Shown here piece after piece: positions 1 to 64,000 of a DNA stretch of 64,000 bases. The position numbers were made by a program, and so were the translations under genes. How positions within the stretch are numbered: position 1 is the first letter of the stretch; every line of letters starts with the position of its first letter. The notes beneath the pieces were generated by a model. The model ran no database searches. It saw nothing but the letters and a program-made list of their open reading frames with translations, and was not told the origin of the DNA. This DNA comes from Escherichia coli (GTDB taxonomy: Bacteria > Pseudomonadota > Gammaproteobacteria > Enterobacterales > Enterobacteriaceae). The stretch lies in the NCBI RefSeq assembly GCF_013122565.1, contig NZ_CP053258.1; one strand, written 5' to 3'.

Positions 1-10104: not shown

Positions 10105-11448
10105 TTATCCCGCGTAAGGACCAAGATGGAATGTTGCAGCGATAAATTTCAGAACTTCACAAATAGCCGGCCATACGGTTGCCCAGTCAAATATTCCTGT
10201 CCAGCCAACGCCATTTTCAGCAAGCCCGGTTAACGGAATTGCCCACACCGTACCGAAGGTCTGAATAATACCCAGCAAGAACGTACAGATAATTACGGAG
10301 CGGTATCCACCCATGCGGTTTGCTAATACGCCAATCGGGCCGCCTGAGAAAAATAACGGTACAAAGCCTGGCAATACCATAATGGGGCTGTGGATCAGCA
10401 ATAAGATACCCATCGAGAAAATGGTGCCAAAAGTACAGAAGACAAAACCTAACGTTGCGGCATTGGGTGAAAAAGGCAACAGCGCGGCGACATCGACGGC
10501 GGGAATAGCGTTAGGTATAAAGCGATCCTGCCAGCCTTTAAACGAACCGTTAATTTCACCGACCATCATGCGCACGCCCTGCAGCAGAATGACCATGTAC
10601 ATGGAGAACTGTAAGCCCAGGTTGATGATATAGATGTACCAGGGCTTGCCTTTCGCCATTAACTGGACATTATCGATACCCGTTGAGAGCAGGAAGCCAC
10701 CAACAAACAGCGTCATCACAATGGCGATAGCCGTTACGTTGTGGTTAAAAATCGCCAGCCAGCCGGGGAGTTTCAGGTTTTCAGCATCGTGTTTTTCCGG
10801 GTCGCCAAATTTATGCGCGAATTTGGAGAAAAACCACAATCCCAACATCTGGTTATGGGCAATGGTAAAACCGGCATCTTTAGTCACTTTGGCAATGGGT
10901 TTAACAATGAGCGTGGTGGAGAAAGCCCAGAATATCCCCGTTAATACCCCGGCGATAATAATCGATGTAGTCCAGCTAAATCCTAACCAAAAAACGATTA
11001 ACCATAATACTGCCTGAGAATGTGACACCCCGGTATTACCGGTCAGGAATATTCCTTTGGCACCGGTATAGCGACCAAACAGCACCAGTAAGAGGTTGGT
11101 AAAAAACGCCAGAACAAATACATACCCTACATAACCAAAATTATCCCCCAACGCAATTTGCGTTGCGGCTTTCATGGCGTAGGAATCCATTAAATAACCG
11201 TGAACGCCATAGGCTTTACTTACCGCTTCCGCCACCGGTTTAAAGGTTGCGGAAAACTGAAAACCACCAAATAACACCATCATTAATCCCACCATGGCGC
11301 TGACCATGCCGGTGATTATTTTGATGGGTGATTTCTTATCAAGGGCATAACCAATGCCCACCAGCAAACCAATTAATATTGCCGGTTCGGTTAAAAACGT
11401 TTGAATAACATCTATGAATTTGGCAAACATCGTCGGAACGCCCTCCAT
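10105..11448 (-). CDS. PTS system IIC permease (SgaT/UlaA family-like)
   Basis: 447-aa polytopic membrane ORF resembling UlaA-type IIC; exact start uncertain. Confidence 0.75.
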   Translation of the reverse strand: MEGVPTMFAKFIDVIQTFLTEPAILIGLLVGIGYALDKKSPIKIITGMVSAMVGLMMVLFGGFQFSATFKPVAEAVSKAYGVHGYLMDSYAMKAATQIALGDNFGYVGYVFVLAFFTNLLLVLFGRYTGAKGIFLTGNTGVSHSQAVLWLIVFWLGFSWTTSIIIAGVLTGIFWAFSTTLIVKPIAKVTKDAGFTIAHNQMLGLWFFSKFAHKFGDPEKHDAENLKLPGWLAIFNHNVTAIAIVMTLFVGGFLLSTGIDNVQLMAKGKPWYIYIINLGLQFSMYMVILLQGVRMMVGEINGSFKGWQDRFIPNAIPAVDVAALLPFSPNAATLGFVFCTFGTIFSMGILLLIHSPIMVLPGFVPLFFSGGPIGVLANRMGGYRSVIICTFLLGIIQTFGTVWAIPLTGLAENGVGWTGIFDWATVWPAICEVLKFIAATFHLGPYAG

Positions 11449-11634
11449 AAGCGTACATTTCCGTTGTCAATGCATGAACCTTCTGCTGACGTTAATAATG
11501 CTTCAGGAAATTTTTATGTTTCGTTAAGCGATGCCTCTGCATGTATTCGGTAAATGCACTGTAGTAATCAAAACAGTTCAATTAAAGATCTAATTTGATT
11601 ATTTGTGATTTGATTTGCAAAAATAGAGCAATAT

Positions 11635-11680
11635 ATAACCGTGATCGATCGGTTATTATTAATCGATCGATCACGGTTAT
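11635..11680. promoter_or_regulatory. perfect 17-bp inverted repeat (ataaccgtgatcgatcg / cgatcgatcacggttat) with 12-bp AT spacer
   Basis: Seen directly; lies between PTS operon start and rlmC 3' end; could be an operator or rlmC terminator hairpin. Confidence 0.5.
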
Positions 11681-11728
11681 TATTTGGAATGGATGTATGC
11701 CGAAGTGATATTGATTTGAGTGATGTAT

Positions 11729-12856
11729 TTACATTTTTACCAGCAGCGTCAGCACTTCATAGTGCGCTGTGTGCGGGAACATATCAAAAAGCTGTACCCG
11801 TTCGATGCGGTAACCTAGCAGTTCGCGGATATCTTTCGCCATGGTTTGGGCGTTACAGCTGGAGTAGATAATAAAACGCGGTGCCATCGTTGAGAGATAA
11901 TCACACAGCGGTTTACCAATGCCGCGGCGCGGCGGGTTAACCAGCACCAGCTCCGGCACCTCCCCCTGAGCGGTGGCAAACTGAGTGGAGTCCAGCGCCT
12001 GAAATTGCAAACGCGTTAAGCCCAGTTCAGCGGCTGACTGCTTTGCACAGGCAATGGCCTCTGGCGCAATTTCGATCCCGGTTAACTGCATGTCAGGCGT
12101 CGCGCAGTGTAAACCAAAGCCACCCACACCGCAGAACAGATCCCACATATGTTTAACCGGCAGCTGTCGTACCCAGTCGCGCGCGGTGGCGTACAGCTGG
12201 CTGGCGACCGCCGGATTCGTCTGGAAGAAACTTTGCGGACGGATCCACAGCGGTACGTCATTAAAACGCTCTGCCAGCGCCTGATGTTCGGTCAGGTAGA
12301 TCTCCGTCTCCCCTTCCATAATCGCCATATGTACCGGCTGAATATTGACGGTAATAACTTTCAGCTGCGGTAGTTGCTCGTGTAACCACGGCAGCGCCTT
12401 ACGCAGTTGCGCCAGCTTGGTATCAGAACGCAGTACAAAGCGCAGCATCATGCCGCCATCGCTCTGGCTTTCGGTCAGCAGAATGTATTTCAGTTCGCCA
12501 CGCTTACGCGCCACGTTGTAGGGCGTTAACCCCGCTCGGGCGATAAACGGTTTTAGCGCCGCAAAAACGGGCGCAAATGAGGCAGGATAAAGCGGGCAGT
12601 CACAAAGGTCTTCCGGTGTGCCGTCGCGATGCAGCATACCGAGCAGTGGTTTTTCAACGCTACCACTCACCACCATTTTGGCTTTATTACGAAACCCTTG
12701 TTCCGGGCCTGACACCGGCGCGCACCATTCCTCAACCGGAAAGTCGGCGAGCAGATTTTTAAGATCGGCGGTTTTAGCGGAGAGTTGCTCTGGAATCGGC
12801 TGCGTTATCCACTGACAGGAACGACAGCGACCCGCGTCGTAAAGTGCGCACTGCAT
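11729..12856 (-). CDS. rlmC: 23S rRNA (uracil747-C5)-methyltransferase RlmC
   Basis: 375-aa [19 protein letters not shown]... Fe-S Cys cluster plus SAM MTase motifs; matches RlmC. Confidence 0.9.
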
Positions 12857-12896
12857 ACATTGACCTTCACATCATCAGGGGCGACGATTATACACA

Positions 12897-13385
12897 TTAT
12901 TGCAACTGGAAGAACCGCCGACTGGTCGAGGGAACGAACAGCAGCATCAAGATGAGCATATCCGGCAACTTCTGCAGCATCAGACTATGGAAGATTTCAC
13001 GTTTTGATTCACCGGGAATGCTGAACAGCTCCGGATAACCATACCCCAGCGAAGCCGCCCACAAATAACTTGCGGCCGTGATTTGTGTCAGCAGATATAG
13101 CCAGCGCGCCCAGCGACGCCCTTTCACCAGTGAAAACGCACACCAGATCTCAATGAAAACCAGCACCAGACTGCTTAAAAAGACCAGCGTTAAGCTCCAG
13201 GTTTGTACGCTGCGATGAATGAACTCACCAATACCGCGCACGCCCAGCGTATTGAAAATCATCAGCACGTCGAGGCCACGGATCATAATAATGGCGAGCG
13301 CCGCTACCTGCACCAGCGCAGGCACATTCAGGCGAGCATGAGATGAAGATGTTTTCTTAAAAAATCCCAACGTTTCGTCTTCCAT
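12897..13385 (-). CDS. ybjO: inner membrane protein YbjO
   Basis: 162-aa membrane ORF, synteny. Confidence 0.85.
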   Translation of the reverse strand: MEDETLGFFKKTSSSHARLNVPALVQVAALAIIMIRGLDVLMIFNTLGVRGIGEFIHRSVQTWSLTLVFLSSLVLVFIEIWCAFSLVKGRRWARWLYLLTQITAASYLWAASLGYGYPELFSIPGESKREIFHSLMLQKLPDMLILMLLFVPSTSRRFFQLQ

Positions 13386-13444
13386 GAAAACAATGCCGCG
13401 ACATGCGCGGCATTATGTAGCCAGGTTGGCAAATTTTAGTGTCT

Positions 13445-14290
13445 TCAGCCACGTCTTGCACGCTGGATATCGCGTATCCGCTGTTTTTCTGCGCGAGCCA
13501 TCAGATACCAGGCGATAAATCCGACAATTCCGACCGCGCCGAGGATTAATGTTGCCAGGGCGTTGATTTCCGGATTCACCCCCATCCGCACGCTGGAAAA
13601 AACCAGCATCGGTAACGTGGTGGCTCCCGGCCCGGAAACAAAGCTGGCGATCACCAGATCATCAAGCGACAAAGTAAAAGCCAGTAACCAGCCAGAAATG
13701 ATCGCGGGCATGATCATCGGTAGCGTAATGACGAAAAACACTTTCAGCGGCGTCGCACCGAGATCCATCGCTGCTTCTTCTATCGAGCGATCCAGTTCCC
13801 GCAGACGCGACGAAATAACGACTGCCACATAAGCCGTACAGAAAGTGACATGCGCCAGCCAGATGGTGAGCATACCGCGGTCCGCAGGCCAGCCAATGGC
13901 ATGAGCAAGCGCGACGAATAATAACAACAGCGACAAGCCCGTGATGACATCTGGCATTACCAGCGGCGCGGTGATCATAAAGGCAAAGCCATTTGATCCG
14001 CGAAACCTGCCAAAGCGCACCAGCACCACCGCCGCAATAGTCCCGAGGATCGCCGCCGCCGTTGCCGCACAGGCAGCAATTGTCAGGCTTAAACCAACCG
14101 CACTCATCATCGCGTCATCGCGCAATAACTCACCATACCAGCGCGTTGACCAGCCGGCCCACACCGTCACCAGCTTCGAGCTGTTAAACGAATAGATAAC
14201 CAGCATCAGCATTGGCGCGTAGAGAAAGGTGAAGCCCAGCAGCAAAATCACAATCCGCCAGGGCGAACGAACAACCGGTAAATTATTCAT
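13445..14290 (-). CDS. potI: putrescine ABC transporter permease PotI
   Basis: MNNLPVVRSPWRIVILLLGF...; start at Met15 of ORF, overlapping potH stop. Confidence 0.9.
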   Translation of the reverse strand: MNNLPVVRSPWRIVILLLGFTFLYAPMLMLVIYSFNSSKLVTVWAGWSTRWYGELLRDDAMMSAVGLSLTIAACAATAAAILGTIAAVVLVRFGRFRGSNGFAFMITAPLVMPDVITGLSLLLLFVALAHAIGWPADRGMLTIWLAHVTFCTAYVAVVISSRLRELDRSIEEAAMDLGATPLKVFFVITLPMIMPAIISGWLLAFTLSLDDLVIASFVSGPGATTLPMLVFSSVRMGVNPEINALATLILGAVGIVGFIAWYLMARAEKQRIRDIQRARRG

Positions 14291-15240
14291 CCGTGTTCTC
14301 CCACGCTTTTTTGCTGGTGTTTGTGAAACCACATTATCGGCACAATTAGCAGCAGCAACATGATGATCGCTACCGCCGAGGCCACCGGCCAGTCGCGGTT
14401 ATTGAAAAACTCTTGCCATAGCACGCGCCCGATCATGATGCTGTCCGGGCCACCGAGCAGTTCCGGGATCACAAACTCGCCCACAGCCGGGATAAACACC
14501 AGCATCGATCCGGCAATAATCCCGCCTTTGGTCAGCGGCACGATCACAGTAAAGAACGTTTTCAGCGGTCGAGCGCCGAGATCCAGTGCTGCTTCCACCA
14601 GCGAATAATCAATACGAATCAACGCGGTATAAATCGGCAGTACCATAAACGGCACGTAAGCGTAAACAATGCCGATATAAACGGCCAGATTGGTATGCAG
14701 AATGGTCAGCGGTTGATCGATAACCCCCAGCCACAGCAGAAAATTATTCAGCACACCGTTGTTTTTTAATATTCCCATCCAGGCGTAGACACGAATCAGA
14801 AACGAGGTCCACGACGGCAGGATCACCAGTAGTAATAAGATATTACGGGTCGAAGGCTTACTGTGCGCCACCGCCCACGCCAGCGGATAGCCGATCAGTA
14901 AACAGCAAATAGTCGAAATCGCCGCCACCTGTAACGACTGGAGATAAGCATCAAAATAGAGCGGATCGTCGGTCAGTTGCAGAAAATTACCGAGATTAAG
15001 AGTGATGGAAAGTTGCCCGTCAGCCCACTCCATCAGTTCGGTATAAGGTGGAATAGCGCGCGCCATCTCTGCCAGGCTTATTTTAAAGACAATCAGAAAT
15101 GGCAGCAGAAACAGCAAGATCAACCAGATATACGGCAACGCAATGACCAGTTTGCGCCCATGCTTCATTTGCAGCTGCGACAACCACAGCTTAAATCCGC
15201 CCGGCGGTTTCGACTGGGCAGCAGGTTCAAGTGTACTCAT
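14287..15240 (-). CDS. potH: putrescine ABC transporter permease PotH
   Basis: 317-aa membrane ORF; pot operon order. Confidence 0.9.
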   Translation of the reverse strand: MSTLEPAAQSKPPGGFKLWLSQLQMKHGRKLVIALPYIWLILLFLLPFLIVFKISLAEMARAIPPYTELMEWADGQLSITLNLGNFLQLTDDPLYFDAYLQSLQVAAISTICCLLIGYPLAWAVAHSKPSTRNILLLLVILPSWTSFLIRVYAWMGILKNNGVLNNFLLWLGVIDQPLTILHTNLAVYIGIVYAYVPFMVLPIYTALIRIDYSLVEAALDLGARPLKTFFTVIVPLTKGGIIAGSMLVFIPAVGEFVIPELLGGPDSIMIGRVLWQEFFNNRDWPVASAVAIIMLLLLIVPIMWFHKHQQKSVGEHG

Positions 15241-15249
15241 CTTTGCTCC

Positions 15250-16383
15250 TTAAACCGTCAGCACCACACAGCTGTCCACTTCCCAGCACAAACGCACTTC
15301 GTCGCCCCAGGTGGGTAACCCTTTACGATGACGATGGGCGTTTTGTAGCTGGGCGCTAATCATCTGCCCACTTTTCAGACGAACGTGATACACCGAAAGA
15401 TCGCCGAGATAGGCAATGTGTATCACCTCCCCCACCGCGAAGTTACAACCATTGGCGGGCGGCTCTTCGCAAAGCATGATTTTTTCCGGACGCAGCGCTA
15501 CGTGTACCGGCACGTTATCGACCACTGAAGCATCCGCATCGACTTTCAATGGATGCACCAGTCCCGGCGAATAAAGCACCAGACCATCATCCTGACGCTC
15601 TTTGAGTACACCTTCAAAGACATTAACCGAACCGATAAATTCAGCGCTGTAGCGGGTGGTCGGATGCTCGTAGATCTCTTCCGGTTCGCCAATCTGGACA
15701 AATTTCCCACGATTCATAATGGCGATACGCCCCGCCATGGTCATCGCCTCTTCCTGATCGTGAGTAACCATCACGCAGGTCACACCGACGCGCTCCAGAA
15801 TATCCACCACTTCAAGCTGCATCCGGTCACGCAGCTTTTTATCCAGCGCGCCCATCGGCTCATCGAGCAGTAATAGTTTCGGGCGCTTGGCAAGGCTTCT
15901 GGCCAGGGCCACACGCTGTCGCTGACCACCGGAAAGCTGATGCGGTTTGCGTTTGGCGAACTCCTGCATATGCACCAGCCCGAGCATCTCATTGACCCGG
16001 CTGGCAATTTCCGCTTTCGGTAGTTTGTCCTGTTTCAGGCCAAAAGCGATGTTCTGTTCCACGGTCATATGCGGAAACAGCGCGTAAGACTGAAACATCA
16101 TATTGATGGGGCGCAGGTAAGGCGGCACCTGTGACAAATCGACGCCATCGAGCATTATCTGCCCGGCAGAAGGTTGTTCAAAACCTGCCAGCATACGCAG
16201 CAGCGTGGACTTGCCACAGCCGGATGCGCCCAGCAGCGCGAATATTTCGCCTTTATAGATGGTCAGGCTGACATCATCCACCGCATGTTGACCATCGTAG
16301 GATTTAGTCAGATTACGGATTTCTAAAAGCGGCGTCAGCGCCTTACGGGTTTTCGCCTGCGGGCGAGGGATAGCGTCATTCAC
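15250..16383 (-). CDS. potG: putrescine ABC transporter ATP-binding protein PotG
   Basis: ABC ATPase motifs (GASGCGKST, LSGGQRQR); probable GTG start giving 377 aa (..NDAIPRPQ..). Confidence 0.88.
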   Translation of the reverse strand: MNDAIPRPQAKTRKALTPLLEIRNLTKSYDGQHAVDDVSLTIYKGEIFALLGASGCGKSTLLRMLAGFEQPSAGQIMLDGVDLSQVPPYLRPINMMFQSYALFPHMTVEQNIAFGLKQDKLPKAEIASRVNEMLGLVHMQEFAKRKPHQLSGGQRQRVALARSLAKRPKLLLLDEPMGALDKKLRDRMQLEVVDILERVGVTCVMVTHDQEEAMTMAGRIAIMNRGKFVQIGEPEEIYEHPTTRYSAEFIGSVNVFEGVLKERQDDGLVLYSPGLVHPLKVDADASVVDNVPVHVALRPEKIMLCEEPPANGCNFAVGEVIHIAYLGDLSVYHVRLKSGQMISAQLQNAHRHRKGLPTWGDEVRLCWEVDSCVVLTV

Positions 16384-16477
16384 GGCTGCTCTCCGGCATT
16401 GAATGTGTGCAAGCGCACCATGATGGTGCGAATTGCCGGCGGGTGTGGTGCACCCGTCCAGCATCTACGACTGCGGA

Positions 16478-17590
16478 TTATTTTCCGCTCTTCACTTTGG
16501 TCCACGCGCGGGTGCGCACACGGTCGATTTTCGGGTCCTGCACTTTCAGAGTGAACATCTTCGCACGGACATCCGCAGGCGGATAAATACCCGGGTTCTC
16601 ACGGACTTCCGCACTCACCAGCGGCGTGGCTGCTTTATTGGCGTTAGCATAGAACACATGGTCAGAGATATGTGCCACCACATCCGGACGCAGCAGGTAA
16701 TTCAGGAACTGATAGGCTTCGTCTTTATTTTTGGCATCGGCAGGCATGGCGAATACATCAAAGAACGCCATCGCCCCTTCTTTTGGAATCGAGAACGAGA
16801 CATTCACGCCATTCTTCGCTTCCTTCGCGCGGTTTGACGCCTGCCAGACATCACCTGCCCAACCGATAGCGACGCAAATATCGCCGTTTGCCAGGTCGTT
16901 AATGTATTGAGATGAATGGAAATAACGAATGTTCGGGCGCAGCTTTAACAGCAGATCGGTTGCCGGTCCGGTGTAATCATCTGCTTTAGTGCTGTTGGGA
17001 TCTTTGCCGAGATAATTCAGCACGGTAGCAAAAACTTCTTCAGGCGCATCGAGGAAAGAGACGCCACAGCTTTTCAGTTTTTCCAGATTTTCAGGCTTGA
17101 GGATCAAGTCCCAGCTATCGACGGGCGCGTTTTCGCCCAGCACCGCTTTAACTTTATCGACGTTATAGCCAATCCCGGTCGTCGCCCACATATAGGGCAT
17201 AGCAAATTTATTGTCGGGATCGTGTTTGGCGACCAACTTCAGAAGCTCCGGATCGAGATTCTTCCACTCCGGCAATTTGCTTTTGTCCAGCGGCTGGAAA
17301 ACTCCCGCTGTCAGCTGGCGTTCAAGAAAGCTTGCTGACGGCACTACCAGGTCAAAGCCGGTGCTACCCGCCATTAATTTGCCTTCCAGTACTTCGTTAG
17401 AGTCGAAAACATCGTAGACGACTTTAATACCGGTTTCTTTTTCAAAATTGGCCACCGTGTCCGGGGCGATATAATCAGACCAGTTATAAATGTGGAGTGT
17501 TTTTTGTTCAGCCGCGAGCGTGCTGACAGAGACGGCCATCAGAGCACCCGCAACCAGACCCGATAGCCATTTTTTATTTAAGGCGGTCAT
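16478..17590 (-). CDS. potF: putrescine-binding periplasmic protein PotF
   Basis: MTALNKKWLSGLVAGALMAVSVSTLAAEQ...; start at Met51 of ORF. Confidence 0.9.
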   Translation of the reverse strand: MTALNKKWLSGLVAGALMAVSVSTLAAEQKTLHIYNWSDYIAPDTVANFEKETGIKVVYDVFDSNEVLEGKLMAGSTGFDLVVPSASFLERQLTAGVFQPLDKSKLPEWKNLDPELLKLVAKHDPDNKFAMPYMWATTGIGYNVDKVKAVLGENAPVDSWDLILKPENLEKLKSCGVSFLDAPEEVFATVLNYLGKDPNSTKADDYTGPATDLLLKLRPNIRYFHSSQYINDLANGDICVAIGWAGDVWQASNRAKEAKNGVNVSFSIPKEGAMAFFDVFAMPADAKNKDEAYQFLNYLLRPDVVAHISDHVFYANANKAATPLVSAEVRENPGIYPPADVRAKMFTLKVQDPKIDRVRTRAWTKVKSGK

Positions 17591-17940
17591 ATCTCTTTCC
17601 TTCTGAAAGTTCGTTAACAAACGAACAAAAGTTGTCACACTGAAAGATATGCAATAAACGTGCATATTTTTTATCGGCGCGGTGTAAGAAAAGAGAACTC
17701 TCTCCCGGCCAGCACTGCTCGCTATATAAAAGCATCGCAAGAATAACTTTAGCCAGGGTTTGAGACTATAGCTCGGATTAAAAAACGGTATTTAACAAAT
17801 TTTTATGCGTATTTGCTCTATGTGATAAAGCCAAATCGACACAAGAGAAGTGAAATAATCTTTAAGAAAAGGTTAAAAACAGCAGATAATTTTGCAGCGC
17901 GCAGTCACTGCGGCAGCGACTGCGTGCTCGAAAGGAGTTA

Positions 17941-18417
17941 TCAGTGGAGAAAATAGTTTTCGGTAACGTTGTTTTGCCCTTCATCGTCAGTCGGTAACAG
18001 CAGTTGATGGGCATTAGCTTCAAGAATAACCATCGAAATCTGCTCTTCGCTCTGACGCACGAACCATGCAAACTGCTCATAGGTTACGCCCTGCATAACG
18101 GATAAAGACTGGCAAACCACCAGCTTTGGCAGATTATCATCCTGCATATCAAGAAATGCTTTCACAGTCAGCGAACTGGCATTGATGGCAGATAAATCCG
18201 CCGCCAGCGGCAATACGGCTGAAGGTCGGACTTCAGCCATGGCAGAAAACAGGATCGTGTTATCGATCAGATCGATTTTGGCATCAAAGACACCGTCGAA
18301 ATTCTGCATATGGGGCAGATGCAGAGCCTGACAGTTATCACATTCAAAAAAACTCATCCCCAGGTCATCGAGCCATTGACGCAACGTATCCAGACCAGGA
18401 ACGACCAGCGATGTCAT
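17941..18417 (-). CDS. ybjN: YbjN (putative sensory transduction regulator family)
   Basis: MTSLVVPGLDTLRQWLDD... matches YbjN; start at internal Met. Confidence 0.88.
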   Translation of the reverse strand: MTSLVVPGLDTLRQWLDDLGMSFFECDNCQALHLPHMQNFDGVFDAKIDLIDNTILFSAMAEVRPSAVLPLAADLSAINASSLTVKAFLDMQDDNLPKLVVCQSLSVMQGVTYEQFAWFVRQSEEQISMVILEANAHQLLLPTDDEGQNNVTENYFLH

Positions 18418-18504
18418 AATTTTGTACAACCTCTTCCGATAAAAAGACCGGCACAGCTTACGCAAAAAGCGCAGGCAAAACCATGATCAGTAATGTGATT
18501 GCGA

Positions 18505-19407
18505 CTAACCACCCGTTTTCAGGCAATATTCTGTCGTAGCGTGGCGTTCGATCCAGCGGATCATTTTACCCGCGATGTCGATACCGGTGGTTTTTTCTAT
18601 TCCTTCCAGCCCCGGCGACGCATTCACCTCCATCACCAACGGCCCGCGATTAGCACGCAGAATATCCACACCAGCAACGTCCAGCGCCATCGTTCGCGCG
18701 GCTTTTATCGCGATTTCACGCTCCTGTGGTGTGATACTGGCGACGCTTGCCGCGCCGCCACGATGCAAATTGGAACGAAAATCGCCCTCTTTCGCCCGTC
18801 GTTCAATCGCAGCGACCACTTCATCGCCAACAACCAGACAGCGGATATCGCACCCTTGCGCCTCTTTGATATATTCCTGCACCAGAATATGCGCGTTCAG
18901 ACCGCGAAAAGCGTCAATCACGCTTTCGGCCGCCTGACGCGTCTCCGCCAGCACGACGCCAATTCCCTGCGTGCCTTCAACCAACTTGACCACCAGCGGC
19001 GCACCACCGACCATGTCGATTAAATCGCTGGTATCATCCGGCGAATGCGCAATGCCCGTGACAGGCAGGTCGATGCCCTGACGCGCCAGCAGTTGCATGG
19101 AACGCAATTTGTCACGCGCCCGGGCAATGGCGACCGACTCATTGAGCGGATAGCTCCCCAGCATCTCGAACTGGCGCAGTGCCGCCGTCCCATAAAAGGT
19201 AATGGCGGTGCCAATACGCGGGATCACTGCGTCAAAATGGGGTAACTTGCGGCCTTTGTAGTGAATAGAAGACGCCGCAGGATTTATGTTCATGTAGCAA
19301 GAAAGCGGATCAAGAATTTCAACCAGGTGACCGCGCTGTATAGCGGCTTCACGCAGCCGCTTACACGAATAGAGCGTTCCATCCCGGGACAATATGGCAA
19401 TTTTCAC
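18505..19407 (-). CDS. rimK: ribosomal protein S6 glutamate ligase RimK
   Basis: 300-aa ATP-grasp [21 protein letters not shown]... Confidence 0.92.
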
Positions 19408-19467
19408 CCTGCACCTCTCTGTCAGACCTGGTCAAAAGCCCGCGTATCATACATCGACGTGGCGGTT

Positions 19468-20190
19468 TTAGCGCGTCGCCCAACCCTGTTTGTGCAAATA
19501 ATCCAGAATAAATGGGCGGCTTTCTTTAATGATTGTTCGGCGGATATGATCGCTCCAGGTATCCCGGCGATTATTGCTGCCACGTGTGAGGTAATATTCC
19601 GCCAGTTGCTCGTCATACTGCGCCAGTTCGTCTTTATCCAGCGGTTGATAGCTGTTTTCATGCACCAAAATGGAGGCCGGTAAACGCGGCTTAAGATCTG
19701 GATTATCCGCAGGCCAGCCAAGGCACAGCCCAAACAGCGGCAGAACATGCTGCGGTAATTTCAGCAGTTCCGTCACCGCTTCAATATTATTGCGCAGGCC
19801 GCCGATATATACCCCGCCCAATCCCAGCGATTCCGCTGCGGTTAATGCATTCTGCGCCATCATTGCCGTATCAACGACACCGAGCAACAGTTGTTCCGCC
19901 AGGCCGAGCTGAGCATCCGGACAGATCTGTAAATGGCGGTTAAAGTCGGCACAGAACACCCAAAACTCCGCCGCTTGCGCTACGTGTTTTTGCCCGCCGG
20001 TCAGCGTCACCAGTTCTTCACGTAACGCTTTGTCGGTAATGCGAATAATGCTACTGCACTGCAAAAAACTGGAACTGGACGTCGCACGGGCGCTGTTAAT
20101 AATCGCCTCACGCTGCGCTTCGGAAATGGGTTCATCAGTGAAATGGCGAATGGAGCGATGGCCACAAATAAGTTCAATGGTTGGCGTCAT
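19468..20190 (-). CDS. nfsA: oxygen-insensitive NADPH nitroreductase NfsA
   Basis: 240-aa ORF MTPTIELICGHRSIRHFTDEPISEAQ... Confidence 0.92.
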   Translation of the reverse strand: MTPTIELICGHRSIRHFTDEPISEAQREAIINSARATSSSSFLQCSSIIRITDKALREELVTLTGGQKHVAQAAEFWVFCADFNRHLQICPDAQLGLAEQLLLGVVDTAMMAQNALTAAESLGLGGVYIGGLRNNIEAVTELLKLPQHVLPLFGLCLGWPADNPDLKPRLPASILVHENSYQPLDKDELAQYDEQLAEYYLTRGSNNRRDTWSDHIRRTIIKESRPFILDYLHKQGWATR

Positions 20191-20461
20191 TATCTTTTTC
20201 TCTTTCTGAACGTGAATATTGCGTTGGGCGGTTCATCAGCTGTGGGGCAAGACGTTTTGCCACCTGAAGAATAACCACCACCGCAGCGGGAAGCATGAGC
20301 AAAACACCGAGAAAAATCATCAGAATCTGCACTTCTGGCCGAGAAAATGGCTCAGGCAGCGACAGGGAGTCGCTTACCGACAGCAGCGCCACCGCCAGCA
20401 ACATCATTCCGATCAATTCCAGTATCAACACGCTTTTAGGCAATTTACCGATCGCGCGCAT
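20174..20461 (-). CDS. ybjC: small membrane protein YbjC
   Basis: 95-aa ORF upstream of and overlapping nfsA; synteny. Confidence 0.85.
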   Translation of the reverse strand: MRAIGKLPKSVLILELIGMMLLAVALLSVSDSLSLPEPFSRPEVQILMIFLGVLLMLPAAVVVILQVAKRLAPQLMNRPTQYSRSEREKDNDANH

Positions 20462-20620
20462 ACGCTTCCCTCTGCAAAGTGAGCCTTCAGTCTAAAACTT
20501 TTCACTGTATTGTGTTTAACAGTTATAGCTTTTAGCAATTAATGCAACAGGTTAAACCTACTTTCAGCGAATACATTTTAGCGTGATCATTACAGGCATA
20601 AATCTATGAGGAGAGAAATA

Positions 20621-20878
20621 ATGCAAACCGTTATTTTTGGTCGTTCGGGTTGCCCTTACTGTGTGCGTGCAAAAGATCTGGCTGAGAAATTGAGCAATGA
20701 ACGCGATGATTTTCAGTATCAGTATGTAGATATTCGTGCGGAAGGGATCACTAAAGAAGATCTACAACAAAAGGCAGGTAAACCCGTAGAAACCGTGCCG
20801 CAGATTTTTGTCGATCAGCAACATATCGGCGGCTATACCGATTTTGCTGCATGGGTGAAAGAAAATCTGGACGCCTGA
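20621..20878 (+). CDS. grxA: glutaredoxin 1
   Basis: MQTVIFGRSGCPYCVRAKDLA... CPYC active site; 85 aa. Confidence 0.92.
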   Translation: MQTVIFGRSGCPYCVRAKDLAEKLSNERDDFQYQYVDIRAEGITKEDLQQKAGKPVETVPQIFVDQQHIGGYTDFAAWVKENLDA

Positions 20879-20883
20879 TCGTC

Positions 20884-20926
20884 TGACAAGCCCTCGCGTT
20901 GAGGGCTTTACTGATTTTTTCTGTGC
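20884..20926. terminator. bidirectional rho-independent terminator between grxA and ybjM
   Basis: hairpin aagccctcgcgttgagggctt followed by T-run; convergent genes on both sides. Confidence 0.65.
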
Positions 20927-21285
20927 TGTGGTTTAAACAAGCTGCTGATAAATAAGAAACACAGTGCCCCCAGCGCACACCAGAACACCGCGCTTAGTAA
21001 CCATGCCAGCTCTTGCCAGAATGAGCGGGTCGGTGAAAAAAACAGCCGCATAATAAGCATTGAACAGGGTGCCGCCAGCATTGCGCCAAACAGAGGTTTC
21101 AGGACTTCTCTACGCTGTGAAAAGAAACTGGCAACTGCTCCAGGAAGAATGAAAAACAGCAAGCCGATTTCAGGATGCCCGGCAGCCCGAAAAGCGCCTT
21201 TCATGTGCGTCGCCAGAAAAAGGCACACCACAATGAAGAGGACAAAACAGCAGATTGCCCCCGCCCAACGTTGTTTATGTTTCAC
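20908..21285 (-). CDS. ybjM: inner membrane protein YbjM
   Basis: 125-aa membrane ORF, synteny. Confidence 0.85.
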   Translation of the reverse strand: MKHKQRWAGAICCFVLFIVVCLFLATHMKGAFRAAGHPEIGLLFFILPGAVASFFSQRREVLKPLFGAMLAAPCSMLIMRLFFSPTRSFWQELAWLLSAVFWCALGALCFLFISSLFKPQHRKNQ

Positions 21286-21554
21286 TCGTTCCTCCTGACA
21301 CTGCGTCTATCGAACACATTTTTCGCCAGTGTGGCGTTCAGTAAGATAAAGCCGCTTCGCATTCCATGCTAATATAGGCCAACGCAATTCATATAGCCGT
21401 TGATACCTAATGTGATTACACTAGTAAAATATATTGTTACTTTACTATCGTTTAGGTGCGCTGAATGAATCTGCGCCCTGAATTCTGGTAAAAAACATTA
21501 TCGTAAATTACCATTTCTTTCAACAGCTTACTAGTAAACAAGAAGTTAGCCTCC

Positions 21555-23240
21555 GTGAATATAAACGTCGCCGAATTGTTAAATGGGAATTACATTCTGT
21601 TATTATTTGTGGTCCTCGCGCTTGGGCTATGTCTCGGAAAGTTACGACTTGGTTCGATCCAACTGGGTAATTCCATTGGCGTTTTAGTCGTATCGCTGTT
21701 ATTAGGCCAACAACATTTCAGCATTAACACCGACGCGCTTAATCTTGGCTTTATGCTGTTTATTTTCTGCGTCGGGGTCGAAGCCGGACCGAACTTTTTT
21801 TCCATTTTTTTTCGCGATGGGAAAAATTACCTAATGTTAGCACTGGTGATGGTTGGCAGTGCGCTGGTGATCGCCTTAGGGTTAGGTAAGCTGTTTGGCT
21901 GGGATATTGGCCTGACGGCCGGTATGTTAGCCGGCTCTATGACGTCGACACCGGTTCTGGTCGGTGCTGGCGATACACTGCGTCATTCCGGCATGGAAAG
22001 CAGGCAGCTCTCACTGGCGCTGGATAATCTGAGCCTCGGCTATGCCTTAACCTATTTAATCGGTCTGGTGAGTTTGATTGTTGGTGCGCGTTACTTGCCG
22101 AAATTGCAGCATCAGGACTTACAGACCAGCGCCCAGCAAATCGCCCGCGAACGTGGCCTGGACACTGATGCCAACCGTAAGGTTTATTTACCGGTGATCC
22201 GCGCCTATCGCGTCGGCCCGGAGCTGGTGGCCTGGACCGACGGCAAAAATCTGCGTGAACTGGGTATTTATCGACAAACCGGCTGCTACATTGAACGTAT
22301 TCGACGTAACGGGATTCTGGCAAATCCAGACGGTGATGCCGTGCTACAAATGGGCGATGAAATAGCGTTAGTAGGCTATCCCGACGCCCATGCCCGACTC
22401 GATCCCAGCTTCCGTAACGGTAAAGAAGTTTTCGATCGTGACCTTCTCGACATGCGTATCGTCACTGAAGAAGTGGTCGTTAAAAACCATAACGCTGTAG
22501 GTAAACGTCTCGCACAACTGAAGTTGACCGATCACGGTTGCTTCCTTAACCGCGTCATTCGTAGCCAGATTGAGATGCCGATAGATGACAACGTCGTGCT
22601 TAACAAAGGTGACGTTTTACAAGTCAGCGGCGATGCCCGCCGCGTAAAAACCATCGCCGATCGCATCGGCTTTATCTCGATTCACAGCCAGGTCACTGAC
22701 CTGCTGGCATTCTGCGCCTTCTTTGTTATTGGGCTGATGATCGGGATGATCACCTTCCAGTTCAGCACATTCAGTTTCGGCATGGGGAACGCTGCCGGGT
22801 TGTTATTCGCCGGAATTATGCTGGGCTTTATGCGTGCTAACCACCCGACCTTCGGTTACATTCCGCAAGGTGCATTAAGCATGGTGAAAGAGTTCGGCTT
22901 GATGGTGTTTATGGCAGGCGTTGGTCTGAGCGCCGGTAGCGGTATTAATAACGGCCTGGGCGCGATTGGCGGTCAAATGTTGATTGCCGGATTGATTGTC
23001 AGTCTGGTGCCCGTGGTTATCTGTTTCTTGTTCGGTGCTTATGTATTGCGAATGAACCGCGCACTGTTGTTCGGCGCAATGATGGGCGCACGCACCTGCG
23101 CGCCGGCAATGGAGATCATCAGTGATACAGCTCGCAGTAACATCCCGGCGCTGGGCTATGCGGGCACCTACGCAATCGCCAACGTCCTGCTGACGCTGGC
23201 AGGGACAATCATCGTCATGGTATGGCCAGGATTAGGATAA
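21555..23240 (+). CDS. ybjL: putative transport protein YbjL (AAE family, TrkA-C domains)
   Basis: 561-aa ORF (V/M)[19 protein letters not shown]..., probable GTG start. Confidence 0.9.
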
Positions 23241-23384
23241 AACTGAAGTTGCCCTGAAAATGAAATTTTTTTGCACAACCGCAGAACTTTTCCGCAGGGC
23301 ATCAGTCTTAATTAGTGCCACTGCTTTTCTTTGATGTCCCCATTTTGTGGAGCCCATCAACCCCGCCATTTCGGTTCAAGGTTG

Positions 23385-23411
23385 GTGGGTTTTTTGTTGC
23401 CTGAAATTTAT
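23385..23411. repeat. attL core direct repeat gtgggttttttgttgcctgaaatttat
   Basis: 26/27 identical to copy at 58558..58584. Confidence 0.75.
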
Positions 23412-23475
23412 GCCTTTTAAAATCATGATGTTAGAAGCACTGTTTTTTAACGATGGCGACAAAATGGCGGCAGCG

Positions 23476-23694
23476 TCAAAGAGAGAGCGCCACCTGTCCT
23501 GATTTCATTGGATGCGGCTGAACCGGATTTGACTCTTTTGGCGTTGCAATCGAACGAACAAAAGTTTCATGGGTAACAAAAGTATGGCTGCAGTTAATGT
23601 TCTGGCACTGGTTGTAACGCTCTTTGGTCAATGAAGATACCTGAAAACTGCTGCGAGTATGGGCGGCACTTCCACACAGTGGGCAAATCATCAT
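23476..23694 (-). CDS. ogr: Ogr-family zinc-finger late transcription activator
   Basis: MMICPLCGSAAHTRSS...CQNINCSHTF Cys4 pattern like P2 Ogr. Confidence 0.85.
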   Translation of the reverse strand: MMICPLCGSAAHTRSSFQVSSLTKERYNQCQNINCSHTFVTHETFVRSIATPKESNPVQPHPMKSGQVALSL

Positions 23695-23784
23695 TTTTCG
23701 AGTTCTCCCCATTTTTGCTAAATTCACAATAATGATACCGCATTATTCCATTTTGCAAACTTAAAAGTTCTCCATTGCGAAGAA

Positions 23785-24885
23785 TCATTCCATTTCGAAA
23801 TCATCAATCCTCACTTCGAGCTCCAGACTGGTTGTAAAACCGTTATCGGGGCTGACGGTATGCGTCAGAGTCGTAATGGTCCATTCCGCATCATCTATCG
23901 GCTGTTTAAAGCCACTGACCTTCACAGGCATTTCTGTGTAGAGATCTGCCCGCCCTTCCGCCAGTTGTAGCGAGAATGATGCAACGCCGCGTTGCAGGCG
24001 TTCCCACTGCATTTTCGCTGCCCGTTCAGCGTTGCTCCGGTTGGCATAAGTGCGATTAAGTACCAGCACGTTTTCATCCGTACCCACCAGGTAATCGCCC
24101 TGCTTCGCTTCCGGCTCTTTCTTCTGCTTTGCGGTCCTGCGCTTACGCTTCACCGTGGTGCTTTCTTTCTTCGCGGGTTCGCGGGTATGCAACCAACTGG
24201 CAATTACGCCCGTATAGGCTCCGCGATCTGCCAGGGTAAAGCGGTGACTGTCGCCGTCCTTGCGTGTGATAGTGATCACCGGCAGAGGTTTACCGCTGGC
24301 GCTTTTGCCCTGTCCCTGCCGGATGAATAACAGATTGCCATTTTTCACCGACGCAATAGCACCGTACTGGCGCGCCAGCCGCATCAGAAAACTGCCGTCA
24401 CTCTCATTGGTCTGGTCTATATGTTCCACGGGCTTATCCGACAGGTCTTTACCCAGTGCCATCTTCAGCTTGTGCCGCGCGGCTATTTCCTTCACCACTT
24501 CCCCGACAGTGGTCTTGTGCCACGATTTTTCACGGCGGGTATTCAGCGTTTCCCTAAAATCAGCACTTCGCGCCCGGATAGTCAGGCGATCCGGTGCGCC
24601 AGTGTGTTCAATCTCGTCCACCGTGAATGCCCCTTTCGGGAAAAGCGGCTGCCCCTTCCAGCCCAGCGCCAGCGTGATGACCGCACCACGGCGCGGCAGC
24701 ACGATTTTTCCGTCGGCGTCGTCCAGCTCCAGATCAAGCTGGTCTGCTTCAAAGCCCCGATTGTCCGTCAACGTCAGACTCATCAGGCGGTTATCCAGCA
24801 CAGTGGTGATATCCTTCCCCTCAATACTGATGCTGAATGCGGGAGTTTTGTTGCATTTGTTAAGCAGTTCAGAGCTGAAATTCAC
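23785..24885 (-). CDS. D: tail protein D (late control gene D)
   Basis: 366-aa ORF at P2 gene D position; remembered similarity. Confidence 0.8.
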   Translation of the reverse strand: MNFSSELLNKCNKTPAFSISIEGKDITTVLDNRLMSLTLTDNRGFEADQLDLELDDADGKIVLPRRGAVITLALGWKGQPLFPKGAFTVDEIEHTGAPDRLTIRARSADFRETLNTRREKSWHKTTVGEVVKEIAARHKLKMALGKDLSDKPVEHIDQTNESDGSFLMRLARQYGAIASVKNGNLLFIRQGQGKSASGKPLPVITITRKDGDSHRFTLADRGAYTGVIASWLHTREPAKKESTTVKRKRRTAKQKKEPEAKQGDYLVGTDENVLVLNRTYANRSNAERAAKMQWERLQRGVASFSLQLAEGRADLYTEMPVKVSGFKQPIDDAEWTITTLTHTVSPDNGFTTSLELEVRIDDFEME

Positions 24886-25367
24886 GACAGCAGCCCTCCC
24901 ACCGTTTTACTGATATCGCTTAAGGCAGACGTTGCCGTATCCTGCAAATTATTCAGTTGAGTACTGAGATCACCGAACATATCGGACAGGGATTCATCCA
25001 CCCGTTTGAGCGACAGGGTAAACTCAATCCGGCGCGGCATACCATCGCGGAAAAACTCCGTTTTAGTCTGATTCAGTCCCTCAATCACATACATGCCGTA
25101 AATCGTGCCGCTGCCTTCAATCAGGGGCCATGCTTTTCCCTGTTCTGCCATCTGCTCCAGAGCCAGCAACGACAGCCTGCCGCCCGTTATCTCCGGCATA
25201 AGAACACCAGAAAGCGTCAGCATGTCGTTGTCCGGTCCCAGAAACTGCGTGGACGGACGACGGTTTACCCGGCTGTTTGCCGCATGTCGCCAGCTGCGTT
25301 GATACTGCAGTTCCTGATACGGAACGGTGCGCAGCATAAACGCGTACAATCCCAGCACCATCATCAT
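24882..25367 (-). CDS. U: tail protein U
   Basis: 161-aa ORF at P2 gene U position. Confidence 0.8.
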   Translation of the reverse strand: MMMVLGLYAFMLRTVPYQELQYQRSWRHAANSRVNRRPSTQFLGPDNDMLTLSGVLMPEITGGRLSLLALEQMAEQGKAWPLIEGSGTIYGMYVIEGLNQTKTEFFRDGMPRRIEFTLSLKRVDESLSDMFGDLSTQLNNLQDTATSALSDISKTVGGLLS

Positions 25368-28300
25368 GCGTCGTATCCCCCCTGATCGCTGTAGTTACTC
25401 CTGGCTTTTGCCTTCAGCCTGCGTTCACGTTCATCAAGCTGGCGTGCCACCTCCCGCGCAATATCCTGCGCACTTTGTCCTGGCTGCGTCTGAATGATGA
25501 TCTGCGTCGGTGCCTCAATCCGGTGAACGGGCGGCACAGTGGCTGCACGACTCACCATCGCTTCGCCGCCTTTCGCGGGAAGTGCCAAAGGATGCAACGG
25601 TGGAAGTTCTGCAGGCGCGGCAGCAACGCCCATCATTCCGGCAACAACGGCAGCCAGTGCAGCTGTATTTCTCCGGCTGGTCACATTTGCCGGGCCGTTA
25701 ACAATTTCCGGCCCGTTTTCACCGACGATGCCAAACTGCCCGCGCGGGATATAGCCGCCGCTGTCATACATCCCCGCAAAGCCATATCCCCATGACGGAA
25801 AACCACCCGATGGCATCATCACTTTACCGTCTGCATTCACCGTCGCAGGTTGCTGACGCGTCACTCTTTCCGGCAGTTTCGCCTTTGCAGCCTCTTTACT
25901 GACAATGCCGAGTTTCTCCAGCAACCAGGAAACGCCGGATTTCAGGGAGTCCAGCGGATGCATGACCATATTCAGCCCTTCCGCCAGTGCCTCCCCGAAT
26001 CGTCGCCCCATTGCCGCTGCGCTCTGCAGTTCGGCAGAGGTCGACTTAACGGGCGTCAGCAGATCAGTAAACCAGCCCCACAACGCCTGCACTTTGTCGC
26101 CAATCCACTGAAACACAGGCTTAAGTGGTTCGAATGCTGCACTGATGGGACCTGCCGCCGCTTTGAATCCTTCCACCACACCAGCGAGAAATGCGGTGAT
26201 GGGTTGCCAGTATTTCCAGACAACCAGCGCCACGCCCGCCAGTGCAGTAACCACAAGACCTATCGGACTGAGCAGAGCACCTAACAGACCAGATATGGCA
26301 TACAGGGCAACGCGCAGCATCGCCAGCGGACCGGATGCCAGTACTCGCAGCACCGAGCCTGCGGCAGCCAGTCCACCGCGTAGTGCTGCCAGTGGATTCA
26401 TAAACATCACAGCAACAGCACGTAAACCGGATAATCCAGACCGCAACAGTGCAACCGGCACACCTGCTACAGTTTTCAGGACATTCCCCGTCAGTGATGC
26501 CGTGCGGCGCAAAGACGACAACGGCGCAGTAAGTAAACCCGCTGCGTTGCCCGATGAAGCAAGCCCGCGTCGCAGCAGTGCCAGTGGAGCGCCAGCTAAC
26601 CAGGACAACGCGCTGCTGGTTCGTGTTACTGCTGCCGTAACGGAAGATAACGTTTTGATACCCAGCACAGAGAATCCCAGACGGATGACTGCCAGCGGCC
26701 CCAGCACTGCAGCCAGCGCCACCGCTAAGGTGCCGAGGCCTACGGTAACCGCAGCCACAACAGCAGCTACTTTCATCAGTGTGCCTGTCAGTTCCGGGTT
26801 AGCTTCCACCCAGCGGCGCAACGCCCCCGTGATGCTTTTCACCGTGTACAGAATATCCATCAGCGGCTGGCGCAGCATTTCGCCCAGGCTGCTGAAGGTG
26901 TTCTGCGCTCCGGTTTTGACCAGCAACCACTGAGCGGAAAGTGAGTCCTTGTTAATGTCGGATTCTTTCTGCATGGAACCGAGCGCATCATTGCCCGCTG
27001 TCAGTTTTAGCTGGCGCTGCAGTTCCGGAAGGTTGTTTGCCAGTTTCGCCGCATCATCACCAAACTCTTTACCAAACAACATGGTCATGGCAGACAGACG
27101 CTTGTCCTGCGGCAGTGCGTTCACCTTCTCCAGCACACGCTGGATAGTTCCCATCGCATCCTTCGTCATCTGCTTTTCAATCACTTCAGGATTGAGTTTC
27201 AGCAGATTCATCCCTTCAAAGAAACTCTTGCTTTGCATGGTGGCAATGGACAATTCACGCACCATCGCGTTTGCTGCACTGGCTGCAACCTCCGGCGCAG
27301 CGCCCAGTGTCAGAAAGGTGGAACCCAGTGCCGCCGCTTTACGATAATCCAGACGGTCAGCCACACCGCCCAGACGTTGCATCACATCAATGATGTCCGC
27401 CCCTTTCGACATGGCGTTATCATCCAGATAGTTCAGCGCATCGCCGAGCTGTTCAATATTGCGGGTTGGTATTTTGTAGAGCTGGGCGATTTTCCCCAGA
27501 CTTTCTGACAGTTCATCCGCTGGCAGCTCAAAGGCTGTTGCCGCCTTTGCTGCCGTACTGGCGAAGGCCAGCAGGTCACGTTTCTGGTCTTCCCAGCTGT
27601 CGTCAGGGTTTGCGACGTTCATGCGCGCACCACCTTCAACCAGTGCAGCGAAGTCCACCGCACCGTTTTCCATCGGCAACTGTTCGCTGGCAGCCTTGAT
27701 GGCATCCTGCATTTCATAAAAACGTGCAGTGCGGTTGCCATTATCGTCACGCAGACCATTGACCTGCTTTGCCACACCTTTCATGGCATCTTCCATGCTG
27801 GTATAGCTTTTTACTGCCGCCATCACTGGCGCACCCATTGCCAGCCCTGCAGCCGTGGTAGTGGCTCCGGCTCCTGCGATGCGATCGCGCACTTCAAGCC
27901 GTCTTGAGTATTGTTCTCTGGCAGCGTTCATCCGTGCCTGTTGTTCACCCAGACGTTTAAGTGCTTTTTGCTGGCCCTCCAGTGCCTGCCTTGTTTCTTC
28001 AGCATTTTTCTTAAGTTCTCGCTGGGCACTACTGAGTTGTCTGGTATCAATCCCTGATTCTTTAAGTGCCTGACGTTGTCTCTGGACCGCCCCCAACAAG
28101 CCGTTATAGGTCTGCTGAAGTTCCTGTACTCGTGTTTTGGCCTGACTGAATAACTTTGCCTGCGCGGCGGTTGGCCTGTTAGTGGCAGCAAATTGTGTGG
28201 CGAGTTTTGCCGCCTCTTCGCGGGCTGCGTTCAGGTTGTTGGCTGTTATGGCTAGTTGCGAGCGCGTCTTGCGAAATTCATCAATTCTGCCAGCCTGCTT

Positions 28301-28441
28301 ATTCAGTTCTTTGAGGCTGTTTCGGGTATTCTGAATTGCGCCAGCCAGCTCTTTCGAACTGGCCTGTGCAGCACGGAATGGGCGGGTGAGTTTGTCAACC
28401 GCATTAAGAATGACCTGCAGGCGCAGGTTATTATCACTCAT
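25364..28441 (-). CDS. T: tail tape measure protein T
   Basis: 1025-aa Ala-rich, coiled-coil and repeat-rich ORF; position between E' and U. Confidence 0.85.
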   Translation of the reverse strand: MSDNNLRLQVILNAVDKLTRPFRAAQASSKELAGAIQNTRNSLKELNKQAGRIDEFRKTRSQLAITANNLNAAREEAAKLATQFAATNRPTAAQAKLFSQAKTRVQELQQTYNGLLGAVQRQRQALKESGIDTRQLSSAQRELKKNAEETRQALEGQQKALKRLGEQQARMNAAREQYSRRLEVRDRIAGAGATTTAAGLAMGAPVMAAVKSYTSMEDAMKGVAKQVNGLRDDNGNRTARFYEMQDAIKAASEQLPMENGAVDFAALVEGGARMNVANPDDSWEDQKRDLLAFASTAAKAATAFELPADELSESLGKIAQLYKIPTRNIEQLGDALNYLDDNAMSKGADIIDVMQRLGGVADRLDYRKAAALGSTFLTLGAAPEVAASAANAMVRELSIATMQSKSFFEGMNLLKLNPEVIEKQMTKDAMGTIQRVLEKVNALPQDKRLSAMTMLFGKEFGDDAAKLANNLPELQRQLKLTAGNDALGSMQKESDINKDSLSAQWLLVKTGAQNTFSSLGEMLRQPLMDILYTVKSITGALRRWVEANPELTGTLMKVAAVVAAVTVGLGTLAVALAAVLGPLAVIRLGFSVLGIKTLSSVTAAVTRTSSALSWLAGAPLALLRRGLASSGNAAGLLTAPLSSLRRTASLTGNVLKTVAGVPVALLRSGLSGLRAVAVMFMNPLAALRGGLAAAGSVLRVLASGPLAMLRVALYAISGLLGALLSPIGLVVTALAGVALVVWKYWQPITAFLAGVVEGFKAAAGPISAAFEPLKPVFQWIGDKVQALWGWFTDLLTPVKSTSAELQSAAAMGRRFGEALAEGLNMVMHPLDSLKSGVSWLLEKLGIVSKEAAKAKLPERVTRQQPATVNADGKVMMPSGGFPSWGYGFAGMYDSGGYIPRGQFGIVGENGPEIVNGPANVTSRRNTAALAAVVAGMMGVAAAPAELPPLHPLALPAKGGEAMVSRAATVPPVHRIEAPTQIIIQTQPGQSAQDIAREVARQLDERERRLKAKARSNYSDQGGYDA

Positions 28442-28870
28442 CGTTGGCCCCGCTTCTCTGAATCGCTTTATACCGCCATTCCAGCACTTCGGTCAGCGGC
28501 ATAACGTCAGTAACGGATGGCGGCCAATGAAAGATGGTGGCGATATCAGCCACCAGATCGTCAACCGTCAGGCTGTCGGTAAACCGGCAAGTACCGACTT
28601 CTTCAACAAAAAAGTGACAACCTCAACCGACATAGCGGTGAGATCTGCCGGGTCCATCTCTGCAATTTCCTGTGCAGTCAGTGCCGGGCTGGAGATGCGG
28701 GGGATCACGGTCATCATCGCGTTCACATCCATATCCATAATAGCCTGCAGGCGTGTACCGCGCAGTGCACCGGACTGCGGTTTACGCAGCACAATTTCGG
28801 TGATTTCCGTTTTACCGCGCTTGATAGGGGTATCCAGTTGAATAGTCTTTTCAGTCTGCTTATCGCTCAT
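28434..28870 (-). CDS. E+E': E+E' fusion product via programmed -1 ribosomal frameshift (predicted)
   Basis: Slippery heptamer T_TTT_TTG (minus strand 28613..28607) in E frame; -1 frame stays open about 57 codons to TGA overlapping T start (gATGAGTGA). Confidence 0.6.
28568..28870 (-). CDS. E: tail assembly chaperone E
   Basis: 100-aa ORF ending ..VVTFLLKKSVLAGLPTA; contains slippery TTTTTTG. Confidence 0.8.
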   Translation of the reverse strand: MSDKQTEKTIQLDTPIKRGKTEITEIVLRKPQSGALRGTRLQAIMDMDVNAMMTVIPRISSPALTAQEIAEMDPADLTAMSVEVVTFLLKKSVLAGLPTA

Positions 28871-28924
28871 TTTTCTGTCCTGTAAATTGGGTTCTGGCGC
28901 GGAATCCCGCGCTGCTCAGATACA

Positions 28925-29440
28925 TCAAAGGCCGAGGGCGTTGCGGTGCGCTTCCATCAGGTCCACGCCGTCCACAATTTCCACCATGTTGATAAGGTCC
29001 ACTTCATAGAGCACCTCACCATTGATAGTCAGCTTCGCGTAGCTGTTGGTACTGGTCACTTTGGTGGTGTTGCTTTCGCCCGTCTTCCACTCGCCGGAAT
29101 CCACTTCTTTGTGACGTCCACGCACCACAAGCTCCACGGCCTGCACTTCTCCGGTATCGTCACGCTGGATAGAGCCGGTAAAGCGCAACTGGATGCCATC
29201 CACCGTGGCTTTGCCCATCTGCTTAAACAGCAGCAGTTCAGTACCACCAATGGAAAATTCTGTGTCCAGCGCACTGTCATCAAGCCCCAGATCCACATCA
29301 ACTGCACCAGGCATTCCGCCGCCGCGATACTTCTCATATTTGCGGGTGAATTTCGGCAGCGTCAGCGACTCTACGATCCCCTGCCAGTTGTTCCCGTCGT
29401 TAAACAGGTTCAGATGTTTTAATTTGCGTGGTAAAGCCAT
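28925..29440 (-). CDS. FII: tail tube protein FII
   Basis: 171-aa ORF at P2 FII position. Confidence 0.85.
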   Translation of the reverse strand: MALPRKLKHLNLFNDGNNWQGIVESLTLPKFTRKYEKYRGGGMPGAVDVDLGLDDSALDTEFSIGGTELLLFKQMGKATVDGIQLRFTGSIQRDDTGEVQAVELVVRGRHKEVDSGEWKTGESNTTKVTSTNSYAKLTINGEVLYEVDLINMVEIVDGVDLMEAHRNALGL

Positions 29441-29449
29441 GTTATCCCC

Positions 29450-30622
29450 TTACGCGCTGACCTGGCTGGCGAAATTCACCAGGTACTGATCGGTGATGCG
29501 CTGGCGCAGCATCAGATTTTCAAGTGGTGGCACTGGCGTGTAGTCATAGTCGATGGTGAGTTTTCCGGCTTTCAGCGTGTCTTTGTCGTTCACTGACTCG
29601 TCCAGCCAGCAATCACCACCAATGAGATAGCCCTGACTGACCAGGCTGCGCATTTTGGCGCGGATGCCCTCGATAATGTCGCGCGCCAGCGACGGGTTCA
29701 GCGGTTTGTCCACCGCCCACATGTGCGCTTCTGCCATTGTGTCCGTCAGCACCTGCGCCGTGCGGGTGTAGTTTTCGAAGGCAAAAAGCGGATCATCGCT
29801 CAGACAGCGGGAACCCCAGAAGCGGAAACCATCCTTGCGCACAAGCGTGGTGACGTCGTTCTGGTTAAGCAGTCCCGCATCGGTTGCCGGGTCCTGCAGA
29901 TCCCAGAACACATCAGCAGAAATTCCGGTGACACCGTTCACGCCCACGTTGGACAGGCTTTTGTGCCACCCGGTCTGCTCATCAATTTTGGCGCGCAGAC
30001 CGAGCGCACGAGCGGTGGCATATGCCGTTGCTTCGGCATTCAGCACCGTGTCCCAGCCAGTAAAGTCAGGCCAGATCAGCATCCCTTCGCGCTGGCTGAA
30101 GTTTTCGCGGTAAGTGATCGCCTCCTGCACTGTCTTGCAGCCATACGCTGACAGGTAAGCAAACCCACGCAGGCTTTGCGCCACTCTCAGCAACTCAGTC
30201 GCAACGGCTTTGTTATCGTGGCCTGGCACGCCGAGAATGCGCGGTTTAACGCCGAGCTGTAACTGGGCAGATAACAGAGCTTTCATGCCTGTTTTTTTAC
30301 CTTCAGCAGTCACTGCGCCGATGATATTGGTCGTGGTTTCTTCTTCCGTTTCCCCCTGCGGCACACGCACAACAACGGTCACGGGTTTTGCCTGGTCAGC
30401 GATGGCATCCAGCGAACGGGCCAGCGTGCCGGACTCACCCGCTTTACCGCTGGCAGTCAGCACATCAGTGATCAGCACGGGTTTATTAAGAGGAAACATT
30501 TTTGCATCGGCATCATCGCCCGTGCAGACCATACCCACGATGGCGGTGCTCACCGTGGTAATGGATCGGGTGCCTTCGTTGACTTCAACAACGCGCACTC
30601 CGTGGTGGTAATCCTGAGCCAT
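29450..30622 (-). CDS. FI: tail sheath protein FI
   Basis: 390-aa ORF at P2 FI position. Confidence 0.85.
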
Positions 30623-30698
30623 AGTGGCGAACCTCCTGATTGGATTAGGCTTCGCCCTATGTTGAAGTGATTGTGCCTGACAAACAGCTAAGCGCAGT

Positions 30699-30716
30699 TG
30701 TGTCGTTATTCACACA
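30699..30716 (-). promoter_or_regulatory. Ogr-type late promoter dyad TGT-N12-ACA upstream of FI operon
   Basis: tgtgtcgttattcacaca about 80 bp upstream of FI start. Confidence 0.5.
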
Positions 30717-30764
30717 AAATAACGGTATTTGTCCGCTTACAGGAAAAATCAAAATAATGCTGAC

Positions 30765-31336
30765 TCAGGGCGATTCATTGTTCTCATTCGCCAGAAATTT
30801 TCTATAAATGGTAGAAACGCCCACATCAAAAATCAGTGCAATACGCTGTCTTGATTCTCCGGCCTCGAGTAAACGTCCAATCTGTGCCCACTGTTCGGTA
30901 GTCAACTTAGGACGGCGTCCACCTACTCTGCCTTTAGCACGAGCTGCAGCCAGCCCTTCCCTGGTACGTTCAACTATCAGTTCGCGTTCCATTTCAGCCA
31001 GGGCACCCATGACATGAAAAAAGAAACGGCCCATTGGGGTACTGGTATCAATACTGTCAGTCAGACTTCTGAAATTCACGCCGCGCTGGCGCAACTCTTC
31101 TATCAGAGTAACAAGATGCGCATACTGCGCCCCAACCTGTCCAGCTTCCAGACAACCAGTGTGTCACCTGCCGATAGTGTCCTGAGCAGCTTTTTCAGCC
31201 CTGGTCTGTCGGACTTGGTGCCACTGATTTTATCCTCAAAAATCCGCTCACATCCCGCGCAGTTCAGTGCATTACGTTGCAAATCGGTGTTCTGGTCATT
31301 TGTTGACACGCGTACATAGCCAATAAGCATGATCAT
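30765..31336 (-). pseudogene. Hin/Gin/Pin-family serine DNA invertase, disrupted by frameshift
   Basis: N-terminal 77-aa ORF (MIMLIGYVRVSTNDQ.. catalytic Ser) ends at in-frame TGA; C-terminal 109 aa continue in another frame; about 1-nt indel near 31117. Confidence 0.7.
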
Positions 31337-31387
31337 CCCTCTGAATAAAAACCGGAGATGATGCCAGTTAGCCGTAATCTCTGCATT

Positions 31388-31412
31388 TTCATAAACGTTG
31401 GTTTGGGAGAAG
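31388..31412. repeat. invertase crossover site (gix/cix-like), right copy
   Basis: ttcataaacgttggtttgggagaag; 15-bp perfect inverted repeat of the site at 33216..33240. Confidence 0.65.
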
Positions 31413-31756
31413 CGGCGAAAAGGGATGTGGGCACAGGAGATAATCAGATACCGGATATGGGAGCATTCGCTTCTGGTTCGGGATGGTTCAGGCTACCAGG
31501 TGGATATATTGTTCAGTTTGGCACTTTTTCAGGAAACACGACCCGCTTTATCAGTGGACACTTCCCTATACCATTCCCTAATCAGCCGATGGTTTCAGTC
31601 AGTGTTATGTCTGATGCCGTTCAGTCAGACCCGTCGATTCCTGCCCCGCAGGTTTTGTCTGTAAATTTTGAACATATCAGTAATTCAGCGTGGCGTGTGG
31701 CAACCAGTGATATCTCACAGCAATACAGATTCAGTTATATTTCGATAGGACGGTAG
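31413..31756 (+). CDS. alternative tail-fibre C-terminal variable segment (silent in this orientation)
   Basis: Plus-strand frame shares ..GLGE.. junction with H at the crossover site; no independent start. Confidence 0.5.
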
Positions 31757-31758
31757 AA

Positions 31759-32199
31759 ATGCAGAAATATATTTTCAGTGCCGATAAAAATGCGTTTTTC
31801 CCTGTGGAGCTTAAAATCGCTTATCAGGAATCCGGCGAATGGCCCGATGATGGAATCGAAATTGACGACACTGTTGCCGCCGAATTTATGAAGGAAGCAC
31901 CAGAAGGAAAATACAGAGGTGTCATCGACGGAATGCCTGCATGGATTGATATTCCACCGCCAACTCATGAGGAACAAATTGCCGCAGCCGAATTGGAAAA
32001 GCAGCAATTGATTAATCAGGTCAACGAATACATAAACAGTAAGCAATGGCCTGGTAAAGCGGCGATTGGTCGCCTGAAAGGTGAGGAACTGGCGCAATAT
32101 AATTTGTGGCTGGATTATCTGGACACACTGGAACTGGTCGATACTTCCGGTGCGCCAGATATTGAATGGCCTACGCCTCCGGCAGTTCAGGCCAGATGA
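31759..32199 (+). CDS. tail fibre assembly protein (alternative, Tfa')
   Basis: 146-aa ORF with conserved Tfa C-terminal pattern (..WPTPP..). Confidence 0.7.
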   Translation: MQKYIFSADKNAFFPVELKIAYQESGEWPDDGIEIDDTVAAEFMKEAPEGKYRGVIDGMPAWIDIPPPTHEEQIAAAELEKQQLINQVNEYINSKQWPGKAAIGRLKGEELAQYNLWLDYLDTLELVDTSGAPDIEWPTPPAVQAR

Positions 32200-32764
32200 C
32201 ATCCGGCGCAGTGCTGGTATCTGTTACCGTCACCGCGTCAATATAATCCAGCACGGCGTTAAGTCGGGTTGTTTCTGCCTGCGTCAGCTTCCGCCCGGCC
32301 TGTAATTTCAGTTGAATCAGACTGATGGAAGCCATTGCAGCATCGATCAGCGACTGGCGCTGTGCTTCTGCCGCGTCTACTGCGGCACTATGCTGTGCCT
32401 CAGTATCTGTCACCCATTTCTCACCATCCCATTTATCGTATGGCGTTAACGGTGAAAGCGTGACATAACCGTCTTTGATGGCACCGATATAATCCACTGT
32501 AACAGCTGCGCCATTTTCTGTTGAGTAAACAGTCTCATTGCGATGGTCTTCTTCATGGCTCCATCCCTTACCCGTAAATACTGCCACTCTTCCCGGAATG
32601 TATTCGCCCGGGTCAATACCAGTGGAACAGGCGGGCATACTTACGCCAGTATTAATATATTCATCAGACCAGCCAGTATATTCATACGTAACTGCCTCAT
32701 AATAAAAACAACGCATATTACCAGGTACTGTAGCCAGCCCATTTTCATCAAAAACAGGTTTCAT
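32171..32764 (-). CDS. G: tail fibre assembly protein G
   Basis: 197-aa ORF directly downstream of H; Tfa-like C-terminus (..VIWPELPEA). Confidence 0.75.
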   Translation of the reverse strand: MKPVFDENGLATVPGNMRCFYYEAVTYEYTGWSDEYINTGVSMPACSTGIDPGEYIPGRVAVFTGKGWSHEEDHRNETVYSTENGAAVTVDYIGAIKDGYVTLSPLTPYDKWDGEKWVTDTEAQHSAAVDAAEAQRQSLIDAAMASISLIQLKLQAGRKLTQAETTRLNAVLDYIDAVTVTDTSTAPDVIWPELPEA

Positions 32765-34278
32765 TATGCAGCCCTCACAATATAATTAAAGGCGATGTTA
32801 CGTGGACGGTTTTCATTAGCTGTTGGCACGACACGAGAGGCGTCGAATCCAAGGTCATCGGTTTTGCCTATAGCAGTTGTGTTATTCGCCATTGTCGCTG
32901 ATCGTGTTCCTGCATCGTAAAAAGCCCCTCTGATTGCATCAAAAGACATGCCGATCCCGCCATCTGCGAATCCCTCAATATTTCTTATTGCATCCCCCTG
33001 TGAAGATAATAATTGTCGCCCGGCATCCACTCCACGTCCGTCATCCCAGCCACGAATAAATTCACCGCGTAAATCAGGCAATTTATTTGTCGGATAAACC
33101 TTTGCCAGTTCCGGGTATTCTTCAGCAGAAAAAGCCGCACCATTGCATTTTAGCCAGCCTGTTGGCGGAGTGGCGGAAGGCCACGGGACAGGCACACCAA
33201 CGGGTAATGCCGAACCTTCTCCCAAACCAAGGTATGCGAGAAGACCAGCCACATCCTTTCCACTCAAATTGGTAAGCGTATTGTCCAGCGGTTGTTTACC
33301 TGCCAGCGCATTAAGCATTGTCGTGGCAAAGTTCGGATCATTCCCCAGTGCCGCCGCCAGTTCGTTCAGTGTATCCAGTGCCGCGGGTGCAGAACCCACC
33401 ATTGCTGCAATCGCTGATTTCACAAAAGCCGTAGTGGCAATCTGTGTATTGTTGACCGACTGCGCCGCCGTGGGGGCTGTTGGCGTTCCGGTGAGTGCCG
33501 GACTCGATAGCGGCGCTTTCAGTGCCAGCGCATTGTTAATGGTGGTACTGAATTTCGGATCATTGTTAATGGCTACAGCTATTTCTTTCAGCGTGTCCAG
33601 CGTGGCTGGCGCACCATTAATAAGAGCCGTCAGTGCCGCCTGAACAAACTCGGTGGTCGCAACCTGCGTGGTGTTATTCCCCGCCGCTGGCGTTGGCGCT
33701 TTGGGTGTCCCGGTAAACGTAGGACTTTCTTTCTGTGCATACTGTGAATGCGGGTCCGGTGCGGCAAGATGTTTTGCCATCTGATCATCTGCGTACACCT
33801 TCAGCTCCAGTACCTTATCATCCACATACTTGCGGGTTGCCAGCACTACGGCAGGGTCGATTTTCAGGGTGATATTGTCCGTGCTGCTGGTAATCAACAC
33901 CATACGCACGGTCTGGGTACGCCCGCTGCCTTCAGCCAGTTGCGGCTTATAACTTTCCGGGCAGTTGCCCACGGCAATCAATGCCCCGGACTCATCAAAC
34001 AGGCCCACTTCACGTATCCACCAACCGCCCTCGTTTTCAGGGATCACCTGTTCAGCAATAATCTGGCTGCTGTTCTGCGGGTCGATATAGAGCATATTCA
34101 GCGCAGCCCGGCGTTTCTCATTTACCAATGCTGTCTGCTTTGCGTCCGGCGTTGGCAATGTTCCACCGCCATCGCCGACCGCCATATGGGTAATTTTTAA
34201 AGGCACACCGAGCGCGGCGGCGCTGGCAAGGTTCGCCGCGCCAATATCCGTCAGCAGGGTATAAAATTTTGTGCTCAT
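32764..34278 (-). CDS. H: tail fibre protein H
   Basis: 504-aa ORF, Ala/Thr-rich repeats; P2 H position. Confidence 0.8.
   Translation of the reverse strand: MSTKFYTLLTDIGAANLASAAALGVPLKITHMAVGDGGGTLPTPDAKQTALVNEKRRAALNMLYIDPQNSSQIIAEQVIPENEGGWWIREVGLFDESGALIAVGNCPESYKPQLAEGSGRTQTVRMVLITSSTDNITLKIDPAVVLATRKYVDDKVLELKVYADDQMAKHLAAPDPHSQYAQKESPTFTGTPKAPTPAAGNNTTQVATTEFVQAALTALINGAPATLDTLKEIAVAINNDPKFSTTINNALALKAPLSSPALTGTPTAPTAAQSVNNTQIATTAFVKSAIAAMVGSAPAALDTLNELAAALGNDPNFATTMLNALAGKQPLDNTLTNLSGKDVAGLLAYLGLGEGSALPVGVPVPWPSATPPTGWLKCNGAAFSAEEYPELAKVYPTNKLPDLRGEFIRGWDDGRGVDAGRQLLSSQGDAIRNIEGFADGGIGMSFDAIRGAFYDAGTRSATMANNTTAIGKTDDLGFDASRVVPTANENRPRNIAFNYIVRAA
33216..33240. repeat. invertase crossover site, left copy inside H
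   Basis: cttctcccaaaccaaggtatgcgag; inverted copy of site at 31388..31412. Confidence 0.65.
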
Positions 34279-34880
34279 GGATTCACTCTCATTGTGTCAA
34301 TAACATGGACCGCCCCACCTTCATGCGCGGTGCCGCCGGAAATAATTGTTTCGTTGATATACGGATAGATCGTGATTTCTTCGCCAAGATAGCTGGCGGC
34401 TCCCACCCAATGCGGGCCGCTGGTCTGCAGGTTGATGGACATGCCGATCATGTGACGGCTACATGGTTTGGCATCGCTTATCAGTCGCTCAAGTTCCAGA
34501 TAGGTATCTTCAGTGATGCCCTGGTCCTGCACGCCGATATCCAGACGAAACGTGCCCGGTGCCTCTCCGGTCTGCCACCACTCAATAATGCGGATCAGAA
34601 AACCGAACGGCTCCACCACCCGCCGCACGGCACTGGTGGTCCCTTTATGCTGATGAATATAAAAAGCATCCTTCACCACCTGGCGCTTGACGCTTTCTGT
34701 CCAGCCCTCGTCCCAGCGATCCACAGAGAACGCCCAGGCGAGATAAGGCAGGAAACTGATCGGACAGGTTGCCGGATTCCACAAGTCACGCAGCGGCACC
34801 TGCAGATCAGAAATCCCGCTACAGGTCTGCGCCAGTCGGCGCTCCAGTGAAGTTGAACCCGGTGGCAGCAGACTATTCAT
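34275..34880 (-). CDS. I: baseplate assembly protein I
   Basis: 201-aa ORF at P2 I position. Confidence 0.8.
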   Translation of the reverse strand: MNSLLPPGSTSLERRLAQTCSGISDLQVPLRDLWNPATCPISFLPYLAWAFSVDRWDEGWTESVKRQVVKDAFYIHQHKGTTSAVRRVVEPFGFLIRIIEWWQTGEAPGTFRLDIGVQDQGITEDTYLELERLISDAKPCSRHMIGMSINLQTSGPHWVGAASYLGEEITIYPYINETIISGGTAHEGGAVHVIDTMRVNP

Positions 34881-35781
34881 CCGTTCCTCCGTTGGTCACG
34901 CTCCACTGCGTACATGATGCCGCCTGCGTTTTGTTCAGAACCACATCCGCCAGCGGAGAAGCCAGTTCCACACGTTGAACACCTTCAACATGCAGCGCGG
35001 CAAAAATAGCACTACGGCGAATATCCCGACCGAGCCGCGTCTGACTGGCGATGTACCTCTGCAGGCTGACTTTTGCCGCTGCCATTACCGGCTCTGCTTC
35101 CGGTCCCGGATAAAGAAAAATGGTGGCTTCCACACGGTACGGGATGATTTCTGCGCTGCGAACCGTCAGACGGTCAGCCACCGGGCGGACGTTCTCACTG
35201 TTCAGGGCTTTCTCCACCACGTCCAGTAAGTCTTTTTCTGCAGTTCCGTCGCCTTCGCGACTCAGGACAGTCAGCACCACCTCTGCAGGTGCCGGACTGG
35301 TTGCACTGGCATCCGCCACCCGACCGTCGGCGCTTCGGGCATGAAATTCATAAGCTGCAGTTGGCCCCGCAACTGAAAGTCCTTCAAAGGCTGCAGGCAC
35401 ACGCAGGCGTAACGCTTCATCACTTTCCATCACAGCCGCAACAGGCGGTACAGCGTCATCATCAGCAGGTGTCACCGTCAGGCGTTTCACGTTGTAGTTG
35501 GCAGCAATTTGGTCAAGGTCTCCGCCCATCGCGTAAGCCACCATCACCGCCTGCGCGGCTTCGTTAATGCGCTGGCGCAGAAGCAATTCACGGTAAGCGT
35601 TCTCCTGCAACAATTTGGTGACGGGTTCAGATTCAAGCTCCAGCGTACGCATCACTGCTTCCTGCTCATCTTTCGGATGAAGCGCCACAAATTCGGCCTT
35701 GCGTTCGGAAAGCAGCGTCTCAAAGTCCGGCACATCCACAATCTGCGGCGCAGGTAACTGCGAAAGGTCAATCACTGCCAT
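34873..35781 (-). CDS. J: baseplate assembly protein J
   Basis: about 302-aa ORF (start at internal Met), P2 J position. Confidence 0.8.
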   Translation of the reverse strand: MAVIDLSQLPAPQIVDVPDFETLLSERKAEFVALHPKDEQEAVMRTLELESEPVTKLLQENAYRELLLRQRINEAAQAVMVAYAMGGDLDQIAANYNVKRLTVTPADDDAVPPVAAVMESDEALRLRVPAAFEGLSVAGPTAAYEFHARSADGRVADASATSPAPAEVVLTVLSREGDGTAEKDLLDVVEKALNSENVRPVADRLTVRSAEIIPYRVEATIFLYPGPEAEPVMAAAKVSLQRYIASQTRLGRDIRRSAIFAALHVEGVQRVELASPLADVVLNKTQAASCTQWSVTNGGTDE

Positions 35782-36127
35782 TCTCTGCTCCTGTTGATAC
35801 GGAAAGGGAAACAGGCACACCGTTATTCCGCCGCCCGGTCAGCTCCACCACCATTGAACCGTCAAAATTGCTGTTGATGGTGATGGAATCCAGCGTCATC
35901 CTTGGCTCCCAGCGACTCAGCGCCACATACACTGCCGACATGACCTGCAGGTGTAATGCCGGATTTTGTGGCTGGTCTATCAGTGCCGACAGCAGGGAAC
36001 CATATTCCCGACGGGCAATGCGGCTACCCTGCGGCGTCAGCAAAATGTCCCGCACCGACTGGCGCAGATGGTCCGTGTCTGTAATAGTTTTTCCGTTGTT
36101 CTGACTCATGCCGATATACAGCGTCAT
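35768..36127 (-). CDS. W: baseplate protein W
   Basis: 119-aa ORF at P2 W position. Confidence 0.8.
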   Translation of the reverse strand: MTLYIGMSQNNGKTITDTDHLRQSVRDILLTPQGSRIARREYGSLLSALIDQPQNPALHLQVMSAVYVALSRWEPRMTLDSITINSNFDGSMVVELTGRRNNGVPVSLSVSTGAENGSD

Positions 36128-36702
36128 ACCGGGCCTCCGGTTGTATCGCCGCCTTTCAGGACGCCAGTATGCTGATGCGCATCAACCACGATCCCGTTAG
36201 AACTCATCGCTCCGCCGCCCTGGGTAACGCCACCATTGATCACAACTTCGCTGTTAATGCGCGTGCGGTCAGCCTCCAGTACAAACTCACTGGTTTTCAG
36301 GGTGATATTGTCAGCGGCCTCAATGACCATGGATTTGATGCCCCTGACATACCAGCGCCCGGTGGCGGGTTCGTATTCAAACCAGCCACCGTCTGGGTAC
36401 TCAACCACGTTGCCGTCCTCAGAGTCTGAAGGTGGTGGAAACTGATTTGAGTAGACAGCAGGCAGGGCAAACGCGGTTTCCAGATTGCCACCCAGGCTGA
36501 ACAGCACAACCTGCTCGCCCACAGACGGTTTCCACCAGGTGCGCGATTTGCCCGCGCGCAGTGTCAGCCAGTTAATCCAGTTGGTTTCGAGGTCGCCCGT
36601 TTTCACCCGACACAGCCAGTTTTCCCGGTCCACTTCGGTGACTACACCTGTGCGAATCAGATTGGTGATAAGGCGCATGATTTCGGTTAGTTGTGCATTC
36701 AT
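36124..36702 (-). CDS. V: baseplate spike protein V
   Basis: 192-aa ORF at P2 V position. Confidence 0.8.
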   Translation of the reverse strand: MNAQLTEIMRLITNLIRTGVVTEVDRENWLCRVKTGDLETNWINWLTLRAGKSRTWWKPSVGEQVVLFSLGGNLETAFALPAVYSNQFPPPSDSEDGNVVEYPDGGWFEYEPATGRWYVRGIKSMVIEAADNITLKTSEFVLEADRTRINSEVVINGGVTQGGGAMSSNGIVVDAHQHTGVLKGGDTTGGPV

Positions 36703-36750
36703 GTCGACGATATTTGCACAAACATATATTGTGGGACATTGAGTCAGAAA

Positions 36751-36768
36751 TGTATGACTTACTACACA
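36751..36768 (-). promoter_or_regulatory. Ogr-type late promoter dyad TGT-N12-ACA upstream of V operon
   Basis: tgtatgacttactacaca about 50 bp upstream of V start. Confidence 0.5.
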
Positions 36769-36795
36769 ATGTTTATCCGCGCAAAGGAGTTACAG

Positions 36796-37701
36796 ATGAC
36801 ACAAATCGGTATCTATGGATATTGCTTCACGAAAGAATTTACTTTTAAAGGAGGGACACTGATACCTCGTTACAAATCCTTTAAGGAACTAAAAGAGAAT
36901 AAATGCGATGGAAGCGAATATGTATTAAGTGGATTTTTCTCTCCCGCACATGCTTCTGAAAACACCGTCACTCAAATAATTTATGATCTTTCAGCTGTTT
37001 TAAGTTTCATTGAACAAAAAAATGTAATCATATCAAACTTCCTAGAGGAACATGAAACACCTGAAAAGTTAGATAATAATTTCCCACTAAAATTGAAGTC
37101 AAAAAGAAAGTCATCACTAGGAATAATTGTTGAAGATTACTTCTCTGAAAAGAGTCGCTCAGCGTTCATTGAGCTTGCGATGGATAAACTTCATAGAAAT
37201 ATTAATTCTCATCAAAACCCTTTTAGAACTGCGTTCTATAAGTCTATATTTTCTTTTAGGGAAAGAATGGACTATGTAGATGTTAAATACTTCCTTAATT
37301 TCTCAGCATTAGAATCCCTGTGCAGATATATCGATAACGAGTCGACATCTAGTTATACACCACAAATAATTACAAAGGTTTTAAAAGATTATGGTTTTAA
37401 TGTATCTAAAGAAGGCAACCCTGTACCACAAAGAAACGTGATTCACTATTGCACGCTTCGAAACTCTCTATTCCACAATGGAAATTATATTGGATACATT
37501 AAGAAAGATGATCCAAGCAGTATCATTAAATTAAGTGATTATTATTCAAATCTAAATTTACTTTTACCTTTAGTATTAATGAAATATATAGGATTCGATG
37601 ATGGATTAATTAACTGGGACTCATGGATAGACTATGAACCATTTCTCGCCCTCAGGCCTAAAAACTTAACTCCATCGAATGGTAAACAATCAATTAGATA
37701 G
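36796..37701 (+). CDS. hypothetical moron protein with Rx4H (HEPN-like) motif
   Basis: 301-aa ORF (MTQIGIYGYCF...), RBS aggag upstream, about 33% GC, opposite strand to flanking tail genes; ..CTLRNSLFHNG.. motif. Confidence 0.6.
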   Translation: MTQIGIYGYCFTKEFTFKGGTLIPRYKSFKELKENKCDGSEYVLSGFFSPAHASENTVTQIIYDLSAVLSFIEQKNVIISNFLEEHETPEKLDNNFPLKLKSKRKSSLGIIVEDYFSEKSRSAFIELAMDKLHRNINSHQNPFRTAFYKSIFSFRERMDYVDVKYFLNFSALESLCRYIDNESTSSYTPQIITKVLKDYGFNVSKEGNPVPQRNVIHYCTLRNSLFHNGNYIGYIKKDDPSSIIKLSDYYSNLNLLLPLVLMKYIGFDDGLINWDSWIDYEPFLALRPKNLTPSNGKQSIR

Positions 37702-38136
37702 CCAGCGCAATAATACATCGTGGGTTAAGGATTCTACGTCATCATTAATACCTAACAAACGACGCTCTGCGTAACGGACCTCCGGTCCTTTGCGACTAAC
37801 GCGATCACGCAGGCCGTAATGGTGAACACGGGCAATACGCTGCACCTTGCCTTCAAACTGTACGCTGGCAGAGTCGGCGCTGGCGGCAGTTTTCAGGTAT
37901 TTTGTGGTGCGCAGCTTTGCAAACATCTGACGTTTGATGCGCCCCTTCTTGCTACGTGCTGTTACCCTGCGCGGTTCATAACTGCTGCCATCTGGATTGC
38001 GCTGCATCCTGATATTCTGCTGCTGTGTCCGGCGCAGTTCCTGCGCCAGCTGGCGCATCATGCGGCTTCTCGTGGCTGGTTCCAGATTCGCCAGCAAGGC
38101 ACTCAGCCAGTCGTCCACCTTCTGCAGTTCAGCCAC
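37690..38136 (-). CDS. S: tail completion protein S
   Basis: 148-aa ORF at P2 S position. Confidence 0.8.
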   Translation of the reverse strand: MAELQKVDDWLSALLANLEPATRSRMMRQLAQELRRTQQQNIRMQRNPDGSSYEPRRVTARSKKGRIKRQMFAKLRTTKYLKTAASADSASVQFEGKVQRIARVHHYGLRDRVSRKGPEVRYAERRLLGINDDVESLTHDVLLRWLSN

Positions 38137-38581
38137 GTTTCACCGTCCACATTTCTTCAGGTGCATCAGGTTCCGCTACAGCTTCAACGCTCGACACACT
38201 GCCGTCAGTGCTGACCAGCACACGCTCCGTCAGTTGCAGGTTCAGGCTGATATCACAGACATCGTTGCGCAGAATATCCACCTCAAAGGTGAATAGCTTT
38301 TCCCGTAACGCCAGGTTATTGATAGCATCGGGCTGGTTATCCCTCAGCCACAGCAAAACCGGGGCCATCAGCAGATTCTGGTCGCCGCTGAAATCCTCAA
38401 TCACCACGTTCAGGGTGTAACGGTACTCCCATGACATGGAGCTGGCCCCCGTGGCAACCAGCGAACCGTTATCCACAAACAGATGCAGTTTGTCCGGGTT
38501 ATTGCGGACATAAGGCACCGCTTTATTGAGGGCGTGGCGCAGGGATTGTGGTTTGTTCACTGTTTCGCTCCTGACACGCAA
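38129..38581 (-). CDS. R: tail completion protein R
   Basis: about 150-aa ORF at P2 R position; start uncertain. Confidence 0.75.
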   Translation of the reverse strand: MRVRSETVNKPQSLRHALNKAVPYVRNNPDKLHLFVDNGSLVATGASSMSWEYRYTLNVVIEDFSGDQNLLMAPVLLWLRDNQPDAINNLALREKLFTFEVDILRNDVCDISLNLQLTERVLVSTDGSVSSVEAVAEPDAPEEMWTVKRG

Positions 38582-38813
38582 TAATCATGTCCACTTTGTC
38601 TGCACAGACCGCCCAGGCGGCCTCCGTTTCATCCAGCAACGCGTTCAGATTACCGTTAGTGCGCGGCGTTGCCTGATCCAGCCGACACGGCGTCACTCGC
38701 GGACAACCACTGACGGTAAGCTGCACCTCCGGTGAGTGTCGGACGTTCCCGCAGCCGGATAATGTCAGCAGGCAAAGGAGTATCAGCCCAGCGGCGTAAA
38801 TCCTCGTTCTCAC
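38523..38813 (-). CDS. lysC: o-spanin lipoprotein (LysC/Rz1-like)
   Basis: 96-aa ORF with lipobox LTLSGC, Pro-rich, overlapping lysB in another frame. Confidence 0.65.
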   Translation of the reverse strand: MRTRIYAAGLILLCLLTLSGCGNVRHSPEVQLTVSGCPRVTPCRLDQATPRTNGNLNALLDETEAAWAVCADKVDMIIACQERNSEQTTIPAPRPQ

Positions 38814-39084
38814 GTTTCAGTTCCTCAATCCGATGTTGTCGTTGTCTCAGCAGTGCACTGGTCTGTTCTGCTTCGGCGTAGAGCCGCGCCTGCTCCCGGT
38901 TGTTGGTTTCAGCCAGAATGGACAGACTGATCAGCTGGCTATTTTTCTTCGTTAGTTCGTGCGCTTTACTTTTCAGCGCCGCGCGCTGCGTTTCGATGGT
39001 ATGGCTGGCGCTGTTAAGCCGCCACGACTGCCAGCCCAGCGCAACGAGTGCCAGCGCCGCCACTACCGCCAGCGCACGTGTCAT
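38656..39084 (-). CDS. lysB: i-spanin (LysB/Rz-like)
   Basis: 142-aa ORF with N-terminal TM and coiled-coil. Confidence 0.75.
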   Translation of the reverse strand: MTRALAVVAALALVALGWQSWRLNSASHTIETQRAALKSKAHELTKKNSQLISLSILAETNNREQARLYAEAEQTSALLRQRQHRIEELKRENEDLRRWADTPLPADIIRLRERPTLTGGAAYRQWLSASDAVSAGSGNAAH

Positions 39085-39596
39085 AGTCCAGCTCCTTTAA
39101 GGCACCAGGCCATCTCCCGCGCACGGCGGTTATCCAGCCCCTGATTAAACACACCTTTTACATACACCCAGCGCGGCAACTGTCGGCACGCATCCGCCCA
39201 GCGCCGCTGATTGAGCAATTTCACCAGCGTGGAACTACAGGCATTGCCCGTCCCCACGTTGAAGGCAAACGACACCGTAGCGTCATACACCTTCTGCGGT
39301 GGCTGTTGCTTCACACACCTTTCCAGCGCCCGCTCCACACGCAGCACGTTGGAGATCAGCCCTTCTGCTGCCTGTCGCTCCGTGATTGTTTTGCCGGGAA
39401 TGACGCCCGATGTATTACCAATGCCGTCGGTCCAGACACCCGCGCTGCACTGATACGGCTGCAGACGACAGCCTTCGTAATCGGCGATCAGTTTCAGTCC
39501 CTCCACGGAGGTGTGAAGCTGCTGAAAACCCGGCAGCGTGGCAGCAATAGCCAGCACAGCCCCGACAAGGCAGCGTTTAACGATTGATGGATTCAT
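39081..39596 (-). CDS. K: endolysin (lysozyme family, N-terminal signal-anchor-release-like segment)
   Basis: 171-aa ORF with hydrophobic N-terminus (CLVGAVLAIAATL) followed by lysozyme-like domain. Confidence 0.8.
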   Translation of the reverse strand: MNPSIVKRCLVGAVLAIAATLPGFQQLHTSVEGLKLIADYEGCRLQPYQCSAGVWTDGIGNTSGVIPGKTITERQAAEGLISNVLRVERALERCVKQQPPQKVYDATVSFAFNVGTGNACSSTLVKLLNQRRWADACRQLPRWVYVKGVFNQGLDNRRAREMAWCLKGAGL

Positions 39597-39792
39597 AGTC
39601 CTCCCGCGAGATCTGCCCGTCGCGCAGAAGCTGGTAGGCTTTGTGTTTGTAGTACCAGTTGATAGCCAGCATCAGCACACCGATCATCAGGCCGCCCAGC
39701 GTTGAGGCATCCTTGATGGACAAATCACCCAGCCAGGCCAGCACAACGGCGATGCAATACGTGATAAAGGCGCTGATTCGCTCAAGCGTCAT
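39577..39792 (-). CDS. holin (two-TM, pinholin-like)
   Basis: 71-aa ORF with two hydrophobic helices and charged C-terminus, directly upstream of endolysin. Confidence 0.7.
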   Translation of the reverse strand: MTLERISAFITYCIAVVLAWLGDLSIKDASTLGGLMIGVLMLAINWYYKHKAYQLLRDGQISREDYESINR

Positions 39793-39795
39793 AAT

Positions 39796-39999
39796 TCAGT
39801 CCCATAGCTGGACGGTCTGCACGGTGGTGGTGGTCGGAATGTCCGGCAGCTCCACCTGCAGCCCGTGAGGTAAAAAGGGGCCAAATTCGGCAAGCCCCGG
39901 ATTTGCCTTCAGTACCTGCTCCGTGACACCCTGCGTGCGCCCGTAATGACGCCAGCAAAGCGCGTCCACCGTGTCATACTGATGCGCACGCACTTTCAT
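39796..39999 (-). CDS. X: tail protein X
   Basis: 67-aa ORF at P2 X position. Confidence 0.8.
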   Translation of the reverse strand: MKVRAHQYDTVDALCWRHYGRTQGVTEQVLKANPGLAEFGPFLPHGLQVELPDIPTTTTVQTVQLWD

Positions 40000-40526
40000 C
40001 AGATAAGCTCCACTGTGCAGTGCGGCGCATCCTGTACCCGGCAGATGGCCCAGCGGGCGTCACGCCACAAATCACCGCTGGCTTCTGCCAGTTCCTCGCC
40101 CCGCTTCACACCGGATGCCGTGGCGTCATAGTCCTGGTAACGTTCGTTGAGCATGGCGCGAGCCCAGCAGTAAACCGCGTTGAAATAGTGCTGAATTCGC
40201 TCGCTTTTCCCGTCCAGCTGTTCCGCCGGAACCTCTGCCAGCGAGGCATATCCCAGCATCTGCTGGCGTCTGCGAAACTCATACAGCTCTGCGTTGACCT
40301 CCGAAATTGCCGACAGCGCAACCTGCTTTAAACGCGGCTGCGTCACCGTGCCGTCAGTGCGCATCACACTGCGAAACTCCGACAGGTCCACATCAGGCCA
40401 GAACGGCGTATTTCTGATGATTTCCGCCTGTTCCGGTGCCTGTTCTGGCGCAACAAACTTCATGCTGCTTTCTCCTGAAATAGAGGGCGGTGGACGGGGT
40501 TTTGATGTGGCAGTGCCTTTCGCCAC
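39999..40526 (-). CDS. L: head completion protein L
   Basis: 175-aa ORF at P2 L position. Confidence 0.8.
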   Translation of the reverse strand: MAKGTATSKPRPPPSISGESSMKFVAPEQAPEQAEIIRNTPFWPDVDLSEFRSVMRTDGTVTQPRLKQVALSAISEVNAELYEFRRRQQMLGYASLAEVPAEQLDGKSERIQHYFNAVYCWARAMLNERYQDYDATASGVKRGEELAEASGDLWRDARWAICRVQDAPHCTVELI

Positions 40527-40558
40527 CCCGTGCCGCCCGTGCGCGGGGGCACGTTCTG

Positions 40559-41209
40559 TCAGCGGCTGTCATTGCGCAGTCTGCGCTCCAGCTGCTGTTT
40601 GTCTTTTTTCACGCCACAGCGGGGATCGAGCTGTAACGCATGGTTGAGATGATTAAGGGCGGAAGCCGGATTGCTTTCACTCAGGACAGCGCCAATCGCT
40701 TTATGCAGACGCGCCCGTGACTGGTCCGGCATATCCAGACCGTCTGTCAGCTCCAGCGTCTGCAGCAACAGATCGGCATCAAAGCCGGTGGCGGCAAGCA
40801 TTGCGCTCTGCGCGGCGTCTGCCATTTCCTCTGCCAGCACGGTCTGCACGTTGCGGTTACCCAGCGGCATCACCCAGCCATGACGCAGGGCATGACGCCC
40901 GATCTCCAGCGCCCCGGCATAATCTCCGGCATCAATACGCCACAGCATCACGTACATCAGCACGTCATCCTGTTGAGCGCCTCCGGCAGCCAGGACACCC
41001 TCTGCCCAGGCGGCGTACTTCGGCAGCAGCTCCACCTTGATTTCCGCTTTTTTGACCGTGGACTGAACGCCCTTGAGACGGCGGCGGTCTTCCGCCAGTT
41101 GCAGCAGCATCAGGTCATAGCCCGATGCGTGGCGAACACTGCCGCCCTCGCGGGCGGCCTGTTCAGCCTGAACGCGCAGGCGATGCTGCCGTGCGGGACT
41201 CAGGCTCAT
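40559..41209 (-). CDS. M: terminase small (endonuclease) subunit M
   Basis: 216-aa ORF at P2 M position. Confidence 0.8.
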   Translation of the reverse strand: MSLSPARQHRLRVQAEQAAREGGSVRHASGYDLMLLQLAEDRRRLKGVQSTVKKAEIKVELLPKYAAWAEGVLAAGGAQQDDVLMYVMLWRIDAGDYAGALEIGRHALRHGWVMPLGNRNVQTVLAEEMADAAQSAMLAATGFDADLLLQTLELTDGLDMPDQSRARLHKAIGAVLSESNPASALNHLNHALQLDPRCGVKKDKQQLERRLRNDSR

Positions 41210-41212
41210 GGA

Positions 41213-42271
41213 TTACGCTCCGGTTTCGGCTGCGGCGGCGCTGAAATCACCAATCTGGATATTTTCCACCAGTGCGGCGCAGCGGTAGTCCTCAACCACA
41301 TAGGCTTCGTTAACGGATTCAAAGTTTTCAATCCGGTCACGTTTCGGGTTGTCGATAACTGAACGGCGGCGGGTGTCTTCCTGCCAGTAGATGGACAGGT
41401 TATCCAGACGGGTGATCAGCAGCGCATTCGGCGGGAAGAACGGCGCACGCACGGCCTGCAGGCCACCCATGCGTTTCTGACTGATGATCATATCGGCAGC
41501 CAGTTTTTCACTGTTTTCCTGCTCTTTGTTGACCAGCGGGAAATACTTGTCAGACAGCAGTTCACGACCGCAAATCACCACCAGATCGTCATCGTCCTGG
41601 TAGACCACGTCGATAAGCTCATTGACGGCATCCATCACCACGGCGTCCAGGTTGGCATATTCGCCACCTTTCCCGACTTTCACTGCGCCCGGTGTGGTTT
41701 CACCGCCCGTGGTGGTGCTGCCCATGACGTGATCCGGTGCATCCTCACGGATTTTCTGCAGCCAGCCTTTATTCACATCCTGCAGTAGCGGGTTTTCGCT
41801 ACGGTTGGAGGTTTTCGCACGCTTCACGCCGTTAAAGCCGATCATGATGCGGTCCAGTGCCTGACGTTTCACGATGGCGTCACGGATACGCACCTGAAAA
41901 TCCTGAAACTTCGCCCACAGGTCCAGCTTCGCGTAGGTCAGCACCGTGTCAAAGTTGGTCTGCTCGCATTTATATTCCACATCGACCATCAGCGTCGGAT
42001 CGACAGGTTCACGCTCTTTCGCGGTGGTATCAGTGGTTCCGGCAATGGTGCTGCCAACTCCCAGCCCCAGCAGCTGACCGGACTGCTCAGTCACTGGCGT
42101 GACGTTAATCAGCGTCAGGAAAGCGGCGGACTGCTGGATCTGGTCTTCCAGCGTCTGCTGCACAGACGGCTCCACGGTGAATTTGCTGGACAGTTCTTCA
42201 ACTGCCACACCGTTCAGACGCGCCAGCTGCTGCAGGTAAGCGTTAAAAGCAAAGCGGGTATTCTTCTTCAT
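41213..42271 (-). CDS. N: major capsid protein N
   Basis: 352-aa ORF at P2 N position. Confidence 0.85.
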   Translation of the reverse strand: MKKNTRFAFNAYLQQLARLNGVAVEELSSKFTVEPSVQQTLEDQIQQSAAFLTLINVTPVTEQSGQLLGLGVGSTIAGTTDTTAKEREPVDPTLMVDVEYKCEQTNFDTVLTYAKLDLWAKFQDFQVRIRDAIVKRQALDRIMIGFNGVKRAKTSNRSENPLLQDVNKGWLQKIREDAPDHVMGSTTTGGETTPGAVKVGKGGEYANLDAVVMDAVNELIDVVYQDDDDLVVICGRELLSDKYFPLVNKEQENSEKLAADMIISQKRMGGLQAVRAPFFPPNALLITRLDNLSIYWQEDTRRRSVIDNPKRDRIENFESVNEAYVVEDYRCAALVENIQIGDFSAAAAETGA

Positions 42272-42287
42272 CGGGTTTTGTGCTCCA

Positions 42288-43121
42288 TCAGCAATTGGTC
42301 AGAGTGTCAGCGGGGGCGTTACCGCCTGTTGCACGCTGGCGGTAGTCCTGGCGGCTGTCTTCATGACTTAGCTTGTCCACCAGTTCGTTAAAGGCGGTCA
42401 GCTGTGCCTGCAGGGCAGTCTCCAGCTCAGACAGGCGTTCTTCCTGCTCAGACAGGGATTTTTCGGTGCGTGCGCTCAGGTTCTGCTGCTCAGTGGCGAC
42501 CAGCTCCACGGCCTTATGCACATCAGAGAACCGGGCGTCATCGGACTGCTCTTTTTTGGTAAACAGCGCCGTGACGCGGGCAAACAGGGACGGTTTGTCG
42601 TCTTGGATTTCTTCCAGTTCGATCACCGTTTCCTCTGCAGCGGTAAAGAGATTGGCAGGATTCTGCTTGCGGTTTGCCAGCGGGTTATGGGCTGCACTGG
42701 CGCTGAATGTCAGCATTTCCGTACCCAGACTGGCAGGGTCATCAGTGGCAGCCAGGCCGACCAGGTAGGCTTTGCCCGTATCAGCGAACTTCGGGCTGAC
42801 TTCCATAGAGGTGAATAATTTCTGGCCTTTTTTCACCAGTTCCACCAGGGACTCCGTTGGCTCAACGTCGGCATACAGCGCCATCTTGCCTGCCAGCGGA
42901 CCTTCCGTGATTTCTTCAGCAAACAGCGCCGTCACCTTGCCGTAGCGGTTAAAGGTGCTGTCCGGCAGATAAGACTTGATGTGCTCAAGGTTAATCAGCG
43001 CGGTATACACCGCCGGGTTGTAGCTGGCTGCCATCTGTTCCAGCCATTCACGCTGGATTTCGCGTCCGTCGGTGGTGGCACCTTCCACCCCGATGCGAAA
43101 ACGCTTTGCTTTCACTGTCAT
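42288..43121 (-). CDS. O: capsid scaffolding protein O
   Basis: 277-aa ORF, acidic coiled-coil, P2 O position. Confidence 0.8.
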   Translation of the reverse strand: MTVKAKRFRIGVEGATTDGREIQREWLEQMAASYNPAVYTALINLEHIKSYLPDSTFNRYGKVTALFAEEITEGPLAGKMALYADVEPTESLVELVKKGQKLFTSMEVSPKFADTGKAYLVGLAATDDPASLGTEMLTFSASAAHNPLANRKQNPANLFTAAEETVIELEEIQDDKPSLFARVTALFTKKEQSDDARFSDVHKAVELVATEQQNLSARTEKSLSEQEERLSELETALQAQLTAFNELVDKLSHEDSRQDYRQRATGGNAPADTLTNC

Positions 43122-43199
43122 GAGCCGTGCTCCGTTAGAAAAAACTTACTGGAGCCTTATGGTTGCGGTGATGGGGGCAGTGAAACAATGCGCGGTATT

Positions 43200-43217
43200 T
43201 GTACCGACAACCACACA
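43200..43217. promoter_or_regulatory. Ogr-type late promoter dyad TGT-N12-ACA in divergent O/P control region
   Basis: tgtaccgacaaccacaca between O and P starts. Confidence 0.5.
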
Positions 43218-43263
43218 AACCGCAGGCGGGGAAAGCCTTCATTCAAGGCTGTAGGTTTGTGCC

Positions 43264-45030
43264 ATGAACACCACACTGACACCCGCAGATCTCGATCCCC
43301 GTCGGCAGGCCATGCTGCTGTACTTTCAGGGATACCGCGTAGCCCGCATTGCTGAAATGCTGGGCGAGAAAGTTGCAACCGTTCACAGCTGGAAAAAACG
43401 CGACAAGTGGGGTGACTATGGGCCGCTGGATCAGATGCAGCTCACCACCGCCGCACGCTACTGCCAGCTCATCATGAAGGAGCACAAAGAAGGGAAAGAT
43501 TTCAAAGAGATTGACCTGCTGGCGCGCCAGTCTGAGCGCCACGCGCGGATCGGCAAGTTTAACAATGGCGGCAACGAATCCGACTTAAACCCTAACGTCG
43601 CCAACCGCAACAAAGGCCCACGCCGTCAGCCGGAAAAGAATGTTTTCACCGATGAGCAGATTGAGAAGCTGGAAGAAATCTTCCATTCCTCCATGTTCAA
43701 CTACCAGCGCCACTGGTGGGAAGCCGGAAAAACCAACCGCATCCGCAACCTGCTGAAGTCACGCCAGATCGGCGCGACCTTTTACTTTGCCCGTGAAGCC
43801 CTGATTGACGCCCTGCTGACCGGACGTAACCAGATTTTCCTTTCCGCCAGCAAGGCACAGGCCCACGTCTTTAAGCAGTACATCATCGACTTCGCCAAAG
43901 AAGTGGAGGTGGAGTTGAAAGGCGATCCGATGGTGCTTCCTAACGGGGCCACGCTTTACTTCCTCGGCACCAATGCCCGCACGGCCCAGAGTTATCACGG
44001 CAACCTGTATCTGGATGAATATTTCTGGATACCGAAATTCCAGGAGCTGCGCAAAGTGGCTTCCGGTATGGCTATTCACAAGAAATGGCGACAAACCTAT
44101 TTTTCCACGCCATCCAGCCTGACACACAGTGCTTATCCGTTCTGGTCCGGTGCGCTATTCAACCGTGGGCGCAACAAAGCCGATAAGGTGGACATCGACC
44201 TGTCCCACAGCAATCTGGCCCCCGGCCTGCTGTGCGCAGACGGGCAATACCGCCAGATTGTCACCGTGGAAGATGCAGTGCGCGGCGGATGTAACCTGTT
44301 CGACCTCGATCAGTTACGCATGGAGTACAGCCCGGACGAATACCAGAACCTGCTGATGTGCGAGTTTGTGGACGATCTCGCGTCTGTGTTCCCACTCAGC
44401 GAGCTGCAGGCGTGCATGGTGGACAGCTGGGAAGTCTGGACCGACTTTCATGCACTGGCACTGCGCCCATTTGGCTGGCGCGAAGTGTGGATCGGTTATG
44501 ACCCGGCGAAAGGTACGCAGAACGGCGACAGTGCCGGATGCGTGGTGGTGGCACCGCCAGCCGTGCCGGGCGGCAAGTTCCGCATTCTTGAGCGTTACCA
44601 GTGGCGCGGGATGGACTTTCGCGCCCAGGCTGACGCCATCAAAAAACTGACCGAACAGTACAACGTGACCTATATCGGCATCGACTCAACCGGCGTTGGT
44701 CACGGGGTTTATGAGAACGTGAAAGCGTTCTTTCCTGCCGTCCGGGAGTTTGTCTACAACCCCAACGTTAAAAACGCCCTGGTACTCAAGGCCTACGACA
44801 TTATCAGCCACCGCCGTCTGGAGTTTGACGCCGGGCACACCGACATTGCGCAGTCATTCATGGCAATCCGTCGCGCCACCACCGCCAGTGGCAACCGCCC
44901 GACCTATGAAGCCAGCCGCAGCGAAGAAGCCAGCCACGCCGATCTGGCCTGGGCAACGATGCACGCACTGTTTAACGAACCGCTGCAGGGCGAATCCGCC
45001 AATACCAGCAATATTGTGGAGATTTTTTGA
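43264..45030 (+). CDS. P: terminase large (ATPase) subunit P
   Basis: 588-aa ORF at P2 P position. Confidence 0.85.
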   Translation: MNTTLTPADLDPRRQAMLLYFQGYRVARIAEMLGEKVATVHSWKKRDKWGDYGPLDQMQLTTAARYCQLIMKEHKEGKDFKEIDLLARQSERHARIGKFNNGGNESDLNPNVANRNKGPRRQPEKNVFTDEQIEKLEEIFHSSMFNYQRHWWEAGKTNRIRNLLKSRQIGATFYFAREALIDALLTGRNQIFLSASKAQAHVFKQYIIDFAKEVEVELKGDPMVLPNGATLYFLGTNARTAQSYHGNLYLDEYFWIPKFQELRKVASGMAIHKKWRQTYFSTPSSLTHSAYPFWSGALFNRGRNKADKVDIDLSHSNLAPGLLCADGQYRQIVTVEDAVRGGCNLFDLDQLRMEYSPDEYQNLLMCEFVDDLASVFPLSELQACMVDSWEVWTDFHALALRPFGWREVWIGYDPAKGTQNGDSAGCVVVAPPAVPGGKFRILERYQWRGMDFRAQADAIKKLTEQYNVTYIGIDSTGVGHGVYENVKAFFPAVREFVYNPNVKNALVLKAYDIISHRRLEFDAGHTDIAQSFMAIRRATTASGNRPTYEASRSEEASHADLAWATMHALFNEPLQGESANTSNIVEIF

Positions 45031-46064
45031 TGGGAAAGAGTAAGAAGAACCGAGCTGCGGCGACGAAACAGATCCAGCTTAAAAGTCAAACTACAGCCGA
45101 AGCATTCAGCTTCGGCGATCCCGTTCCTGTTCTGGACCGCCGAGAATTACTGGACTATGTGGAATGCGTACAGATGGACCGTTGGTATGAGCCGCCCGTC
45201 AGCTTTGACGGACTGGCGCGCACCTTCCGCGCTGCAGTGCATCACAGTTCCCCGATTGCAGTAAAGTGCAACATTCTGACCAGTACCTACATCCCTCACC
45301 CGCTGCTCAGCCAGCAGGCTTTTTCACGTTTTGTGCAGGACTATCTGGTATTTGGTAACGCCTACCTGGAGAAACGCACGAACCGATTCGGTGAAGTTAT
45401 CGCCCTTGAGCCTGTGCTGGCAAAATACACCCGACGCGGGTTAGACCTGGATACCTACTGGTTTGTGCAATACGGCATGACTACACAGCCGTATCAGTTC
45501 ACGAAAGGCAGCATTTTTCACCTGATGGAACCGGATATCAACCAAGAGATCTACGGCCTGCCCGGTTATCTTTCTGCCATTCCGTCAGCCCTGCTCAACG
45601 AGTCCGCCACGCTGTTCCGCCGCAAGTATTACATTAACGGCAGCCACGCAGGCTTCATCATGTACATGACCGACGCCGCGCAGAACCAGGAGGATGTAAA
45701 CAACCTCCGTAACGCGATGAAAAGCGCCAAAGGACCAGGCAACTTCCGTAACCTGTTTATGTACTCGCCGAACGGCAAAAAGGACGGGCTTCAGATCATC
45801 CCATTGTCTGAAGTCGCGGCAAAGGATGAGTTTCTGAATATCAAAAATGTTAGTCGCGATGACATGATGGCGGCACACCGCGTGCCGCCGCAAATGATGG
45901 GGATTATGCCTAATAATGTTGGGGGGTTTGGGGATGTGGAGAAAGCGAGTATGGTATTTGTGAGGAATGAATTAATTCCTCTACAAAGGCGTTTAGAAGA
46001 GCTTAATTTGTGGCTAGAAGAGGAAGCCATAAAATTCAAACCATACAATTTATCAGATAATTAG
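45027..46064 (+). CDS. Q: portal protein Q
   Basis: 345-aa ORF overlapping P stop, P2 Q position. Confidence 0.85.
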   Translation: MMGKSKKNRAAATKQIQLKSQTTAEAFSFGDPVPVLDRRELLDYVECVQMDRWYEPPVSFDGLARTFRAAVHHSSPIAVKCNILTSTYIPHPLLSQQAFSRFVQDYLVFGNAYLEKRTNRFGEVIALEPVLAKYTRRGLDLDTYWFVQYGMTTQPYQFTKGSIFHLMEPDINQEIYGLPGYLSAIPSALLNESATLFRRKYYINGSHAGFIMYMTDAAQNQEDVNNLRNAMKSAKGPGNFRNLFMYSPNGKKDGLQIIPLSEVAAKDEFLNIKNVSRDDMMAAHRVPPQMMGIMPNNVGGFGDVEKASMVFVRNELIPLQRRLEELNLWLEEEAIKFKPYNLSDN

Positions 46065-46071
46065 AATCATG

Positions 46072-46108
46072 GCCCTAGTATATTATCATTTTCACTAGGG
46101 CTTTCTTT
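46072..46108. terminator. hairpin plus T-rich tract between convergent Q and retron RT
   Basis: gccctagt..actagggc stem followed by tttctttct. Confidence 0.5.
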
Positions 46109-47869
46109 CTATATGCTGCATATTTTTTTATAATGTTCAAAAACATCTTTAAAAGTGTTGAGTATTATTTCAAAACCACTAAAATCAACTTTTCGTTTTT
46201 TATCCCTAACTACTTTCACAGAGAAAACATGTTTCCCATATTCAGTTTTTGAGTCCCCATCGTTCTTTTTGTTAAATTTTTTACCACCAAGAATAGTTGA
46301 TAATACATCATGAGTAAAAAGATCTTCCATCGCAGTCTGCTCACCAGTAGCACTTAAAGGCGTTAGAATGATATAGAGATTTTTAAAGACATGGATAAAT
46401 CTCATTTTTCTCATTTTATTGGTATCATCGGGGCAGCTCTTAACATTATTTTTAAGGAAATTCAAAATCTCATTAGAACCAGAATCGTTGTCCAATACCA
46501 TGATAACCGGGTGCTTAGGAATGCTTCCATAGTAGCTTGAATATTCATCCATATATCTTTCGATGAATTTTTTAAGATCTGCGCTACCTCCAGACATATT
46601 AATAAAATAACTTGACTTCTCATCAGATTTAAAAATATTCAAGTTGATATCATTTCCTTTACCGTCTGTGCTTTTCTTGAGCAACTCAGGAAATTTGGCA
46701 GAAAGTGAACGAATAGCTGATTTTAAATATACTCGATCAGTTTTGCCTTCTGTCAAGATTGTCGGGGAAGCATGTCCATGAAAAAACTTGTAGTAAATAA
46801 ATTTACTATATGCCTTCTCTCGTACATTCAGCTTTAACCTGTAGTTTTTTAATGTAATATGAATAGGCGCATATTTTTCAGGCTGTTTACTTATTTTATC
46901 TTGTATGTTATTAAATTTATCAATCTGGTCAATAAACCCAAATCTTCCCTCTAGTTTTTCGATACTCCCCACGACTAGCTTACCATCTTCATCAGGTAGC
47001 TTATATTCTCCCTTACTATAAAGTGAATGAGCTAATGCTCTTGTTTTATTCGAATATTTCCTATCAACGTTAACAAATCTATTTATAGTAAGTCCCGTAA
47101 CTTCTTGTCTCGTGGATTTGTACGAGATCCTTGTTTTAGCATCATTAATATCAAAACCAGCACGTTTTATTTCACTGACAAGAATGCTCCCCAAGACAAC
47201 CCCCTCAGGAAGAGATATTGCCAAATCGGTAGGAAATTCTTTTTTATTAGTTGAAAACGTGATGTCATCGGCATAACGACTATATGAACAACCTAAACTC
47301 TTTGCTAATTTAGCTAATCTAATATCCATAATGCTACAAATTAAGTTTGTTATCACTGGAGAACACGGGCTACCCTGAGGCAAACTTCCCTTATAGCATG
47401 CGGCTTTAGCTAAAGTAGTGGCGACAATCGGATTTAATAAGAAATCCCTATTGGATAGGAAGTACCCTCTCACTCGCCCAAAATTAAAGCTTTTGAAAAA
47501 ATCCTTAAGATCAATATTGAGTATTATATTTTTCCCACGATGTCTGAAAGCATTGGAAATTATTGACTTATTTCTTTCAAAACCAAAGGAGTAATTGTTT
47601 TTAATTTTTTTAATTTTGAAAGTTTCATCTCTACACTCCATTAAAAGATCGGCTATTCGTCTTTGGAGATCTTTCAAACTATCTTCTGGCGCAGAAATCA
47701 ATCTGACTCCCTTACCTTTTTTTGGAATAGAGAAATCTTTATACTGATTATCAGTACCAATTCTGTAAAGAATATTCGTTAAAAACACCAACTTAACATC
47801 TAGCAATTTTGCCAAGTCAGCACGAGATGCTGCGACTTTCAAAAGTAGTAATTTAGAAGTTGCGACCAT
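46109..47869 (-). CDS. ret: retron-type reverse transcriptase with C-terminal Toprim-like domain (Ec67/Retron-Eco2-like)
   Basis: 586-aa ORF; RT motifs [12 protein letters not shown] and YADD; C-terminal ..ILTEGKTD.. and ..VLDNDSG.. resemble Toprim E and DxD motifs; about 33% GC. Confidence 0.8.
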
Positions 47870-47908
47870 AATTATATTTTATCGTAGAAGTTAGTAAGAG
47901 AGGAAGAA

Positions 47909-48037
47909 CGCATGTAGGCACTCCTTCGCACAGCACAACGGCCCTATAGCGACGAAACAAGGATGTCAGGGATGCGATTCCACCTGCCATTAAAATCACT
48001 GGTTGTGATACACAACCAACAAATCTGCCTACATGCG
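47909..48037 (-). ncRNA. msr-msd: putative retron msr-msd non-coding RNA
   Basis: 12-bp perfect inverted repeats cgcatgtaggca (47909..47920) and tgcctacatgcg (48026..48037) flank a 105-nt region 40 nt upstream of RT start; G follows a1; internal hairpin ggttgtg-ata-cacaacc. Confidence 0.5.
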
Positions 48038-48105
48038 CATAAATGAAACTACCATTTCAACGTCTTCATTTCCAGTAATATATTTCAAATATCTACACTG
48101 AGCGC

Positions 48106-48124
48106 GCGCTCGTATCCCCGCCAC
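48106..48124 (-). other. putative cos (cohesive-end) site
   Basis: Minus strand GGCGTGGCGGGGATACGAG; first 13 nt match the P2/186 cos 5' motif GGCG(A/T)GGCGGGGA as I remember it. Confidence 0.4.
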
Positions 48125-48158
48125 GCCTGCCCGCTTTATGTAGTGGTTTTCATGCAGG

Positions 48159-48228
48159 TGCATGATCTACGCAAAAGCCCGCCAGTTCTGGCGGGCCTTA
48201 GCAAAAACGATCCTCAAACGATCATGCA
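48159..48228. other. compound palindromic structure (9-bp outer IR enclosing a 9-bp GC hairpin)
   Basis: tgcatgatc...gcccgccag tt ctggcgggc...gatcatgca seen directly; function unknown. Confidence 0.4.
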
Positions 48229-48469
48229 ATCTCATGCAGCATAGACATGCACAGACGAGTAAAGCGAATCGGACCTTACGCAAGGTGAACTCCTCAGCGG
48301 GCATAATCAGTATGTCGGAAGATCTCTAAAAATAAATAATTCGGTTAACAGGTATGCTTACAAAAGCATATATTTGATTAAAAATCATGTAAGGGGGAGG
48401 ATCTCAAACTGAATCGCCACGGGTTTTACAAATTTCGATAGTCTCTCTAACGTTTCGGCTGAGGTCAAA

Positions 48470-48895
48470 ATGAAAAGCTTTTACGTATTAATTTTAATTC
48501 TGGTTGCAAGCTTTGTTAGCGTCCCAGTTCAGGCGGTAACAGCTAAAAACTATGAGAAAGGAACTAAAGCTCAACAGAAATCAATATCTTACCTTTCATG
48601 TGCATTCTATGGCAGTAGCACACAATTAGATCCTAGCTACACGGAGCAAGTACCTACAGCCGATATCAAGATATTACAGAAAGCAGCTTACCACGCTTAC
48701 AACGATGCGCTCTCATACTTTGGCTATGAGGAACCAGATCACGAACAACGCATAATTGATTATGCTGAATTTGTGGCGTCGCAAGAAGCTGTGTTATGGG
48801 ATAAGCCGGGAATGAATGGAAAGCAGGTAACACTAATTGCTCGTTCTCTCTACAATGAGAGTAACTGTAACTTGTTACTGGACTCAATTAAGTAG
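48470..48895 (+). CDS. hypothetical secreted protein (signal peptide)
   Basis: 141-aa ORF MKSFYVLILILVASFVSVPVQA...; AT-rich; opposite strand to neighbours. Confidence 0.6.
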   Translation: MKSFYVLILILVASFVSVPVQAVTAKNYEKGTKAQQKSISYLSCAFYGSSTQLDPSYTEQVPTADIKILQKAAYHAYNDALSYFGYEEPDHEQRIIDYAEFVASQEAVLWDKPGMNGKQVTLIARSLYNESNCNLLLDSIK

Positions 48896-49054
48896 GAAAA
48901 AGATGGTATTTTGCCCGTAGTTTCAACCTTAATCTCCGAACCTGTCGCAGAACGGGCGTTCACTCATCAAATAAACGCCACACCTAACGCCTCACTGTAC
49001 TCGTTGTTCAACCTTGCTGACGCCAGAACCAAGTTCAGACGCCAGCAACTTTTC

Positions 49055-49288
49055 TTAATGCAGCCAGCTGTCGTCTTCCCACACCTTCTGCATAATCTTC
49101 ATCACTTGTTTTCTTTCTTCGTCCAGTTGCAGTCCGGTCAGTTCCACACCGTTAGAGCTACCTTTGCGGATGCGAATTACCGTTTTGGGATACAGGGGGC
49201 GCAGATTGCGGTAAAGCTCGGATTCAAGGGCGTCCAGGGTAGACTGGCTAATCTTCTGCTCTTTATCGATCATTATTTCAATGCGCAT
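49055..49288 (-). CDS. DinI-like protein (Tum/antirepressor C-terminal-domain-like)
   Basis: 77-aa ORF MRIEIMIDKEQKISQSTLDALESEL...WEDDSWL resembling the DinI family; GAGGTGA RBS upstream. Confidence 0.7.
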   Translation of the reverse strand: MRIEIMIDKEQKISQSTLDALESELYRNLRPLYPKTVIRIRKGSSNGVELTGLQLDEERKQVMKIMQKVWEDDSWLH

Positions 49289-49298
49289 AAAGGTCACC

Positions 49299-49487
49299 TC
49301 AGCTGATGACATCCATTGAGCGGTTGTATTCGTGGGTTCTGATTTTTGCCATGAGTTCATCAGTCAATTCAGAAACCCACTGCAGAGCCAGCCCCTTCTC
49401 TTCATCACTACACTCACTAGCCGCTACAAGCTTAAGAAAAAAATCAATGCGCTGGAGCTTCAAAGACTCCAAAAAATAGTCCTGCAT
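49299..49487 (-). CDS. hypothetical small protein (first gene of LexA-box-associated operon)
   Basis: 62-aa ORF just upstream of the DinI-like gene. Confidence 0.5.
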   Translation of the reverse strand: MQDYFLESLKLQRIDFFLKLVAASECSDEEKGLALQWVSELTDELMAKIRTHEYNRSMDVIS

Positions 49488-49529
49488 CTTTCCTCCTATG
49501 ACACCAAAGCAATACTGTATATATAACCA

Positions 49530-49545
49530 CTGTTTATATTTACAG
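49530..49545. promoter_or_regulatory. LexA box (CTGT-N8-ACAG)
   Basis: ctgtttatatttacag 43 bp upstream of the 62-aa ORF start; adjacent half-site tactgtatatat. Confidence 0.7.
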
Positions 49546-49639
49546 TATATAATAATCTTACTGATGTAAAACGTTTTTTTACGTTCATCAGCCTGAAATG
49601 CCTGGTATTATTAAGAGCACGAATTGTTAACCCGCGTAA

Positions 49640-52054
49640 TTAATACAGGTTCCGCCACTTATCATCTTCCTGCAAACGCTGGTTCCGATAGAAGATACGC
49701 AGGCCTGCTCCTGACGGAATACTGCCGCCGCGAAGGAGTAAATCGACCTCTTTCTCGCTGCCATCAAATCCTCTGGACTTCAGTTCATAGACGAGCTGCT
49801 GTCGCTGATGGTCTGTAATTCGCTGTTTGTAGTCTTTACGCCGTTTCGGTTTCACCAGGCGTAACCTTGCAGCCAGTTCCCGGCGCTCTTTTTTGCTCAT
49901 ACTGTGCAGGTATTCGTGCAACTCCTTGTCATCCATGCGGGTAATGTCCGTTCTGGTATCCCCATCAGCTGATTTGTCTTTCCCTTGTTGGTTCAAATTT
50001 TCAGCAAGGGGACAGTTATTGCCACGAGTCCAAGGGGCGCAAGCGCCCTGGTCGGCTACCGCCTCCTGAACGTCAACGGCTTTACGAACCATTTTCCACT
50101 TCACTGCATGAGTGCAGATCTTGCCCTCTGCAATGGGTGACCAGATGCCATAAATACGAATGCCGTGATCGCCATAGGCGGTCGGCTCTTCGTTAATTTC
50201 ATAAGCAGTTCTGATGAGGTGATATTTGCGGGGAACCAGTACGCCGCCCTGCTTCATGATGTAAGTGGCAAAACAACCAGCATCAGCAGCAGCCAGGATT
50301 GCATCAAGGCGCGGGTTATCCAGTACCGGCGCACCTGCTTTTTTGTCCCCCTGTTGCCTTGCCGCCTGACCAGCCAACAATCGCAGTTCACGGTAAGCCT
50401 GACGCCCCGGAATGCCAAAGAAGCGGAATTGCTGAACACGATGCAAAGACGCCCAGGCATTCACGTATTCAGCGTTATCACGCAGAGATTTACCCGTTTC
50501 CTTGCTGATCTCGCCAGCCAGACCACGCCCGTCAATGTTCTTACTGATGTATTTCGCGATGTAGCTTGTTGGCGTACCTTTGCGCGGGTTTATCAGCTCA
50601 GACTTAAAGCGTGGTCCCGTGTTATTACCCAGCTCCTCGCGGTCTTCACGAATGGCAAACTTACGCAACAAAGCAGTAATGGCTCGGCGATCTTTTTTGC
50701 GCATAAAACACAACAGGTGCCAGTGCACTGTACCGTCATGATGCGGCTCAGCCACCCGCACGCCATACCAGCGCAATCCGGCTTTGTGCATCGCTTTACG
50801 AAATGCAGCAAACATGCCGACCAGATAATCACTGCTTTGTCTTACCGTCGCGTTTGTCCAGGTCGGGTTTGGTCTGCCGTTATTTAGCGTGGAATGGAAA
50901 CGTGACGGACAGGTGATGGTGTAGAAAACGGCGCAGTCACCGCGCATTTCCGCGATAAGCTCCAGACCTTTAACACAGGCCATCATCTCATTGCGGCGAT
51001 GCGCAGGGTTGCTGCTGCTGGCGTTTACCACGTCTTCCATATCCAGCGTGTCGCCGTCTTCGTTCACCAGTTCATGAGAACGAAAAAACTCCAGCGACTT
51101 ACGGCGCTGCTCACGTTTATGCATCACGGCTTCATAGCTGACATAGGGAGATGCTTTTTTGCTGACCAGGCAGACAGCGCGCAACTGCTCTTCCCGCCAT
51201 TCGCAACGCATCTTCCATAATTTCCGATACCACCAGTCGGCGCACAACATACGCGCCAGCGAACCCGGAATGAGTTCATAGGGCACGGGTTTACGGCGGT
51301 TTCTTTTCCGGCGGAGTTGCTCAAACGCAGGTGGGATGACATCCAGTCGCAGGGTTTCTGCTGCCACCCTTTCCCATGTCTTGCGGATTTCTTCTGGCTT
51401 AACGTCATCGGTGGCATACAAATCGCCACAAGCTGCATCAAGGCACATGCTCATATGCGCAGCTACCAGGGTGGACAGGCGTTTCACCTGATCCTGACTC
51501 ATTTCAGGCAGGATCAGCAGGCCGTCCAGCCCTTCCTGGCTCGCCATAAAGCGAAAAGCAGTGGATAGCTGACTGTCGCGTACATGCTCCAGCCGTTCCA
51601 GACATGGCTTAATCGTCTCACGCAAATAGCGGGAATAAGCCTTTGGCCTGCCCAGGCTGCTGAAGTATTCAATACGTTGCATCAGCGGCTTGCTGATATG
51701 GGAAGGCTGGGCGTTAACGTCCGCCAGAATGACCATGTCTGGATTAAAACGCTGCTGCTCATGCGCCAGCTTTGCCCGGCTAATGAGCTTATCCTGCTCT
51801 ATTTCGCGTTGGACAGGATCACGGGATTCATTAAAGAAATAACGCTCCCAGACCTGATCACTCAGAGCCTCGCGGCGCAGTTGTTCCTGCTCGTTATCGG
51901 CAGCGTACAGAGTGATCAGGTTTGAAAGCGCAGAAACCGGCGCAACTTCCGCCGGGTCCAGATAAGGGTTAATGGCCTTTTTCGGGCTGTTCCATGAGAA
52001 TGCTGCGGCGACCTCGTTAAAGCCGCTGCAGTTGTTCATATCATCATGGCTCAT
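49640..52054 (-). CDS. A: replication initiation protein A (rolling-circle nickase)
   Basis: 804-aa ORF at P2/186 gene A position. Confidence 0.85.
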
Positions 52055-52908
52055 GCACGCACTCCGTACATGGCAGAACTATCCACGCCACGCGAAGGAT
52101 CAAATCCCACCCAGCAGCGCGCCCCGGAAACAGCAATGATTTCTGTTGCAGATTTACTCTCGCCAGCCGACACGCCGATGCTGCGTTTTGCCTTGATGTA
52201 GTGGTGAGTGAAATTGCGATACAGCGAACGAATCAGGGATGTGTCACTGTTAGAAACAATGACCGGATGTCCTTCAGATGCTCGATGTTCAAGAACGGAT
52301 GCCAGGTGATACTGGTCATCTTCAGTGAAACCATCAGTGTGATAGCCGGAAAACGTACCGTCATACGGCGGATCGCAATACACCACATCCCCCGCCTTCA
52401 ACATCGCCAGCGTTTCATCAAAGCTGGCGCAGATAAACGTTGCCCGCTGGGCTTTTTCTGCAAATGCGCGAATTTCTTTTTCAGGGAAATACGGATTTTT
52501 ATAATTACCGTAGGGAATGTTGAAATGCCCGCTCTTGTTATAGCGACATAAACCACGGTAACCGTGACGATTGAGATACAGGAAATATACCGCTTTCATG
52601 AAATCAGTAATTTCAGTGGAGTAATTAAACTCCTGCCTTATGTTGTAATAAGCCACCTCCCTGTTTGCGATCTCAAATAAAACTCTGGCGCGAGATATAA
52701 ACGATTCACAATCAGCGGCAACCTTTTTATAGAGGTTGATTAAATCAAGATTAATATCCGCAACCAGATAGCTTGGATAATCCGTCTCCATCATCACAGC
52801 ACAGGAACCCGCGAAAGGTTCAACCAGTCGCGGGCCAGCAGGAAGGTGTTTTTTCAGTTCGGACATAATTGCGGTTTTATTTCCCGCCCATTTCAGGATG
52901 GTGCTCAT
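52051..52908 (-). CDS. DNA adenine methyltransferase (Dam-like, phage-encoded)
   Basis: [11 protein letters not shown]..., DPPY catalytic motif, [16 protein letters not shown]; resembles E. coli Dam. Confidence 0.85.
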
Positions 52909-53132
52909 ACAGCACCTCCGTTGTAATGTTTGCCTTTCAGCTCTGCGATTTCCTGACAGGTAATGCAAAGCTGCACTCCCGGAATGGCGCGGCGTCGTGC
53001 TGGCGGAATTGGCGCTTCACATTCAATGCAAAGTACGCGTGACACGCCCGGTGATTTGGCACGGGCTGCACGGATATGGCGCTGGCGTTCTTCTTCAACG
53101 CGCTGCTGTACGAGATCCATTGCATCAGCCAT
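52905..53132 (-). CDS. TraR/DksA-family C4 zinc-finger protein
   Basis: 75-aa ORF with CIECEAPI...CITCQ. Confidence 0.7.
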   Translation of the reverse strand: MADAMDLVQQRVEEERQRHIRAARAKSPGVSRVLCIECEAPIPPARRRAIPGVQLCITCQEIAELKGKHYNGGAV

Positions 53133-53371
53133 TAGTGGATCTCCTGCGCTTCGTTCTGGATTGCTTCAGCAGTGACACGCAGCAGTTCTGCCGCTTCGAC
53201 GTGGTTTAGCTGGCGGGATGTGATATGACACGCCAGGCTATCAAGGCGAGCTGCCATTGCTTCAGCCCTTGCCCGGCGCTCTTCCAGACGAGCCTCTGTC
53301 AGTAAAATATTAAGCCCTGCGTCATCCGGTCCGGTTTTAGTCGTGAGGGTTTCAATATTACGCATAATCAA
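53132..53371 (-). CDS. hypothetical phage early protein
   Basis: 79-aa ORF in early operon. Confidence 0.5.
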   Translation of the reverse strand: MIMRNIETLTTKTGPDDAGLNILLTEARLEERRARAEAMAARLDSLACHITSRQLNHVEAAELLRVTAEAIQNEAQEIH

Positions 53372-53432
53372 TTCTCCTGAATTTAGATAAAGGAATGCCC
53401 GGCGGGTTTACGCCATGAATTTCATTAGTTGG

Positions 53433-53774
53433 TTAATTCGGCATGGTTAGCCGTCTGGGAAATAAGCTCACCACTGCACGAAAATGATTCATTGCTTTAA
53501 TCAGCTCCCGCTTTTCGTCAGTGGTCAGCTCATTAATGCTGATGCTATGACGTTCAGCTGGAATTTTTGCCATAAAGAATATAGCAGCTAGTGCCCGTTT
53601 ATTTTGTTCATTATTGATATCCCGTGGATCACGCATATCTTTAATAAACCGCTCAAGCTCTGACTCAATATTCAGGCCAAAAACTTTCGCCCTTAATTCC
53701 GCTATGTGATTAAGTCCATTCAGGCGTTCACCGGGGCTTAATGGAACAGTCGCCGCAGCGCCATTAATTGCCAT
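53433..53774 (-). CDS. hypothetical phage early protein
   Basis: 113-aa ORF in early operon. Confidence 0.5.
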   Translation of the reverse strand: MAINGAAATVPLSPGERLNGLNHIAELRAKVFGLNIESELERFIKDMRDPRDINNEQNKRALAAIFFMAKIPAERHSISINELTTDEKRELIKAMNHFRAVVSLFPRRLTMPN

Positions 53775-53796
53775 AATTCATATCCCCAAAACGCAA

Positions 53797-54021
53797 CTAT
53801 CGTTCTTTGTTCTTACGGTAACGTTCAAGAGGAGATACATTTTTTCGTATCGTCTCTTTAACCTGCTCTCCCCGTAAAAACGTCCCATCCTTTAACGCGA
53901 AAAAGTAACTGCCATCGCCCGACAATGACGGATAGCAACAGAGCAAATCATCTTCAGGTACTGAATAACTCTCCCCTCTGTAACGAAACTGATAAACCAC
54001 TTCACTTTCTGCCGCATACAT
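53797..54021 (-). CDS. hypothetical phage early protein
   Basis: 74-aa ORF. Confidence 0.45.
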   Translation of the reverse strand: MYAAESEVVYQFRYRGESYSVPEDDLLCCYPSLSGDGSYFFALKDGTFLRGEQVKETIRKNVSPLERYRKNKER

Positions 54022-54188
54022 TTGGACTTTCTCCGTTTCCTCATGGTCAATTCAGACAGCAATTCATCTTGTGAATGACATGGATGCCAGCGTTTTCCAT
54101 CCTCACCCGTGATCCAGCCGTGACCGTAGTGCATTGCCGGGCTTTGTTTTACCAGCAGCGATGCAAATGATGGTTCTTTCGTCAGCAT
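53892..54188 (-). CDS. hypothetical protein (overlaps previous ORF in another frame; uncertain)
   Basis: 98-aa ORF with GAGGTG RBS. Confidence 0.3.
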   Translation of the reverse strand: MLTKEPSFASLLVKQSPAMHYGHGWITGEDGKRWHPCHSQDELLSELTMRKRRKSKCMRQKVKWFISFVTEGRVIQYLKMICSVAIRHCRAMAVTFSR

Positions 54189-54195
54189 AAGCACC

Positions 54196-54705
54196 TCACA
54201 GCAAACCGAATGAAGCACCGAGGCCAGTCACGGTATCAACTGCACTCGCCATCGCAGGGTTAGCCTGTAAACGGGCCTGCAATGAAACAGCAGCCAACGC
54301 CATCAGTCGTGTTACAGAGTTAATGCTGCTGATAGCATCACGACGACCTGCACTGGTTTTTACATCGCCAGATACCGCACCTGCAGCAACACGCCCGATC
54401 TCTGCGGTTGCACTCATGACGTAATGTGGCAGTTTCTCTTTTGCCACCTCATTAATCGGTACGCATGGCAGGCAGTGAATCTGAGCCAGAAAACCATCTA
54501 CCAGCGTTGAATCTTCAGTCAGATCGGTAAGCAGCCAGATTTCTGGTGCGGTTAATAAATGAGGTTGAGCCGGGTTCAGCTTGTTCCGCAGAATCTGCAC
54601 ATTCATGCCAGCACGTTCTGCCAGTTGCACCAGGTTGTGGCGCAGCGCGAATGCACGACAGGCTTCATCAAAATGTGGATGTTTGGAAACTTGGTAATCA
54701 AACAT
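54196..54705 (-). CDS. B: replication protein B-like
   Basis: [25 protein letters not shown]... at gene B position. Confidence 0.7.
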
Positions 54706-54737
54706 GGTCGACACCTCTGATGTATCCCAAAATGGAA

Positions 54738-54959
54738 CTAGTTGAATACAACATTGCAATCAGTAAGTGCATCAACGGTAAGAGCAGCAAGGTTGATCAT
54801 TACTTTTTCTCTTTTCTTGTCTTTACGAAGACGATGCCGAGGAATGCGACCATCCGCCAACATATCGTTGATTGTGTCGATTGAAAGACCAGTAAGTTCG
54901 CTATAACGCTCGATTGTGACGTGTGGCGTATTCAGAGTTATTGAAATGTTAGGGGTCAT
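54738..54959 (-). CDS. Apl/Cox-like excisionase and transcriptional regulator
   Basis: 73-aa ORF, first gene of lytic operon, divergent from cI. Confidence 0.6.
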
Positions 54960-55009
54960 GATGCAACATCTCCTATTGGCTTGTGGTGAGCCTGTAGTAA
55001 TCGCGACAA

Positions 55010-55025
55010 GTACCCAATTGGGTAC
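55010..55025. promoter_or_regulatory. perfect 16-bp palindrome GTACCCAATTGGGTAC in immunity switch region
   Basis: Between divergent apl/cox-like and cI starts; candidate operator. Confidence 0.5.
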
Positions 55026-55054
55026 AAAACTGATACTAGGATCGCAAAAGAGAT

Positions 55055-55651
55055 ATGTCAACATCAAAGTACCCAAGTGAGATCAAAATAAATCCCAATA
55101 AAGGTGGTAAGGCTGCGATTGAGCGATTAGTCGAAGCCTATGGCTTTACGACACGACAGGCTTTAGCTGATCACTTGGAAGTATCAAAAAGCACACTAGC
55201 GAACAGGTATTTGCGGGATACATTTCCTGCTGACTGGATAATCCAATGTGCTCTTGAAACAGGAACCTCCCTCAAATGGTTAACTACCGGACAAGGCCTT
55301 AAGCAAAGCTCGCTGACAGCAGCTACAGAAGAGCTTGTTAAGTTTCGCCTTGCCGCAGGCAAAATGATTGAAGACGGTTCATATGTCTTCGATTCATCAT
55401 TTCTTCCTGCAAACCTTTCATCACCAATTGTTATTCAGGATGGACTCGTCACATACATTTGTGATCAAAAATTTTCTGAAGTACTTGATGGAAACTGGTT
55501 AATCAATATCGACGGAACCTATTCCATTCGAAAAATCACAAGGCTTCCTAAAGGAATGATTAAAATTACAACAGCAGAGAATAGCTTTGAATGTGCATTT
55601 TCTGATATTGAAGTGGTTGCTTGTATAAGAAGTACAATAGTCTCGAATTAA
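55055..55651 (+). CDS. cI: CI-type immunity repressor (186-like)
   Basis: 198-aa ORF, HTH N-terminal region; divergent from lytic operon. Confidence 0.75.
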   Translation: MSTSKYPSEIKINPNKGGKAAIERLVEAYGFTTRQALADHLEVSKSTLANRYLRDTFPADWIIQCALETGTSLKWLTTGQGLKQSSLTAATEELVKFRLAAGKMIEDGSYVFDSSFLPANLSSPIVIQDGLVTYICDQKFSEVLDGNWLINIDGTYSIRKITRLPKGMIKITTAENSFECAFSDIEVVACIRSTIVSN

Positions 55652-55671
55652 TATAGTAAAAGGATTTTAAA

Positions 55672-57348
55672 ATGAATTCATTTGCCATCGTTATACTCTT
55701 ATTAGCATTTCTCGCCCCTGTTCTAGCTGTAATATTATTTAAACAAAGTAAAAAACACAAAGCGGCTATAGATAACCTGACAGCTAACAACATAGCCCTT
55801 TCTAACCAACTGATTGAAAATCAAGAAAAACTAGCACAGACCGTACGAGAATTATCAGATCTTGAAGGGCGAGCAGCACCATTGTGGCAATACGAAGAAT
55901 TGCACAGCGCAGTAATGGATGCAGAGAATAAGATAAAAAATGCGGACTCAATAGCCAAGCAAAAAATAGATGAAGCCCAAATTAAGGCGGCTAAAACAGT
56001 AAACGAAGCAAATTATCAAGCTCAGATAACAATAAGCAACGCTAATAGCGAAGCTATAGCAATCACCAAAGACGCTCGCGATGCACGCCTGAAAGCCAAA
56101 GAACGTCTTGATAATGCTAATAATAAAGCAAATGAGCTAATCTCAAATGCTAATGACAATGCAGTAAAAATTATTTCTGATGCAGAAGAAAGAGCAAAGG
56201 AGATTGCTGGTTCAGCATATGAAGCTAAAGAGTTTGCAGAAAAATATGAAGCAGTTGCAAAATCAATGAAAAATAAAATTGAAGGTTATGGTGATGAATG
56301 GATCATCCCTAACCGTAGTGTACTTGATGAGCTGGCAGAAAATTATGAATTTACAGATGCAGGCAAGGAATTACAAAAAGCCAGAGAGTTAACCAAATCA
56401 TTAATAAAAACTAATAAAGCTGCTTCGTGTGATTATGTTGAGCAAAACAGGCGTAATACTGCCATAAACTTTGTTTTGGATGCCTTCAATGGAAGAGTTG
56501 ACAGTATTTTATCAAAAGTCAAACACAACAATTTTGGAAAACTTTCCCAAGAAATAAAAGATGCATTTCAACTAGTAAATTACAATGGCTCTGCCTTTAG
56601 GTCCGCAAAAATAAGTGACATCTATCTTCAGGCAAGACTCAACGAGCTAAAATGGGGTGTAGCAGTTAATGAAATTATGCTCGAAGAAAAAGAAGAGCAA
56701 AGAAGGATTAAAGAACAGCTTCGTGAAGAGGAAAGAGCTCGTAGAGAATATGAAAAAGCGATAAAAGAAGCTGAAAAAGAAGAAAAAGCTATTCAGCAAG
56801 CTATAAATAAAGCAACGAAAGAACTTATGCTTGCAAATGAAGAACAACGCTTAGCTTTAGAGCAAAAAATAGCTGAACTACAGTTAAAATATGAAGAAGC
56901 TGAAGCTAAAAATCAACGAGCTATTTCTATGGCTCAACAAACCAGATCAGGCCACGTCTATATCATTAGTAATATTGGTTCATTTGGCGAAGATGTATAT
57001 AAAATTGGAATGACACGCCGCCTTGAACCACTTGATCGTGTTCGTGAACTCGGAGATGCTAGTGTTCCTTTTTCGTTCGATGTTCATGCGATGATTTATA
57101 GTGATGATGCACCATCATTAGAAAACCATCTGCATAAAGTTTTCAACGAAAAGCAGGTCAATAAAATTAACTCACGAAAAGAGTTTTTTAACGTAAATTT
57201 AAAAGAAATCAAATCAGTTATTGAAGACATGAACATCAACGCCCACTGGACAATGTTTGCAGAGGCGAAAGAATATAGAGAGTCTCTAGCTATTGAGCAG
57301 GAGCGCAAAGCAGCCACTTCCGCCAACGATGAACTACATGTTGCTTAG
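55672..57348 (+). CDS. membrane-anchored coiled-coil protein with C-terminal T5orf172/GIY-YIG-like domain
   Basis: 558-aa ORF; N-terminal TM; long coiled-coil repeats; C-terminal GHVYIISN...YKIGMTRR...RVRELG; about 37% GC; between cI and int. Confidence 0.65.
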   Translation: MNSFAIVILLLAFLAPVLAVILFKQSKKHKAAIDNLTANNIALSNQLIENQEKLAQTVRELSDLEGRAAPLWQYEELHSAVMDAENKIKNADSIAKQKIDEAQIKAAKTVNEANYQAQITISNANSEAIAITKDARDARLKAKERLDNANNKANELISNANDNAVKIISDAEERAKEIAGSAYEAKEFAEKYEAVAKSMKNKIEGYGDEWIIPNRSVLDELAENYEFTDAGKELQKARELTKSLIKTNKAASCDYVEQNRRNTAINFVLDAFNGRVDSILSKVKHNNFGKLSQEIKDAFQLVNYNGSAFRSAKISDIYLQARLNELKWGVAVNEIMLEEKEEQRRIKEQLREEERARREYEKAIKEAEKEEKAIQQAINKATKELMLANEEQRLALEQKIAELQLKYEEAEAKNQRAISMAQQTRSGHVYIISNIGSFGEDVYKIGMTRRLEPLDRVRELGDASVPFSFDVHAMIYSDDAPSLENHLHKVFNEKQVNKINSRKEFFNVNLKEIKSVIEDMNINAHWTMFAEAKEYRESLAIEQERKAATSANDELHVA

Positions 57349-57430
57349 CAATGTATGTTTCATAGTAATCACACATTGATTACTGGTTACATATACAGTT
57401 AAATTTAGCCCTCTGATATGAGGGCTTTTT

Positions 57431-58486
57431 ATGGCAGTACGAAAACTAACCACAGGGAAATGGCTTTGCGAATGTTACCCCGCCGGACGTAGCGGACGCC
57501 GTGTGCGTAAACAATTCGCCACCAAAGGCGAAGCACTGGCCTTCGAGCGATACACCATGGGGGAAATAGAAGCAAAGCCCTGGCTGGGCGAATCAGTGGA
57601 TCGTCGGACACTGAAAGATATGGTTGAGCTATGGTTCAAATTACATGGCAAATCTCTTACTGCCGGACAGCATGTCTACAACAAGCTGCTGTTGATGGTT
57701 GACGCCTTGGGAAATCCCCTTGCAACTGATCTCACCTCAAAAATGTTTGCTCACTATCGCGATAAACGCCTTACTGGTGAAATCTACTTCAGTGAAAAAT
57801 GGAAGAAAGGAGCAAGCCCAGTTACTGTTAACCTGGAGCAAAGCCATCTAAGCAGCGTTTTCAGAGAACTTTCCCGCCTGGGTGAATGGACACTTCCAAA
57901 CCCATTAGAGAAGATGCGCAAATTCACTATCGCAGAAAAGGAAATGGCATGGCTTACACATGAGCAGATTATCGAATTACTGTCTGACTGCAAACGTCAG
58001 AACCCAATTCTGGCACTGGTGGTAAAAATATGTCTAAGTACAGGCGCACGTTGGCGAGAAGCAATCAATCTTACCCGCTCACAGGTCACCAAGTACCGAA
58101 TCACCTTTGTGAGAACGAAGGGGAAGAAAAACAGAAGCATCCCTATCAGTAAAGAGCTTTATGAAGAGATCATGGCGCTCGATGGGTTCAATTTCTTCAC
58201 AGACTGCTATTTTCAATTTTTATCCGTGATGGAAAAAACGTCTATCGTTCTCCCTCGCGGTCAACTGACACACGTTCTGCGCCATACGTTTGCGGCGCAC
58301 TTCATGATGTCGGGTGGAAACATCTTGGCCTTACAAAAAATTCTCGGACACCACGATATAAAAATGACTATGCGTTATGCGCATCTGGCACCGGATCATT
58401 TGGAAACGGCGCTCCGTTTCAATCCACTGGCAACGTTACCAAATGGCGACAAAGTGGCGGCAGCGGTTGGCATTACCCCGCAATAA
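57431..58486 (+). CDS. int: tyrosine integrase (P2/186 family)
   Basis: 351-aa ORF with R..HxxR..Y catalytic pattern (TGARWREA...LRHTFAAHF...MRYAH). Confidence 0.85.
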   Translation: MAVRKLTTGKWLCECYPAGRSGRRVRKQFATKGEALAFERYTMGEIEAKPWLGESVDRRTLKDMVELWFKLHGKSLTAGQHVYNKLLLMVDALGNPLATDLTSKMFAHYRDKRLTGEIYFSEKWKKGASPVTVNLEQSHLSSVFRELSRLGEWTLPNPLEKMRKFTIAEKEMAWLTHEQIIELLSDCKRQNPILALVVKICLSTGARWREAINLTRSQVTKYRITFVRTKGKKNRSIPISKELYEEIMALDGFNFFTDCYFQFLSVMEKTSIVLPRGQLTHVLRHTFAAHFMMSGGNILALQKILGHHDIKMTMRYAHLAPDHLETALRFNPLATLPNGDKVAAAVGITPQ

Positions 58487-58557
58487 CCACCACTGACCAC
58501 CACATTAAGTTATTGTTTTTTATCTAACTTATTGTTTTTATTAACCCATTTAGATAA

Positions 58558-58584
58558 GTGGGTTTTTTGTTGCCTAAAATTTAT
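58558..58584. repeat. attR core direct repeat gtgggttttttgttgcctaaaatttat
   Basis: 26/27 identical to attL copy; 3 bp from rcdA stop. Confidence 0.75.
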
Positions 58585-58587
58585 CTA

Positions 58588-59124
58588 CTACCCTGCAACC
58601 CTCTCAACCATCCTCAAAATCTCCTCGCGCGATAGCGGCTTACGGTCGGTGACAAAATGCAGCGTCATCCCCTCAATAAACGCATCAAGCGCGCGGGCGG
58701 TTCCGGGTTCAAACCATTGTTCGAGCGTTTGCTGACTGCGCTGCATCCAGTTTTGCATTACCGTTTTTAATAGCGGTTTTCGGCTAGCCAGCGCGTAGAG
58801 CTGGTACATCAGCTCCATGTTATCCGGCGTTGCCACCTGTGAGCTGTAGATCATATCGGTGATAGCCTGGCATGCGCCTTGAGCATCACGAACATCGCTA
58901 AAAAATGCCTGATATTGCCGGGACATGATCTCAGTAAAACTGCTGAACGCCTCCAGCAACAACTCATCAATTCCTGAAAAATAGTAGGTCATCGATCCCA
59001 ACGGTACCCCGGCAAGGGTAGCAATTTTGCGGTGCGTAACAGCATGTATTCCGTAAAGTTTCACCGCCTCCAGCGTGGCCTGGATAATTTTTTCTCGCCG
59101 TTGCGGATCGTTAGCGCGACGCAT
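58588..59124 (-). CDS. rcdA: TetR-family regulator RcdA (YbjK)
   Basis: [25 protein letters not shown]... Confidence 0.88.
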
Positions 59125-59207
59125 GTCATTTCCTCTCTCTGCAATTGTGTACAAATGTACACAACCTTGCTAATGTTGTCTTCCCTCTTCTTATTTTGAC
59201 GTGATCT

Positions 59208-60416
59208 ATGACCGTAAATTCTTCACGTAATGCATTGAAACGCCGAACCTGGGCGCTGTTTATGTTCTTCTTTTTGCCAGGCCTGTTAATGGCGTCCTGG
59301 GCAACCCGTACGCCTGCTATCCGCGATATTCTCTCTGTCTCGATCGCTGAAATGGGCGGTGTTCTCTTTGGTCTGTCGATCGGTTCGATGAGCGGTATTC
59401 TCTGCTCGGCGTGGTTAGTGAAACGCTTTGGGACACGTAATGTCATCCTGGTCACGATGTCCTGCGCATTGATCGGGATGATGATATTAAGTCTGGCACT
59501 CTGGCTGACATCGCCCCTGCTCTTCGCGGTTGGTCTCGGTGTCTTTGGGGCAAGTTTTGGTTCTGCGGAAGTGGCGATAAACGTTGAAGGTGCCGCCGTT
59601 GAGCGAGAAATGAATAAAACGGTTTTGCCGATGATGCACGGTTTTTATAGCCTGGGCACGCTGGCAGGCGCTGGTGTCGGGATGGCACTGACGGCCTTTG
59701 GCGTTCCGGCAACGGTGCACATTTTATTGGCGGCGCTGGTGGGCATCGCGCCTATTTATATCGCCATTCAGGCAATCCCTGACGGTACGGGCAAAAATGC
59801 TGCCGATGGCACCCAGCATGGCGAAAAAGGCGTACCTTTTTATCGCGATATCCAGTTGCTGTTGATTGGTGTTGTAGTGCTGGCGATGGCCTTTGCCGAA
59901 GGTTCTGCCAACGACTGGTTACCCTTATTAATGGTTGACGGTCACGGTTTTAGCCCTACTTCCGGCTCGCTGATTTATGCCGGTTTTACCCTGGGGATGA
60001 CCGTTGGACGCTTCACCGGCGGTTGGTTCATCGACCGTTACAGTCGCGTTGCCGTGGTTCGTGCCAGTGCACTAATGGGGGCGTTGGGTATTGGGCTGAT
60101 TATTTTTGTCGATAGCGCCTGGGTCGCTGGGGTGTCTGTTGTACTCTGGGGACTGGGTGCCTCGCTGGGCTTCCCGCTGACCATTTCTGCCGCCAGCGAT
60201 ACCGGCCCCGATGCACCAACCCGCGTCAGTGTGGTAGCAACGACCGGTTATCTGGCTTTCCTCGTCGGGCCGCCGCTGCTGGGCTATCTCGGCGAACATT
60301 ATGGATTACGTAGTGCAATGCTGGTTGTACTGGCGCTGGTTATTCTCGCGGCTATTGTCGCGAAAGCCGTCGCCAAACCCGATACCAAAACGCAAACGGC
60401 GATGGAGAATAGTTGA
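59208..60416 (+). CDS. ybjJ: MFS transporter YbjJ
   Basis: 402-aa 12-TM ORF, synteny. Confidence 0.85.

Positions 60417-64000: not shown

Follow-up and report, generated by a model that had tools for sequence, protein, structure and literature searches.

A conserved long hairpin between rlmC and a PTS-sulfatase operon in Escherichia and Salmonella, a putative transcript boundary

The 17-bp inverted repeat lying between rlmC and a PTS-sulfatase operon in Escherichia coli was found to be a real hairpin of fixed position, the pairing of which is preserved by selection. The element was analysed in a 64,000-nucleotide stretch of contig NZ_CP053258.1, referred to as the window. The hairpin is read as a putative transcript-boundary stem-loop, serving as the terminator of rlmC and as an insulator, possibly in both directions, and on the grounds of the sequence comparisons this reading is given about an even chance of being correct. 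That the element acts in RNA, and that this action is termination or insulation, we infer indirectly. The hairpin is an ordinary kind of element, an unannotated case of a well-known kind, and as a well-supported structural element it matters little beyond annotation.

Structure and location of the palindrome

The two arms occupy positions 11635-11651 (ATAACCGTGATCGATCG) and 11664-11680 (CGATCGATCACGGTTAT) and are separated by a 12-bp spacer at 11652-11663 (gttattattaat). Together they form a 46-bp palindrome with perfect 17-bp arms, exactly as described in the initial annotation. On the minus strand, which is the sense strand of rlmC and of the PTS genes, 11664..11680 is the 5' arm and 11635..11651, the left arm of the plus strand, is the 3' arm. 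With a repeat finder the stem was extended inwards to 21-nt arms with one G.T pair and a 4-nt loop. The spacer is partly paired in this way in Escherichia, and in Salmonella neither its sequence nor its length (9-12 nt) is conserved.

The unusual length claimed for the palindrome was confirmed. No other perfect inverted repeat in the 64-kb window was as long, the next two having arms of 13 and 12 bp. By analytic calculation, 1.5e-4 repeats with an arm of at least 17 bp and a loop of no more than 40 are expected per window, and the maxima obtained from 30 block shuffles of the window were arms of 9-15. The palindrome is clearly non-random. With up to 3 mismatches allowed, the window contained no second copy of the arm sequence. 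The next in length among the perfect inverted repeats, at 8227-8258, is found where artJ and the sulfatase gene converge; its 13-bp arms enclose a 6-nt loop, and this GC-rich hairpin has a T-run on neither strand. The fold of the palindrome was determined to be about -28 to -30.7 kcal/mol on the rlmC-sense (minus) strand (z = -7.8 versus shuffles) and -42.9 kcal/mol on the plus strand (z = -5.4 versus shuffled controls).

The location between the PTS operon and rlmC given previously was correct. The minus-strand stop codon of rlmC occupies 11729-11731, the hairpin beginning 48 nt downstream of it, whereas the end of the palindrome is 186 nt from the annotated EIIC start at 11448. The order of the minus-strand genes is potH, potI, ybjO, rlmC, palindrome, EIIC, EIIB and sulfatase; artJ is on the plus strand and convergent with the minus-strand operon. 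The upstream same-strand gene, rlmC (11729..12856, minus strand), is 97% identical to K-12 rlmC, and the window is E. coli-like on that account. The PTS-sulfatase operon downstream of the hairpin (8269..11448, minus strand) consists of an EIIC of the ascorbate/galactitol type (10105-11448; NF009550 at 964 bits, PF03611), an EIIB (9763-10083; PF02302) and a sulfatase (8269-9750; PF00884). The RefSeq annotation of E. coli has an identical gene set at the locus and no feature across the rlmC-EIIC intergenic region. Within the module of Escherichia and Salmonella, neither an EIIA nor a regulator gene was present. A search of Rfam with the palindrome at permissive E-values resulted in only sub-threshold chance matches to miRNA-type hairpins. 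Full-text literature searches returned nothing on the rlmC-PTS junction or its transcripts, and no transcript 3'-end data.

The true start of EIIC is probably the second ATG, at 11430, and not the annotated ATG at 11448, which is 18 nt too far upstream. The ATGGAGG within 11430-11448 of the window holds a GGAGG Shine-Dalgarno sequence 9 nt ahead of the second ATG. In Leclercia the start region reads CACGGAGG, and the upstream ATG is thus absent from this genus.

A block of about 70 bp at 11556..11623 (minus strand) is conserved across Escherichia, Salmonella, Silvania, Yokenella and Leclercia, whether the hairpin is present or not, and is probably the real promoter/operator region of the operon. 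The block contains a CRP-like TGTGA-N6-TTGCA at 11604-11619, the likeness being to the CRP consensus only, and a dyad, TAATCAAA-N21-TTTGATTA, at 11565-11601. The palindrome sits 12 nt outside the block and is missing from Silvania, Yokenella and Leclercia, which keep the block. It was therefore rejected as a part of the core control region of the operon, and the hairpin is independent of the promoter block. The 21-mer TTTTGCAAATCAAATCACAAA was also matched exactly in unrelated environmental contigs (L049, L050, L053, L057, L060, L061) with different flanks; in L050 the copy is directly 3' of a GC-rich terminator-like hairpin.

Conservation of the base pairing

Haplotypes of the region were collected from seven E. 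coli genomes, from species-representative genomes and by a metagenome scan anchored on the neighbouring conserved 21-mer. The resulting alignment comprised 13 distinct haplotypes representing E. coli, three other Escherichia lineages and the arizonae, diarizonae and enterica types of S. enterica. Both sides had changed in 8 of the 17 stem pairs, 99.5% of the cells were standard pairs, and 9/17 arm positions were invariant over all haplotypes. The base pairs were kept by compensatory substitution, as in structured elements. None of 500 shuffles reached the observed level of pairing and covariation, and the pairing fell to 15-46% when the partners were slid by 1-3 columns. The neutral sites are near saturation between the window and Salmonella (third-codon identity 0.53); nevertheless, the stem has been kept.

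The arms are nearly identical from Escherichia to S. arizonae and diarizonae. In the enterica type of S. enterica, the arms are TAAATACAACCAATTGA and TCAATTGGTTGTATTTA and are exactly as far from the promoter block as elsewhere; their 17-bp stem is perfect or includes a single U.G. This allele is AT-rich with only 4 G-C pairs, and 8/17 positions per arm have been replaced, always symmetrically. Between the enterica type and arizonae, the flanking genes are 97-98% identical and the operon proteins about 98%.

The variation within Escherichia consists of single transitions, one loop change and a 4-bp slippage deletion of CGAT. Two stem pairs provided complete series on the rlmC-sense strand. Stem pair 5 is C-G in the window, U.G in O157, O145 and others, and U-A in E. 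whittamii. At stem pair 7, the G-C of the window is replaced by G.U in KK05-19 and in nine metagenome contigs, and by A-U in every Salmonella of the arizonae/diarizonae type. Of the single intermediates, read on the rlmC-sense RNA, four independent ones were G.U and one, in S. diarizonae, was A.C. The 4:1 wobble bias leans towards the sense RNA as the selected molecule, without being significant (one-sided p ~0.19). As a natural case, the element shows cleanly how a long hairpin evolves by compensatory changes with G.U intermediates.

The CGAT deletion was found in the (GATC)n core of one arm in E. coli UTME-3 (L006) and KK05-19 (L007), and the deletion allele still folds, with a 16-bp stem in a shifted register. 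The spacer towards rlmC (11686-11737) is hypervariable, with two unalignable E. coli haplotypes, the O157 type and the O145 type. The last rlmC codons are hypervariable as well, RlmC ending in VKM, VKQ, VKI, AKI, CRL or RRSI depending on the lineage. The palindrome has stayed intact while the spacer towards rlmC has diverged past alignment.

Possible functions of the hairpin

Three readings had been offered in the initial annotation: a terminator hairpin for rlmC, an operator for a dimeric regulator, and a scar of an insertion event. The first is the best supported, the second is disfavoured and the third was rejected. According to the terminator and insulator reading, RNA polymerase leaving rlmC would transcribe the 17-21-bp hairpin shortly past the stop codon, and the hairpin with its A/U-rich flanks would terminate the rlmC transcript or, failing that, cap its 3' end and make it more stable. 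Read-through from rlmC would thereby be kept out of the separately controlled promoter of the EIIC-EIIB-sulfatase genes, the conserved promoter-like block beginning 12 nt beyond the hairpin. With the T-rich run on the opposite strand, the stem may also stop antisense transcripts heading into rlmC, and would in that case be a bidirectional terminator.

On the rlmC-sense strand, the stem is followed by an A/U-rich tail (11623..11634, minus strand; AUAUUGCUCUAU) which is common to Escherichia and Salmonella and forms a weak U-tract. On the plus strand, the stem is followed by a T-rich tail (11681..11689; TTATTATTTGG together with the stem end) which occurs in all haplotypes and is, when read on the sense strand, an A-tract upstream of the stem. 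Since the sequence is A-rich before the stem and T-rich after it in all haplotypes, the element appears terminator-like on both strands.

The distribution of the hairpin was connected with the gene upstream of the operon. Escherichia and Salmonella, in which rlmC reads directly into the operon, have the hairpin; Silvania and Leclercia, with a divergent gene upstream, do not. Yokenella also lacks it, and there the same-strand upstream gene, which is histidine-kinase-like by position and sequence only, ends in a hairpin of its own. The presence of the hairpin where rlmC runs into the operon promoter, and its absence with a divergent upstream gene, point to a transcript-boundary hairpin. Some hairpin follows rlmC in all lineages examined, namely GCCGCATGTGCGGC in K-12 and one with a 12-bp stem in Yokenella.

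The main weakness of the terminator reading is the poor U-tract on the rlmC strand. The sense-strand tail has 4 T in its first 8 bases, in an interrupted U-run (UUAUAUAUUGCU), and reads UUAUAUAUU when the four terminal A-U pairs are counted in. In a consensus terminator scan the site was listed on the plus strand and failed on the rlmC-sense strand. The d'Aubenton-Carafa-type score was -11.5 for the sense and +9.5 for the antisense strand; the artJ/sulfatase and the K-12 rlmC-sense hairpins were also scored as non-terminators. The S. enterica allele, with its 4 G-C pairs and very A/U-rich stem base, is poor for canonical intrinsic termination, and the stem of 17-21 bp is longer than those of typical terminators, which counts against a terminator. 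Moreover, compensatory changes in a DNA palindrome can also come from template switching between the arms, with no selection on RNA. Template switching could add to the symmetry, but it leaves unexplained the persistence of the palindrome beside the diverged rlmC-side spacer.

In comparison with known systems, the hairpin is alike to intrinsic terminators, including the bidirectional ones between neighbouring genes, in that a stable stem-loop, here with a perfect 17-bp stem, follows a same-strand stop codon, with A-rich sequence upstream, T-rich sequence downstream and compensatory pairing. One such terminator is found behind rlmC in K-12, where GCCGCACATGCGGC precedes T6 on the artJ-sense strand. 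However, intrinsic terminators usually have a stem of 5-14 bp, whereas the perfect stem of the present hairpin reaches 17-21 bp, its U-run on the rlmC strand is interrupted and its S. enterica allele is very A/U-rich. If termination were confirmed by 3'-end data, the hairpin would be a useful insulator and would show that, in enterobacteria, termination is possible at a long A/U-rich hairpin even if its U-tract is interrupted.

A further candidate, a small RNA with its start on the plus strand immediately ahead of the hairpin, was considered and rejected, the promoter match being only 4/6 + 4/6 and the transcript being the hairpin alone.

Due to the weak sense U-tract, the negative sense score, the A/U-rich S. 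enterica stem and the length of the stem, a role in RNA processing or stability is a serious rival to the terminator reading, though we regard it as rather unlikely to be the right one. The hairpin would then process or stabilise the rlmC 3' UTR or an rlmC-PTS read-through RNA without terminating, either as a block to exonucleases or as a site of cleavage by RNase III through which the two messages are uncoupled. The covariation and the position are the same evidence for both readings, and a perfect stem of 17-21 bp is in the size range of dsRNA substrates. REP elements block 3'-to-5' exonucleases in K-12, and in that strain they are present in the rlmC-artJ interval. In contrast, the conserved A/T-rich runs flanking the stem on both sides fit termination better than a pure stability element. 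Like REP/BIME elements, which stabilise 3' ends of mRNAs and fill the rlmC-artJ interval in K-12, the hairpin is extragenic and 3' of a gene; unlike them, it is single-copy, unrelated in sequence and has no family of copies. It is also similar to the intercistronic hairpins processed by RNase III (of the rpsO-pnp leader and phage T7 R1.1 type), sharing a long near-perfect dsRNA stem between same-strand cistrons. RNase III substrates, however, usually have internal loops and are found inside a known polycistronic RNA, from which the present hairpin differs.

It is improbable that the palindrome is a DNA operator to which a dimeric or tetrameric regulator binds on both arms upstream of the PTS promoter. 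The dyad symmetry adjoins the promoter-like block, the arms are nearly identical from Escherichia to S. arizonae and diarizonae despite the saturated neutral sites, and the invariance of 9/17 arm positions is in accordance with binding. However, the symmetrical replacement of about half of the stem positions in S. enterica, next to an unchanged promoter block, is the opposite of half-site conservation, and positions free of protein contact need not stay complementary. No regulator gene adjoins the operon at the Escherichia and Salmonella loci, and neither the window nor the genome contains the arm motif a second time. The palindrome does not travel together with the promoter block, being absent from Silvania, Leclercia and Yokenella. 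In addition, the arm centres are 29 bp apart and the spacer varies between 9 and 12 bp. A variant with two 10-bp palindromic operators (ATCRATYGAT) was rejected, as the 10-mer is complete in one arm only.

Distribution and age of the module

The intergenic region and the EIIC-EIIB genes were each detected in 566 of 5,426 complete E. coli genomes, once per genome and on the chromosome, so that about 10% of complete E. coli genomes carry the hairpin at the rlmC-PTS boundary. K-12 has neither the module nor the intergenic region. In its rlmC-artJ gap of 198 bp, a short hairpin adjoins the rlmC stop and REP-type sequences come next. Homology between the window and K-12 breaks off on one side within the final two codons of rlmC, about 50 bp short of the palindrome, and on the other at the artJ stop. 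The same palindrome at a module-less artJ-rlmC junction, named in the initial annotation as a ground for refutation, was not encountered in K-12, where the short hairpin is a different one and is accompanied by the REP elements.

The rlmC-artJ interval also holds the module in Escherichia whittamii, in two further Escherichia lineages, in S. enterica subsp. arizonae and diarizonae, and in 8/8 S. enterica loci encoding the very common RlmC variant which ends in LALLRRSI. The EIIC gene is named STM0884 in LT2 (PMC3844500). In Yokenella, the module is in the rlmC-artJ interval too, with four extra genes (L011, 1977-5690) between rlmC and the module. Two of these extra genes resemble a response-regulator and histidine-kinase pair directly upstream of EIIC.

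A search via RlmC homologues for an S. enterica locus without the module resulted in none, every locus returned having the module, and the hairpin was at the rlmC-PTS boundary in every Salmonella locus examined. The closest cluster in that search consisted only of partial proteins at contig ends. Many S. enterica draft assemblies (L066-L070) break in the last five rlmC codons, about 100 nt before the AT-rich palindrome, which results in a large cluster of 'partial' RlmC proteins; this may be an assembly or coverage artefact of the AT-rich hairpin region.

The third-codon identity between the window and S. diarizonae was 0.53 for rlmC and about 0.53-0.54 for EIIC. As EIIC is as diverged as rlmC at third codons, the module is as old as the flanking core gene and not a recent insertion. 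The module is ancestral and the K-12 state is best read as a loss, and this corrects the picture of the PTS-sulfatase genes from an insertion to an ancestral module lost from most E. coli.

These data bear on the possibility that the palindrome has no function, being an insertion scar of the module, the remains of a mobile element, or a quasi-palindrome that is neutral and held symmetric by template switching during replication; a Dam switch based on the GATC cluster is grouped here as well. All of this is of low probability. Template switching is an established mutational route by which quasi-palindromes become more perfect, and the 4-bp CGAT slippage deletions in two E. coli strains and the four GATC sites of the Escherichia allele agree with an element of DNA only. 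Against it, the module has the same synonymous divergence as rlmC and its position is shared by three genera, and the palindrome is intact beside an unalignable rlmC-side spacer. As the S. enterica allele (TCAATTGA) has no GATC at all, a conserved Dam switch is ruled out. The reading as an insertion scar, an att site or a terminal inverted repeat was rejected, since the palindrome is off the breakpoint, about 50 bp inside module DNA, and has no partner near artJ, the artJ end bearing an unrelated 13-bp hairpin, and since the module is as diverged as rlmC. A REP/BIME, ERIC or MITE family was rejected as well, because the palindrome occurs at one place per genome in 566 genomes, with no other copy in the window and no match in the search of phages. 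Only two plasmid records matched (0.73 and 4.9 Mb), and both probably consist of chromosomal sequence.

That the hairpin is more than a passive terminator and serves as a conserved cis-regulatory switch for the PTS-sulfatase operon seems very doubtful. The hairpin would in that case couple the operon to rlmC as a site of regulated read-through or RNase III cleavage, or would modulate the CRP-like promoter via supercoiling as an AT-flanked cruciform.

The module itself was decayed in several genomes. IS1 insertions were detected in the EIIC of E. coli ECNB21-M121 and ET201, an internal stop was present in PT62, and the EIIC reading frame was truncated in a Salmonella metagenome contig (L048).

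Follow-up and report, generated by a model that had tools for sequence, protein, structure and literature searches.

The window analysed here, a stretch of 64,000 nucleotides of Escherichia coli DNA (contig NZ_CP053258.1), contains a prophage situated between ybjL and rcdA. It is delimited by two 27-bp direct repeats, at 23385–23411 and 58558–58584 (35,173 bp from start to start), of the sequence GTGGGTTTTTTGTTGCCT(G/A)AAATTTAT. The repeats are identical at 26 of the 27 positions, the sole mismatch being G at 23403 versus A at 58576; by our own estimate, about 3e-6 such pairs are expected by chance in 37 kb. When the left flank, one core and the right flank are joined, the reconstructed empty site (392 nt) is 100% identical to a stretch of NZ_CP033635. 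The lack of any uninterrupted attB elsewhere had been named beforehand as grounds for refutation; such a site is found in 4227 of the 5426 complete E. coli genomes, the site being split in most others. The two inner arms, joined in the same way, give an attP collinear with the int–attP–ogr junction of the Klebsiella phage KP12. Moreover, the deletion primers that rebuild attB in E. coli HS use the same junctions. The repeats are the cores of attL and attR, and the prophage boundaries are 23385–58584, as claimed by the sequence-only reading, which had described an element of about 35.2 kb between such repeats. Its placement of attR at 3 bp from the rcdA stop codon is also correct, the rcdA ORF ending at 58588.

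The rybB gene of the host encodes a small RNA and occupies 23320–23398 on the + strand (Rfam RF00110, 104.1 bits, full length, positions 1–79). Its last 14 nt are covered by the attachment core, which starts at 23385 and whose left part consists of the 3′ half of the rybB terminator and the U-tract. Such an overlap is the mark of the rybB-integrating Felsduovirus/Elveevirus prophages. The core is the 3′ end of rybB and not plain intergenic DNA; of the proposed ybjL/rcdA intergenic site, the location between the two genes stands and the intergenic nature does not. The "rybB ncRNA" has been published as an insertion site of P2-like phages (PMC3032704) and corresponds to defence hotspot #29 (PMC10121019). 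The 27-bp core duplicates the 3′ half of the rybB terminator, the U-tract and 13 bp downstream, so that rybB stays intact at attL. At the other end, rcdA has indeed lost its native 3′ flank, as suggested earlier: the phage P arm is now at attR, and it brings its own small hairpin, a terminator-like structure at 58543–58564 (+ strand) that re-uses GTGGGTTTTTT of the core. The crossover point cannot be placed within the core, because both the G and A variants of the mismatched position occur among hosts and phages and the mismatch fits either side.

The int gene (57431–58486, + strand) encodes a tyrosine integrase of 351 aa, 55% identical to 186 Int. Tandem RARTGGCGRYR pairs are present on both arms, at 23451–23472 in the P′ arm (CGATGGCGACA and AAATGGCGGCA, + strand, with 11-bp spacing, conserved in the KP12 attP) and at 58441–58462 in the P arm (AAATGGCGACA and AAGTGGCGGCA, + strand). 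They agree with the predicted arm consensus of 186 Int and with its 11-bp spacing, and are likely to be the integrase arm sites. The TTATTGTTTTT repeats, to which this role had been ascribed, occur exactly twice, at 58510–58520 and 58529–58539 (together 58510–58539), and only on the P arm; on the − strand they resemble the IHF consensus, matching 8 of its 9 specified positions. Since arm-type sites are expected on both arms and in agreement with the consensus of a related integrase, the TTATTGTTTTT repeats are unlikely to be such sites, and we rejected them in favour of the RARTGGCGRYR pairs. When the P arm and the apl–cI switch were compared for a common motif that could mark Apl sites, only CACCAC(A) emerged, with two copies in 10-bp phase in the P arm and a single copy in the switch; this is too weak a candidate.

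The late region follows the gene order of P2. The ogr gene (23476–23694, − strand) encodes a 72-aa zinc-finger late activator of the Ogr/186 B type (NF007241, E=2e-28), 54–55% identical to 186 B and P2 Ogr. On the same strand lie the tail operon D, U, T (tape measure), E/E′, FII and FI (23785–30622), whose products are 98–100% identical to Cartapus proteins over the full length; the genes for tail fibre assembly (G), tail fibre H and baseplate proteins I, J, W and V (32171–36702, identified by tblastn); and S, R, LysB, endolysin, holin, X, L, M (small terminase), N (capsid) and O (scaffold) at 37690–43121, 86–100% identical to Cartapus, again at full length. P (large terminase) and Q (portal), also found by tblastn, occupy 43264–46064 on the + strand. 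The cohesive-end site cos (GGCGTGGCGGGGATACGAG, 48109–48127, − strand) is identical, together with its flanks, to the annotated cos of Cartapus and matches the 186 cos at 15 of 19 positions. The early operon (49640–54188, − strand) contains A (replication nickase), genes for a Dam methylase, a TraR/DksA zinc-finger protein and a DUF2732 protein, ORFs of 113 and 74 aa, and Fil.

The interior belongs to the Peduoviridae. The late genes are collinear with the P2 order Q-P / O-N-M-L-X-lysis-R-S / V-W-J-I-H-G / FI-FII-E-T-U-D / ogr, as assessed by tblastn against Cartapus, 813R9, 186 and P2; the 19-nt cos adjoins the packaging genes; and the integration is site-specific, with duplication of the core and an uninterrupted attB in other strains. 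Nucleotide identity to the classified members Cartapus, 4LV2017/KP12 and vB_EcoM-813R9 is 95–97%, over 75–90% of each prophage half. A full P2-order set including the replication genes A and B had been announced; the order and the genes are there, A among them, but P2 B gives no tblastn match in the prophage. All 42 curated ORFs are open, and ogr, D-U-T-E-FII-FI, H/G, I-J-W-V, S-R, lysis, X-L-M-N-O, P-Q, A, cII, apl, cI and int all have full-length matches to reference phage proteins, in one frame for every reference protein except the invertase; this integrity is judged at the level of reading frames, where in-frame inactivating point mutations would escape.

The DNA invertase gene of the Gin/Cin type (30765–31336, − strand) is a pseudogene due to a 1-nt deletion near 31119, visible as two frames in tblastn and in the Cartapus alignment. 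Over the corresponding 701-nt span, the nearest copies in complete genomes have one additional base, and they appear there under the name recombinase family protein. The invertible tail-fibre segment (31386–33242) lies between 27-nt inverted repeats and carries the H C-terminus and tfa on the − strand and an alternative fibre tip and tfa on the + strand. The deletion, the only lesion found in the prophage, represents some decay or a sequencing error. The invertase is dispensable, and the frameshift is irrelevant to viability. With 42 genes open, cos intact and the sole lesion in a non-essential gene, the element is essentially intact, in line with its initial description as an apparently intact prophage of the P2/186 family.

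The lysis–lysogeny switch is of the 186 type. The cI gene (55055–55651, + strand) encodes a repressor of 198 aa, 32% identical to 186 CI over 170 aa (E=2e-34), confirming the earlier assignment of a 186-like CI-type repressor. Arranged divergently from it are cII (169 aa, 69% identical to 186 CII) and an apl/cox-like excisionase-repressor gene (73 aa; phrog_575), together at 54196–54959 on the − strand. Downstream of gene A is a module comprising, in this order, a LexA box, a 62-aa gene and a DinI-like gene. The box, CTGTTTATATTTACAG at 49530–49545 (TACTGTAAATATAAACAGTG on the − strand), lies in the promoter of the 62-aa gene, is the sole perfect CTGT-N8-ACAG in the 64-kb window and is identical in E. 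coli HS, in good accord with the LexA control proposed from the sequence. The 62-aa gene, tum (49299–49487, − strand), is identical to its E. coli HS counterpart at 61 of 62 residues. The DinI-like gene (49055–49288, − strand, 77 aa) corresponds to the C-terminal half of 186 Tum, being 41% identical to Tum residues 71–145 and matching positions 71–148 of phrog_189.

In 186, Tum is a single antirepressor–DinI polypeptide of 146 aa, whereas here there are two separate ORFs. This "split tum" arrangement has been described, as in Fels-2 and PSP3, and in PSP3 the antirepressor is encoded by the upstream half (PMC3121763). The 62-aa ORF is not taken as the cut-off N-terminus of 186 Tum, because BLASTP against Tum gave no alignment. 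In E. coli HS, whose prophage occupies the same site, an in-frame tum deletion abolishes mitomycin C (MMC) induction, and delta-tum and lexA(Ind−) each block it (PMC11195241); the primers used for the deletion map to the start and stop codons of the 62-aa gene. By analogy, the antirepressor would be the product of the 62-aa gene and not of the DinI-like gene. The sequence-only reading had assigned this function to a LexA-controlled DinI/Tum-like gene: the LexA-controlled induction module is present, while the DinI-like gene covers only the distal part of Tum. As CI is only 55% identical to HS CI, transfer of the HS result to this prophage is an inference. The assignment of 49299–49487 may be useful for curing or inducing the prophage.

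The retron of the Ec67 family (Eco2, type I-C) is situated between the portal gene and cos, a location that PMC6868368 credits to Dodd and Egan 1996. Its 586-aa product (46109–47869, − strand) joins a reverse transcriptase (RT), in which the YADD motif is visible, to a Toprim nuclease at the C-terminus (PADLOC RT-Toprim_I-C, E=6e-213; NF038237, 686 bits at a cutoff of 450 bits). The msr-msd ncRNA lies upstream, at 47908–48038 (− strand), with a 13-bp a1/a2 stem and the priming G in a GGCAGA context; the CAGA context has been noted for Ec67 (PMC6868368). Rfam yields no family at the gathering threshold for this ncRNA, and the structure given here relies on folding and on a comparison with the Ec67-family locus of E. 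coli FHI_NMBU_11, in which it is conserved, the msd region differing at several positions. The RT is 71% identical to the FHI_NMBU_11 RT, annotated by RefSeq as retron Ec67 family. The exact retron allele, searched for in the 5426 complete E. coli genomes, gave no match over 80% or more of its length; the RT protein, in exactly this form, nevertheless occurs on 119 contigs in NCBI. These comparisons indicate that the retron is a variant of the Ec67 family and not Ec67 itself. The mechanism of Eco2 is already known (PMC12916289); a divergent member of the family may interest retron engineers.

The SNIPE (PD-lambda-1) gene is located between cI and int (55672–57348, + strand). It encodes a single protein with an N-terminal transmembrane segment, recognised from a hydrophobic N-terminus, DUF4041 and a C-terminal nuclease domain; the PADLOC PD-Lambda-1 match (E=3e-120) spans residues 116–550, and the RefSeq name is "SNIPE associated domain-containing protein" / DUF4041. 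This membrane-anchored nuclease and the retron are known anti-phage cargo. Another cargo gene, a moron of phrog_4373 (36796–37701, + strand, 301 aa), fills the slot of orf30 in P2, flanked by S (tail completion) and V (baseplate). Its product has a candidate HEPN-like domain at the C-terminus, in which an R-x4-H motif is invariant, and no match in PADLOC (2.0), NCBIfam or Pfam. We tentatively suggest that it might be a new single-gene anti-phage (abortive-infection) RNase, although the odds are rather against it; if true, the prophage would carry three defence systems, and the rybB-type P2-like phages would have a third cargo hotspot. A phrog_7437 gene (48470–48895, + strand) encodes a small secreted protein of 141 aa, with a signal peptide.

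Taken together, these features make it highly probable that the element is a complete-looking 35.2-kb prophage of a temperate Peduoviridae myovirus (Elveevirus/Felsduovirus-like), inserted by its integrase at the 3′ end of rybB, with late genes in the P2 order and a 186-type switch. In the lysogen, CI would keep the early operon silent, and cI, SNIPE/PD-lambda-1 and int may share one leftward transcript, by analogy with the lysogenic operon of 186. DNA damage would remove LexA from the box at 49530–49545, leading to synthesis of the 62-aa Tum and the DinI-like protein, and Tum would inactivate CI. Apl, Int and IHF would then excise the genome and A would replicate it, Ogr would switch on the late operons, and the terminase would cut at cos (48109–48127).

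Three other explanations were weighed against this one. That the repeats are a chance or host-derived duplication, with the real boundaries elsewhere, has a negligible probability and nothing in its favour: thousands of genomes have the empty site with its junction precisely at the repeats, a known attP results when the inner arms are joined, and the primers restoring attB in E. coli HS use these junctions. The empty-site test and the attP reconstruction already refute it. The prophage could also be cryptic and domesticated, complete in appearance but forming no infectious particles and kept for its defence cargo. The frameshifted invertase, the three probable defence or moron genes, which could select for retention, and the related Cartapus, which produces few virions and for which no indicator host was found, agree with this. 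However, every essential gene is open and 86–100% identical to genes of sequenced, packaged phages, the invertase is dispensable, and cos, the att sites, the candidate arm sites and the LexA box are intact; hence we regard domestication as quite improbable.

Slightly less improbable, though still unlikely, is that the prophage is intact but, like P2, not SOS-inducible, the LexA operon only modulating the host SOS response via the DinI-like protein. Indeed, that protein lacks the N-terminal half of Tum, no resemblance of the 62-aa protein to the 186 Tum N-terminus could be detected, and the repressors of this prophage and of HS differ, with 55% identity. On the other hand, the repressor is of the 186 type rather than the P2 C type, MMC induction in E. 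coli HS requires a 62-aa gene that is 98% identical to the one here and follows an identical LexA box, and the upstream half of the PSP3 split tum encodes the antirepressor.

Phage P2 (Peduovirus), which is not SOS-inducible, has the same late gene order, structural proteins 42–67% identical to those considered here, cos adjoining the portal/terminase region, and moron slots at orf30 and beside cos. Its integrase, however, is only 35% identical, and no homologues of P2 C, Cox, B, old, tin or fun(Z) were found in the prophage. Coliphage 186 (Eganvirus) is similar in CI, CII, Fil and Int (32–69% identity), the Apl/Cox-type excisionase, the tandem arm-type sites matching the consensus YAYCGCCAYTY, the LexA-controlled operon after gene A, and the late gene order. 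It differs in that tum is split here, with an N-terminal half unrelated in sequence, and in the attachment site, which is tRNA-Ile in 186 and rybB here. Further, the prophage has Dam, other lysis genes and an invertible tail fibre, whereas orf97, dhr and the PAPS-reductase-like genes of 186 are absent.

Hsu et al. reportedly described in 1990 a 186-related prophage carrying retron Ec67. Its likenesses to the prophage considered here are a 586-aa RT-Toprim fusion, the CAGA priming-G context, a 285-aa Dam methylase in the early operon, a size of about 34–35 kb and direct repeats of about 26–27 bp. Its retron, too, is placed in the interval from the end of the portal (packaging) gene to cos, by Dodd and Egan 1996 as cited in PMC6868368.

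Escherichia phage Cartapus, the nearest relative in structure, is 95–96% identical in nucleotide sequence over the late region, and the Klebsiella phages 4LV2017 (Elveevirus) and KP12 show the same identity over the early region. The 62-aa tum is identical or nearly identical in Cartapus, 4LV2017, Fels-2 and SopEPhi (Felsduovirus). Cartapus differs in its cargo (RES, exonuclease, DUF4145) and in its location at 2.74–2.77 Mb of the LF82 chromosome; sequencing and qPCR have revealed its virion DNA in the supernatants of cultures, with only low spontaneous titres and no indicator host found (PMC9928086).

The prophage is an ordinary element of an already described kind at a well-documented insertion hotspot. 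The rybB-integrated P2-like prophages (Rybb* of E. coli W, B and Crooks; hotspot #29; HS "P2"; vB_EcoM-813R9) share the att site near rcdA, the gene order, the split-tum module and the cargo slots; the combination of cargo is different, and the frameshifted invertase belongs to the copy studied here. In the HS prophage, none of the genes of this stretch is annotated as a retron RT and SNIPE is absent between cI and int, while Rybb*B has retron Ec86 in place of the Ec67-family retron. The locus is a clean case of a well-known arrangement, with the 3′ end of a small RNA gene serving as attB, the gene itself spared and defence genes in fixed slots, and its significance goes little beyond annotation. 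The same flank with rcdA is present in the 813R9 record, and the cI–SNIPE–int–attR–rcdA block is common to 164 complete genomes.

The observation of a P2/186-family prophage at 23385-58584, between ybjL and rcdA, is real, and its main interpretation is right. The 27-bp direct att repeats were recovered where the sequence-only reading had placed them (23385-23411 and 58558-58584), with a single mismatch, G at 23403 versus A at 58576; our own estimate of the chance expectation for such a pair in 37 kb is about 3e-6. An "empty site" query of 392 nt, formed by the left flank, a single core copy and the right flank, has a 100% match in E. coli NZ_CP033635. That reading presupposed an uninterrupted attB in other strains, and of the 5426 complete E. 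coli genomes 4227 do have the site without interruption; in most of the rest, BL21 included, one half alone matches. Further, in Klebsiella phage KP12 the int-attP-ogr junction is collinear with the attP rebuilt from both inner arms. Given the empty site in other genomes and this collinearity, the prophage boundaries are real att sites. Earlier work has already described the prophage, the att site, the SOS switch and where the retron cargo lies. This leaves the HEPN-like moron, a 301-aa phrog_4373 protein (36796-37701, + strand) at the P2 orf30 position, as the only point of any novelty.

The rybB sRNA gene is present in full length at 23320-23398 (Rfam RybB, 104 bits; gathering score 40). Since the core starts at 23385, it takes in the final 14 nt of rybB (the U-tract preceded by the terminator's 3' stem half) and 13 nt beyond. 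At attL, rybB is intact. At attR, a short substitute hairpin (58543-58564) comes from the phage P arm and re-uses GTGGGTTTTTT of the core, so that the rcdA stop codon, 3 bp off, is now adjoined by a phage-supplied hairpin instead of the rybB terminator. The altered 3' flank of rcdA had been recognised correctly, and the sRNA gene had been overlooked. The insertion site is a published one, "rybB ncRNA: Rybb*W, Rybb*B, Rybb*Cr (P2)", where Rybb*B carries retron Ec86 (PMC3032704). In the record of phage vB_EcoM-813R9, rcdA, ybjJ and ybjI directly follow int, and hence its insertion site is identical.

The annotated arm-type consensus of the 186 integrase, YAYCGCCAYTY, forms tandem 11-bp-spaced pairs flanking attP on both sides in 186. 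In the window orientation it reads RARTGGCGRYR and likewise forms two tandem 11-bp-spaced pairs, one per arm: 23451-23472 in the P' arm (attL side) and 58441-58462 in the P arm (attR side), the latter at the same 96-bp distance from the core that is seen in 186. Both pairs are kept in KP12. The TTATTGTTTTT motifs beside attR had been proposed as integrase arm sites, an assignment we reject, as these repeats are confined to the P arm, between the RARTGGCGRYR pair and the core. There they occupy the place of the IHF and Apl sites in 186, and their reverse complement, AAACAATAA(C/G)TTA, agrees with the IHF consensus WATCAANNNNTTR at 8 of its 9 specified positions; they are therefore probably IHF-type bending sites. 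Two copies of ACCACCAC in 10-bp phase at 58487-58505, just past the int stop codon, are possible Apl/Cox sites. One inverted copy of ACCACCAC is seen in the apl-cI switch region (54982).

The late half of the prophage (23385-46100) aligns over 85-90% of its length, at 95.7-96.4% identity, with Klebsiella phages Kp48xx and Escherichia phage Cartapus, the latter classified as Peduoviridae, Elveevirus, and the early half shows 95-97% identity to vB_EcoM-813R9, KP12 and 4LV2017. The annotated Cartapus cos recurs without any difference, flanks included, at 48109-48127 (- strand). The structural proteins are 42-69% identical to those of P2 and 186 alike. The regulatory genes are of the 186 type, with identities to 186 of 32% for CI, 69% for CII, 58% for Fil and 54-55% for Int; protein comparison found no homologues of P2 C, Cox or B in the prophage. 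None of the 42 curated ORFs lacks a start codon or contains an internal stop, and the Cartapus and 813R9 reference proteins are all represented in full length and a single frame, save the DNA invertase. This Gin/Cin-type gene (30765-31336, - strand), serving a 1.86-kb invertible tail-fibre segment between 27-nt inverted repeats (31386-31412 and 33216-33242), is split by a 1-nt deletion near 31119 into two pieces, 30765-31094 and 31103-31336. The closest copies in complete genomes, listed as recombinase family protein, cover the same 701-nt span with one additional base, thus the lesion is either a sequencing error or private to the window sequence, where it would lock the fibre orientation. 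Particle formation does not depend on the invertase.

The window has only one perfect match to CTGT-N8-ACAG, a LexA box at 49530-49545. It closely follows gene A and precedes two ORFs, one of 62 aa (49299-49487) and a DinI-like one of 77 aa (49055-49288). The DinI-like protein aligns only to residues 71-145 of 186 Tum (41%), and sequence alignment detected no similarity between the 62-aa protein and 186 Tum. The two ORFs are a "split tum" as in Fels-2 and PSP3, in which the antirepressor is encoded by the first of the two genes (PMC3121763). The proposed LexA control stands, and the antirepressor is to be sought in the 62-aa gene rather than in the DinI-like one. In E. coli HS, whose P2-like prophage has the same insertion site, delta-tum and lexA(Ind-) each abolish mitomycin C induction (PMC11195241). 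The attB-rebuilding primers of that study map to 23367-23410 and 58558-58603, and its delta-tum primers coincide with the 62-aa ORF at its start and stop codons. HS tum is identical to this ORF at 61 of 62 positions, and the LexA box is identical. With the split-tum precedent and the HS genetics, SOS induction via an antirepressor is well supported by homology, with the caveat that the two CI proteins share only 55% identity, the N-terminal domain being far more conserved.

The retron, an RT-Toprim fusion of 586 aa (46109-47869, - strand), belongs to the Ec67/Eco2 family (NF038237, 686 bits, cutoff 450; PADLOC type I-C, E=6e-213). In its msr-msd, at approximately 47908-48038, the a1/a2 stem measures 13 bp and the priming context is CAGA. 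RefSeq annotates an RT of E. coli FHI_NMBU_11 as retron Ec67 family, and the two RTs share 71% identity; compared with the FHI_NMBU_11 locus, msr is almost unchanged, msd differs at several positions, and the homology ends exactly at cos. Dodd and Egan 1996, cited in PMC6868368, described this position beside cos. Judged by its sequence, the retron is a divergent allele of the Ec67 family. The exact RT protein occurs in 119 NCBI contigs, and the allele is absent from the collection of complete E. coli genomes searched. In Eco2, the phage nuclease DenB degrades msDNA, which uncages the Toprim nuclease, and tRNAs are cut (PMC12916289). On the opposite side of cos, 48470-48895 (+ strand) encodes a 141-aa phrog_7437 protein with a signal peptide, common in Enterobacteriaceae prophages.

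SNIPE/PD-lambda-1 (55672-57348, + strand; PD-lambda-1 E=3e-120), between cI and int, is a membrane-anchored nuclease cutting incoming phage DNA (bioRxiv 10.1101/2025.11.03.685801). The cI-SNIPE-int-attR-rcdA block is common to 164 complete E. coli genomes, and SNIPE is presumably co-transcribed with the lysogenic operon.

Outside the prophage, a 3.5-kb segment between artJ and rlmC (8226-11735), missing from NZ_CP033635, carries genes for a 493-aa sulfatase and for the EIIB and EIIC components of a PTS; it is a host accessory region unconnected with the prophage. Two neighbouring ORFs of 366 and 239 aa lie in a low-GC (0.33) region at 1177-2959 (- strand), whose counterpart in a related genome is a pentapeptide-repeat gene annotated as incomplete. 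Between artM and artJ, 7229-7309 (- strand) matches Rfam naRNA4, a REP-derived nucleoid-associated RNA, at 71.9 bits.

Follow-up and report, generated by a model that had tools for sequence, protein, structure and literature searches.

The tail operon of a Fels-2-like prophage in Escherichia coli (contig NZ_CP053258.1) very probably contains a P2-type (E/E+E') programmed -1 ribosomal frameshift, by which the tail chaperone gene E would give rise to both the short protein E and a longer fusion protein, E+E'. The P2-type frameshift site at this locus is real, conserved, and already known, i.e., an ordinary textbook case; what we infer for this particular prophage are the slippage and the production of E+E', the efficiency of the process, and the chaperone roles of the two products. 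A programmed -1 site in the tail chaperone gene E had been proposed in a first-pass annotation of the window, which is the whole stretch of 64,000 nucleotides that was analyzed here, and the proposal is borne out by the matches of the two reading frames to PF10109 and PF06528, by the position in the operon, and by the identity of the site with that of phage P2.

Anatomy of the E/E' locus

The locus comprises the following features, with positions given in the window and in the direction of transcription.

28870..28568, minus strand: gene E, an ORF of 100 aa (10.9 kDa) with an ATG start
28613..28607, minus strand: slippery heptamer T_TTT_TTG, in the X_XXY_YYZ phase of the E frame
28607..28434, minus strand: E', the -1 extension, with 57 sense codons and a TGA stop
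28606..28568, minus strand: dual-coding zone, holding the last 12 codons and the stop of E and the first 13 codons of E'

The ATG of gene E is preceded by an AGGA 8 nt upstream, and the gene ends with a TGA at 28570..28568. At the heptamer, the zero frame reads ACT TTT TTG, with the first T of the heptamer as the wobble base of ACT, and 12 sense codons lie between the heptamer and the E stop, just as had been claimed for a T_TTT_TTG in the E frame near its 3' end. The -1 frame measures 62 codons from stop to stop, opens just upstream of the heptamer, and is closed by the TGA at 28436..28434; its open stretch after the heptamer, previously estimated at about 57 codons, amounts to exactly 57 sense codons. 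The predicted fusion E+E' (145 aa, 16.1 kDa) spans 28870..28434, and these are exactly the limits that the first-pass annotation had set. Its predicted junction peptide is ISSPALTAQEIAEMDPADLTAMSVEVVTF[L/F]VEEVGTCR, and the predicted E'-specific peptide is FTDSLTVDDLVADIATIFHWPPSVTDVMPLTEVLEWR; the predicted tryptic junction peptide and the E'-specific peptide are both long.

The downstream gene T starts with an ATG at 28441..28439, and its ORF shares 8 nt (ATGAGTGA) with the -1 ORF. The stop of the -1 frame had been described as overlapping the T start codon; the overlap with gene T holds, but the TGA covers T codons 2 and 3 and leaves the ATG untouched. It had also been pointed out that a list of single-frame ORFs misses E', and indeed only the 100-aa E is listed, together with no minus-strand E' ORF of at least 40 aa.

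Protein families and operon context

Gene E encodes a protein that matches PF10109 (Phage_TAC_7) at 1e-18 (67.5 bits; cutoff, 25 bits) and phrog_103 at 4e-44. The -1 peptide of 57 residues matches PF06528 (Phage_P2_GpE) on its own at 4e-19, covering profile positions 1 to 37 of 37, and E' matches phrog_1756 at 2e-22. The Pfam model Phage_P2_GpE in fact describes the E' half rather than E. The neighboring tail genes were assigned as follows, and the PHROG tail families are consistent with the Pfam assignments.

29450..30622, minus strand: gene FI, tail sheath protein, at the head of the operon (PF04984, PF17482, PF22671)
28925..29440, minus strand: gene FII, tail tube protein, directly upstream of E (PF04985 Phage_tube, 9e-60)
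25364..28441, minus strand: gene T, tape-measure protein of 1025 aa (PF10145 PhageMin_Tail, 2e-18)
24882..25367, minus strand: gene U, tail protein, downstream of T (PF06995 Phage_P2_GpU, 4e-44)
23785..24885, minus strand: gene D, baseplate hub or tail protein, last gene of the FETUD operon (PF05954 Phage_GPD, 2e-27)

The order of the operon is thus FI-FII-E-E'-T-U-D, all on the minus strand, with FII (tube) and T (tape measure) as the genes on either side of the E/E' pair.

Comparison with known frameshift systems

The reference record of phage P2 (NC_001895; P2p25/P2p26) joins the two parts of E+E' into a single CDS by way of a -1 frameshift. P2 and the prophage have the identical heptamer T_TTT_TTG in the identical phase (the zero frame of P2 is GGT TTT TTG), an E' extension of 57 codons, an 8-nt overlap of E' with T (ATGAGTAA in P2 versus ATGAGTGA here), and the order of the tail genes in common. 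The earlier statement that the arrangement is that of P2 E/E' is hence supported by heptamer, phase, and T overlap alike. Alignment with P2 E+E', which had been suggested as a check, was carried out; the predicted fusion is 48% identical to its P2 counterpart (E = 2e-50), without gaps across the junction, and the identity of E with P2 E is 43.7%. The two loci nevertheless differ in several respects: the DNA is too diverged for an alignment with blastn, the codon before the site is GGT in P2 and ACT here, a modest hairpin located 8 nt downstream of the site in the prophage is absent in P2, and E has 91 aa in P2 versus 100 aa here because the zero-frame tail after the site comprises 6 codons in P2 and 12 in the prophage.

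Direct orthologues with 83 to 97% DNA identity over the locus are found in Fels-2 (STM2699/STM2697.1), in Salmonella phage RE-2010 (E/E'), and in the Felsduovirus-like Escherichia phage Cartapus. The locus is 97% identical to that of Cartapus and 83 to 85% identical to those of Fels-2 (84%), RE-2010, and SEN8 (Felsduovirus, Peduoviridae), and the host element is a Fels-2-like (Peduoviridae) prophage. Fels-2, RE-2010, and Cartapus have the same heptamer, ACT codon, 12-codon tail, 57-codon extension, and T overlap, and they differ from the prophage only by point substitutions, most of which are synonymous in the -1 frame. The record of Fels-2 states for E' that it "forms functional gpE+E' if translational slippage occurs."

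The G/GT tail assembly chaperones of lambda follow the same logic and occupy the same position as E/E+E'. They are reportedly the subject of studies by Levin, Hendrix and Casjens in 1993 and by Xu, Hendrix and Duda in 2004, 2013, and 2014, and the 2004 study is said to describe a conserved tail-assembly-chaperone frameshift of which the P2-type E/E+E' is a subset. In P2 itself, the E/E+E' frameshift was reportedly demonstrated by Christie et al. in 2002 (J Bacteriol 184:6522), with an efficiency said to be about 10%; in the same work, E' is reported to be essential, and P2 genetics are said to have shown that it is expressed as an extension of E. In lambda, the tape measure is a binding partner of both G and the G portion of GT, the major tail protein is recruited by the T domain, and the ratio is 30:1 (PMC5009743). 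Shifting of the P2 type is 2- to 3-fold more efficient than the 1:30 of lambda (PMC5009743).

The dnaX gene of E. coli (tau/gamma) is likewise a bacterial case of -1 tandem slippage on a homopolymeric heptamer, A_AAA_AAG, and it shares with the E site an upstream Shine-Dalgarno (SD)-like element, which at the latter is an RAGG. In dnaX, the upstream SD-like element is combined with a downstream hairpin, and about 50% of the ribosomes shift. The stimulators of dnaX are experimentally proven and strong, whereas at the E site the RAGG is 7 nt away and confounded with coding, and a significant conserved hairpin is absent. The two systems also differ in purpose, which is truncation in dnaX and extension in E/E'.

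Conservation among relatives

Relatives were picked by the zero-frame E protein alone (tblastn, 419 phage records), and 20 loci spread over the ranking were combined with P2, Fels-2, RE-2010, and the window into a comparison set of 24 loci. The identity of E in this set ranges from 31 to 100%, and the loci come from Enterobacteria, Burkholderia, Ralstonia, Pseudomonas, Vibrio, Shewanella, Zymomonas, and Haematospirillum. An in-phase X_XXY_YYZ heptamer, located 2 to 22 codons before the E stop, is present in 24/24 loci, and it is followed in every one of them by a -1 ORF of 51 to 73 codons whose peptide aligns with E'. In about two thirds of the loci, as in the prophage, this ORF extends up to or into the next gene (T), and in the remaining ones it ends 25 to 40 nt before the next annotated gene; in the Mannheimia record, the gene after the -1 ORF lacks a tape-measure annotation.

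The heptamer has the form T_TTT_TTN in 22 of the 24 loci, and the two nonhomopolymeric versions are those of a Mannheimia phage (G_GGA_AAG) and of Escherichia phage 520873 (A_AAT_TTT). All 22 loci with a T run have kept the wobble T of the preceding codon, be it a codon for Thr, Gly, Leu, Asn, Ser, or Pro, which is a synonymous-site constraint. The -1 peptides of the 24 loci share the motif vDDl.ADiA.iFHWpPs....m.l.EL..WRe.A..RSG; the zero-frame tails after the site are unrelated in both length (2 to 22 codons) and sequence. In the E'-only zone, from the E stop to the T start, the substitutions in DNA-alignable relatives are distributed as 96/60/215 over positions 1/2/3 of the -1 frame codons. 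Of the five relatives compared, four have an amino acid identity to the window of 0.85 to 0.90 in the -1 frame versus 0.62 to 0.71 in the other frames, and the corresponding values for the Yersinia relative are 0.66 and 0.36 to 0.39. Judged from these sequence comparisons, the -1 frame is under purifying selection.

The site (79 T6G, 1 T6A) and an intact -1 ORF are also preserved in 80/80 near-identical loci on viral contigs, which have an identical E protein, are uninformative on divergence, and served as a population check only. A -1 frame that is not conserved among relatives had been named as the observation that would speak against the site; the 24/24 and 80/80 loci clearly show the opposite.

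The motif as such carries little of this argument. The window contains 30 copies of TTTTTTG versus 22.4 +/- 4.7 expected, and its ORFs of 100 aa or more contain 81 in-phase canonical heptamers, after 15 of which the -1 frame stays open for at least 40 codons; many of these cases belong to spurious antisense ORFs. Taken by itself, the heptamer lacks significance, and the significance of the site stems from homology and conservation rather than from the motif.

Alternative explanations

A fusion of the same length could also originate from transcriptional slippage, i.e., from an RNA polymerase that stutters at the T6 run and thereby lengthens a fraction of the mRNAs by one U, whose standard translation would result in a Phe-Phe-Val junction. 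This origin is very unlikely, even if the homopolymer run is found at the site in 22/24 loci, the product would have the same size as that of ribosomal slippage, and database proteins with 7-T and 4-T runs (P0052, P0058) indicate that the run is prone to indels at least in sequencing or assembly. The run comprises only 6 T, and efficient transcriptional slippage in bacteria generally needs runs of about 8 to 9 or more A/T. Moreover, the relatives with G_GGA_AAG and A_AAT_TTT fit tandem tRNA slippage and not a stuttering polymerase, and the P2 site is treated as one of ribosomal slippage in the literature (PMC3091744, PMC5009743). Alongside the ribosomal frameshift, transcriptional slippage on the U6 run might make a minor contribution.

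According to a second alternative, E' is an independent small gene that is initiated at the GTG at 28553..28551 and encodes a free 39-aa GpE family protein without any frameshift. The stand-alone CDS annotated by PGAP and in several GenBank records corresponds to this interpretation, and the codon at the position of the GTG is ATG or GTG in 16/24 loci. In the other 8 loci, however, it is a nonstart codon (GCC, GCT, TGG, GAG, ATT, or ATC), in 6/24 loci the stretch of the -1 frame from the heptamer to the conserved motif is devoid of any ATG, GTG, or TTG, and an SD-like sequence is missing before the GTG of the prophage (CGACAGCCTGACGGTTGACGATCTG). The conservation of the -1 peptide does not begin at this codon but reaches upstream to the heptamer (vDDL; within the clade CRFTDSLTVDDL), and in 24/24 loci it is exactly at the heptamer region that the -1 frame becomes open. 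The fusion is also plausible as a single protein; its AlphaFold2 model is confident (pLDDT, 91.4; pTM, 0.82), and one helix (residues 74 to 92) runs continuously through the junction. For P2, E' has been summarized as being expressed as an extension of E (PMC3091744). On the sequence evidence, the missing SD, the start-less relatives, and the upstream conservation argue strongly against an independent initiation of E', which is thus highly improbable.

Finally, the chance frequency of the heptamer in the window and the 15/81 heptamers with at least 40 open -1 codons would be compatible with a fortuitous combination of heptamer and open frame, or with a relic in a decayed prophage from which nothing functional is made, but this reading is effectively ruled out by the match of the -1 peptide to the full PF06528 profile, the conservation in 24/24 and 80/80 loci, and the third-position bias of the substitutions in the -1 frame, and the prophage moreover appears complete.

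Candidate stimulatory elements

Two candidate elements flank the heptamer of the prophage.

28598..28575, minus strand: candidate 7-bp hairpin, 8 nt after the heptamer, present in the Fels-2-like clade only
28624..28621, minus strand: candidate SD-like GAGG, separated by 7 nt from the heptamer that follows it, at the spacing of the RAGG in some relatives

A conserved RNA structure downstream of the heptamer was not found in 45-nt folds of the 24 loci (mean z = -0.38; 2/24 below -2), and the 100-nt fold downstream of the heptamer in the window is not significant (z = -0.93). The region of the candidate hairpin is no better folded than its shuffles (z of -0.5 to -1.2), and the six sequences of the clade exhibit one compensatory event, from U-A to C-G in the Klebsiella relatives, and a broken helix in the Yersinia relative. 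With shuffle z-scores near chance and a single covariation event, downstream structure was rejected as a conserved stimulator. A significant conserved structure 5 to 9 nt downstream of the site, as characteristic of structure-stimulated -1 frameshifting of the dnaX or IS911 type, is accordingly missing at these loci. In P2, the 100 nt downstream are unusually well folded (z = -3.3), but the helix in question is located at a distance of over 50 nt from the site, and the 45 nt next to the site have a z of 0.02. The absence of a conserved downstream structure agrees with the description of P2-type frameshift sites as lacking one (PMC3091744). Since no significant stimulatory structure was found, the frameshift efficiency in the prophage is not predictable.

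Upstream of the heptamer, an RAGG at a spacing of exactly 7 nt occurs in 10/24 loci, namely, in the window, RE2010, Fels-2, P2, two Klebsiella phages, KS5, a Ralstonia phage, PSP3, and 186. A stimulatory function of this element would be a lead only, inseparable as it is from the conserved E/K-V codons. It is conceivable, if rather unlikely, that the hairpin at 28598..28575 and the RAGG tune the E:E+E' ratio in the Fels-2-like clade differently from P2, whose site is reported to be stimulator-free; as a lesser option under the same heading, a part of the fusion protein could be derived from transcriptional slippage on U6.

Proposed mechanism of the ribosomal frameshift

In the programmed ribosomal frameshift that we favor, translation would start at the ATG of E (28870), and most ribosomes would terminate at the E stop and release the 100-aa chaperone E. 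A minority would slip back by one base at ACU UUU UUG, where the tRNA-Phe in the P site would move from UUU to UUU, and the tRNA-Leu in the A site from UUG to UUU, unless only the P-site tRNA slips, at a time when the A site is still empty. As a counterpoint to the first variant, re-pairing of tRNA-Leu(UUG) onto UUU in the A site is imperfect at the wobble position. Residue 88 of the fusion would be Leu after simultaneous slippage and Phe after P-site slippage. The slipped ribosomes would read 57 further codons in the -1 frame and synthesize the 145-aa E+E' as the minor product, and E' would be translated only as the C-terminal part of E+E'. A conserved RNA structure would not be needed for this process, for which the U-rich heptamer seems to be largely sufficient.

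The roles of the two products are established for P2 and for lambda G/GT, and by analogy both would be needed here at a fixed ratio for the assembly of the tail. The shared E part may coat the tape-measure protein T, and the E' domain may recruit the tube protein FII; neither E nor E+E' would be expected to end up in the virion.

Distribution, annotation, and further genes of the prophage

The prophage carries genes for integrase, CI, CII, the replication protein A, portal, terminase, capsid, and tail, and it looks complete. The E/E' locus was found in 991/5426 complete E. coli genomes. In the RefSeq/PGAP annotation, E' is a separate 39-aa "GpE family phage tail protein" that starts from the GTG, and many phage records contain the same stand-alone 39-aa CDS. 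As a consequence of this annotation as a free-standing protein, the true 145-aa product is missing from the protein databases. The correct annotation is a joined CDS on the minus strand (28870..28607 plus 28607..28434) that replaces the two ORFs. With respect to biology, the site adds nothing new, and the orthologous site of Fels-2 has already been flagged in GenBank; its practical value lies in the annotation, where the error in RefSeq is systematic and affects about 990/5426 complete E. coli genomes at this locus alone.

Several other genes of the prophage were noticed along the way. One of them is an RT-Toprim gene of a type I-C retron, preceded by a 13-bp inverted repeat that is a1/a2-like, and an Rfam search yielded no match to a retron noncoding RNA upstream of the reverse transcriptase gene. 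A PD-Lambda-1 defense gene is located between cI and int, and a further gene encodes an orphan methyltransferase of the Dam type. The end of the prophage is adjoined by RybB.

Annotation of E' in public records

The gene portion E', which RefSeq/PGAP names "GpE family phage tail protein" and which we read as the C-terminal part of the E+E' fusion, is often presented as a separate ORF of 37 to 51 amino acids, e.g., at 3448..3567 of locus L001 (NZ_CP025048.1), with equivalent free-standing calls in loci L002, L085, L088 to L092, L100, L101, and L103. The annotated start of these stand-alone ORFs is any ATG or GTG on hand, and the calls are a systematic annotation artifact. In several other records, namely, those of VP58.5, 2F1, 3LV2017, Mae-JY29, and Haematospirillum, E' lacks any annotation. 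Among the records compared, the frameshift is recorded only for P2, PSP3, and KS5 and partly for 186 and Fels-2.

Public assemblies also contain E-E' fusions of 136 to 145 amino acids in a single ORF, represented by the database proteins P0052, P0058, P0020, P0071, P0016, and P0074, all relatives of the product of window 28434..28870. Some of these ORFs result from indels in the T-run (seven T giving "TFFVEE," four T giving "TFVEE"), and others from indels lower in the overlap zone. They may represent homopolymer sequencing errors or true mutants that yield the fusion alone.

RNA folding downstream of the P2 heptamer

In phage P2, the 100 nt located 3' of the heptamer (locus L004, 1186..1285) fold with a z score of -3.3, which none of 200 shuffled sequences equaled. 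A long helix, over 50 nt away from the heptamer, accounts for this value; the fold of the first 45 nt is unremarkable (z = 0.02). The distal helix of P2 has no counterpart in the window.

Other genes of the prophage

Three further genes of the prophage and one repeat were located in the window:

46109..47869 (-), reverse transcriptase, 586 amino acids (PADLOC RT-Toprim_I-C, 6e-213)
48038..48026 and 47920..47908 (-), perfect 13-bp inverted repeat upstream of the reverse transcriptase, within 47870..48130
52051..52968 (-), D12-class N6-adenine (Dam-type) orphan methyltransferase (Pfam, 2e-75; PADLOC oMTase, 3e-111)
55672..57348 (+), DUF4041 and T5orf172/MUG113 protein, 558 amino acids (PADLOC PD-Lambda-1, 3e-120)

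The reverse transcriptase is predicted from its profile match to be that of an Ec67-like type I-C retron, and its gene occupies the cargo hotspot known from the P2 family, with the portal gene (45027..46064) on one side and replication gene A (49640..52054) on the other. The inverted repeat looks like the a1/a2 arms around msr-msd and is a candidate for this element; an Rfam search for a retron noncoding RNA upstream of the reverse transcriptase returned no match. The retron cargo was not found in related phage records, where the query matches the shared backbone over the first ~100 nt only. The methyltransferase gene adjoins gene A, and a Dam methylase has historically been reported alongside retron Ec67. 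The PD-Lambda-1 gene, which has the gene for the CI repressor (55055..55651) on one side and that for the integrase (57431..58486) on the other, would constitute a second defense cargo site of the same prophage.

T/U junction and prophage end

Two further features were noted:

25376..25382 (-), second in-phase heptamer, G_GGG_GGA, three codons ahead of the T stop
23320..23398 (+), RybB small RNA gene (Rfam, 104 bits)

The tail gene U (161 amino acids) is in the -1 frame relative to the tape-measure gene T, and the start and stop overlap in ATGA at 25367..25364, so that a slip at G_GGG_GGA, if it occurred, would create a T-U fusion. However, T and U of phage P2 are separated by a 14-nt gap instead of this overlap, and the heptamer is therefore probably a coincidence. 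Since rybB is situated ~390 nt past D (23785..24885), the final tail gene, the prophage ends beside rybB, and its attachment site probably adjoins rybB as well.

Follow-up and report, generated by a model that had tools for sequence, protein, structure and literature searches.

Three TGT-N12-ACA dyads as probable activator sites of four late promoters in a P2/186-like prophage of Escherichia coli

Three exact TGT-N12-ACA dyads in the late half of a P2/186-like prophage are very probably where an activator binds at four late promoters: pF, pV and the divergently oriented pO and pP (probability about 0.9). They lie in a 64,000-nucleotide stretch of Escherichia coli DNA (GCF_013122565.1, NZ_CP053258.1), hereafter the window. 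A sequence-only reading had placed the three 18-mers upstream of FI, V and the O/P divergent region; all three are present at the positions it gave, and Pfam confirms the identities of Ogr, FI, V, O and P. Its count of three sites stands, with the refinement that four promoters are served, the O/P site being common to both directions, as the P2 and 186 records annotate. Because this site is shared by divergent promoters, three dyads would drive four operons:

30699-30716: pF dyad, TGTGTCGTTATTCACACA, exact TGT-N12-ACA
23785..30622, minus strand: F operon (FI sheath, FII tube, E/E', T, U, D), from the ORF map and the phage 500465-1 annotation
36751-36768: pV dyad, TGTATGACTTACTACACA, exact TGT-N12-ACA
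32171..36702, minus strand: V operon (V, W, J, I, tail fibre H, tail-fibre assembly), from the ORF map and the phage 500465-1 annotation
43200-43217: shared pO/pP dyad, TGTACCGACAACCACACA, exact TGT-N12-ACA
37690..43121, minus strand: O operon (O, N, M, L, X, holin, endolysin, lysB, R, S), from the ORF map and the phage 500465-1 annotation
43264..46064, plus strand: P operon (terminase large subunit P, portal Q), from the Pfam terminase domains and the portal

For the genes of the F, V and O operons we used the annotation of phage 500465-1, which is 95% identical. Pfam assigns a tail sheath to 29450-30622, Phage_base_V to 36124-36702, and Phage_GPO and Phage_tail_S to genes of the O operon; the window gpP is collinear with P2 gpP from residue 3. 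A retron RT-Toprim gene adjoins Q. Read along transcription (minus strand), the pF dyad is T-TGTGTGAATAACGACACA-A and the pV dyad T-TGTGTAGTAAGTCATACA-T.

An activator gene lies in the same prophage, with coordinates as previously proposed for a zinc-finger Ogr, on the minus strand:

23476..23694, minus strand: ogr homologue, 72 aa; Pfam PF04606 Ogr_Delta, E=5e-22; phrog_603, transcriptional regulator
23732..23759, minus strand: predicted sigma-70-like ogr promoter, TTTGCA-16-TATCAT, from a consensus scan

The protein has the same length as P2 Ogr and 186 B, to which it is 51% and 54% identical, respectively, and Cys4/7/30/35 are invariant in the alignment of the three (CX2CX22CX4C). Its predicted promoter falls after the gene D stop and before the ogr ATG, the position of the annotated P2 ogr promoter and of 186 pB. 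Among contigs whose Ogr is 100% identical to that of the window, there are seven different pF and six different pV dyads, and these 13 dyads have in common only (T)TGT-N12-ACA.

The dyads could also be real late operators whose natural actor is mainly a Delta-type activator of a P4-like satellite, or some other factor. In P2/P4 biology, the same P2 late promoters are switched on by Delta, the activator of P4 and of phiR73. However, the prophage has an intact ogr with its own predicted promoter at the canonical position downstream of D, and at least 79 contigs carry both the identical Ogr and these dyads. We consider a mainly foreign actor improbable, and its action would complement activation by Ogr rather than exclude it.

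Absence of the dyads from relatives had been named beforehand as a result that would speak against activation by the prophage's own Ogr. Instead, the exact dyad is found in 69 of 69 distinct sequences upstream of FI and in 37 of 37 upstream of V. In these relatives the dyads are confined to a slot of 4–8 bp; the pV dyad, for example, begins 63-66 nt before the V ATG in 37/37. The flanking sequences fall into 9 (FI) and 15 (V) families that are below 60% identity to each other. In the alignments, the columns of T-TGT and of ACA do not vary, whereas conservation is 30% or lower in many of the columns around them. Per flank family, an exact dyad would turn up by chance in an 8-position slot with a probability of ∼0.002. 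For pO/pP, close relatives are uninformative because the whole intergenic region is nearly invariant among them. Farther afield, the exact O/P dyad occurs at the same place in three other genera (Gegevirus, Yersinia YenM_201.16 and Salmonella SEN4), and takes the form TGT-N12-CCA in the group of P2, 186, PSP3, EtG and Vimunumvirus.

The same alignments bear on whether the dyads, pF above all, are instead sites for CRP (cAMP receptor protein), which would put the late genes under catabolite rather than Ogr control. The CRP core consensus is TGTGA-N6-TCACA, and the plus strand of pF at 30699-30714, TGTGT-CGTTAT-TCACA, matches it at 9/10 positions. The resemblance is limited to the window variant, since relatives read TGTGCCATTTTCCATACA, TGTGCCATTGACGGTACA and so on at pF; they keep TGT-N12-ACA and not the inner GA/TC bases at N6 spacing, and nothing like a CRP inner half is present in the pV or pO/pP dyad. 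The CRP core is thus not what is conserved, and we judge control by CRP very improbable.

Equally hard to sustain is the idea that the dyads are RNA or DNA hairpins, acting as terminators of the upstream operons or as recombination sites at the boundaries of cargo insertions. A terminator scan did return weak stem-loops that overlap or abut pF (30737..30721) and pO/pP (43206..43193), and a variable cargo slot borders the pV dyad. The conserved part, though, comprises only the outer TGT/ACA and a few adjacent bases. Within the dyad, the 12 nt are free to vary and for the most part lack self-complementarity, contrary to what a conserved stem would show. Moreover, 52 of 80 relatives have no cargo at that slot (68 bp, empty) and still retain the dyad.

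The pattern itself carries little information, with six specified bases, and it is not enriched in the 64 kb: we found 15 matches against 15.9 +/- 3.8 in shuffled sequence. The evidence therefore lies in position and conservation. The three intergenic regions preceding the late operons (30623-30764, 36703-36795 and 43122-43263) total 377 bp, in which the shuffle rate predicts ∼0.09 dyads; each region has one, at the P2 distance, and this placement is non-random. The 12 other matches lie in places without a plausible promoter role, and one of them (43258-43275), directly beside the real O/P site, looks like chance. We also scored the window with a weight matrix built from 61 sites of relatives, with the window's own sites left out. 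The pF (23.9) and pO/pP (20.9) dyads were the top two matches of the whole window, compared with a maximum of 14.2 in shuffled windows. The pV score (14.4) is only at the shuffle maximum, and support for this site is positional and comparative. Even so, the notion that the three dyads are functionless chance matches is effectively refuted by the conservation of the exact dyad amid unrelated flank families.

Scans of 30400-31400, 36500-37900 and 43000-43400 found no sigma-70 consensus promoter in the FI, V, O or P directions. Hexamers resembling a -10 element, with A2 and T6, are present at -12..-7 of a point 55.5-56.5 bp from each dyad centre:

30659..30664, minus strand: predicted pF -10 hexamer CAACAT, start predicted near 30652
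36710..36715, minus strand: predicted pV -10-like hexamer AAATAT, start predicted no more than 2 nt from the V ATG (36702)
43159..43164, minus strand: predicted pO -10 hexamer AACCAT, start predicted near 43152
43252..43257, plus strand: predicted pP -10 hexamer TAGGTT, at -12..-7 of the A of the P ATG (43264)

Judged from sequence, the late core promoters appear poor, with no -35 consensus and a weak -10, hence their likely dependence on an activator. The putative pF start would lie 55.5 bp from the dyad centre. In relatives, the block AGAACATAGG is the sole other high-information block downstream of the pF dyad, and it aligns with GAAAAT of P2 pF, upstream of the annotated P2 start 17626-8. 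For pO the predicted position is 56.5 bp from the centre; P2 has GAAACT at the matching place relative to its annotated start 3127.

From the geometry of pV, V mRNA is predicted to be leaderless. A Shine-Dalgarno sequence is absent upstream of V in 35 of the 37 sequences, and present upstream of FI in 69/69 and of O in 25/25. The mRNA for P (terminase) is likewise predicted to be leaderless. In P2, the point 55.5 bp from the O/P dyad centre is the annotated pP start 3016; at -12..-7 of this point the hexamer is TAGCCT in P2, 186, PSP3 and Vimunumvirus. The window, Gegevirus, YenM, SEN4 and Carl1 have TAGGTT, TATGTT or TAGCCT at that place, and in them the point coincides with the P ATG, with no Shine-Dalgarno sequence. 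Overall, a Shine-Dalgarno sequence for P is absent from the window and five other lineages and present in phages of the long type, in which P lies farther from the dyad.

These observations fit the following scheme, modelled on P2 and 186. During lytic growth, ogr would be expressed and its zinc-finger product would bind each T-TGT-N12-ACA dyad, centred ∼55 bp upstream of a start where the -10-like hexamer is weak and the -35 is missing. Bound Ogr would recruit host sigma-70 RNA polymerase by way of the alpha subunit's C-terminal domain. This would switch on four operons: F (sheath to D), V (baseplate, tail fibre), O (head, lysis, tail completion) and P (terminase, portal), the O/P site acting both ways. 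TGT-N12-ACA is the consensus of the P2 promoters PP, PO, PV and PF, which are Ogr-dependent (PMC3931495), and passages of PMC11434276 and PMC1874639 that cite King 1992 and Wood 1997 describe a genetic link between Ogr and the alpha-CTD (rpoA) in P2, where late transcription depends on both and is sensitive to rpoA109. Two points weigh against the scheme: Ogr of the window shares only 51-54% identity with the characterised activators, and the characterised P2 and 186 sites have CCA and not ACA in the promoter-proximal half, so that we assume the same recognition for this prophage. Predicted binding by the prophage's own Ogr, as the sequence-only reading had it, is nonetheless supported by gene identities, distances and conservation.

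As previously noted, the pV dyad shares its short intergenic region with an oppositely oriented cargo gene, whose ORF starts 27 nt from the dyad edge:

36796..37701, plus strand: divergent AT-rich cargo gene ('moron', 301 aa) in the S-V (orf30) slot

The start is preceded by GGAG 6 nt upstream, and the match to phrog_4373 (unknown function) begins at residue 1. GC content is 30-33%, compared with 55-56% in the flanks. We found no PADLOC, NCBIfam or significant Pfam match for this gene, and it is not homologous to P2 orf30. By geometry it is outside the late regulon, and a cargo gene beside pV is not unusual, mirroring as it does P2 orf30 in a known variable slot. A doubtful extension is that the pV dyad would do double duty, with Ogr binding late in lytic growth activating pV and at once occluding the lysogenic-conversion promoter of the cargo gene. 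With 27 nt between them, the dyad is too near to act on the cargo gene from -55, so that on this reading the promoter of that gene would have to overlap the Ogr site. Other cargo families, at least eight of them, have gaps of 13-44 nt. If true, one 18-bp site would be a lysogeny/lysis toggle travelling with every S-V cargo cassette.

Late-promoter sites of this kind are routinely annotated by similarity in genome papers (PMC3931495; PMC5694545). Here, we could compare the dyads with records that annotate both activator sites and transcription starts, those of P2 (NC_001895) and of 186 (NC_001317, B-protein sites). Distances from dyad centre to ATG match those of the annotated sites, in agreement with the earlier expectation for late operons. 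For FI the distance is 85.5 bp in the window and 82.5 bp in P2; for V, 57.5 bp versus 57 (P2) and 56.5 bp (186); and for O, 87.5 bp versus 95.5 (P2) and 87.5 bp (186). For P, the window is of a short type (55.5 bp), compared with 78.5 bp in both P2 and 186.

The short geometry is also seen in four other genera and phiCTX. Across other Peduoviridae (Gegevirus, YenM_201.16, SEN4, Burkholderia Carl1, Pseudomonas phiCTX, Stenotrophomonas Smp131 and Ralstonia phiRSY1), O and P are separated by a region with a TGT...ACA that is exact or nearly so, and as in the window the distance from its centre to the P ATG is short, 55-57 bp. Spacing differs from the window's N12 in Carl1 and phiCTX (N11 or N13), and phiRSY1 has TGTTGT-N13-ACAACA. 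This site family reaches its limit with Vibrio phage K139 and the Vibrio and Aeromonas phages related to it. Their divergent O/P late promoters flank a central palindrome of a different kind, TTCGGATAT...ATATCCGAA, and TGT-N12-ACA was not found in them.

Phage 186 has late promoters pJ, p32 and pV/p12 and the activator B. Its record has one B site upstream of J (the FI homologue) and another that the O and P homologues, lying on either side, have in common; a T-TGT half-site precedes the V homologue, its centre 56.5 bp from the ATG. Unlike those of the window, the 186 sites are TGT-N12-CCA (CGG at p32), and the P homologue has a leader.

P2 shares with the window the same four operons, gene order and three intergenic locations, and a single site for the divergent O and P promoters. 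Its partial dyads are centred ∼55-58 bp from annotated starts; at pV the centre (∼10251) is 57 bp from the start 10308, which is the V ATG. In both, a divergent AT-rich gene (orf30, non-essential, in P2) abuts the pV site, and a 72-aa C4 zinc-finger activator with its own promoter (predicted in the window) lies downstream of D. There are differences. P2 sites are imperfect (TGT-N12-CCA at pF and pO/pP, N11 at pV), so that the window's exact sites are closer to consensus than those of the type phages P2 and 186. The P2 P gene has a 23-nt leader with GAGG, whereas the window lacks a Shine-Dalgarno sequence there. Between the tail-fibre genes and FI, the window has an invertase and an invertible tail-fibre segment where P2 has Z/fun; the DNA invertase gene is frameshifted. 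Identities to P2 are 51% for Ogr, ∼44% for gpO and 63% for gpP. Across these differences, the dyads of the prophage are ordinary ones, arranged as in the textbook phage P2.

All three 18-mers of the form TGT-N12-ACA that the sequence-only reading took for Ogr-type late-promoter dyads are present as exact matches where it had placed them:

30699-30716, pF dyad, upstream of FI, TGTGTCGTTATTCACACA
36751-36768, pV dyad, upstream of V, TGTATGACTTACTACACA
43200-43217, pO/pP dyad, between the divergent genes O and P, TGTACCGACAACCACACA

The motif is not enriched across the whole window (15 matches in 64 kb, versus 15.9 ± 3.8 in dinucleotide-preserving shuffles). A match in sequence is thus no proof by itself; what carries the argument is where the sites lie and how well they are conserved. 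The sites were scored with a weight matrix derived from 61 sites in relatives and none from the window. pF (23.9) and pO/pP (20.9) are the top two scores of the entire window, compared to a shuffled-window maximum of 14.2; pV, at 14.4, is only at the level of that maximum. The extended consensus from relatives is T-TGT-R-Y-C-A-N4-T-G-R-Y-ACA-A. No separate fourth dyad for pP was found, even with one mismatch allowed, and one site is common to O and P; three dyads thus account for four late promoters.

Two further matches were judged to be chance. An exact dyad at 43258-43275 (TGTGCCATGAACACCACA; matrix span 43255-43278, score 15.7) overlaps the P ATG, 58 bp from the shared dyad. It has no equivalent in Gegevirus or YenM, is lost in one close relative and lacks promoter geometry, and is probably fortuitous, an autoregulatory role being less likely. 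The other, a near-dyad with good flanks (23963-23986, minus strand, score 15.5), falls within gene D, in its 3' part, with the ogr ATG ∼280 bp further downstream. It reads TGC-N12-ACA, with TGC rather than TGT, and it too lacks promoter geometry.

A P2/186-like (Peduoviridae) prophage has its late half at window positions 23.4–46 kb, in inverted order compared with the P2 map. This late region is 95–96% identical to Klebsiella phages Kp48xx and KP12 and to Escherichia phage 500465-1 (genus Wadgaonvirus). Pfam confirmed the portal gene Q and the following genes:

23476-23694, minus, ogr, the activator gene (Ogr_Delta zinc finger, E=5e-22)
29450-30622, minus, FI tail sheath
36124-36702, minus, gpV
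42288-43121, minus, gpO
43264-45030, plus, gpP terminase

The zinc-finger Ogr gene is thus where the sequence-only reading had it. Its 72-aa product has the same length as P2 Ogr and 186 B, to which it is 51% and 54% identical, respectively, and the four cysteines of CX2CX22CX4C are invariant among the three proteins. A sigma-70-like promoter for ogr is predicted between D and ogr, in the same position as in P2 and 186. On the other side of ogr, a gene for an Asp-Al_Ex/TrkA_C transporter (21555-23240, plus) is presumably a host gene, which would put the ogr-proximal end of the prophage between ∼23240 and 23476.

To assess conservation, we collected 80 loci for each of the FI, V and O homologues from a viral contig collection, which gave 69 distinct upstream sequences for FI and 37 for V. 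The sequence-only reading had named absence of the dyads from relatives as one outcome that would tell against it. The exact dyad occurs in 69/69 FI-upstream sequences, starting 87–94 nt before the FI ATG, and in 37/37 V-upstream sequences, starting 63–66 nt before the V ATG. In neither alignment do the T-TGT and ACA columns vary, while many adjacent columns are ≤30% conserved. Once the triplets are masked, the flanks plus spacers sort into 9 families for FI and 15 for V at less than 60% identity, and the chance of an exact dyad in the 8-position slot is ∼0.002 per family.

Other explanations of the sites were weighed. Action of a satellite Delta protein on the same sites is compatible with the main explanation and is not an alternative to it. 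pF can be read on the plus strand as a CRP site (TGTGT-N6-TCACA), but this fails: in relatives it is the N12 triplets that persist, not the inner bases of the CRP site. The dyad symmetry might instead reflect a hairpin or terminator, which fails because the 12-nt interior is freely variable. Chance matching of the three dyads is excluded by their conservation.

Returning to Ogr-type late promoters, we found Ogr 100% identical to that of the window in at least 79 IMG/VR viral contigs. Among those contigs that also occur in the FI and V sets, the identical Ogr is paired with 7 pF and 6 pV dyad variants, which have only (T)TGT-N12-ACA in common. Read as a natural mutagenesis, 13 dyads with one Ogr, this comparison of sequences points to the outer triplets as the Ogr recognition determinants.

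For pO/pP, close relatives are uninformative, since the entire intergenic region is nearly invariant, and we turned instead to 17 records of more distant Peduoviridae. The exact dyad is in the same place as in the window in Gegevirus, Yersinia YenM_201.16 and Salmonella SEN4. At that place, TGT-N12-CCA is found in P2, 186, PSP3, EtG and Vimunumvirus, and the spacer is N11 or N13 in Burkholderia Carl1 and Pseudomonas phiCTX. The Vibrio and Aeromonas phages and K139 depart from this pattern, with another central O-P palindrome (AATTCGGATAT...ATATCCGAATT) and no TGT-N12-ACA. This palindrome marks the limit of the site family, and implies that activator specificity has switched within the Peduoviridae.

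We then compared the geometry of the sites with the GenBank feature tables of P2 and 186. The P2 record (NC_001895) gives the following:

pF: activator site 17555-17583, start 17626-8, FI ATG 17652
pV: activator site 10239-10266, start 10308, which is the V ATG
pO/pP: one site, 3057-3087, for both; starts 3127 (pO) and 3016 (pP)

B-protein sites are annotated likewise in the 186 record, and there too the divergent pair is served by one common site.

Distance from dyad centre to start codon (bp)
FI: window 85.5; P2 82.5; 186 no value
V: window 57.5; P2 57; 186 56.5
O: window 87.5; P2 95.5; 186 87.5
P: window 55.5; P2 78.5; 186 78.5

The dyads had been described as lying at the expected distance upstream of late operons, and these distances agree with the annotated P2 and 186 sites. 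The published late-promoter consensus is TGT-N12-ACA (quoted in PMC3931495). The elements of P2 and 186 depart from it (TGT-N12-CCA at pF/pJ and the shared site; TGT-N11-ACA at P2 pV), and the window sites are closer to the consensus than the sites of the two type phages themselves.

A sigma-70 consensus promoter was found in none of the four directions (FI, V, O, P), as expected of activator-dependent promoters. On the downstream side of the pF dyad, the only other block kept in relatives is AGAACATAGG, which aligns with the P2 pF -10 element GAAAAT and predicts, from sequence, a transcription start near 30652. At the other promoters, A2/T6 hexamers occupy positions compatible with 55.5–56.5 bp from the dyad centre:

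43164-43159, pO, AACCAT
36715-36710, pV, AAATAT
43252-43257, pP, TAGGTT

The starts predicted for these three promoters are near 43152 (pO, minus strand), at 36702-36704 (pV, minus strand) and at 43264 (pP, plus strand).

By homology with P2 and 186, Ogr would bind each dyad at about -55 and, once bound, would recruit sigma-70 RNA polymerase via contact with its alpha C-terminal domain. Mutations in ogr suppress rpoA109 L290H, and a discrete alpha-CTD contact site has been described (cited in PMC11434276 and PMC1874639). Where P2 Ogr has Tyr42, the window's Ogr carries His, and its sensitivity to rpoA109 may therefore not be the same. Ogr binding, the start sites and alpha-CTD contact we infer by analogy; the remainder is read directly from the DNA.

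The ATG of P at 43264 is real, since from residue 3 onwards gpP aligns collinearly with its P2 counterpart. Its distance to the centre of the shared dyad is exactly 55.5 bp, which places it on the predicted start. Counting 55.5 bp from the centre in P2 leads to the annotated start 3016. P2, 186, PSP3 and Vimunumvirus have the hexamer TAGCCT at −12 to −7 of the point at that distance, and in P2 and 186 a leader of 23 nt containing GAGG follows. In the window, Gegevirus, YenM_201.16, SEN4 and Burkholderia Carl1, it is the P ATG itself that is preceded at −12 to −7 by TAGGTT, TATGTT or TAGCCT, without a Shine-Dalgarno sequence; phiCTX is similar, at 57 bp. This arrangement predicts a leaderless P mRNA in the window lineage and at least four other genera; we found no paper describing leaderless P. 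In all 15 unrelated upstream families, the V ATG keeps a distance of 54.5–57.5 bp to the centre of the dyad. A Shine-Dalgarno sequence is absent for V in 35/37 upstream sequences, whereas it is present for FI (69/69) and O (25/25). These observations are consistent with a leaderless V mRNA, and the start in the P2 record (10308) is the V ATG. That several genera have the P ATG right at the predicted start, as P2 has it for V, is of modest use to studies of gene expression in phages and to the annotation of start codons in P2-like prophages.

Next to the pV dyad, and divergent from V, begins the moron, an AT-rich cargo gene (36796-37701, plus, 301 aa; 30–33% GC, versus 55–56% in the flanks). 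It belongs to phrog_4373, a PHROG with a function-less label, and has no PADLOC defence-system, NCBIfam or credible Pfam match. Three in-frame ATGs are available, at 36754 (inside the pV dyad), 36769 and 36796; only the last has a Shine-Dalgarno sequence and matches the PHROG N-terminus, in support of the start originally proposed. Comparison shows no homology to P2 orf30, with which the moron has slot and divergent orientation in common; the P2 orf30 ATG is 15 nt from the annotated P2 pV site.

The S-V gap measures 68 bp in 52/80 relatives, where the dyad begins 4 nt past the S stop, and is filled with cargo (553 to >1500 bp) in 28/80. A divergent ORF begins 13–44 nt from the dyad in at least eight cargo families, in a scan that passed over the window's own moron by taking ATG 36754 as its start. 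Variability of the orf30 locus has been published (PMC3091744), and with divergent cargo recurrent there, the arrangement flagged by the sequence-only reading is the standard one. No consensus sigma-70 promoter was found for the moron; a hand-picked TTGAGT-N17-CACAAT (36741-36769, 8/12) is speculative. The dyad is too near the cargo ATGs for activation from -55, so cargo promoters must overlap the Ogr site, and Ogr may occlude them. The moron and S overlap at their 3' ends by 12 bp (37690-37701), leaving no room for an O-operon terminator. This exact junction is found in 7/5426 complete E. coli genomes.

Two other loci were noted. Beside pF, a DNA invertase gene (Resolvase + HTH_7; 30765-31336, minus) adjoins an invertible tail-fibre segment (31358-32764). 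A 1-bp deletion (GTATGC-GCATC versus GTATGCGGCATC in phage 500465-1) breaks it into two ORFs, which makes it either a pseudogene or the product of a sequencing error. Directly after Q, 46109-47869 (minus) encodes a 586-aa reverse transcriptase matching the PADLOC RT-Toprim type I-C retron models (E=6e-213), within the known Q-A (old/tin) hotspot for defence genes in P2-like phages.

Collectively, placement, P2/186 geometry, conservation and the Ogr gene support the Ogr-type late-promoter interpretation, as judged from sequence and analogy. Little of this is new. Database records of this prophage lineage carry no regulatory features, and the value lies in a reliable regulatory annotation (four late promoters, predicted starts and the activator) and in comparative data that sharpen the Ogr recognition motif. 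What the window holds is the P2/186 late-promoter system in an ordinary and well-conserved form, within an enterobacterial prophage lineage that is common.

Follow-up and report, generated by a model that had tools for sequence, protein, structure and literature searches.

Probable inactivation by a one-base deletion of the DNA invertase gene beside an invertible tail-fibre segment in a P2-like Escherichia coli prophage

Tail-fibre segments inverted by Gin, Cin or Pin are textbook systems, and the catalytic domain of serine recombinases folds as one unit with helix E. We describe here a locus of this type from a 64-kb window, by which we mean the whole stretch of 64,000 nucleotides of Escherichia coli contig NZ_CP053258.1 (assembly GCF_013122565.1) that was analyzed; its Gin/Pin-type invertase gene lies at 30765-31330 on the minus strand and has 188 codons when intact. 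The gene is like Mu gin in length class and in the order of its domains (Resolvase followed by HTH_7) and, as at the Mu G segment, it adjoins a segment that swaps fibre C-termini and their chaperones between inverted 26-bp sites, which share the 12+2+12 layout of Mu gix (TTATCCAAAACC-TC-GGTTTACAGGAA). It is unlike Mu in that the host element is P2-like, the segment measures 1.83 kb and not about 3 kb, the site sequence differs, with AA as the core here and TC in Mu, and the gene is frameshifted. Likeness to PinE and the P segment of e14 extends to the crossover sites themselves, which are almost identical to the pix sites of an e14-like element (TTCTCCCAAACC-AA-... in both), and the 146-aa and 197-aa chaperone cassettes also occur in e14/Mu-like elements. 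Segment sizes are similar as well, at 1829 bp here and 1797 bp for e14 (PMC12529663). The prophage backbone, however, is different from that of e14, the gene here is apparently inactivated, and annotated pinE genes are about 84-91% identical, matching only the first 75-79% of the gene.

The invertase gene lies in a P2-like prophage that spans about 35 kb (35.2 kb; 23385-58575) and is bounded by an 18-nt direct repeat (23385-23402 and 58558-58575) that extends to 27 nt with one mismatch. The RybB sRNA gene (23320-23398, plus strand; Rfam, 104 bits) adjoins the prophage, its 3' end being overlapped by the repeat, and the direct repeats, one of which lies past the integrase, mark the attachment sites. 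An integrase and a repressor accompany the P2 late-gene order (Q P O N M L X, lysis, R S V W J I H, fibre assembly), which continues past tail-fibre assembly with FI FII E T U D and ogr. Nearly all proteins of the FACU 2024 prophage (43 of 44) have a collinear counterpart within 23479-58441; that of the invertase is split in two, and the other 42 are free of stops, 39 of these being full length and three falling 1-6 residues short at the C-terminus. One small hypothetical protein of FACU 2024 has no match in the window. The other prophage genes mapped show neither stops nor gaps, which leaves the invertase as the only one found broken. The 5' 211 nt of the invertase gene are identical to the intact FACU 2024 allele.

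Several other features of the prophage and its surroundings were recorded. The tape-measure protein (25364-28441, minus strand) is 88.7% identical to that of FACU 2024, compared with 97-100% for the neighbouring tail genes, and its region is probably a local mosaic patch. After the portal gene, a cargo gene at 46109-47869 (minus strand) encodes a 586-aa reverse transcriptase that matches the NCBIfam model "retron Ec67 family RT/endonuclease" (686 bits, cut-off 450) and also PADLOC RT-Toprim I-C; Rfam returned no retron RNA at the gathering score, and no other RNA at the invertase locus. The prophage also encodes a Dam methylase (52054-52908) and is located near 19 min of the K-12 map; in its reverse transcriptase, methylase and map position the element resembles retronphage phiR67. 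Past the retron reverse transcriptase gene, on the opposite strand and about 600 nt from its start, two small ORFs of 141 and 131 aa occupy 48470-49306 (plus strand); neither NCBIfam nor PADLOC matches the 141-aa ORF, and PADLOC does not match the 131-aa ORF. Between repressor and integrase, a 558-aa ORF (55672-57348, plus strand) is a PADLOC candidate for PD-Lambda-1 (E=3e-120) with no NCBIfam match, and would be a second defence-type cargo gene in the prophage. Baseplate gene V and tail gene S are separated by a 301-aa ORF on the opposite strand (36796-37701, plus strand), for which NCBIfam and PADLOC give no match; its exact protein occurs in only six contigs of a large collection, all with this prophage type. 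In the chromosomal flank (1-21500, with art, pot, rimK, nfsA, grxA and ybjL), the best identity to any of 5,426 complete E. coli genomes is 97.0-98.5%, and with no genome exceeding 98.5% the host is E. coli-like and of a lineage that is not in the collection.

The lesion itself can be read directly from the window (Table 1). A minus-strand ORF (31336..31103) ends at a TGA (31105-31103), and the earlier note had counted 77 codons from its first ATG (31336); the ORF and its stop stand, while the start is most likely the ATG at 31330, annotated as such in relatives, which gives 75 codons. The product reads M(IM)LIGYVRVSTNDQ...GRSMR-ILLL (more fully, MLIGYVRVSTNDQ...WKLDRLGRSMR-ILLL), that is, 71 native residues followed by ILLL and the TGA. 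The remaining invertase, from HLVTLIEELRQRGVNFRSLTDSIDT...STIYRKFLANENNESP to ...NENNESP, is open in a different frame as far as a stop at 30765-30767, so that the continuation in another frame described earlier is correct. Alignment with two intact E. coli homologues leaves a single gap, ATGCGGCAT in the relatives being ATGC-GCAT in the window, and the base lost is one G of a GG pair in codon 71 (CGG to CG-C), at 31119 and thus within the interval 31117..31120 in which a missing base had been proposed. Two internal starts lie in the 3' part: a TTG at 31094 gives a 109-aa ORF, and the ATG of MGRFFFHV gives an 89-aa ORF that is called as a gene in other assemblies carrying the frameshift.

Table 1. 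Coordinates of the split invertase gene, the crossover sites and the alternative fibre cassettes in the window.
Feature	Position	Strand	Description
Invertase 5' fragment	31103..31330	-	71 native codons with catalytic Ser9 in YVRVSTNDQ and the DRLGR motif, then ILLL and TGA
Frameshift site	31119	-	one G; GG in all intact relatives
Invertase 3' part, out of frame	30765..31118	-	ancestral residues 72-188: remainder of the catalytic domain, helix E, HTH_7
Crossover site, invertase-proximal, 26 bp	31386..31411	-	TTCTCCCAAACC-AA-CGTTTATGAAAA; core 31398-31399; inversion breakpoint relative to L024
Crossover site 2, 26 bp	33217..33242	+	TTCTCCCAAACC-AA-GGTATGCGAGAA; core 33229-33230; within the tail-fibre gene, encodes ..AYLGLGE..
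Invertible segment, 1829 bp	31400..33228		two alternative fibre C-terminal cassettes, each with its own assembly chaperone
Tail-fibre gene (P2 H-like), current fusion	32764..34278	-	constant residues 1-354 and collar-type C-terminus, 504 aa
Fibre assembly gene, expressed cassette, 197 aa	32171..32764	-	
Fibre assembly gene, silent cassette, 146 aa	31759..32199	+	
Silent fibre C-terminal cassette (gp53-like C domain)	31358..31756	+	ORF start lies outside the segment, and the ORF spans the crossover site
Predicted junctions of the inverted form			GAAC-CTTCTCCCAAACCAA-CGTTTATG and GCCG-CTTCTCCCAAACCAA-GGTATGCG

Restoring the G in silico yields one 188-aa ORF, which is matched by Pfam Resolvase at residues 3-135 (3.7e-53), by HTH_7 at residues 138-179 (2.3e-14) and by PHROG 125, "DNA invertase" (1e-99). 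Its best structure match is Gin of phage Mu (PDB 3UJ3, E=1.8e-90; 4M6F, E about 1e-90), with 138 residues identical to Gin over a 182-residue overlap, and the gamma-delta and Tn3 resolvases trail at 1e-29 to 1e-35, so that by this measure the repaired ORF is nearer to characterised invertases than to resolvases. Members of the Hin/Gin/Cin/Pin (Din) family carry the catalytic serine in YxRVSTxxQ, which is found as YVRVSTNDQ in the 5' fragment (residues 5-13), and the two inverted 26-bp sites beside the gene have identical 2-bp cores (both AA). In the family the HTH is joined to the catalytic domain in a polypeptide of ~185-195 aa, whereas here HTH_7 is out of frame past codon 71; the frameshift falls within the Pfam Resolvase domain, leaving Ser9 and DRLGR on a 75-aa peptide. 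Given this domain architecture, enzyme activity has presumably been lost. The one-base gap against homologues and the Gin-type character of the repaired ORF uphold the earlier reading of an invertase gene inactivated by a frameshift and, judged from its sequence, the locus is a pseudogene of an invertase family member rather than a working member. We consider it very probable that it represents the cis-encoded Din-type invertase of the P2-like prophage, pseudogenised by the loss of one G in codon 71.

The switch on which such an enzyme would act is preserved in the window, where 31386-31412 pairs with 33216-33242 as an inverted repeat. When the segment is flipped in silico, the 504-aa fibre with a collar-type end becomes one of 468 aa with a gp53-like end, and both ORFs are open. 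Inversion between near-identical prophages is observed: in the prophage of GCA_021121335.1, which is 99.9% identical and has an intact invertase, 31395-33230 is inverted with breakpoints exactly in the two sites, and a further read set yields the segment as a contig of its own that ends at the core dinucleotides, as is usual for an actively inverting segment. The ancestral 188-aa enzyme would have bound the two 26-bp sites and flipped the intervening segment, swapping the receptor-binding C-terminus of the fibre (collar-type or gp53-like) along with the matching assembly chaperone. From the frameshifted allele, translation would end after 75 residues; with the catalytic serine thus severed from helix E and the HTH domain, the prophage should be unable to make its own invertase, and continued flipping would depend on an invertase encoded elsewhere in the genome.

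The intact form of the gene is the rule among relatives. The invertase and its cassettes are widespread among P2-like prophages, and a near-full-length copy of the invertase occurs in 732 of 5,426 E. coli genomes; all of the listed E. coli matches (40/40) and of the full-length phage matches (19/19) cover 702 nt for the 701-nt query, and 33 of 33 full-length homologues, sampled evenly down the match ranking, are exactly 567 nt long. The frameshift allele was found in no complete E. coli genome of the collection searched and was absent from an exact-pattern scan of 100,044 species-representative genomes. Exact-product look-ups recovered the identical deletion in three other public assemblies. 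The Logan contig of SRR11451224, which may be the read set underlying the window's own assembly, is 100% identical to the window over 20765-31316 (10,552 bp); that of SRR29598430 (L003) has two internal differences in 3.7 kb, in addition to its terminal base; and NCBI assembly GCA_041679425.1 (L025) combines the frameshift with another fibre cassette and with three additional nucleotide differences in the 5' fragment. Column by column, the gap is present in all four frameshift sequences and in none of eight intact alleles. No match was returned by exact-product look-ups for the 77-aa form of the invertase, the 504-aa fibre or the predicted 468-aa inverted fibre, nor by a literature search on the accession numbers.

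GCA_041679425.1 also differs at its fibre-proximal site (L025 6421-6447, corresponding to window 33216-33242), which reads CTTCTCCCAATTGAAGG instead of CTTCTCCCAAACCAAGG; the change from AAACC to AATTG turns LGLGE into LQLGE, and the cassettes differ as well. This reflects either decay of the site or import of the fibre segment from a switchless phage. Two substitutions, A125E and P180L, had been considered as signs of relaxed selection. A125E was rejected as a sign of decay, being present also in the intact allele of the nearest relative, GCA_021121335.1. P180L is found, among the compared sequences, only in the window and SRR11451224, and so arose after the frameshift; it is the only one of the two that post-dates it.

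A single-base indel is the commonest kind of consensus error, and the missing G might accordingly be a sequencing or assembly artefact in an organism whose gene is intact. We regard this as highly improbable: the site is a GG dinucleotide and not a long homopolymer run, the same deletion is present in three assemblies under other accessions, two of them set apart from the window by nearby SNPs, and P180L appeared after the frame had already been lost. Since the deletion is common to isolates that are distinguishable by SNPs, it is an inherited mutation rather than a consensus error, and it appears to have been passed on vertically within a small lineage. It would be more surprising still if a functional protein were made from the split gene, whether by programmed -1 frameshifting or from two cooperating fragments. 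The downstream frame is open to the original stop and a TTG 9 nt past the TGA could allow re-initiation, yet the split lies inside the Resolvase domain (residues 3-135) and is not conserved, every other listed homologue being one continuous ORF, and no slippery heptamer of the form X_XXY_YYZ occurs in the 0 frame across the truncated ORF. Without such a heptamer, and with the split in no homologue, recoding is very unlikely, and a pseudogene arising from a true deletion is the reading that we retain.

What this means for the switch is a separate matter. The earlier note had taken the switch, if the lesion is real, to be locked in its current orientation; the loss of the cis-encoded invertase holds, and it is only for that enzyme that loss is demonstrated, while locking is not established, because the sites are intact and trans action is documented. 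A truly locked switch, with the present orientation fixed and the phage making only the 504-aa collar-type fibre, is a real possibility, though less likely than not. It is in keeping with the tblastn search, which detected no second serine recombinase encoded in the 64-kb window, and the changed fibre-proximal site of GCA_041679425.1 would fit the decay of an unused system. Against it, both sites of the window are intact and nearly identical to the e14 pix sites, and action in trans between prophages is documented: the P segment of e14 is inverted by PinQ from the Qin prophage (PMC12529663), and the same paper also cites classic work on Gin/Pin complementation. Contig breaks in SRR11451224 point in the same direction. 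Two contigs identical to the window (L023 and L026) stop at 31316, within the 5' end of the invertase, and at 33529, in the constant part of the fibre, where the terminal 30-mers are common to other P2-like invertase and H alleles and the next base differs. Stops at such 30-mers are the behaviour of a k=31 graph for a genome that contains another module of similar sequence, and this assembly behaviour suggests that a second homologous tail-fibre/invertase module lies elsewhere in the genome of SRR11451224. A weaker hint is a single base: the SRR29598430 contig ends at the invertase-proximal crossover site, and its last base is that expected for the opposite orientation. As proof of inversion this end was rejected, since contigs from active inversion end exactly at the core and this one has one extra base. 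When the 167-aa product predicted for the inverted junction was looked up, every genome returned had an intact invertase. That a co-resident prophage supplies the invertase in trans, so that the frameshifted lineage may keep a working switch, is a tentative proposal that we consider rather unlikely.

Loss of the invertase is a known kind of decay, and this is an ordinary pseudogene whose allele is rare. In one related P2-like prophage (L012) the invertase is interrupted by an IS element, in another (L020) the segment has no invertase gene called beside it, in BL21(DE3) and C43(DE3) only the first 239 nt of the invertase match, and in an unrelated tailed prophage (L017) a short invertase fragment adjoins the same cassettes. 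These lesions involve the insertion or deletion of large pieces, whereas here one base is missing and the rest of the gene, the sites and the prophage are intact.

For annotation, the locus is an invertase pseudogene and the tail-fibre gene is one of two alternative fusions. The case is also an example of a single-base frameshift call that can be checked against independent public read assemblies. The host range of the induced prophage would be fixed to that of the collar-type fibre only if the strain is without another Pin/Gin-type invertase. If an invertase is indeed supplied in trans, the prophages of a cell would have a single inversion enzyme in common and a cis copy could be lost without penalty; the junction base of the sister isolate and the contig breaks would be traces of that sharing.

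Follow-up and report, generated by a model that had tools for sequence, protein, structure and literature searches.

An e14-like invertible tail-fibre cassette with a frameshifted invertase gene in a P2-like prophage of Escherichia coli

The described systems closest to the locus reported here are the P segment of e14 in E. coli K-12, with its invertase Pin, and the invertible fibre loci of P2-like prophages. The e14 segment is about 1.8 kb long and carries the pairs stfP-tfaP and tfaE-stfE, whose convergent tfa genes overlap by 29 bp, and the invertase gene, pinE, is transcribed away from it. In the P2-like genomes, which include EPEC E2348/69 (Goldberg et al. 2014), ERP001, FG92-1 and phages 500465-1, 500465-2 and Cartapus, an invertase gene sits between the fibre and chaperone genes and FI, the sheath gene, and gene H has two alternative C-termini. 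Sequencing and PCR have shown that segments of e14 and of P2-like prophages flip in culture (PMC4272514). Similar arrangements are the G segment of Mu, which is 3 kb long and in which a constant Sc is followed by Sv-U or Sv'-U' on opposite strands, and the 4.2-kb C segment of P1, which is served by Cin. In Salmonella, Hin flips a promoter together with hin itself. The mechanism in this group of enzymes involves 26-bp sites, a Fis enhancer about 100 bp from a site, which for Hin lies inside the invertase gene, and an invertasome (PMC3798978).

Here, we analysed a 64-kb stretch of E. coli DNA (the window) that carries a P2-like prophage with a segment of this kind (31400..33228, about 1831 bp between site centres) inside its tail-fibre gene H. 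We consider it very likely that the segment is a two-state, invertase-driven host-range switch of the prophage, a homologue of the e14 P segment that follows the logic of Mu G and P1 C. The segment has a GC content of 45-50%, lower than the 55-58% of the tail genes on either side. As now oriented, H (32764-34278, minus strand) encodes 504 aa, and no identical protein was recorded in the protein collection searched. The constant part, residues 1-350 (33229..34278, minus strand), matches Pfam Phage_tail_fib (PF12571; residues 1-150, E=2.9e-64) and phrog_327, a tail protein family. The variable tip in the expressed position, residues 351-504 (32764..33228, minus strand), carries a Collar domain (PF07484; residues 361-408, E=3.9e-14) and is 60% identical to e14 StfE and 97% identical to the cassette of phage SKA5. 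The start of its 197-aa Tfa chaperone gene (32171..32764, minus strand) overlaps the H stop; this protein belongs to phrog_105, tail fiber assembly (E=2e-83), is 63.5% identical to e14 TfaE, and has an identical counterpart listed with Pfam Caudo_TAP_N and Caudo_TAP. On the plus strand lies a silent alternative tip of 118 aa counted from GLGE (31400..31756), with a Gp53-like_C domain (PF21882) that falls at residues 381-468 of the flipped product, H' (E=9e-8). It is followed by a silent 146-aa chaperone, Tfa' (31759..32199, plus strand; phrog_188 tail fiber assembly protein, E=2.6e-62), which is 55% identical to e14 TfaP and 100% identical to its SKA5 counterpart. The tfa' and tfa genes are convergent, their 3' ends overlapping by 29 bp. 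NCBIfam gave no match to H, to either tip or to the Tfa proteins, and Rfam returned nothing in or near the segment. An earlier reading, made from the sequence alone, had proposed this very content, with the 3' end of H and tfa on one strand and an alternative C-terminus with tfa' on the other. The gene content bears this out, and the plus-strand ORFs, whose likeness to tail fibres had been put forward for checking, match Gp53-like_C and, among PHROGs, families of tail fibre and of tail fibre assembly proteins.

The same reading had placed inverted crossover sites with a perfect 15-bp core at the two ends of the segment, and both could be located. The 64-kb window contains the core, CTTCTCCCAAACCAA, in exactly two places, 33216-33230 (plus strand) and 31398-31412 (minus strand); at up to two mismatches 0.11 matches would be expected by chance, and two or more were seen in none of 100 shuffles. 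A repeat search returned 27-nt arms (31386-31412 and 33216-33242) that are 81% complementary with 1803 nt between them, and, following the 26-bp convention for invertase sites, we place the sites at 31386..31411 and 33217..33242. The invertase-proximal site has the reverse complement TTCTCCCAAACC AA CGTTTATGAAAA (26-bp letters of the reverse complement TTCTCCCAAACCAACGTTTATGAAAA), its core dinucleotide being TT at 31398-31399 and hence AA on the minus strand. The distal site, within gene H, reads TTCTCCCAAACC AA GGTATGCGAGAA (26-bp letters TTCTCCCAAACCAAGGTATGCGAGAA), with its core AA at 33229-33230. The two are thus imperfectly palindromic 26-bp sites in inverted orientation, sharing the perfect 15-bp core and an identical central AA dinucleotide, as is typical of the Din family. 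Comparison with gix, cix and hix had been proposed as a check; both sites follow the cix (P1) and gix (Mu) pattern, the 2-bp core sits where it does in the annotated cix and G-segment boundaries, and the proximal site, in its reverse complement, agrees at all 26 positions with the site next to pin in the E. coli K-12 prophage e14 (L004 4606-4631). A search for a third site with up to three mismatches found just these two. With two sites only, the locus is not a shufflon, the arrangement present in one P2-like prophage of EPEC.

The residues GLGE stand at both junctions, as the sequence-only reading had it (residues 351-354 of H and 15-18 of the alternative ORF), and they are encoded by the perfectly repeated inner half-site itself, GGTTTGGGAGAA. 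Since both cassettes read GLGE from the inner half-site, inversion does not disturb the reading frame: in silico it yields an open, in-frame H' of 468 aa (residues 1-350 of H plus the gp53-like tip), and the gene calls in two flipped relatives, L005 and L012, include one of 468 aa. A constant N-terminus is in this way fused in frame to either of two opposed C-termini, each with its own Tfa. The alternative tip also belongs to an ORF (31358-31756, plus strand) whose ATG lies outside the segment and which is annotated in ERP001 as a CDS in its own right ("gp53-like domain-containing protein"), as would be expected if the plus-strand ORFs were independent genes, the repeats chance or remnants, and inversion did not occur. 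That reading is exceedingly improbable, and the comparative data refute it. The first 14 residues of the ORF correspond to the spacer between invertase and site, fibre similarity begins only at GLGE, the repeat is far beyond chance expectation, and near-identical prophages hold the segment both ways, with breakpoints at the sites.

The L012 prophage differs from the window by 7 substitutions and one indel over 8.46 kb (99.84% identity), and it carries the segment in the opposite orientation. The segment is likewise inverted in L005 and L006. In all three flipped relatives the breakpoints fall at 31398-31412 and 33216-33233, and collinearity ends at the distal site. The exchange lies within the 15-bp core in L012, and FG92-1 and the second ERP001 copy, both inverted, agree with it in this. 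Among complete E. coli genomes, at a coverage of at least 80%, the window form was found 20 times and the in-silico flipped form 26 times, the matching genomes holding a median of 2 places per genome. The segment is therefore found in both orientations in this prophage lineage with exchange at the core, and these genome comparisons show that inversion occurs in the lineage.

In sequence, the nearest relative of the element is the e14 P segment with Pin, and not Mu G. Homology to e14 covers the sites, the invertase and three of the four cassette proteins (55-64%); the inner half-sites are identical, and the size of about 1.8 kb, the gene layout, the extent of the convergent tfa overlap and transcription of the invertase gene away from the segment are all shared. 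The two differ in that e14 has a Mu-like baseplate whereas the constant fibre and tail module of the window are P2-like (V W J I H ... FI FII E T). In addition, the gp53-like tip is without a match in e14 StfP, so that the cassette set of the window is a variant one; the distal site diverges in its outer half, and the invertase gene of the window is frameshifted. The P2-like prophages listed above share the whole context, with 95-99.9% identity to the window and both orientations represented, EPEC being likened by context alone; nothing substantial sets them apart except the frameshifted invertase. P1 resembles the window in its site pattern, its AA core (cixR = TTCTCTTAAACCAAGGTATTGGATAA) and its invertase. 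Unlike the invertase gene of the window, cin points towards its segment, with cixL overlapping the cin 3' end, and the S and U cassettes are unrelated to those described here, the Tfa C-terminal domain excepted. With Mu G the window shares the constant part followed by alternatives on opposite strands, an invertase transcribed away from the segment, and a spacing of about 86 bp from site to invertase position +19. The gix core, however, is GA and the half-sites differ (TTCCTGTAAACC), and by blastp neither Mu S nor Sv' matched the cassettes of the window, the only similarity being that of U' in the Tfa C-terminal domain (about 31% over the last 73 residues). The Mu G-segment likeness drawn in the sequence-only reading consequently holds for architecture and logic but not for kinship, which lies with the e14 P segment and P1 cix. 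The Mu G segment proper was rejected on the AA core, the cix/e14-type half-sites and the lack of cassette homology to Mu S. Hin belongs to the same recombinase subclass and also acts on 26-bp sites, but the window flips coding cassettes and has its invertase outside the segment.

Adjoining the segment is, by homology, a gene for a Din-family small serine recombinase (30765-31330, minus strand), a type of enzyme that is usually about 185-190 aa long and combines a Resolvase catalytic domain with a C-terminal HTH. Neither this gene nor its frameshift had figured in the earlier reading. The repaired product shares 84% of its residues with PinE, 78% with Cin and 75% with Gin, and it matches phrog_125, DNA invertase. 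As sequenced, the gene is interrupted at about 31119/31120 by the loss of 1 nt, which alters ATGCGGCAT to ATGCGCAT on the coding strand and leaves a 75-aa N-terminal fragment and an out-of-frame C-terminal part; the extra G is present in all five homologues at alignment column 227. A sigma-70 and terminator scan of 30600-34400 gave promoter-like matches at chance level and no convincing invertase promoter. A single base lost in a GG/CC dinucleotide could be a sequencing or assembly error, the system being in truth autonomous and active, and the nearest relative, L012, does have an intact invertase gene of 188 aa. We nevertheless regard an error as very unlikely. The deletion is the sole net indel against ERP001 over 8.36 kb and the only one in 8.4 kb against two relatives, so the window sequence is not generally indel-prone, and the deletion recurs in a separately assembled Logan contig (L018) built from public reads (SRR29598430) of a strain that may be the same or another.

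The -1 frameshift, after about codon 71, would remove the oligomerisation helix and the DNA-binding domain, and because of this loss the prophage's own enzyme should no longer be able to flip the switch. This copy is thus probably locked in the Collar orientation unless another prophage in the same cell supplies a related invertase in trans. That the switch does still flip here, served by an e14-like Pin or by a Gin/Cin/Fin-type enzyme of another prophage, is possible, although we lean against it. Both sites are intact, the proximal one being identical to that of e14, and E. coli genomes with a match typically hold at least two such loci. Cross-complementation among Hin, Gin, Cin and Pin is well established. 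Goldberg et al. cite Kutsukake 2006 for a second invertase that serves hix (PMC4272514). The L018 contig, which contains the frameshifted gene, ends precisely where the proximal site has its inner edge, and a branch in the assembly graph with two continuations explains this better than does the 15-bp repeat. The same break is equally explicable by a second prophage with the same invertase-side sequence, however, and tblastn with the repaired invertase as query detected no further copy in the 64-kb window.

The 5' part of the invertase gene contains a candidate recombinational enhancer. The P1 record annotates such a Fis enhancer at cin +19..+90, and the homologous stretch of the window (31241..31312, minus strand, invertase nt +19 to +90) is identical to it at 56 of 72 positions and to e14 pinE at 63 of 72. 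From the site centre to invertase +19 the distance is 85.5-86.5 bp in the window, in e14 and in Mu. By analogy, the stretch may act as an enhancer, its conservation being confounded by coding constraint since the same stretch is conserved coding sequence. We therefore picture the two-state switch as follows. A Din-family serine invertase would act on the two inverted 26-bp sites, cutting at the central AA and inverting the 1.83-kb segment, and Fis bound to the enhancer may assist. The late transcript of H would always encode residues 1-350, which in the present state would continue into the Collar tip, with the 197-aa Tfa, and in the flipped state into the gp53-like tip, with the 146-aa Tfa, so that no moving promoter would be required. 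The two tips presumably confer different host ranges.

The segment may have a wider history. Positions 31393-33230 are held in common, at 98.7% identity, with SKA5, a phage with a Mu-like baseplate, in which the segment adjoins an invertase that is only 52.5% identical. Identity to the phages and prophages with Mu-like baseplates (SKA5, L010, L011 and L014) stops inside the 26-bp sites. It could be imagined that the segment is a portable cassette, swapped whole between unrelated tail modules, P2-like and Mu/e14-like, by recombination at the invertase sites and persisting, once its own invertase is lost, as an orphan switch run by the invertases of other prophages. We think this rather unlikely and offer it tentatively. 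It would fit with the ending of identity to SKA5, L010, L011 and L014 in the sites, with the diverged SKA5 invertase and with the break of L018 at a site.

The type of system described here is already known. It is an ordinary phage DNA switch, in which the broken invertase gene is the only unusual point, and its importance beyond correct annotation is small. For annotation, it means that H yields one of two products and that the ORF named, in RefSeq style, a "gp53-like domain-containing protein" forms the silent half of the fibre switch. The broken invertase gene, set against the intact gene and opposite orientation of L012, provides a small natural example of switches that are frozen or dependent on other prophages. 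Such differences could bear on the prediction of host range for phages induced from these prophages, or for tailocins derived from them.

The invertible segment (31400-33228) lies within the tail module of a P2-like prophage, every gene of which is on the minus strand: tape measure (25364-28441), tube (28925-29440), sheath (29450-30622), the invertase gene (30765-31330), the tail-fibre gene H (32764-34278), I (34275-34880), J (34873-35820), W (35768-36127) and V (36124-36702). The prophage occupies the interval from ybjL/RybB to rcdA (ybjK), where E. coli ERP001 also carries an orthologous prophage (95.5% identity over 8.4 kb). The RybB sRNA itself is found at 23320-23398 (+) (Rfam, 104 bits), with ybjL on one side and the D/ogr end of the prophage on the other. 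The host seems to belong to a divergent Escherichia lineage, since none of 5,426 complete E. coli genomes exceeds 97.5% identity to the chromosomal genes potFGHI and rlmC (window 10000-16000).

The sequence-only reading had described inverted sites with a perfect 15-bp core, and this is confirmed: CTTCTCCCAAACCAA has exactly two copies in the 64-kb window, at 33216-33230 (+) and 31398-31412 (-). With up to two mismatches allowed, 0.11 matches are expected by chance, two copies arose in none of 100 shuffles, and a repeat search independently picked up extended arms of 27 nt (81% complementary). Read from the segment interior outward, the 26-bp proximal site on the invertase side (31411 to 31386) is TTCTCCCAAACC-AA-CGTTTATGAAAA, and the distal site (33217 to 33242) is TTCTCCCAAACC-AA-GGTATGCGAGAA; the inner half-sites are identical and the central dinucleotide is shared, while the outer half-sites have diverged. 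No third site is present in the window, even with three mismatches. The distal site spans H codons 346-354; its core dinucleotide belongs to codon L350, and G351-L-G-E354 is encoded by the inner half-site GGTTTGGGAGAA.

In the present state, H encodes 504 residues with an N-terminal Phage_tail_fib domain (residues 1-150) and a Collar domain (361-408), and its stop overlaps the start of tfa, which encodes a 197-aa Tfa (phrog_105, E=2e-83). On the silent strand, GLGE leads into a tip of 118 aa that carries a Gp53-like_C domain, and the next gene encodes Tfa' (146 aa, phrog_188); tfa and tfa' are convergent with a 29-bp overlap. The proposed gene content, a variable H end plus tfa opposite an alternative C-terminus plus tfa', is borne out by these ORF and domain matches, and GLGE is indeed encoded at both junctions. 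In-silico inversion of 31400-33228 yields H' as one open frame of 468 aa with Tfa' downstream; therefore the ORF at 31358-31756, a separate 'gp53-like domain-containing protein' in RefSeq-type annotation, is the silent cassette plus 14 fortuitous spacer codons.

Several comparative lines indicate that the segment inverts. The native arrangement is found at 80% query cover or more in 20 complete E. coli genomes and the in-silico flipped arrangement in 26; as the segment makes up 51% of the query, such cover is impossible for a record with the wrong orientation. We regard L012 (GCA_021121335.1) as the most telling case: 7 substitutions and 1 indel over 8.46 kb separate this related prophage from the window, yet it holds the segment in the opposite orientation, and encodes the 468-aa H' and an intact 188-aa invertase. 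The related FG92-1, and likewise an error-rich second copy with which the ERP001 record closes, align collinearly with the window on both flanks and have 31398-33233 inverted, the blocks overlapping solely in the repeat core. The circular ERP001 record (NZ_CP063214.1; loci L001, L006 and L009) begins and ends within this prophage, the partial second copy carries many frameshifts, and the two copies hold the segment in opposite orientations with right flanks 100% identical over 4,085 bp. The second copy is probably an assembly artefact capturing both states of one culture. Two public runs also contain short-read contigs of 1,817 bp (L017) and 1,837 bp (L016) that are nothing but a related segment bounded by the crossover cores (exact bounds of the first, TTGGTTTGG... 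and ...CCAAACCAA), the expected assembly-graph signature of a segment flipping, with a branch at both sites. Whole-genome sequencing of E. coli found the segment of the K-12 prophage e14 and two loci in EPEC P2-like prophages to be invertible in culture, with PCR confirmation for e14 and one of the P2-like loci (Goldberg et al., PMC4272514).

The invertase gene of the window lacks one G in ATGCGGCAT relative to five homologues (alignment column 227; window ~31119/31120), and therefore reads as a 75-aa fragment ending ...RSMRILLL-stop, the rest of the gene being out of frame. The catalytic serine region is retained; because the oligomerisation helix and HTH DNA-binding domain are missing, the fragment should be inactive, judging from the domain structure of the Hin family (PMC3798978). 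The deletion is probably a real, recent mutation and not an error, since it is the only net indel relative to ERP001 over 8.36 kb and the only indel relative to L012, and recurs with an identical 75-aa product in L018 (SRR29598430_308, window 28103-31412), a separately assembled contig with 99.94% identity to the window over 3,310 bp and 0 gaps. L018 terminates at the inner edge of the proximal site, and its first base (C) agrees with the Collar-cassette junction, not with that of the window. This end hints at an assembly branch, caused either by the presence of both orientations or by a second similar locus. At window 30793, a Pro-to-Leu change relative to the L012 allele lies near the invertase C-terminus (KFPANE to KFLANE). 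No other invertase is encoded in the 64-kb window. This copy may be frozen in the Collar orientation or may be flipped in trans.

Sites and invertases were compared directly on the e14, P1 and Mu sequence records. The proximal site is identical (26/26) to the pin-proximal site of e14 (MG1655), whose distal site is TTCTCCCAAACCAAGGTTTTCGAGAG; in P1, cixR is TTCTCTTAAACCAAGGTATTGGATAA and cixL (reverse complement) is TTCTCTTAAACCAAGGTTTAGGATTG, with the annotated crossover at AA as in the window, whereas Mu gix (TTCCTGTAAACCGAGGTTTTGGATAA) has a GA core. Once repaired, the invertase has 84% identity to PinE, 78% to Cin and 75% to Gin. The stretch matching the annotated P1 enhancer (cin +19 to +90) is identical at 56/72 positions to P1 and 63/72 to e14, and in the window, e14 and Mu alike, position +19 of the invertase gene lies 85.5-86.5 bp from the proximal-site centre. 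This stretch may act as an enhancer, but the catalytic N-terminus, itself conserved, is encoded in it as well. Identity to e14 is 60% for the Collar tip (StfE), 63.5% for Tfa (TfaE) and 55% for Tfa' (TfaP), and the two e14 tfa genes are likewise convergent with an overlap. Neither Mu S nor Sv' matches a window cassette, and U' is matched by the C-terminal Tfa domain alone. The Mu G-type reading thus holds for the switch logic and mechanism but not for sequence: by descent the system is a relative of e14 P and P1 cix, in a P2-like tail module.

The fibre cassette also appears in other tail contexts. In SKA5, a phage with a Mu/e14-type baseplate, 31393-33230 is the sole stretch shared with the window (98.7% identity); there it is the gp53-like cassette that follows on from the constant fibre part, and the invertase, with only 52.5% identity, sits on the opposite side of the segment. 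At three further loci with Mu-like baseplates (L010, L011 and L014), similarity to the window likewise ends within the distal site, and the GC content of the segment is 45-50% versus 55-58% in the P2-like tail genes. Horizontal exchange of fibre cassettes at such sites is reportedly a long-standing view, ascribed to Sandmeier (1994) and Haggard-Ljungquist (1992), and the boundaries and GC content seen here are consistent with it.

The interval separating the baseplate gene V from the tail-completion gene S looks like a hotspot for cargo, because the orthologous ERP001 prophage is without the island found here (V-S gap 70 bp) and the corresponding position in FG92-1 is taken by a DUF2971 gene. 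In the window, this 30-34% GC island holds a 336-aa ORF (36691-37701, +) with a hit to phrog_4373 (function unknown, E=2e-111) and none in PADLOC or NCBIfam. Adjoining the portal and terminase genes of the prophage, 46109-47869 (-) encodes a reverse transcriptase of 586 aa that includes a Toprim domain and matches PADLOC RT-Toprim_I-C (retron type I-C, E=6e-213); Rfam detects no msr/msd RNA there at the gathering threshold. With a repressor-like gene (55055-55651) on one side and the prophage integrase (57431-58486) on the other, the gene at 55672-57348 (+) counts as a further defence-type cargo gene of the prophage, the second; its 558-aa product hits PD-Lambda-1, a defence candidate in PADLOC (E=3e-120).

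The original observation is confirmed and its interpretation supported with two refinements, namely that the system is of the e14/cix type by sequence and that its cis invertase is frameshifted. The switch system is already known, and near-identical copies of it are common in E. coli.

Follow-up and report, generated by a model that had tools for sequence, protein, structure and literature searches.

The gene studied here lies in a P2-like prophage within a 64,000-nucleotide stretch of an Escherichia coli genome (NCBI RefSeq assembly GCF_013122565.1, contig NZ_CP053258.1), which is referred to as the window throughout. It occupies positions 36796–37701 on the plus strand, starts with ATG and encodes a 301-residue, two-domain protein of PHROG 4373, a short Apea-like HEPN family; we refer to it as the cargo gene. 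The same coding sequence is called by RefSeq in identical prophages. Its only neighbours at the locus are two tail genes, the baseplate spike gene V (36124–36702, minus strand), which is the first gene of the V-W-J-I-H late operon, and the tail completion gene S (37690–38136, minus strand), which is the last gene of the upstream late operon. Both flanks are of the P2 type, as revealed by Pfam matches to Phage_base_V and Phage_tail_S in an identical contig and by the RefSeq names at a 99.9%-identical locus.

The cargo gene is inserted between the activator site of the V promoter and the stop codon of S, on the strand opposite to both flanking late operons. At its 3' end it converges with S, and the ORF coordinates of the two genes overlap by 12 bp (37690–37701). 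At its 5' end, a Shine-Dalgarno motif AAGGAG (36784–36789, plus strand) can be read 6 nt upstream of the ATG. A longer version from a TTG at 36691 would overlap the start of V and finds no support among the homologues, every one of which begins at the ATG. The GC content of the cargo gene is 0.325, as compared with 0.558 for V and 0.546 for S, and that of its third codon positions is 27.8%. An earlier note on this DNA, made from the sequence alone, had described an AT-rich gene of 301 codons between V and S, with its own ribosome-binding site and opposite in strand to its neighbours; the coordinates, the GC contents and the AAGGAG motif all bear this out. Judging from conservation, the ORF is more than a chance occurrence, since it has homologues of the same length (44 close ones and 188 at the cluster level) in which R222 and H227 are conserved.

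Regulatory signals around the cargo gene

A TGT-N12-ACA dyad at 36751–36768, found as a single occurrence of the pattern, corresponds to the Ogr (late activator) site that P2-type phages have in the promoter of the V operon, and the P2 annotation places an activator site at the same relative position. The dyad can be aligned across S/V sites and is kept whether these are empty or occupied. It marks the V-side edge of the cassette, and the cargo starts immediately beyond it. Bidirectional use of the dyad was considered and rejected, as transcription starting about 55 bp away from its centre would begin within the ORF.

The promoter search revealed no convincing sigma-70 promoter in the 93-bp spacer upstream of the cargo gene. 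The best candidate, TCGACG-15-TATATT (36704–36730), is weak, with a 9/12 match and a 15-nt spacer. Because no good sigma-70 match lies upstream, expression of the cargo gene in the lysogen is an assumption of our reading. At the other end, the terminator scan gave no terminator-like site between the cargo gene and S, so that late transcription would cross the cargo gene in the antisense direction. Speculatively, such antisense transcription would suit a gene meant to be active in the lysogen and silent during lytic growth.

The S/V slot of P2-like prophages

The earlier note stated that P2 has no gene at this position, which turns out to be wrong: P2 carries Orf30 there, a non-essential protein of 261 residues encoded between S and V on the opposite strand. 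Homology between the cargo protein and Orf30 was considered and dismissed (BLASTP E 4.5). The slot has also been noted as variable in phage R18C (PMC6823313). Sequences matching the flanks are present in 1050 of 5426 complete E. coli genomes, and the cargo gene in only 7.

We took a census of the slot in a rank-spread sample of E. coli prophages, which provided 49 sites covering both flanks. Thirty-four of these are empty, with a 1176-bp span and a 68-bp spacer, and the other 15 are occupied by one gene each. At least six different genes are found among the 15 occupied sites. Genes of the Orf30/DUF6216 type account for six sites, a TIR-domain protein gene on the tail-gene strand for two, and the cargo HEPN gene, a 56%-identical allele of it and an FRG-domain protein gene (PADLOC candidate PDC-S15, E 8.5e-32) for one each. 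Hypothetical proteins occupy the remaining four, and the two of these that we looked at (384 and 401 residues) contain no informative domain. The TIR protein has 265 residues (E. coli K99B, locus L015, 774–1574) and gives weak PADLOC matches to PDC-S66, SpbK and ThsB, and the FRG protein has 311 residues (ETEC4077, locus L016, 783–1718).

The variability of the slot extends into its flank. The last ~50 bp of S (~15 codons; 37690–37740 in the window) vary with the cargo, as observed at loci L014 and L016–L019, and S consequently gains a different C-terminal tail with each cassette. A cassette swap thus replaces the C-terminal end of a tail-completion protein that is itself essential, and in the present prophage S ends inside the cargo gene.

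Comparison of two E. coli prophages indicates how the cassette moves. The cargo genes are 99.7% identical, whereas V is only 96.2% and S only 95.5% identical, which suggests that the cassette has moved recently from one prophage backbone to another. The close alleles differ by 0 synonymous and 2–3 non-synonymous changes, too few for an informative dN/dS. The cargo gene is a horizontally acquired moron: its GC content deviates from that of its surroundings, it has its own orientation, and it is present, absent or replaced among collinear prophages.

Other islands of the prophage and the window

Several other features were observed in the window. A retron-type RT-Toprim fusion of 585 residues (46109–47869, minus strand; PADLOC RT-Toprim_I-C, E 1e-212; GC ~0.33) is encoded between the portal gene Q (45027–46064) and the replication gene A (49640–52054), which is the classical tin/old hotspot of P2. 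Directly downstream of A lies the gene for an orphan Dam-like DNA methyltransferase of 304 residues (52051–52968, minus strand; PADLOC oMTase, E 2.7e-111). Near the regulatory and integrase end, a protein of 558 residues (55672–57348, plus strand; GC ~0.35) matches PD-Lambda-1 (PADLOC E 3e-120), and its island is the third low-GC cargo island of the prophage. The equivalent of the P2 Z/fun hotspot, with its ORFs assigned by size and order, spans ~1.1 kb (30622–31756) between the sheath gene FI (29450–30622) and putative tail-fibre assembly genes (31735–32764); it holds an ORF of 132 codons (31358–31756, plus strand) that has no PADLOC match. Well outside the tail and head block, an AT-rich stretch of 2 kb at 1001–3000 (GC ~0.33) carries minus-strand ORFs at 1177–2277 and 2240–2959.

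The cargo protein belongs to a discrete family

The cargo protein matches phrog_4373, which is annotated as of unknown function, from end to end (residues 1–283 on positions 1–282 of the 283-position profile, E 1.5e-111). A search of 5.8 billion proteins gave 44 relatives of 37–99% identity from Escherichia, Klebsiella, Salmonella, Pantoea and Acinetobacter, and a profile search of 1.84 billion cluster representatives gave 188 clusters, in which nearly all full-length members have 270–300 residues. Given this number of clusters and this narrow length range, PHROG 4373 is a small, discrete family of uniform length (~285 residues). Two alignments were used, one of 26 close relatives (A1) and one of 54 diverged sequences (A2), the latter with a mean column identity of 25% and with members that share as little as ~20–30% identity. 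The near-invariant positions of A2 include G8, P24, E173, R177, R222, F226, H227 and W277; D269 and N273 are, like E173 and R177, polar positions that are almost invariant across the family.

Curated collections do not recognise the family. PADLOC-DB v2 gave no match for the cargo protein (E ≤ 1) or for ten diverged relatives (E ≤ 10), NCBIfam gave only a chance match to TviA (14 bits against a cutoff of 303), and Pfam gave only a chance match to SBDS, with no HEPN_Apea match in the cargo protein or its 26 close relatives. Among the 54 wider relatives, Pfam HEPN_Apea (PF18739) appears below threshold, at E < 0.1 in two sequences, with a best value of 8.2e-3 and none below 1e-3. A precomputed 'faint' match of one relative to PF26308 (YopA_M) was not reproduced locally and was retained as no more than a loose lead. 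The view of the earlier note that the protein cannot be assigned to a named family can be refined: it matches phrog_4373, and its relatives in the AlphaFold database are named 'Apea-like HEPN domain-containing protein'.

A conserved Rx4H motif in a predicted HEPN fold

The segment C-T-L-R-N-S-L-F-H-N-G, residues 219–229 of the cargo protein, contains the Rx4H catalytic signature R222-N-S-L-F-H227, whose codons lie at 37459–37476 on the plus strand. R222 and H227 are invariant in A1. By column counts in A2, the arginine, the following N/H/D and the histidine are each retained in 53 of 54 sequences, and 52 of them preserve R-[N/H/D]-x-x-[F/Y]-H in full. Set beside the definition of HEPN domains (Anantharaman et al. 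2013, PMC3710099), the motif has the most typical HEPN form, in which a polar residue follows the arginine.

An AlphaFold2 model, built from a 26-sequence alignment, has a mean pLDDT of 86.8 and a pTM of 0.85, and disorder is confined to the last 14 residues, which most relatives do not have. The predicted secondary structure divides the protein into two domains. The N-terminal alpha/beta domain (approximately residues 1–115; 36796–37140, plus strand), a candidate sensor or regulatory domain, has conserved positions in GIYGY, in LSFIEQ and at G109/D114. The C-terminal helical domain (approximately residues 120–285; 37153–37650, plus strand) carries the conserved segments SALESLxR and GFDDGxINWDSW, and in the model it adopts the all-alpha up-and-down helical bundle of the HEPN superfamily.

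The best structural matches of the C-terminal domain of the model are minimal HEPN proteins: TTHA0636 (1wwp) and HI0074 (1jog), both with a score of 6.9, followed by the HepT toxins 8xdj (6.5), 5yep (5.9) and 7ae2 (5.8), YutE (1ylm; 5.7) and the HEPN domain protein 4nqf (5.5). Foldseek comparison with AFDB50 returned the family itself at TM 0.8–0.96, mostly under the Apea-like name given above. It also returned weak full-length matches (E 1e-4 to 1e-3, TMq ~0.5) to 'ApeA N-terminal domain-containing' proteins of 400–560 residues and, at the same weak E values, 'YopA central domain' proteins. Foldseek gave nothing significant against the PDB, and no close solved structure was found in the PDB copy searched. 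When the PDB was searched with sequence profiles, A1 turned up one chance match (2p1a, E 0.034) and A2 none, and a profile search aimed at bona fide ApeA proteins returned the PHROG 4373 family alone.

The structural half of our interpretation, the HEPN assignment, is thus supported along three independent lines: the conservation of the motif, the predicted C-terminal fold, and the Apea-like names and structural links. The earlier note had proposed an Rx4-6H HEPN reading on the basis of the motif and had suggested structure prediction as a check of the fold; the motif is kept across the family, and the C-terminal domain of the confident AlphaFold2 model is HEPN-like. A HEPN fold could also serve without nuclease activity, as a nucleotide-binding or scaffold protein with another role in lysogenic conversion, or the gene could be a decaying passenger. 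We consider this improbable, as the catalytic arginine and histidine and the polar residue after the arginine are almost invariant, together with E173, R177, D269 and N273. In addition, full-length ORFs are found in 188 clusters, and the cassette has apparently spread recently between backbones.

Relatives in other genomic contexts

The same slot and orientation are found for relatives in Klebsiella phage ST437-OXA245phi4.1 (57% identity), in Salmonella phage RE-2010 (35% identity) and in a Pantoea P2-like prophage. Other relatives lie elsewhere: in Klebsiella variicola within an integrase/resolvase island, and in Acinetobacter sp. ME22 alone among chromosomal housekeeping genes. In the deltaproteobacteria, a 33%-identical relative is encoded in a contractile-injection or tail-like cluster (L022/L023, 5085–8701), downstream of and on the same strand as VgrG-like (Phage_GPD plus Phage_base_V) and PAAR genes, and it adjoins genes for an HNH protein and for ParE-like and Phd/YefM toxin–antitoxin proteins. 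Adjacency to a spike gene thus recurs on contigs of a very different lineage.

This deltaproteobacterial arrangement, together with the constant abutment of the gene on the spike gene V in P2-like phages, would suit a cargo toxin, that is, an effector of contractile tail-like machines encoded beside the spike. Such a role is very improbable in our view. In P2-like phages the gene is on the strand opposite to V and outside the late operons, and a divergent start from the late-activator dyad would fall inside the ORF. Furthermore, an adjacent immunity gene is absent, some relatives have no tail genes nearby, and the other occupants of the slot include TIR and FRG proteins, which are typical of defence islands.

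No partner gene is conserved across the five different genomic contexts, and as no neighbour is common to all of them, the cargo protein appears to act alone. Consistent with this, the island leaves no room for a partner, so that the single-gene character proposed in the earlier note agrees with what we observe. The cognate antitoxin whose presence was to be checked is not found adjacent to the gene, and 36400–38000 contains neither tandem repeats nor an Rfam match that might betray a hidden antitoxin or RNA partner. These observations bear on the reading of the cargo protein as an addiction or toxin–antitoxin toxin that stabilises the prophage and has no defence role, with an unrecognised antitoxin that might be a small embedded ORF, a partner encoded in the chromosome or an antisense RNA. 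Among solved structures the HepT toxins of HEPN/MNT pairs are indeed nearest in fold, and the deltaproteobacterial relative adjoins ParE-like and Phd/YefM genes. By comparison, the gene has no MNT or other partner beside it, in this prophage or in the other contexts inspected, the island has no tandem repeats or Rfam RNA and only ~93 bp of non-coding DNA, and the extra N-terminal domain points to regulation built into the protein itself. We accordingly regard an addiction toxin as a poor candidate.

A further alternative is an RNase that serves the phage, either in counter-defence by degradation of cyclic oligoadenylates or in remodelling the RNA of the host upon induction or superinfection. 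Besides cutting RNA, HEPN domains are described to 'deplete cyclic oligoadenylate signals'; the gene sits within the block of virion genes and in the same slot in several P2-like genera, and no defence model matches its product. Against this, the gene runs counter to the late operons and towards S, which would make late transcription antisense to it; its relatives exist outside any phage, and most P2-like prophages do without it. Neither a CARF domain nor any other cyclic-nucleotide-sensing domain was detected in the protein. Service to the phage is therefore unlikely, if still worth naming.

Comparison with known HEPN systems and P2 cargo

ApeA is a single-gene HEPN abortive-infection system (Gao et al. 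2020). Its ~580 residues make up an N-terminal domain, a Mid domain and a split HEPN_ApeA domain; it assembles into rings of ten or twelve subunits and cuts tRNA anticodon loops, and one variant is activated by 5'-phosphorylated deoxydinucleotides (bioRxiv 10.64898/2026.01.26.701840). Like ApeA, the cargo protein is a single protein that has no partner gene, in which a non-catalytic N-terminal part precedes a C-terminal Apea-like HEPN domain with insertions, and it shares the R-N-x-x-x-H signature. Unlike ApeA, it has 301 residues in two domains instead of ~580 in three, it has no PADLOC match, and no sequence-level link to ApeA is detected even with family profiles. We class it as a short ApeA-like variant rather than a member of ApeA, because of its half size, its two domains, the lack of recognition by PADLOC and the sub-threshold Pfam HEPN_Apea matches.

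In its predicted C-terminal fold the cargo protein resembles the HepT toxins (PDB 5YEP, 7AE2, 8XDJ) and the minimal HEPN proteins (1WWP, 1JOG), at a sequence identity of 8–13%. It differs from HepT in that no MNT nucleotidyltransferase antitoxin gene is adjacent, either here or in the other contexts examined, and in that it carries an extra N-terminal domain of 115 residues and insertions in the HEPN domain. DARNA/PD-T7-3 is a single HEPN anti-phage protein that belongs to the mobilome of E. coli and aborts infection by cutting tRNA anticodon loops (bioRxiv 10.64898/2026.02.22.705581). It joins an Rx4H effector to a built-in sensor domain and so resembles the cargo protein, a single HEPN protein whose N-terminal domain is a candidate sensor. 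However, DARNA has 456 residues with the HEPN domain at the N-terminus, whereas the domain order of the cargo protein is the reverse and no PADLOC PD-T7-3 match is found.

Among P2 cargo, Orf30 (DUF6216) shares the slot, the opposite-strand orientation and the nature of a non-essential single-gene cargo, but it is an unrelated protein with neither a HEPN motif nor a PADLOC match. The defence hotspots described for P2 (Rousset 2022, PMC9122126; Vassallo 2022, PMC9519451), namely Z/fun and the tin/old position between genes A and Q, likewise hold AT-rich swappable cargo, and the S/V slot is a location separate from both.

Discussion

Our analysis suggests that the cargo gene is a prophage moron encoding an N-terminal alpha/beta domain joined to an Apea-like C-terminal HEPN RNase, made in the lysogen as a single-gene abortive-infection protein, a reading to which we give somewhat better than even credence. 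A self-contained abortive-infection RNase seems the most likely interpretation because the gene is foreign and swappable, the HEPN motif and fold are accompanied by an extra domain, no partner is present and the neighbourhood is of the defence type. In the last regard, we count in favour of defence the company that the gene keeps at the slot, namely a TIR protein and an FRG protein matching PDC-S15, and the two recognised defence genes that the same prophage carries in equally AT-rich islands. The abortive-infection or toxin function in the lysogen, which the earlier note had proposed, is suggested by analogy and by location. We infer the RNase activity, the dimerisation, the expression in the lysogen, the trigger, the RNA target and the anti-phage phenotype in the same manner.

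A mechanism can be proposed, every step of which is modelled on ApeA, DARNA/PD-T7-3 and other HEPN systems that consist of a single protein. The protein would be produced in the lysogen and kept inactive, and the pairing of two HEPN domains would create a composite Rx4H active site. A cue from an infecting phage may be sensed in the non-catalytic domain, or in a pocket between the two domains, and thereby bring about activation. The RNase would then cleave RNA of the host, with mRNA or the anticodon loops of tRNAs as the most likely targets, so that translation halts and the infection aborts, which would protect the clonal population of lysogens and the resident prophage.

We further propose, tentatively and with somewhat less than even confidence, that the S/V junction is a third, unrecognised hotspot of single-gene defence, whose cassettes, encoding short HEPN, TIR, FRG and unknown proteins, are swapped together with the last codons of S, and that the cargo protein founds a 'mini-ApeA' class, a HEPN sensor-effector of ~285 residues that would combine sensing and self-restraint at half the mass of ApeA, possibly with another trigger.

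Variation at the S/V slot (Orf30), HEPN abortive-infection proteins and cargo hotspots of P2 are all well established. The hotspots described in Vassallo 2022 (PMC9519451) are confined to the tin/old and fun positions, a search by terms through Rousset 2022 and a 2026 follow-up preprint revealed no mention of the S/V slot, and the literature searched contains no experimental work on the PHROG 4373 family or on the slot as a defence site. What is new here is a compact variant of the HEPN single-protein kind, which is missed by current tools (PADLOC and Pfam thresholds), and its significance is incremental. If it protects against phages, the cargo protein would provide a compact and easily studied single-protein HEPN immune nuclease, and with it a handle on the minimum protein needed to couple the sensing of infection to RNase activation. 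Protection would likewise mark the S/V slot, which roughly one in five complete E. coli genomes contains, as a further site to be mined for one-gene defence systems.
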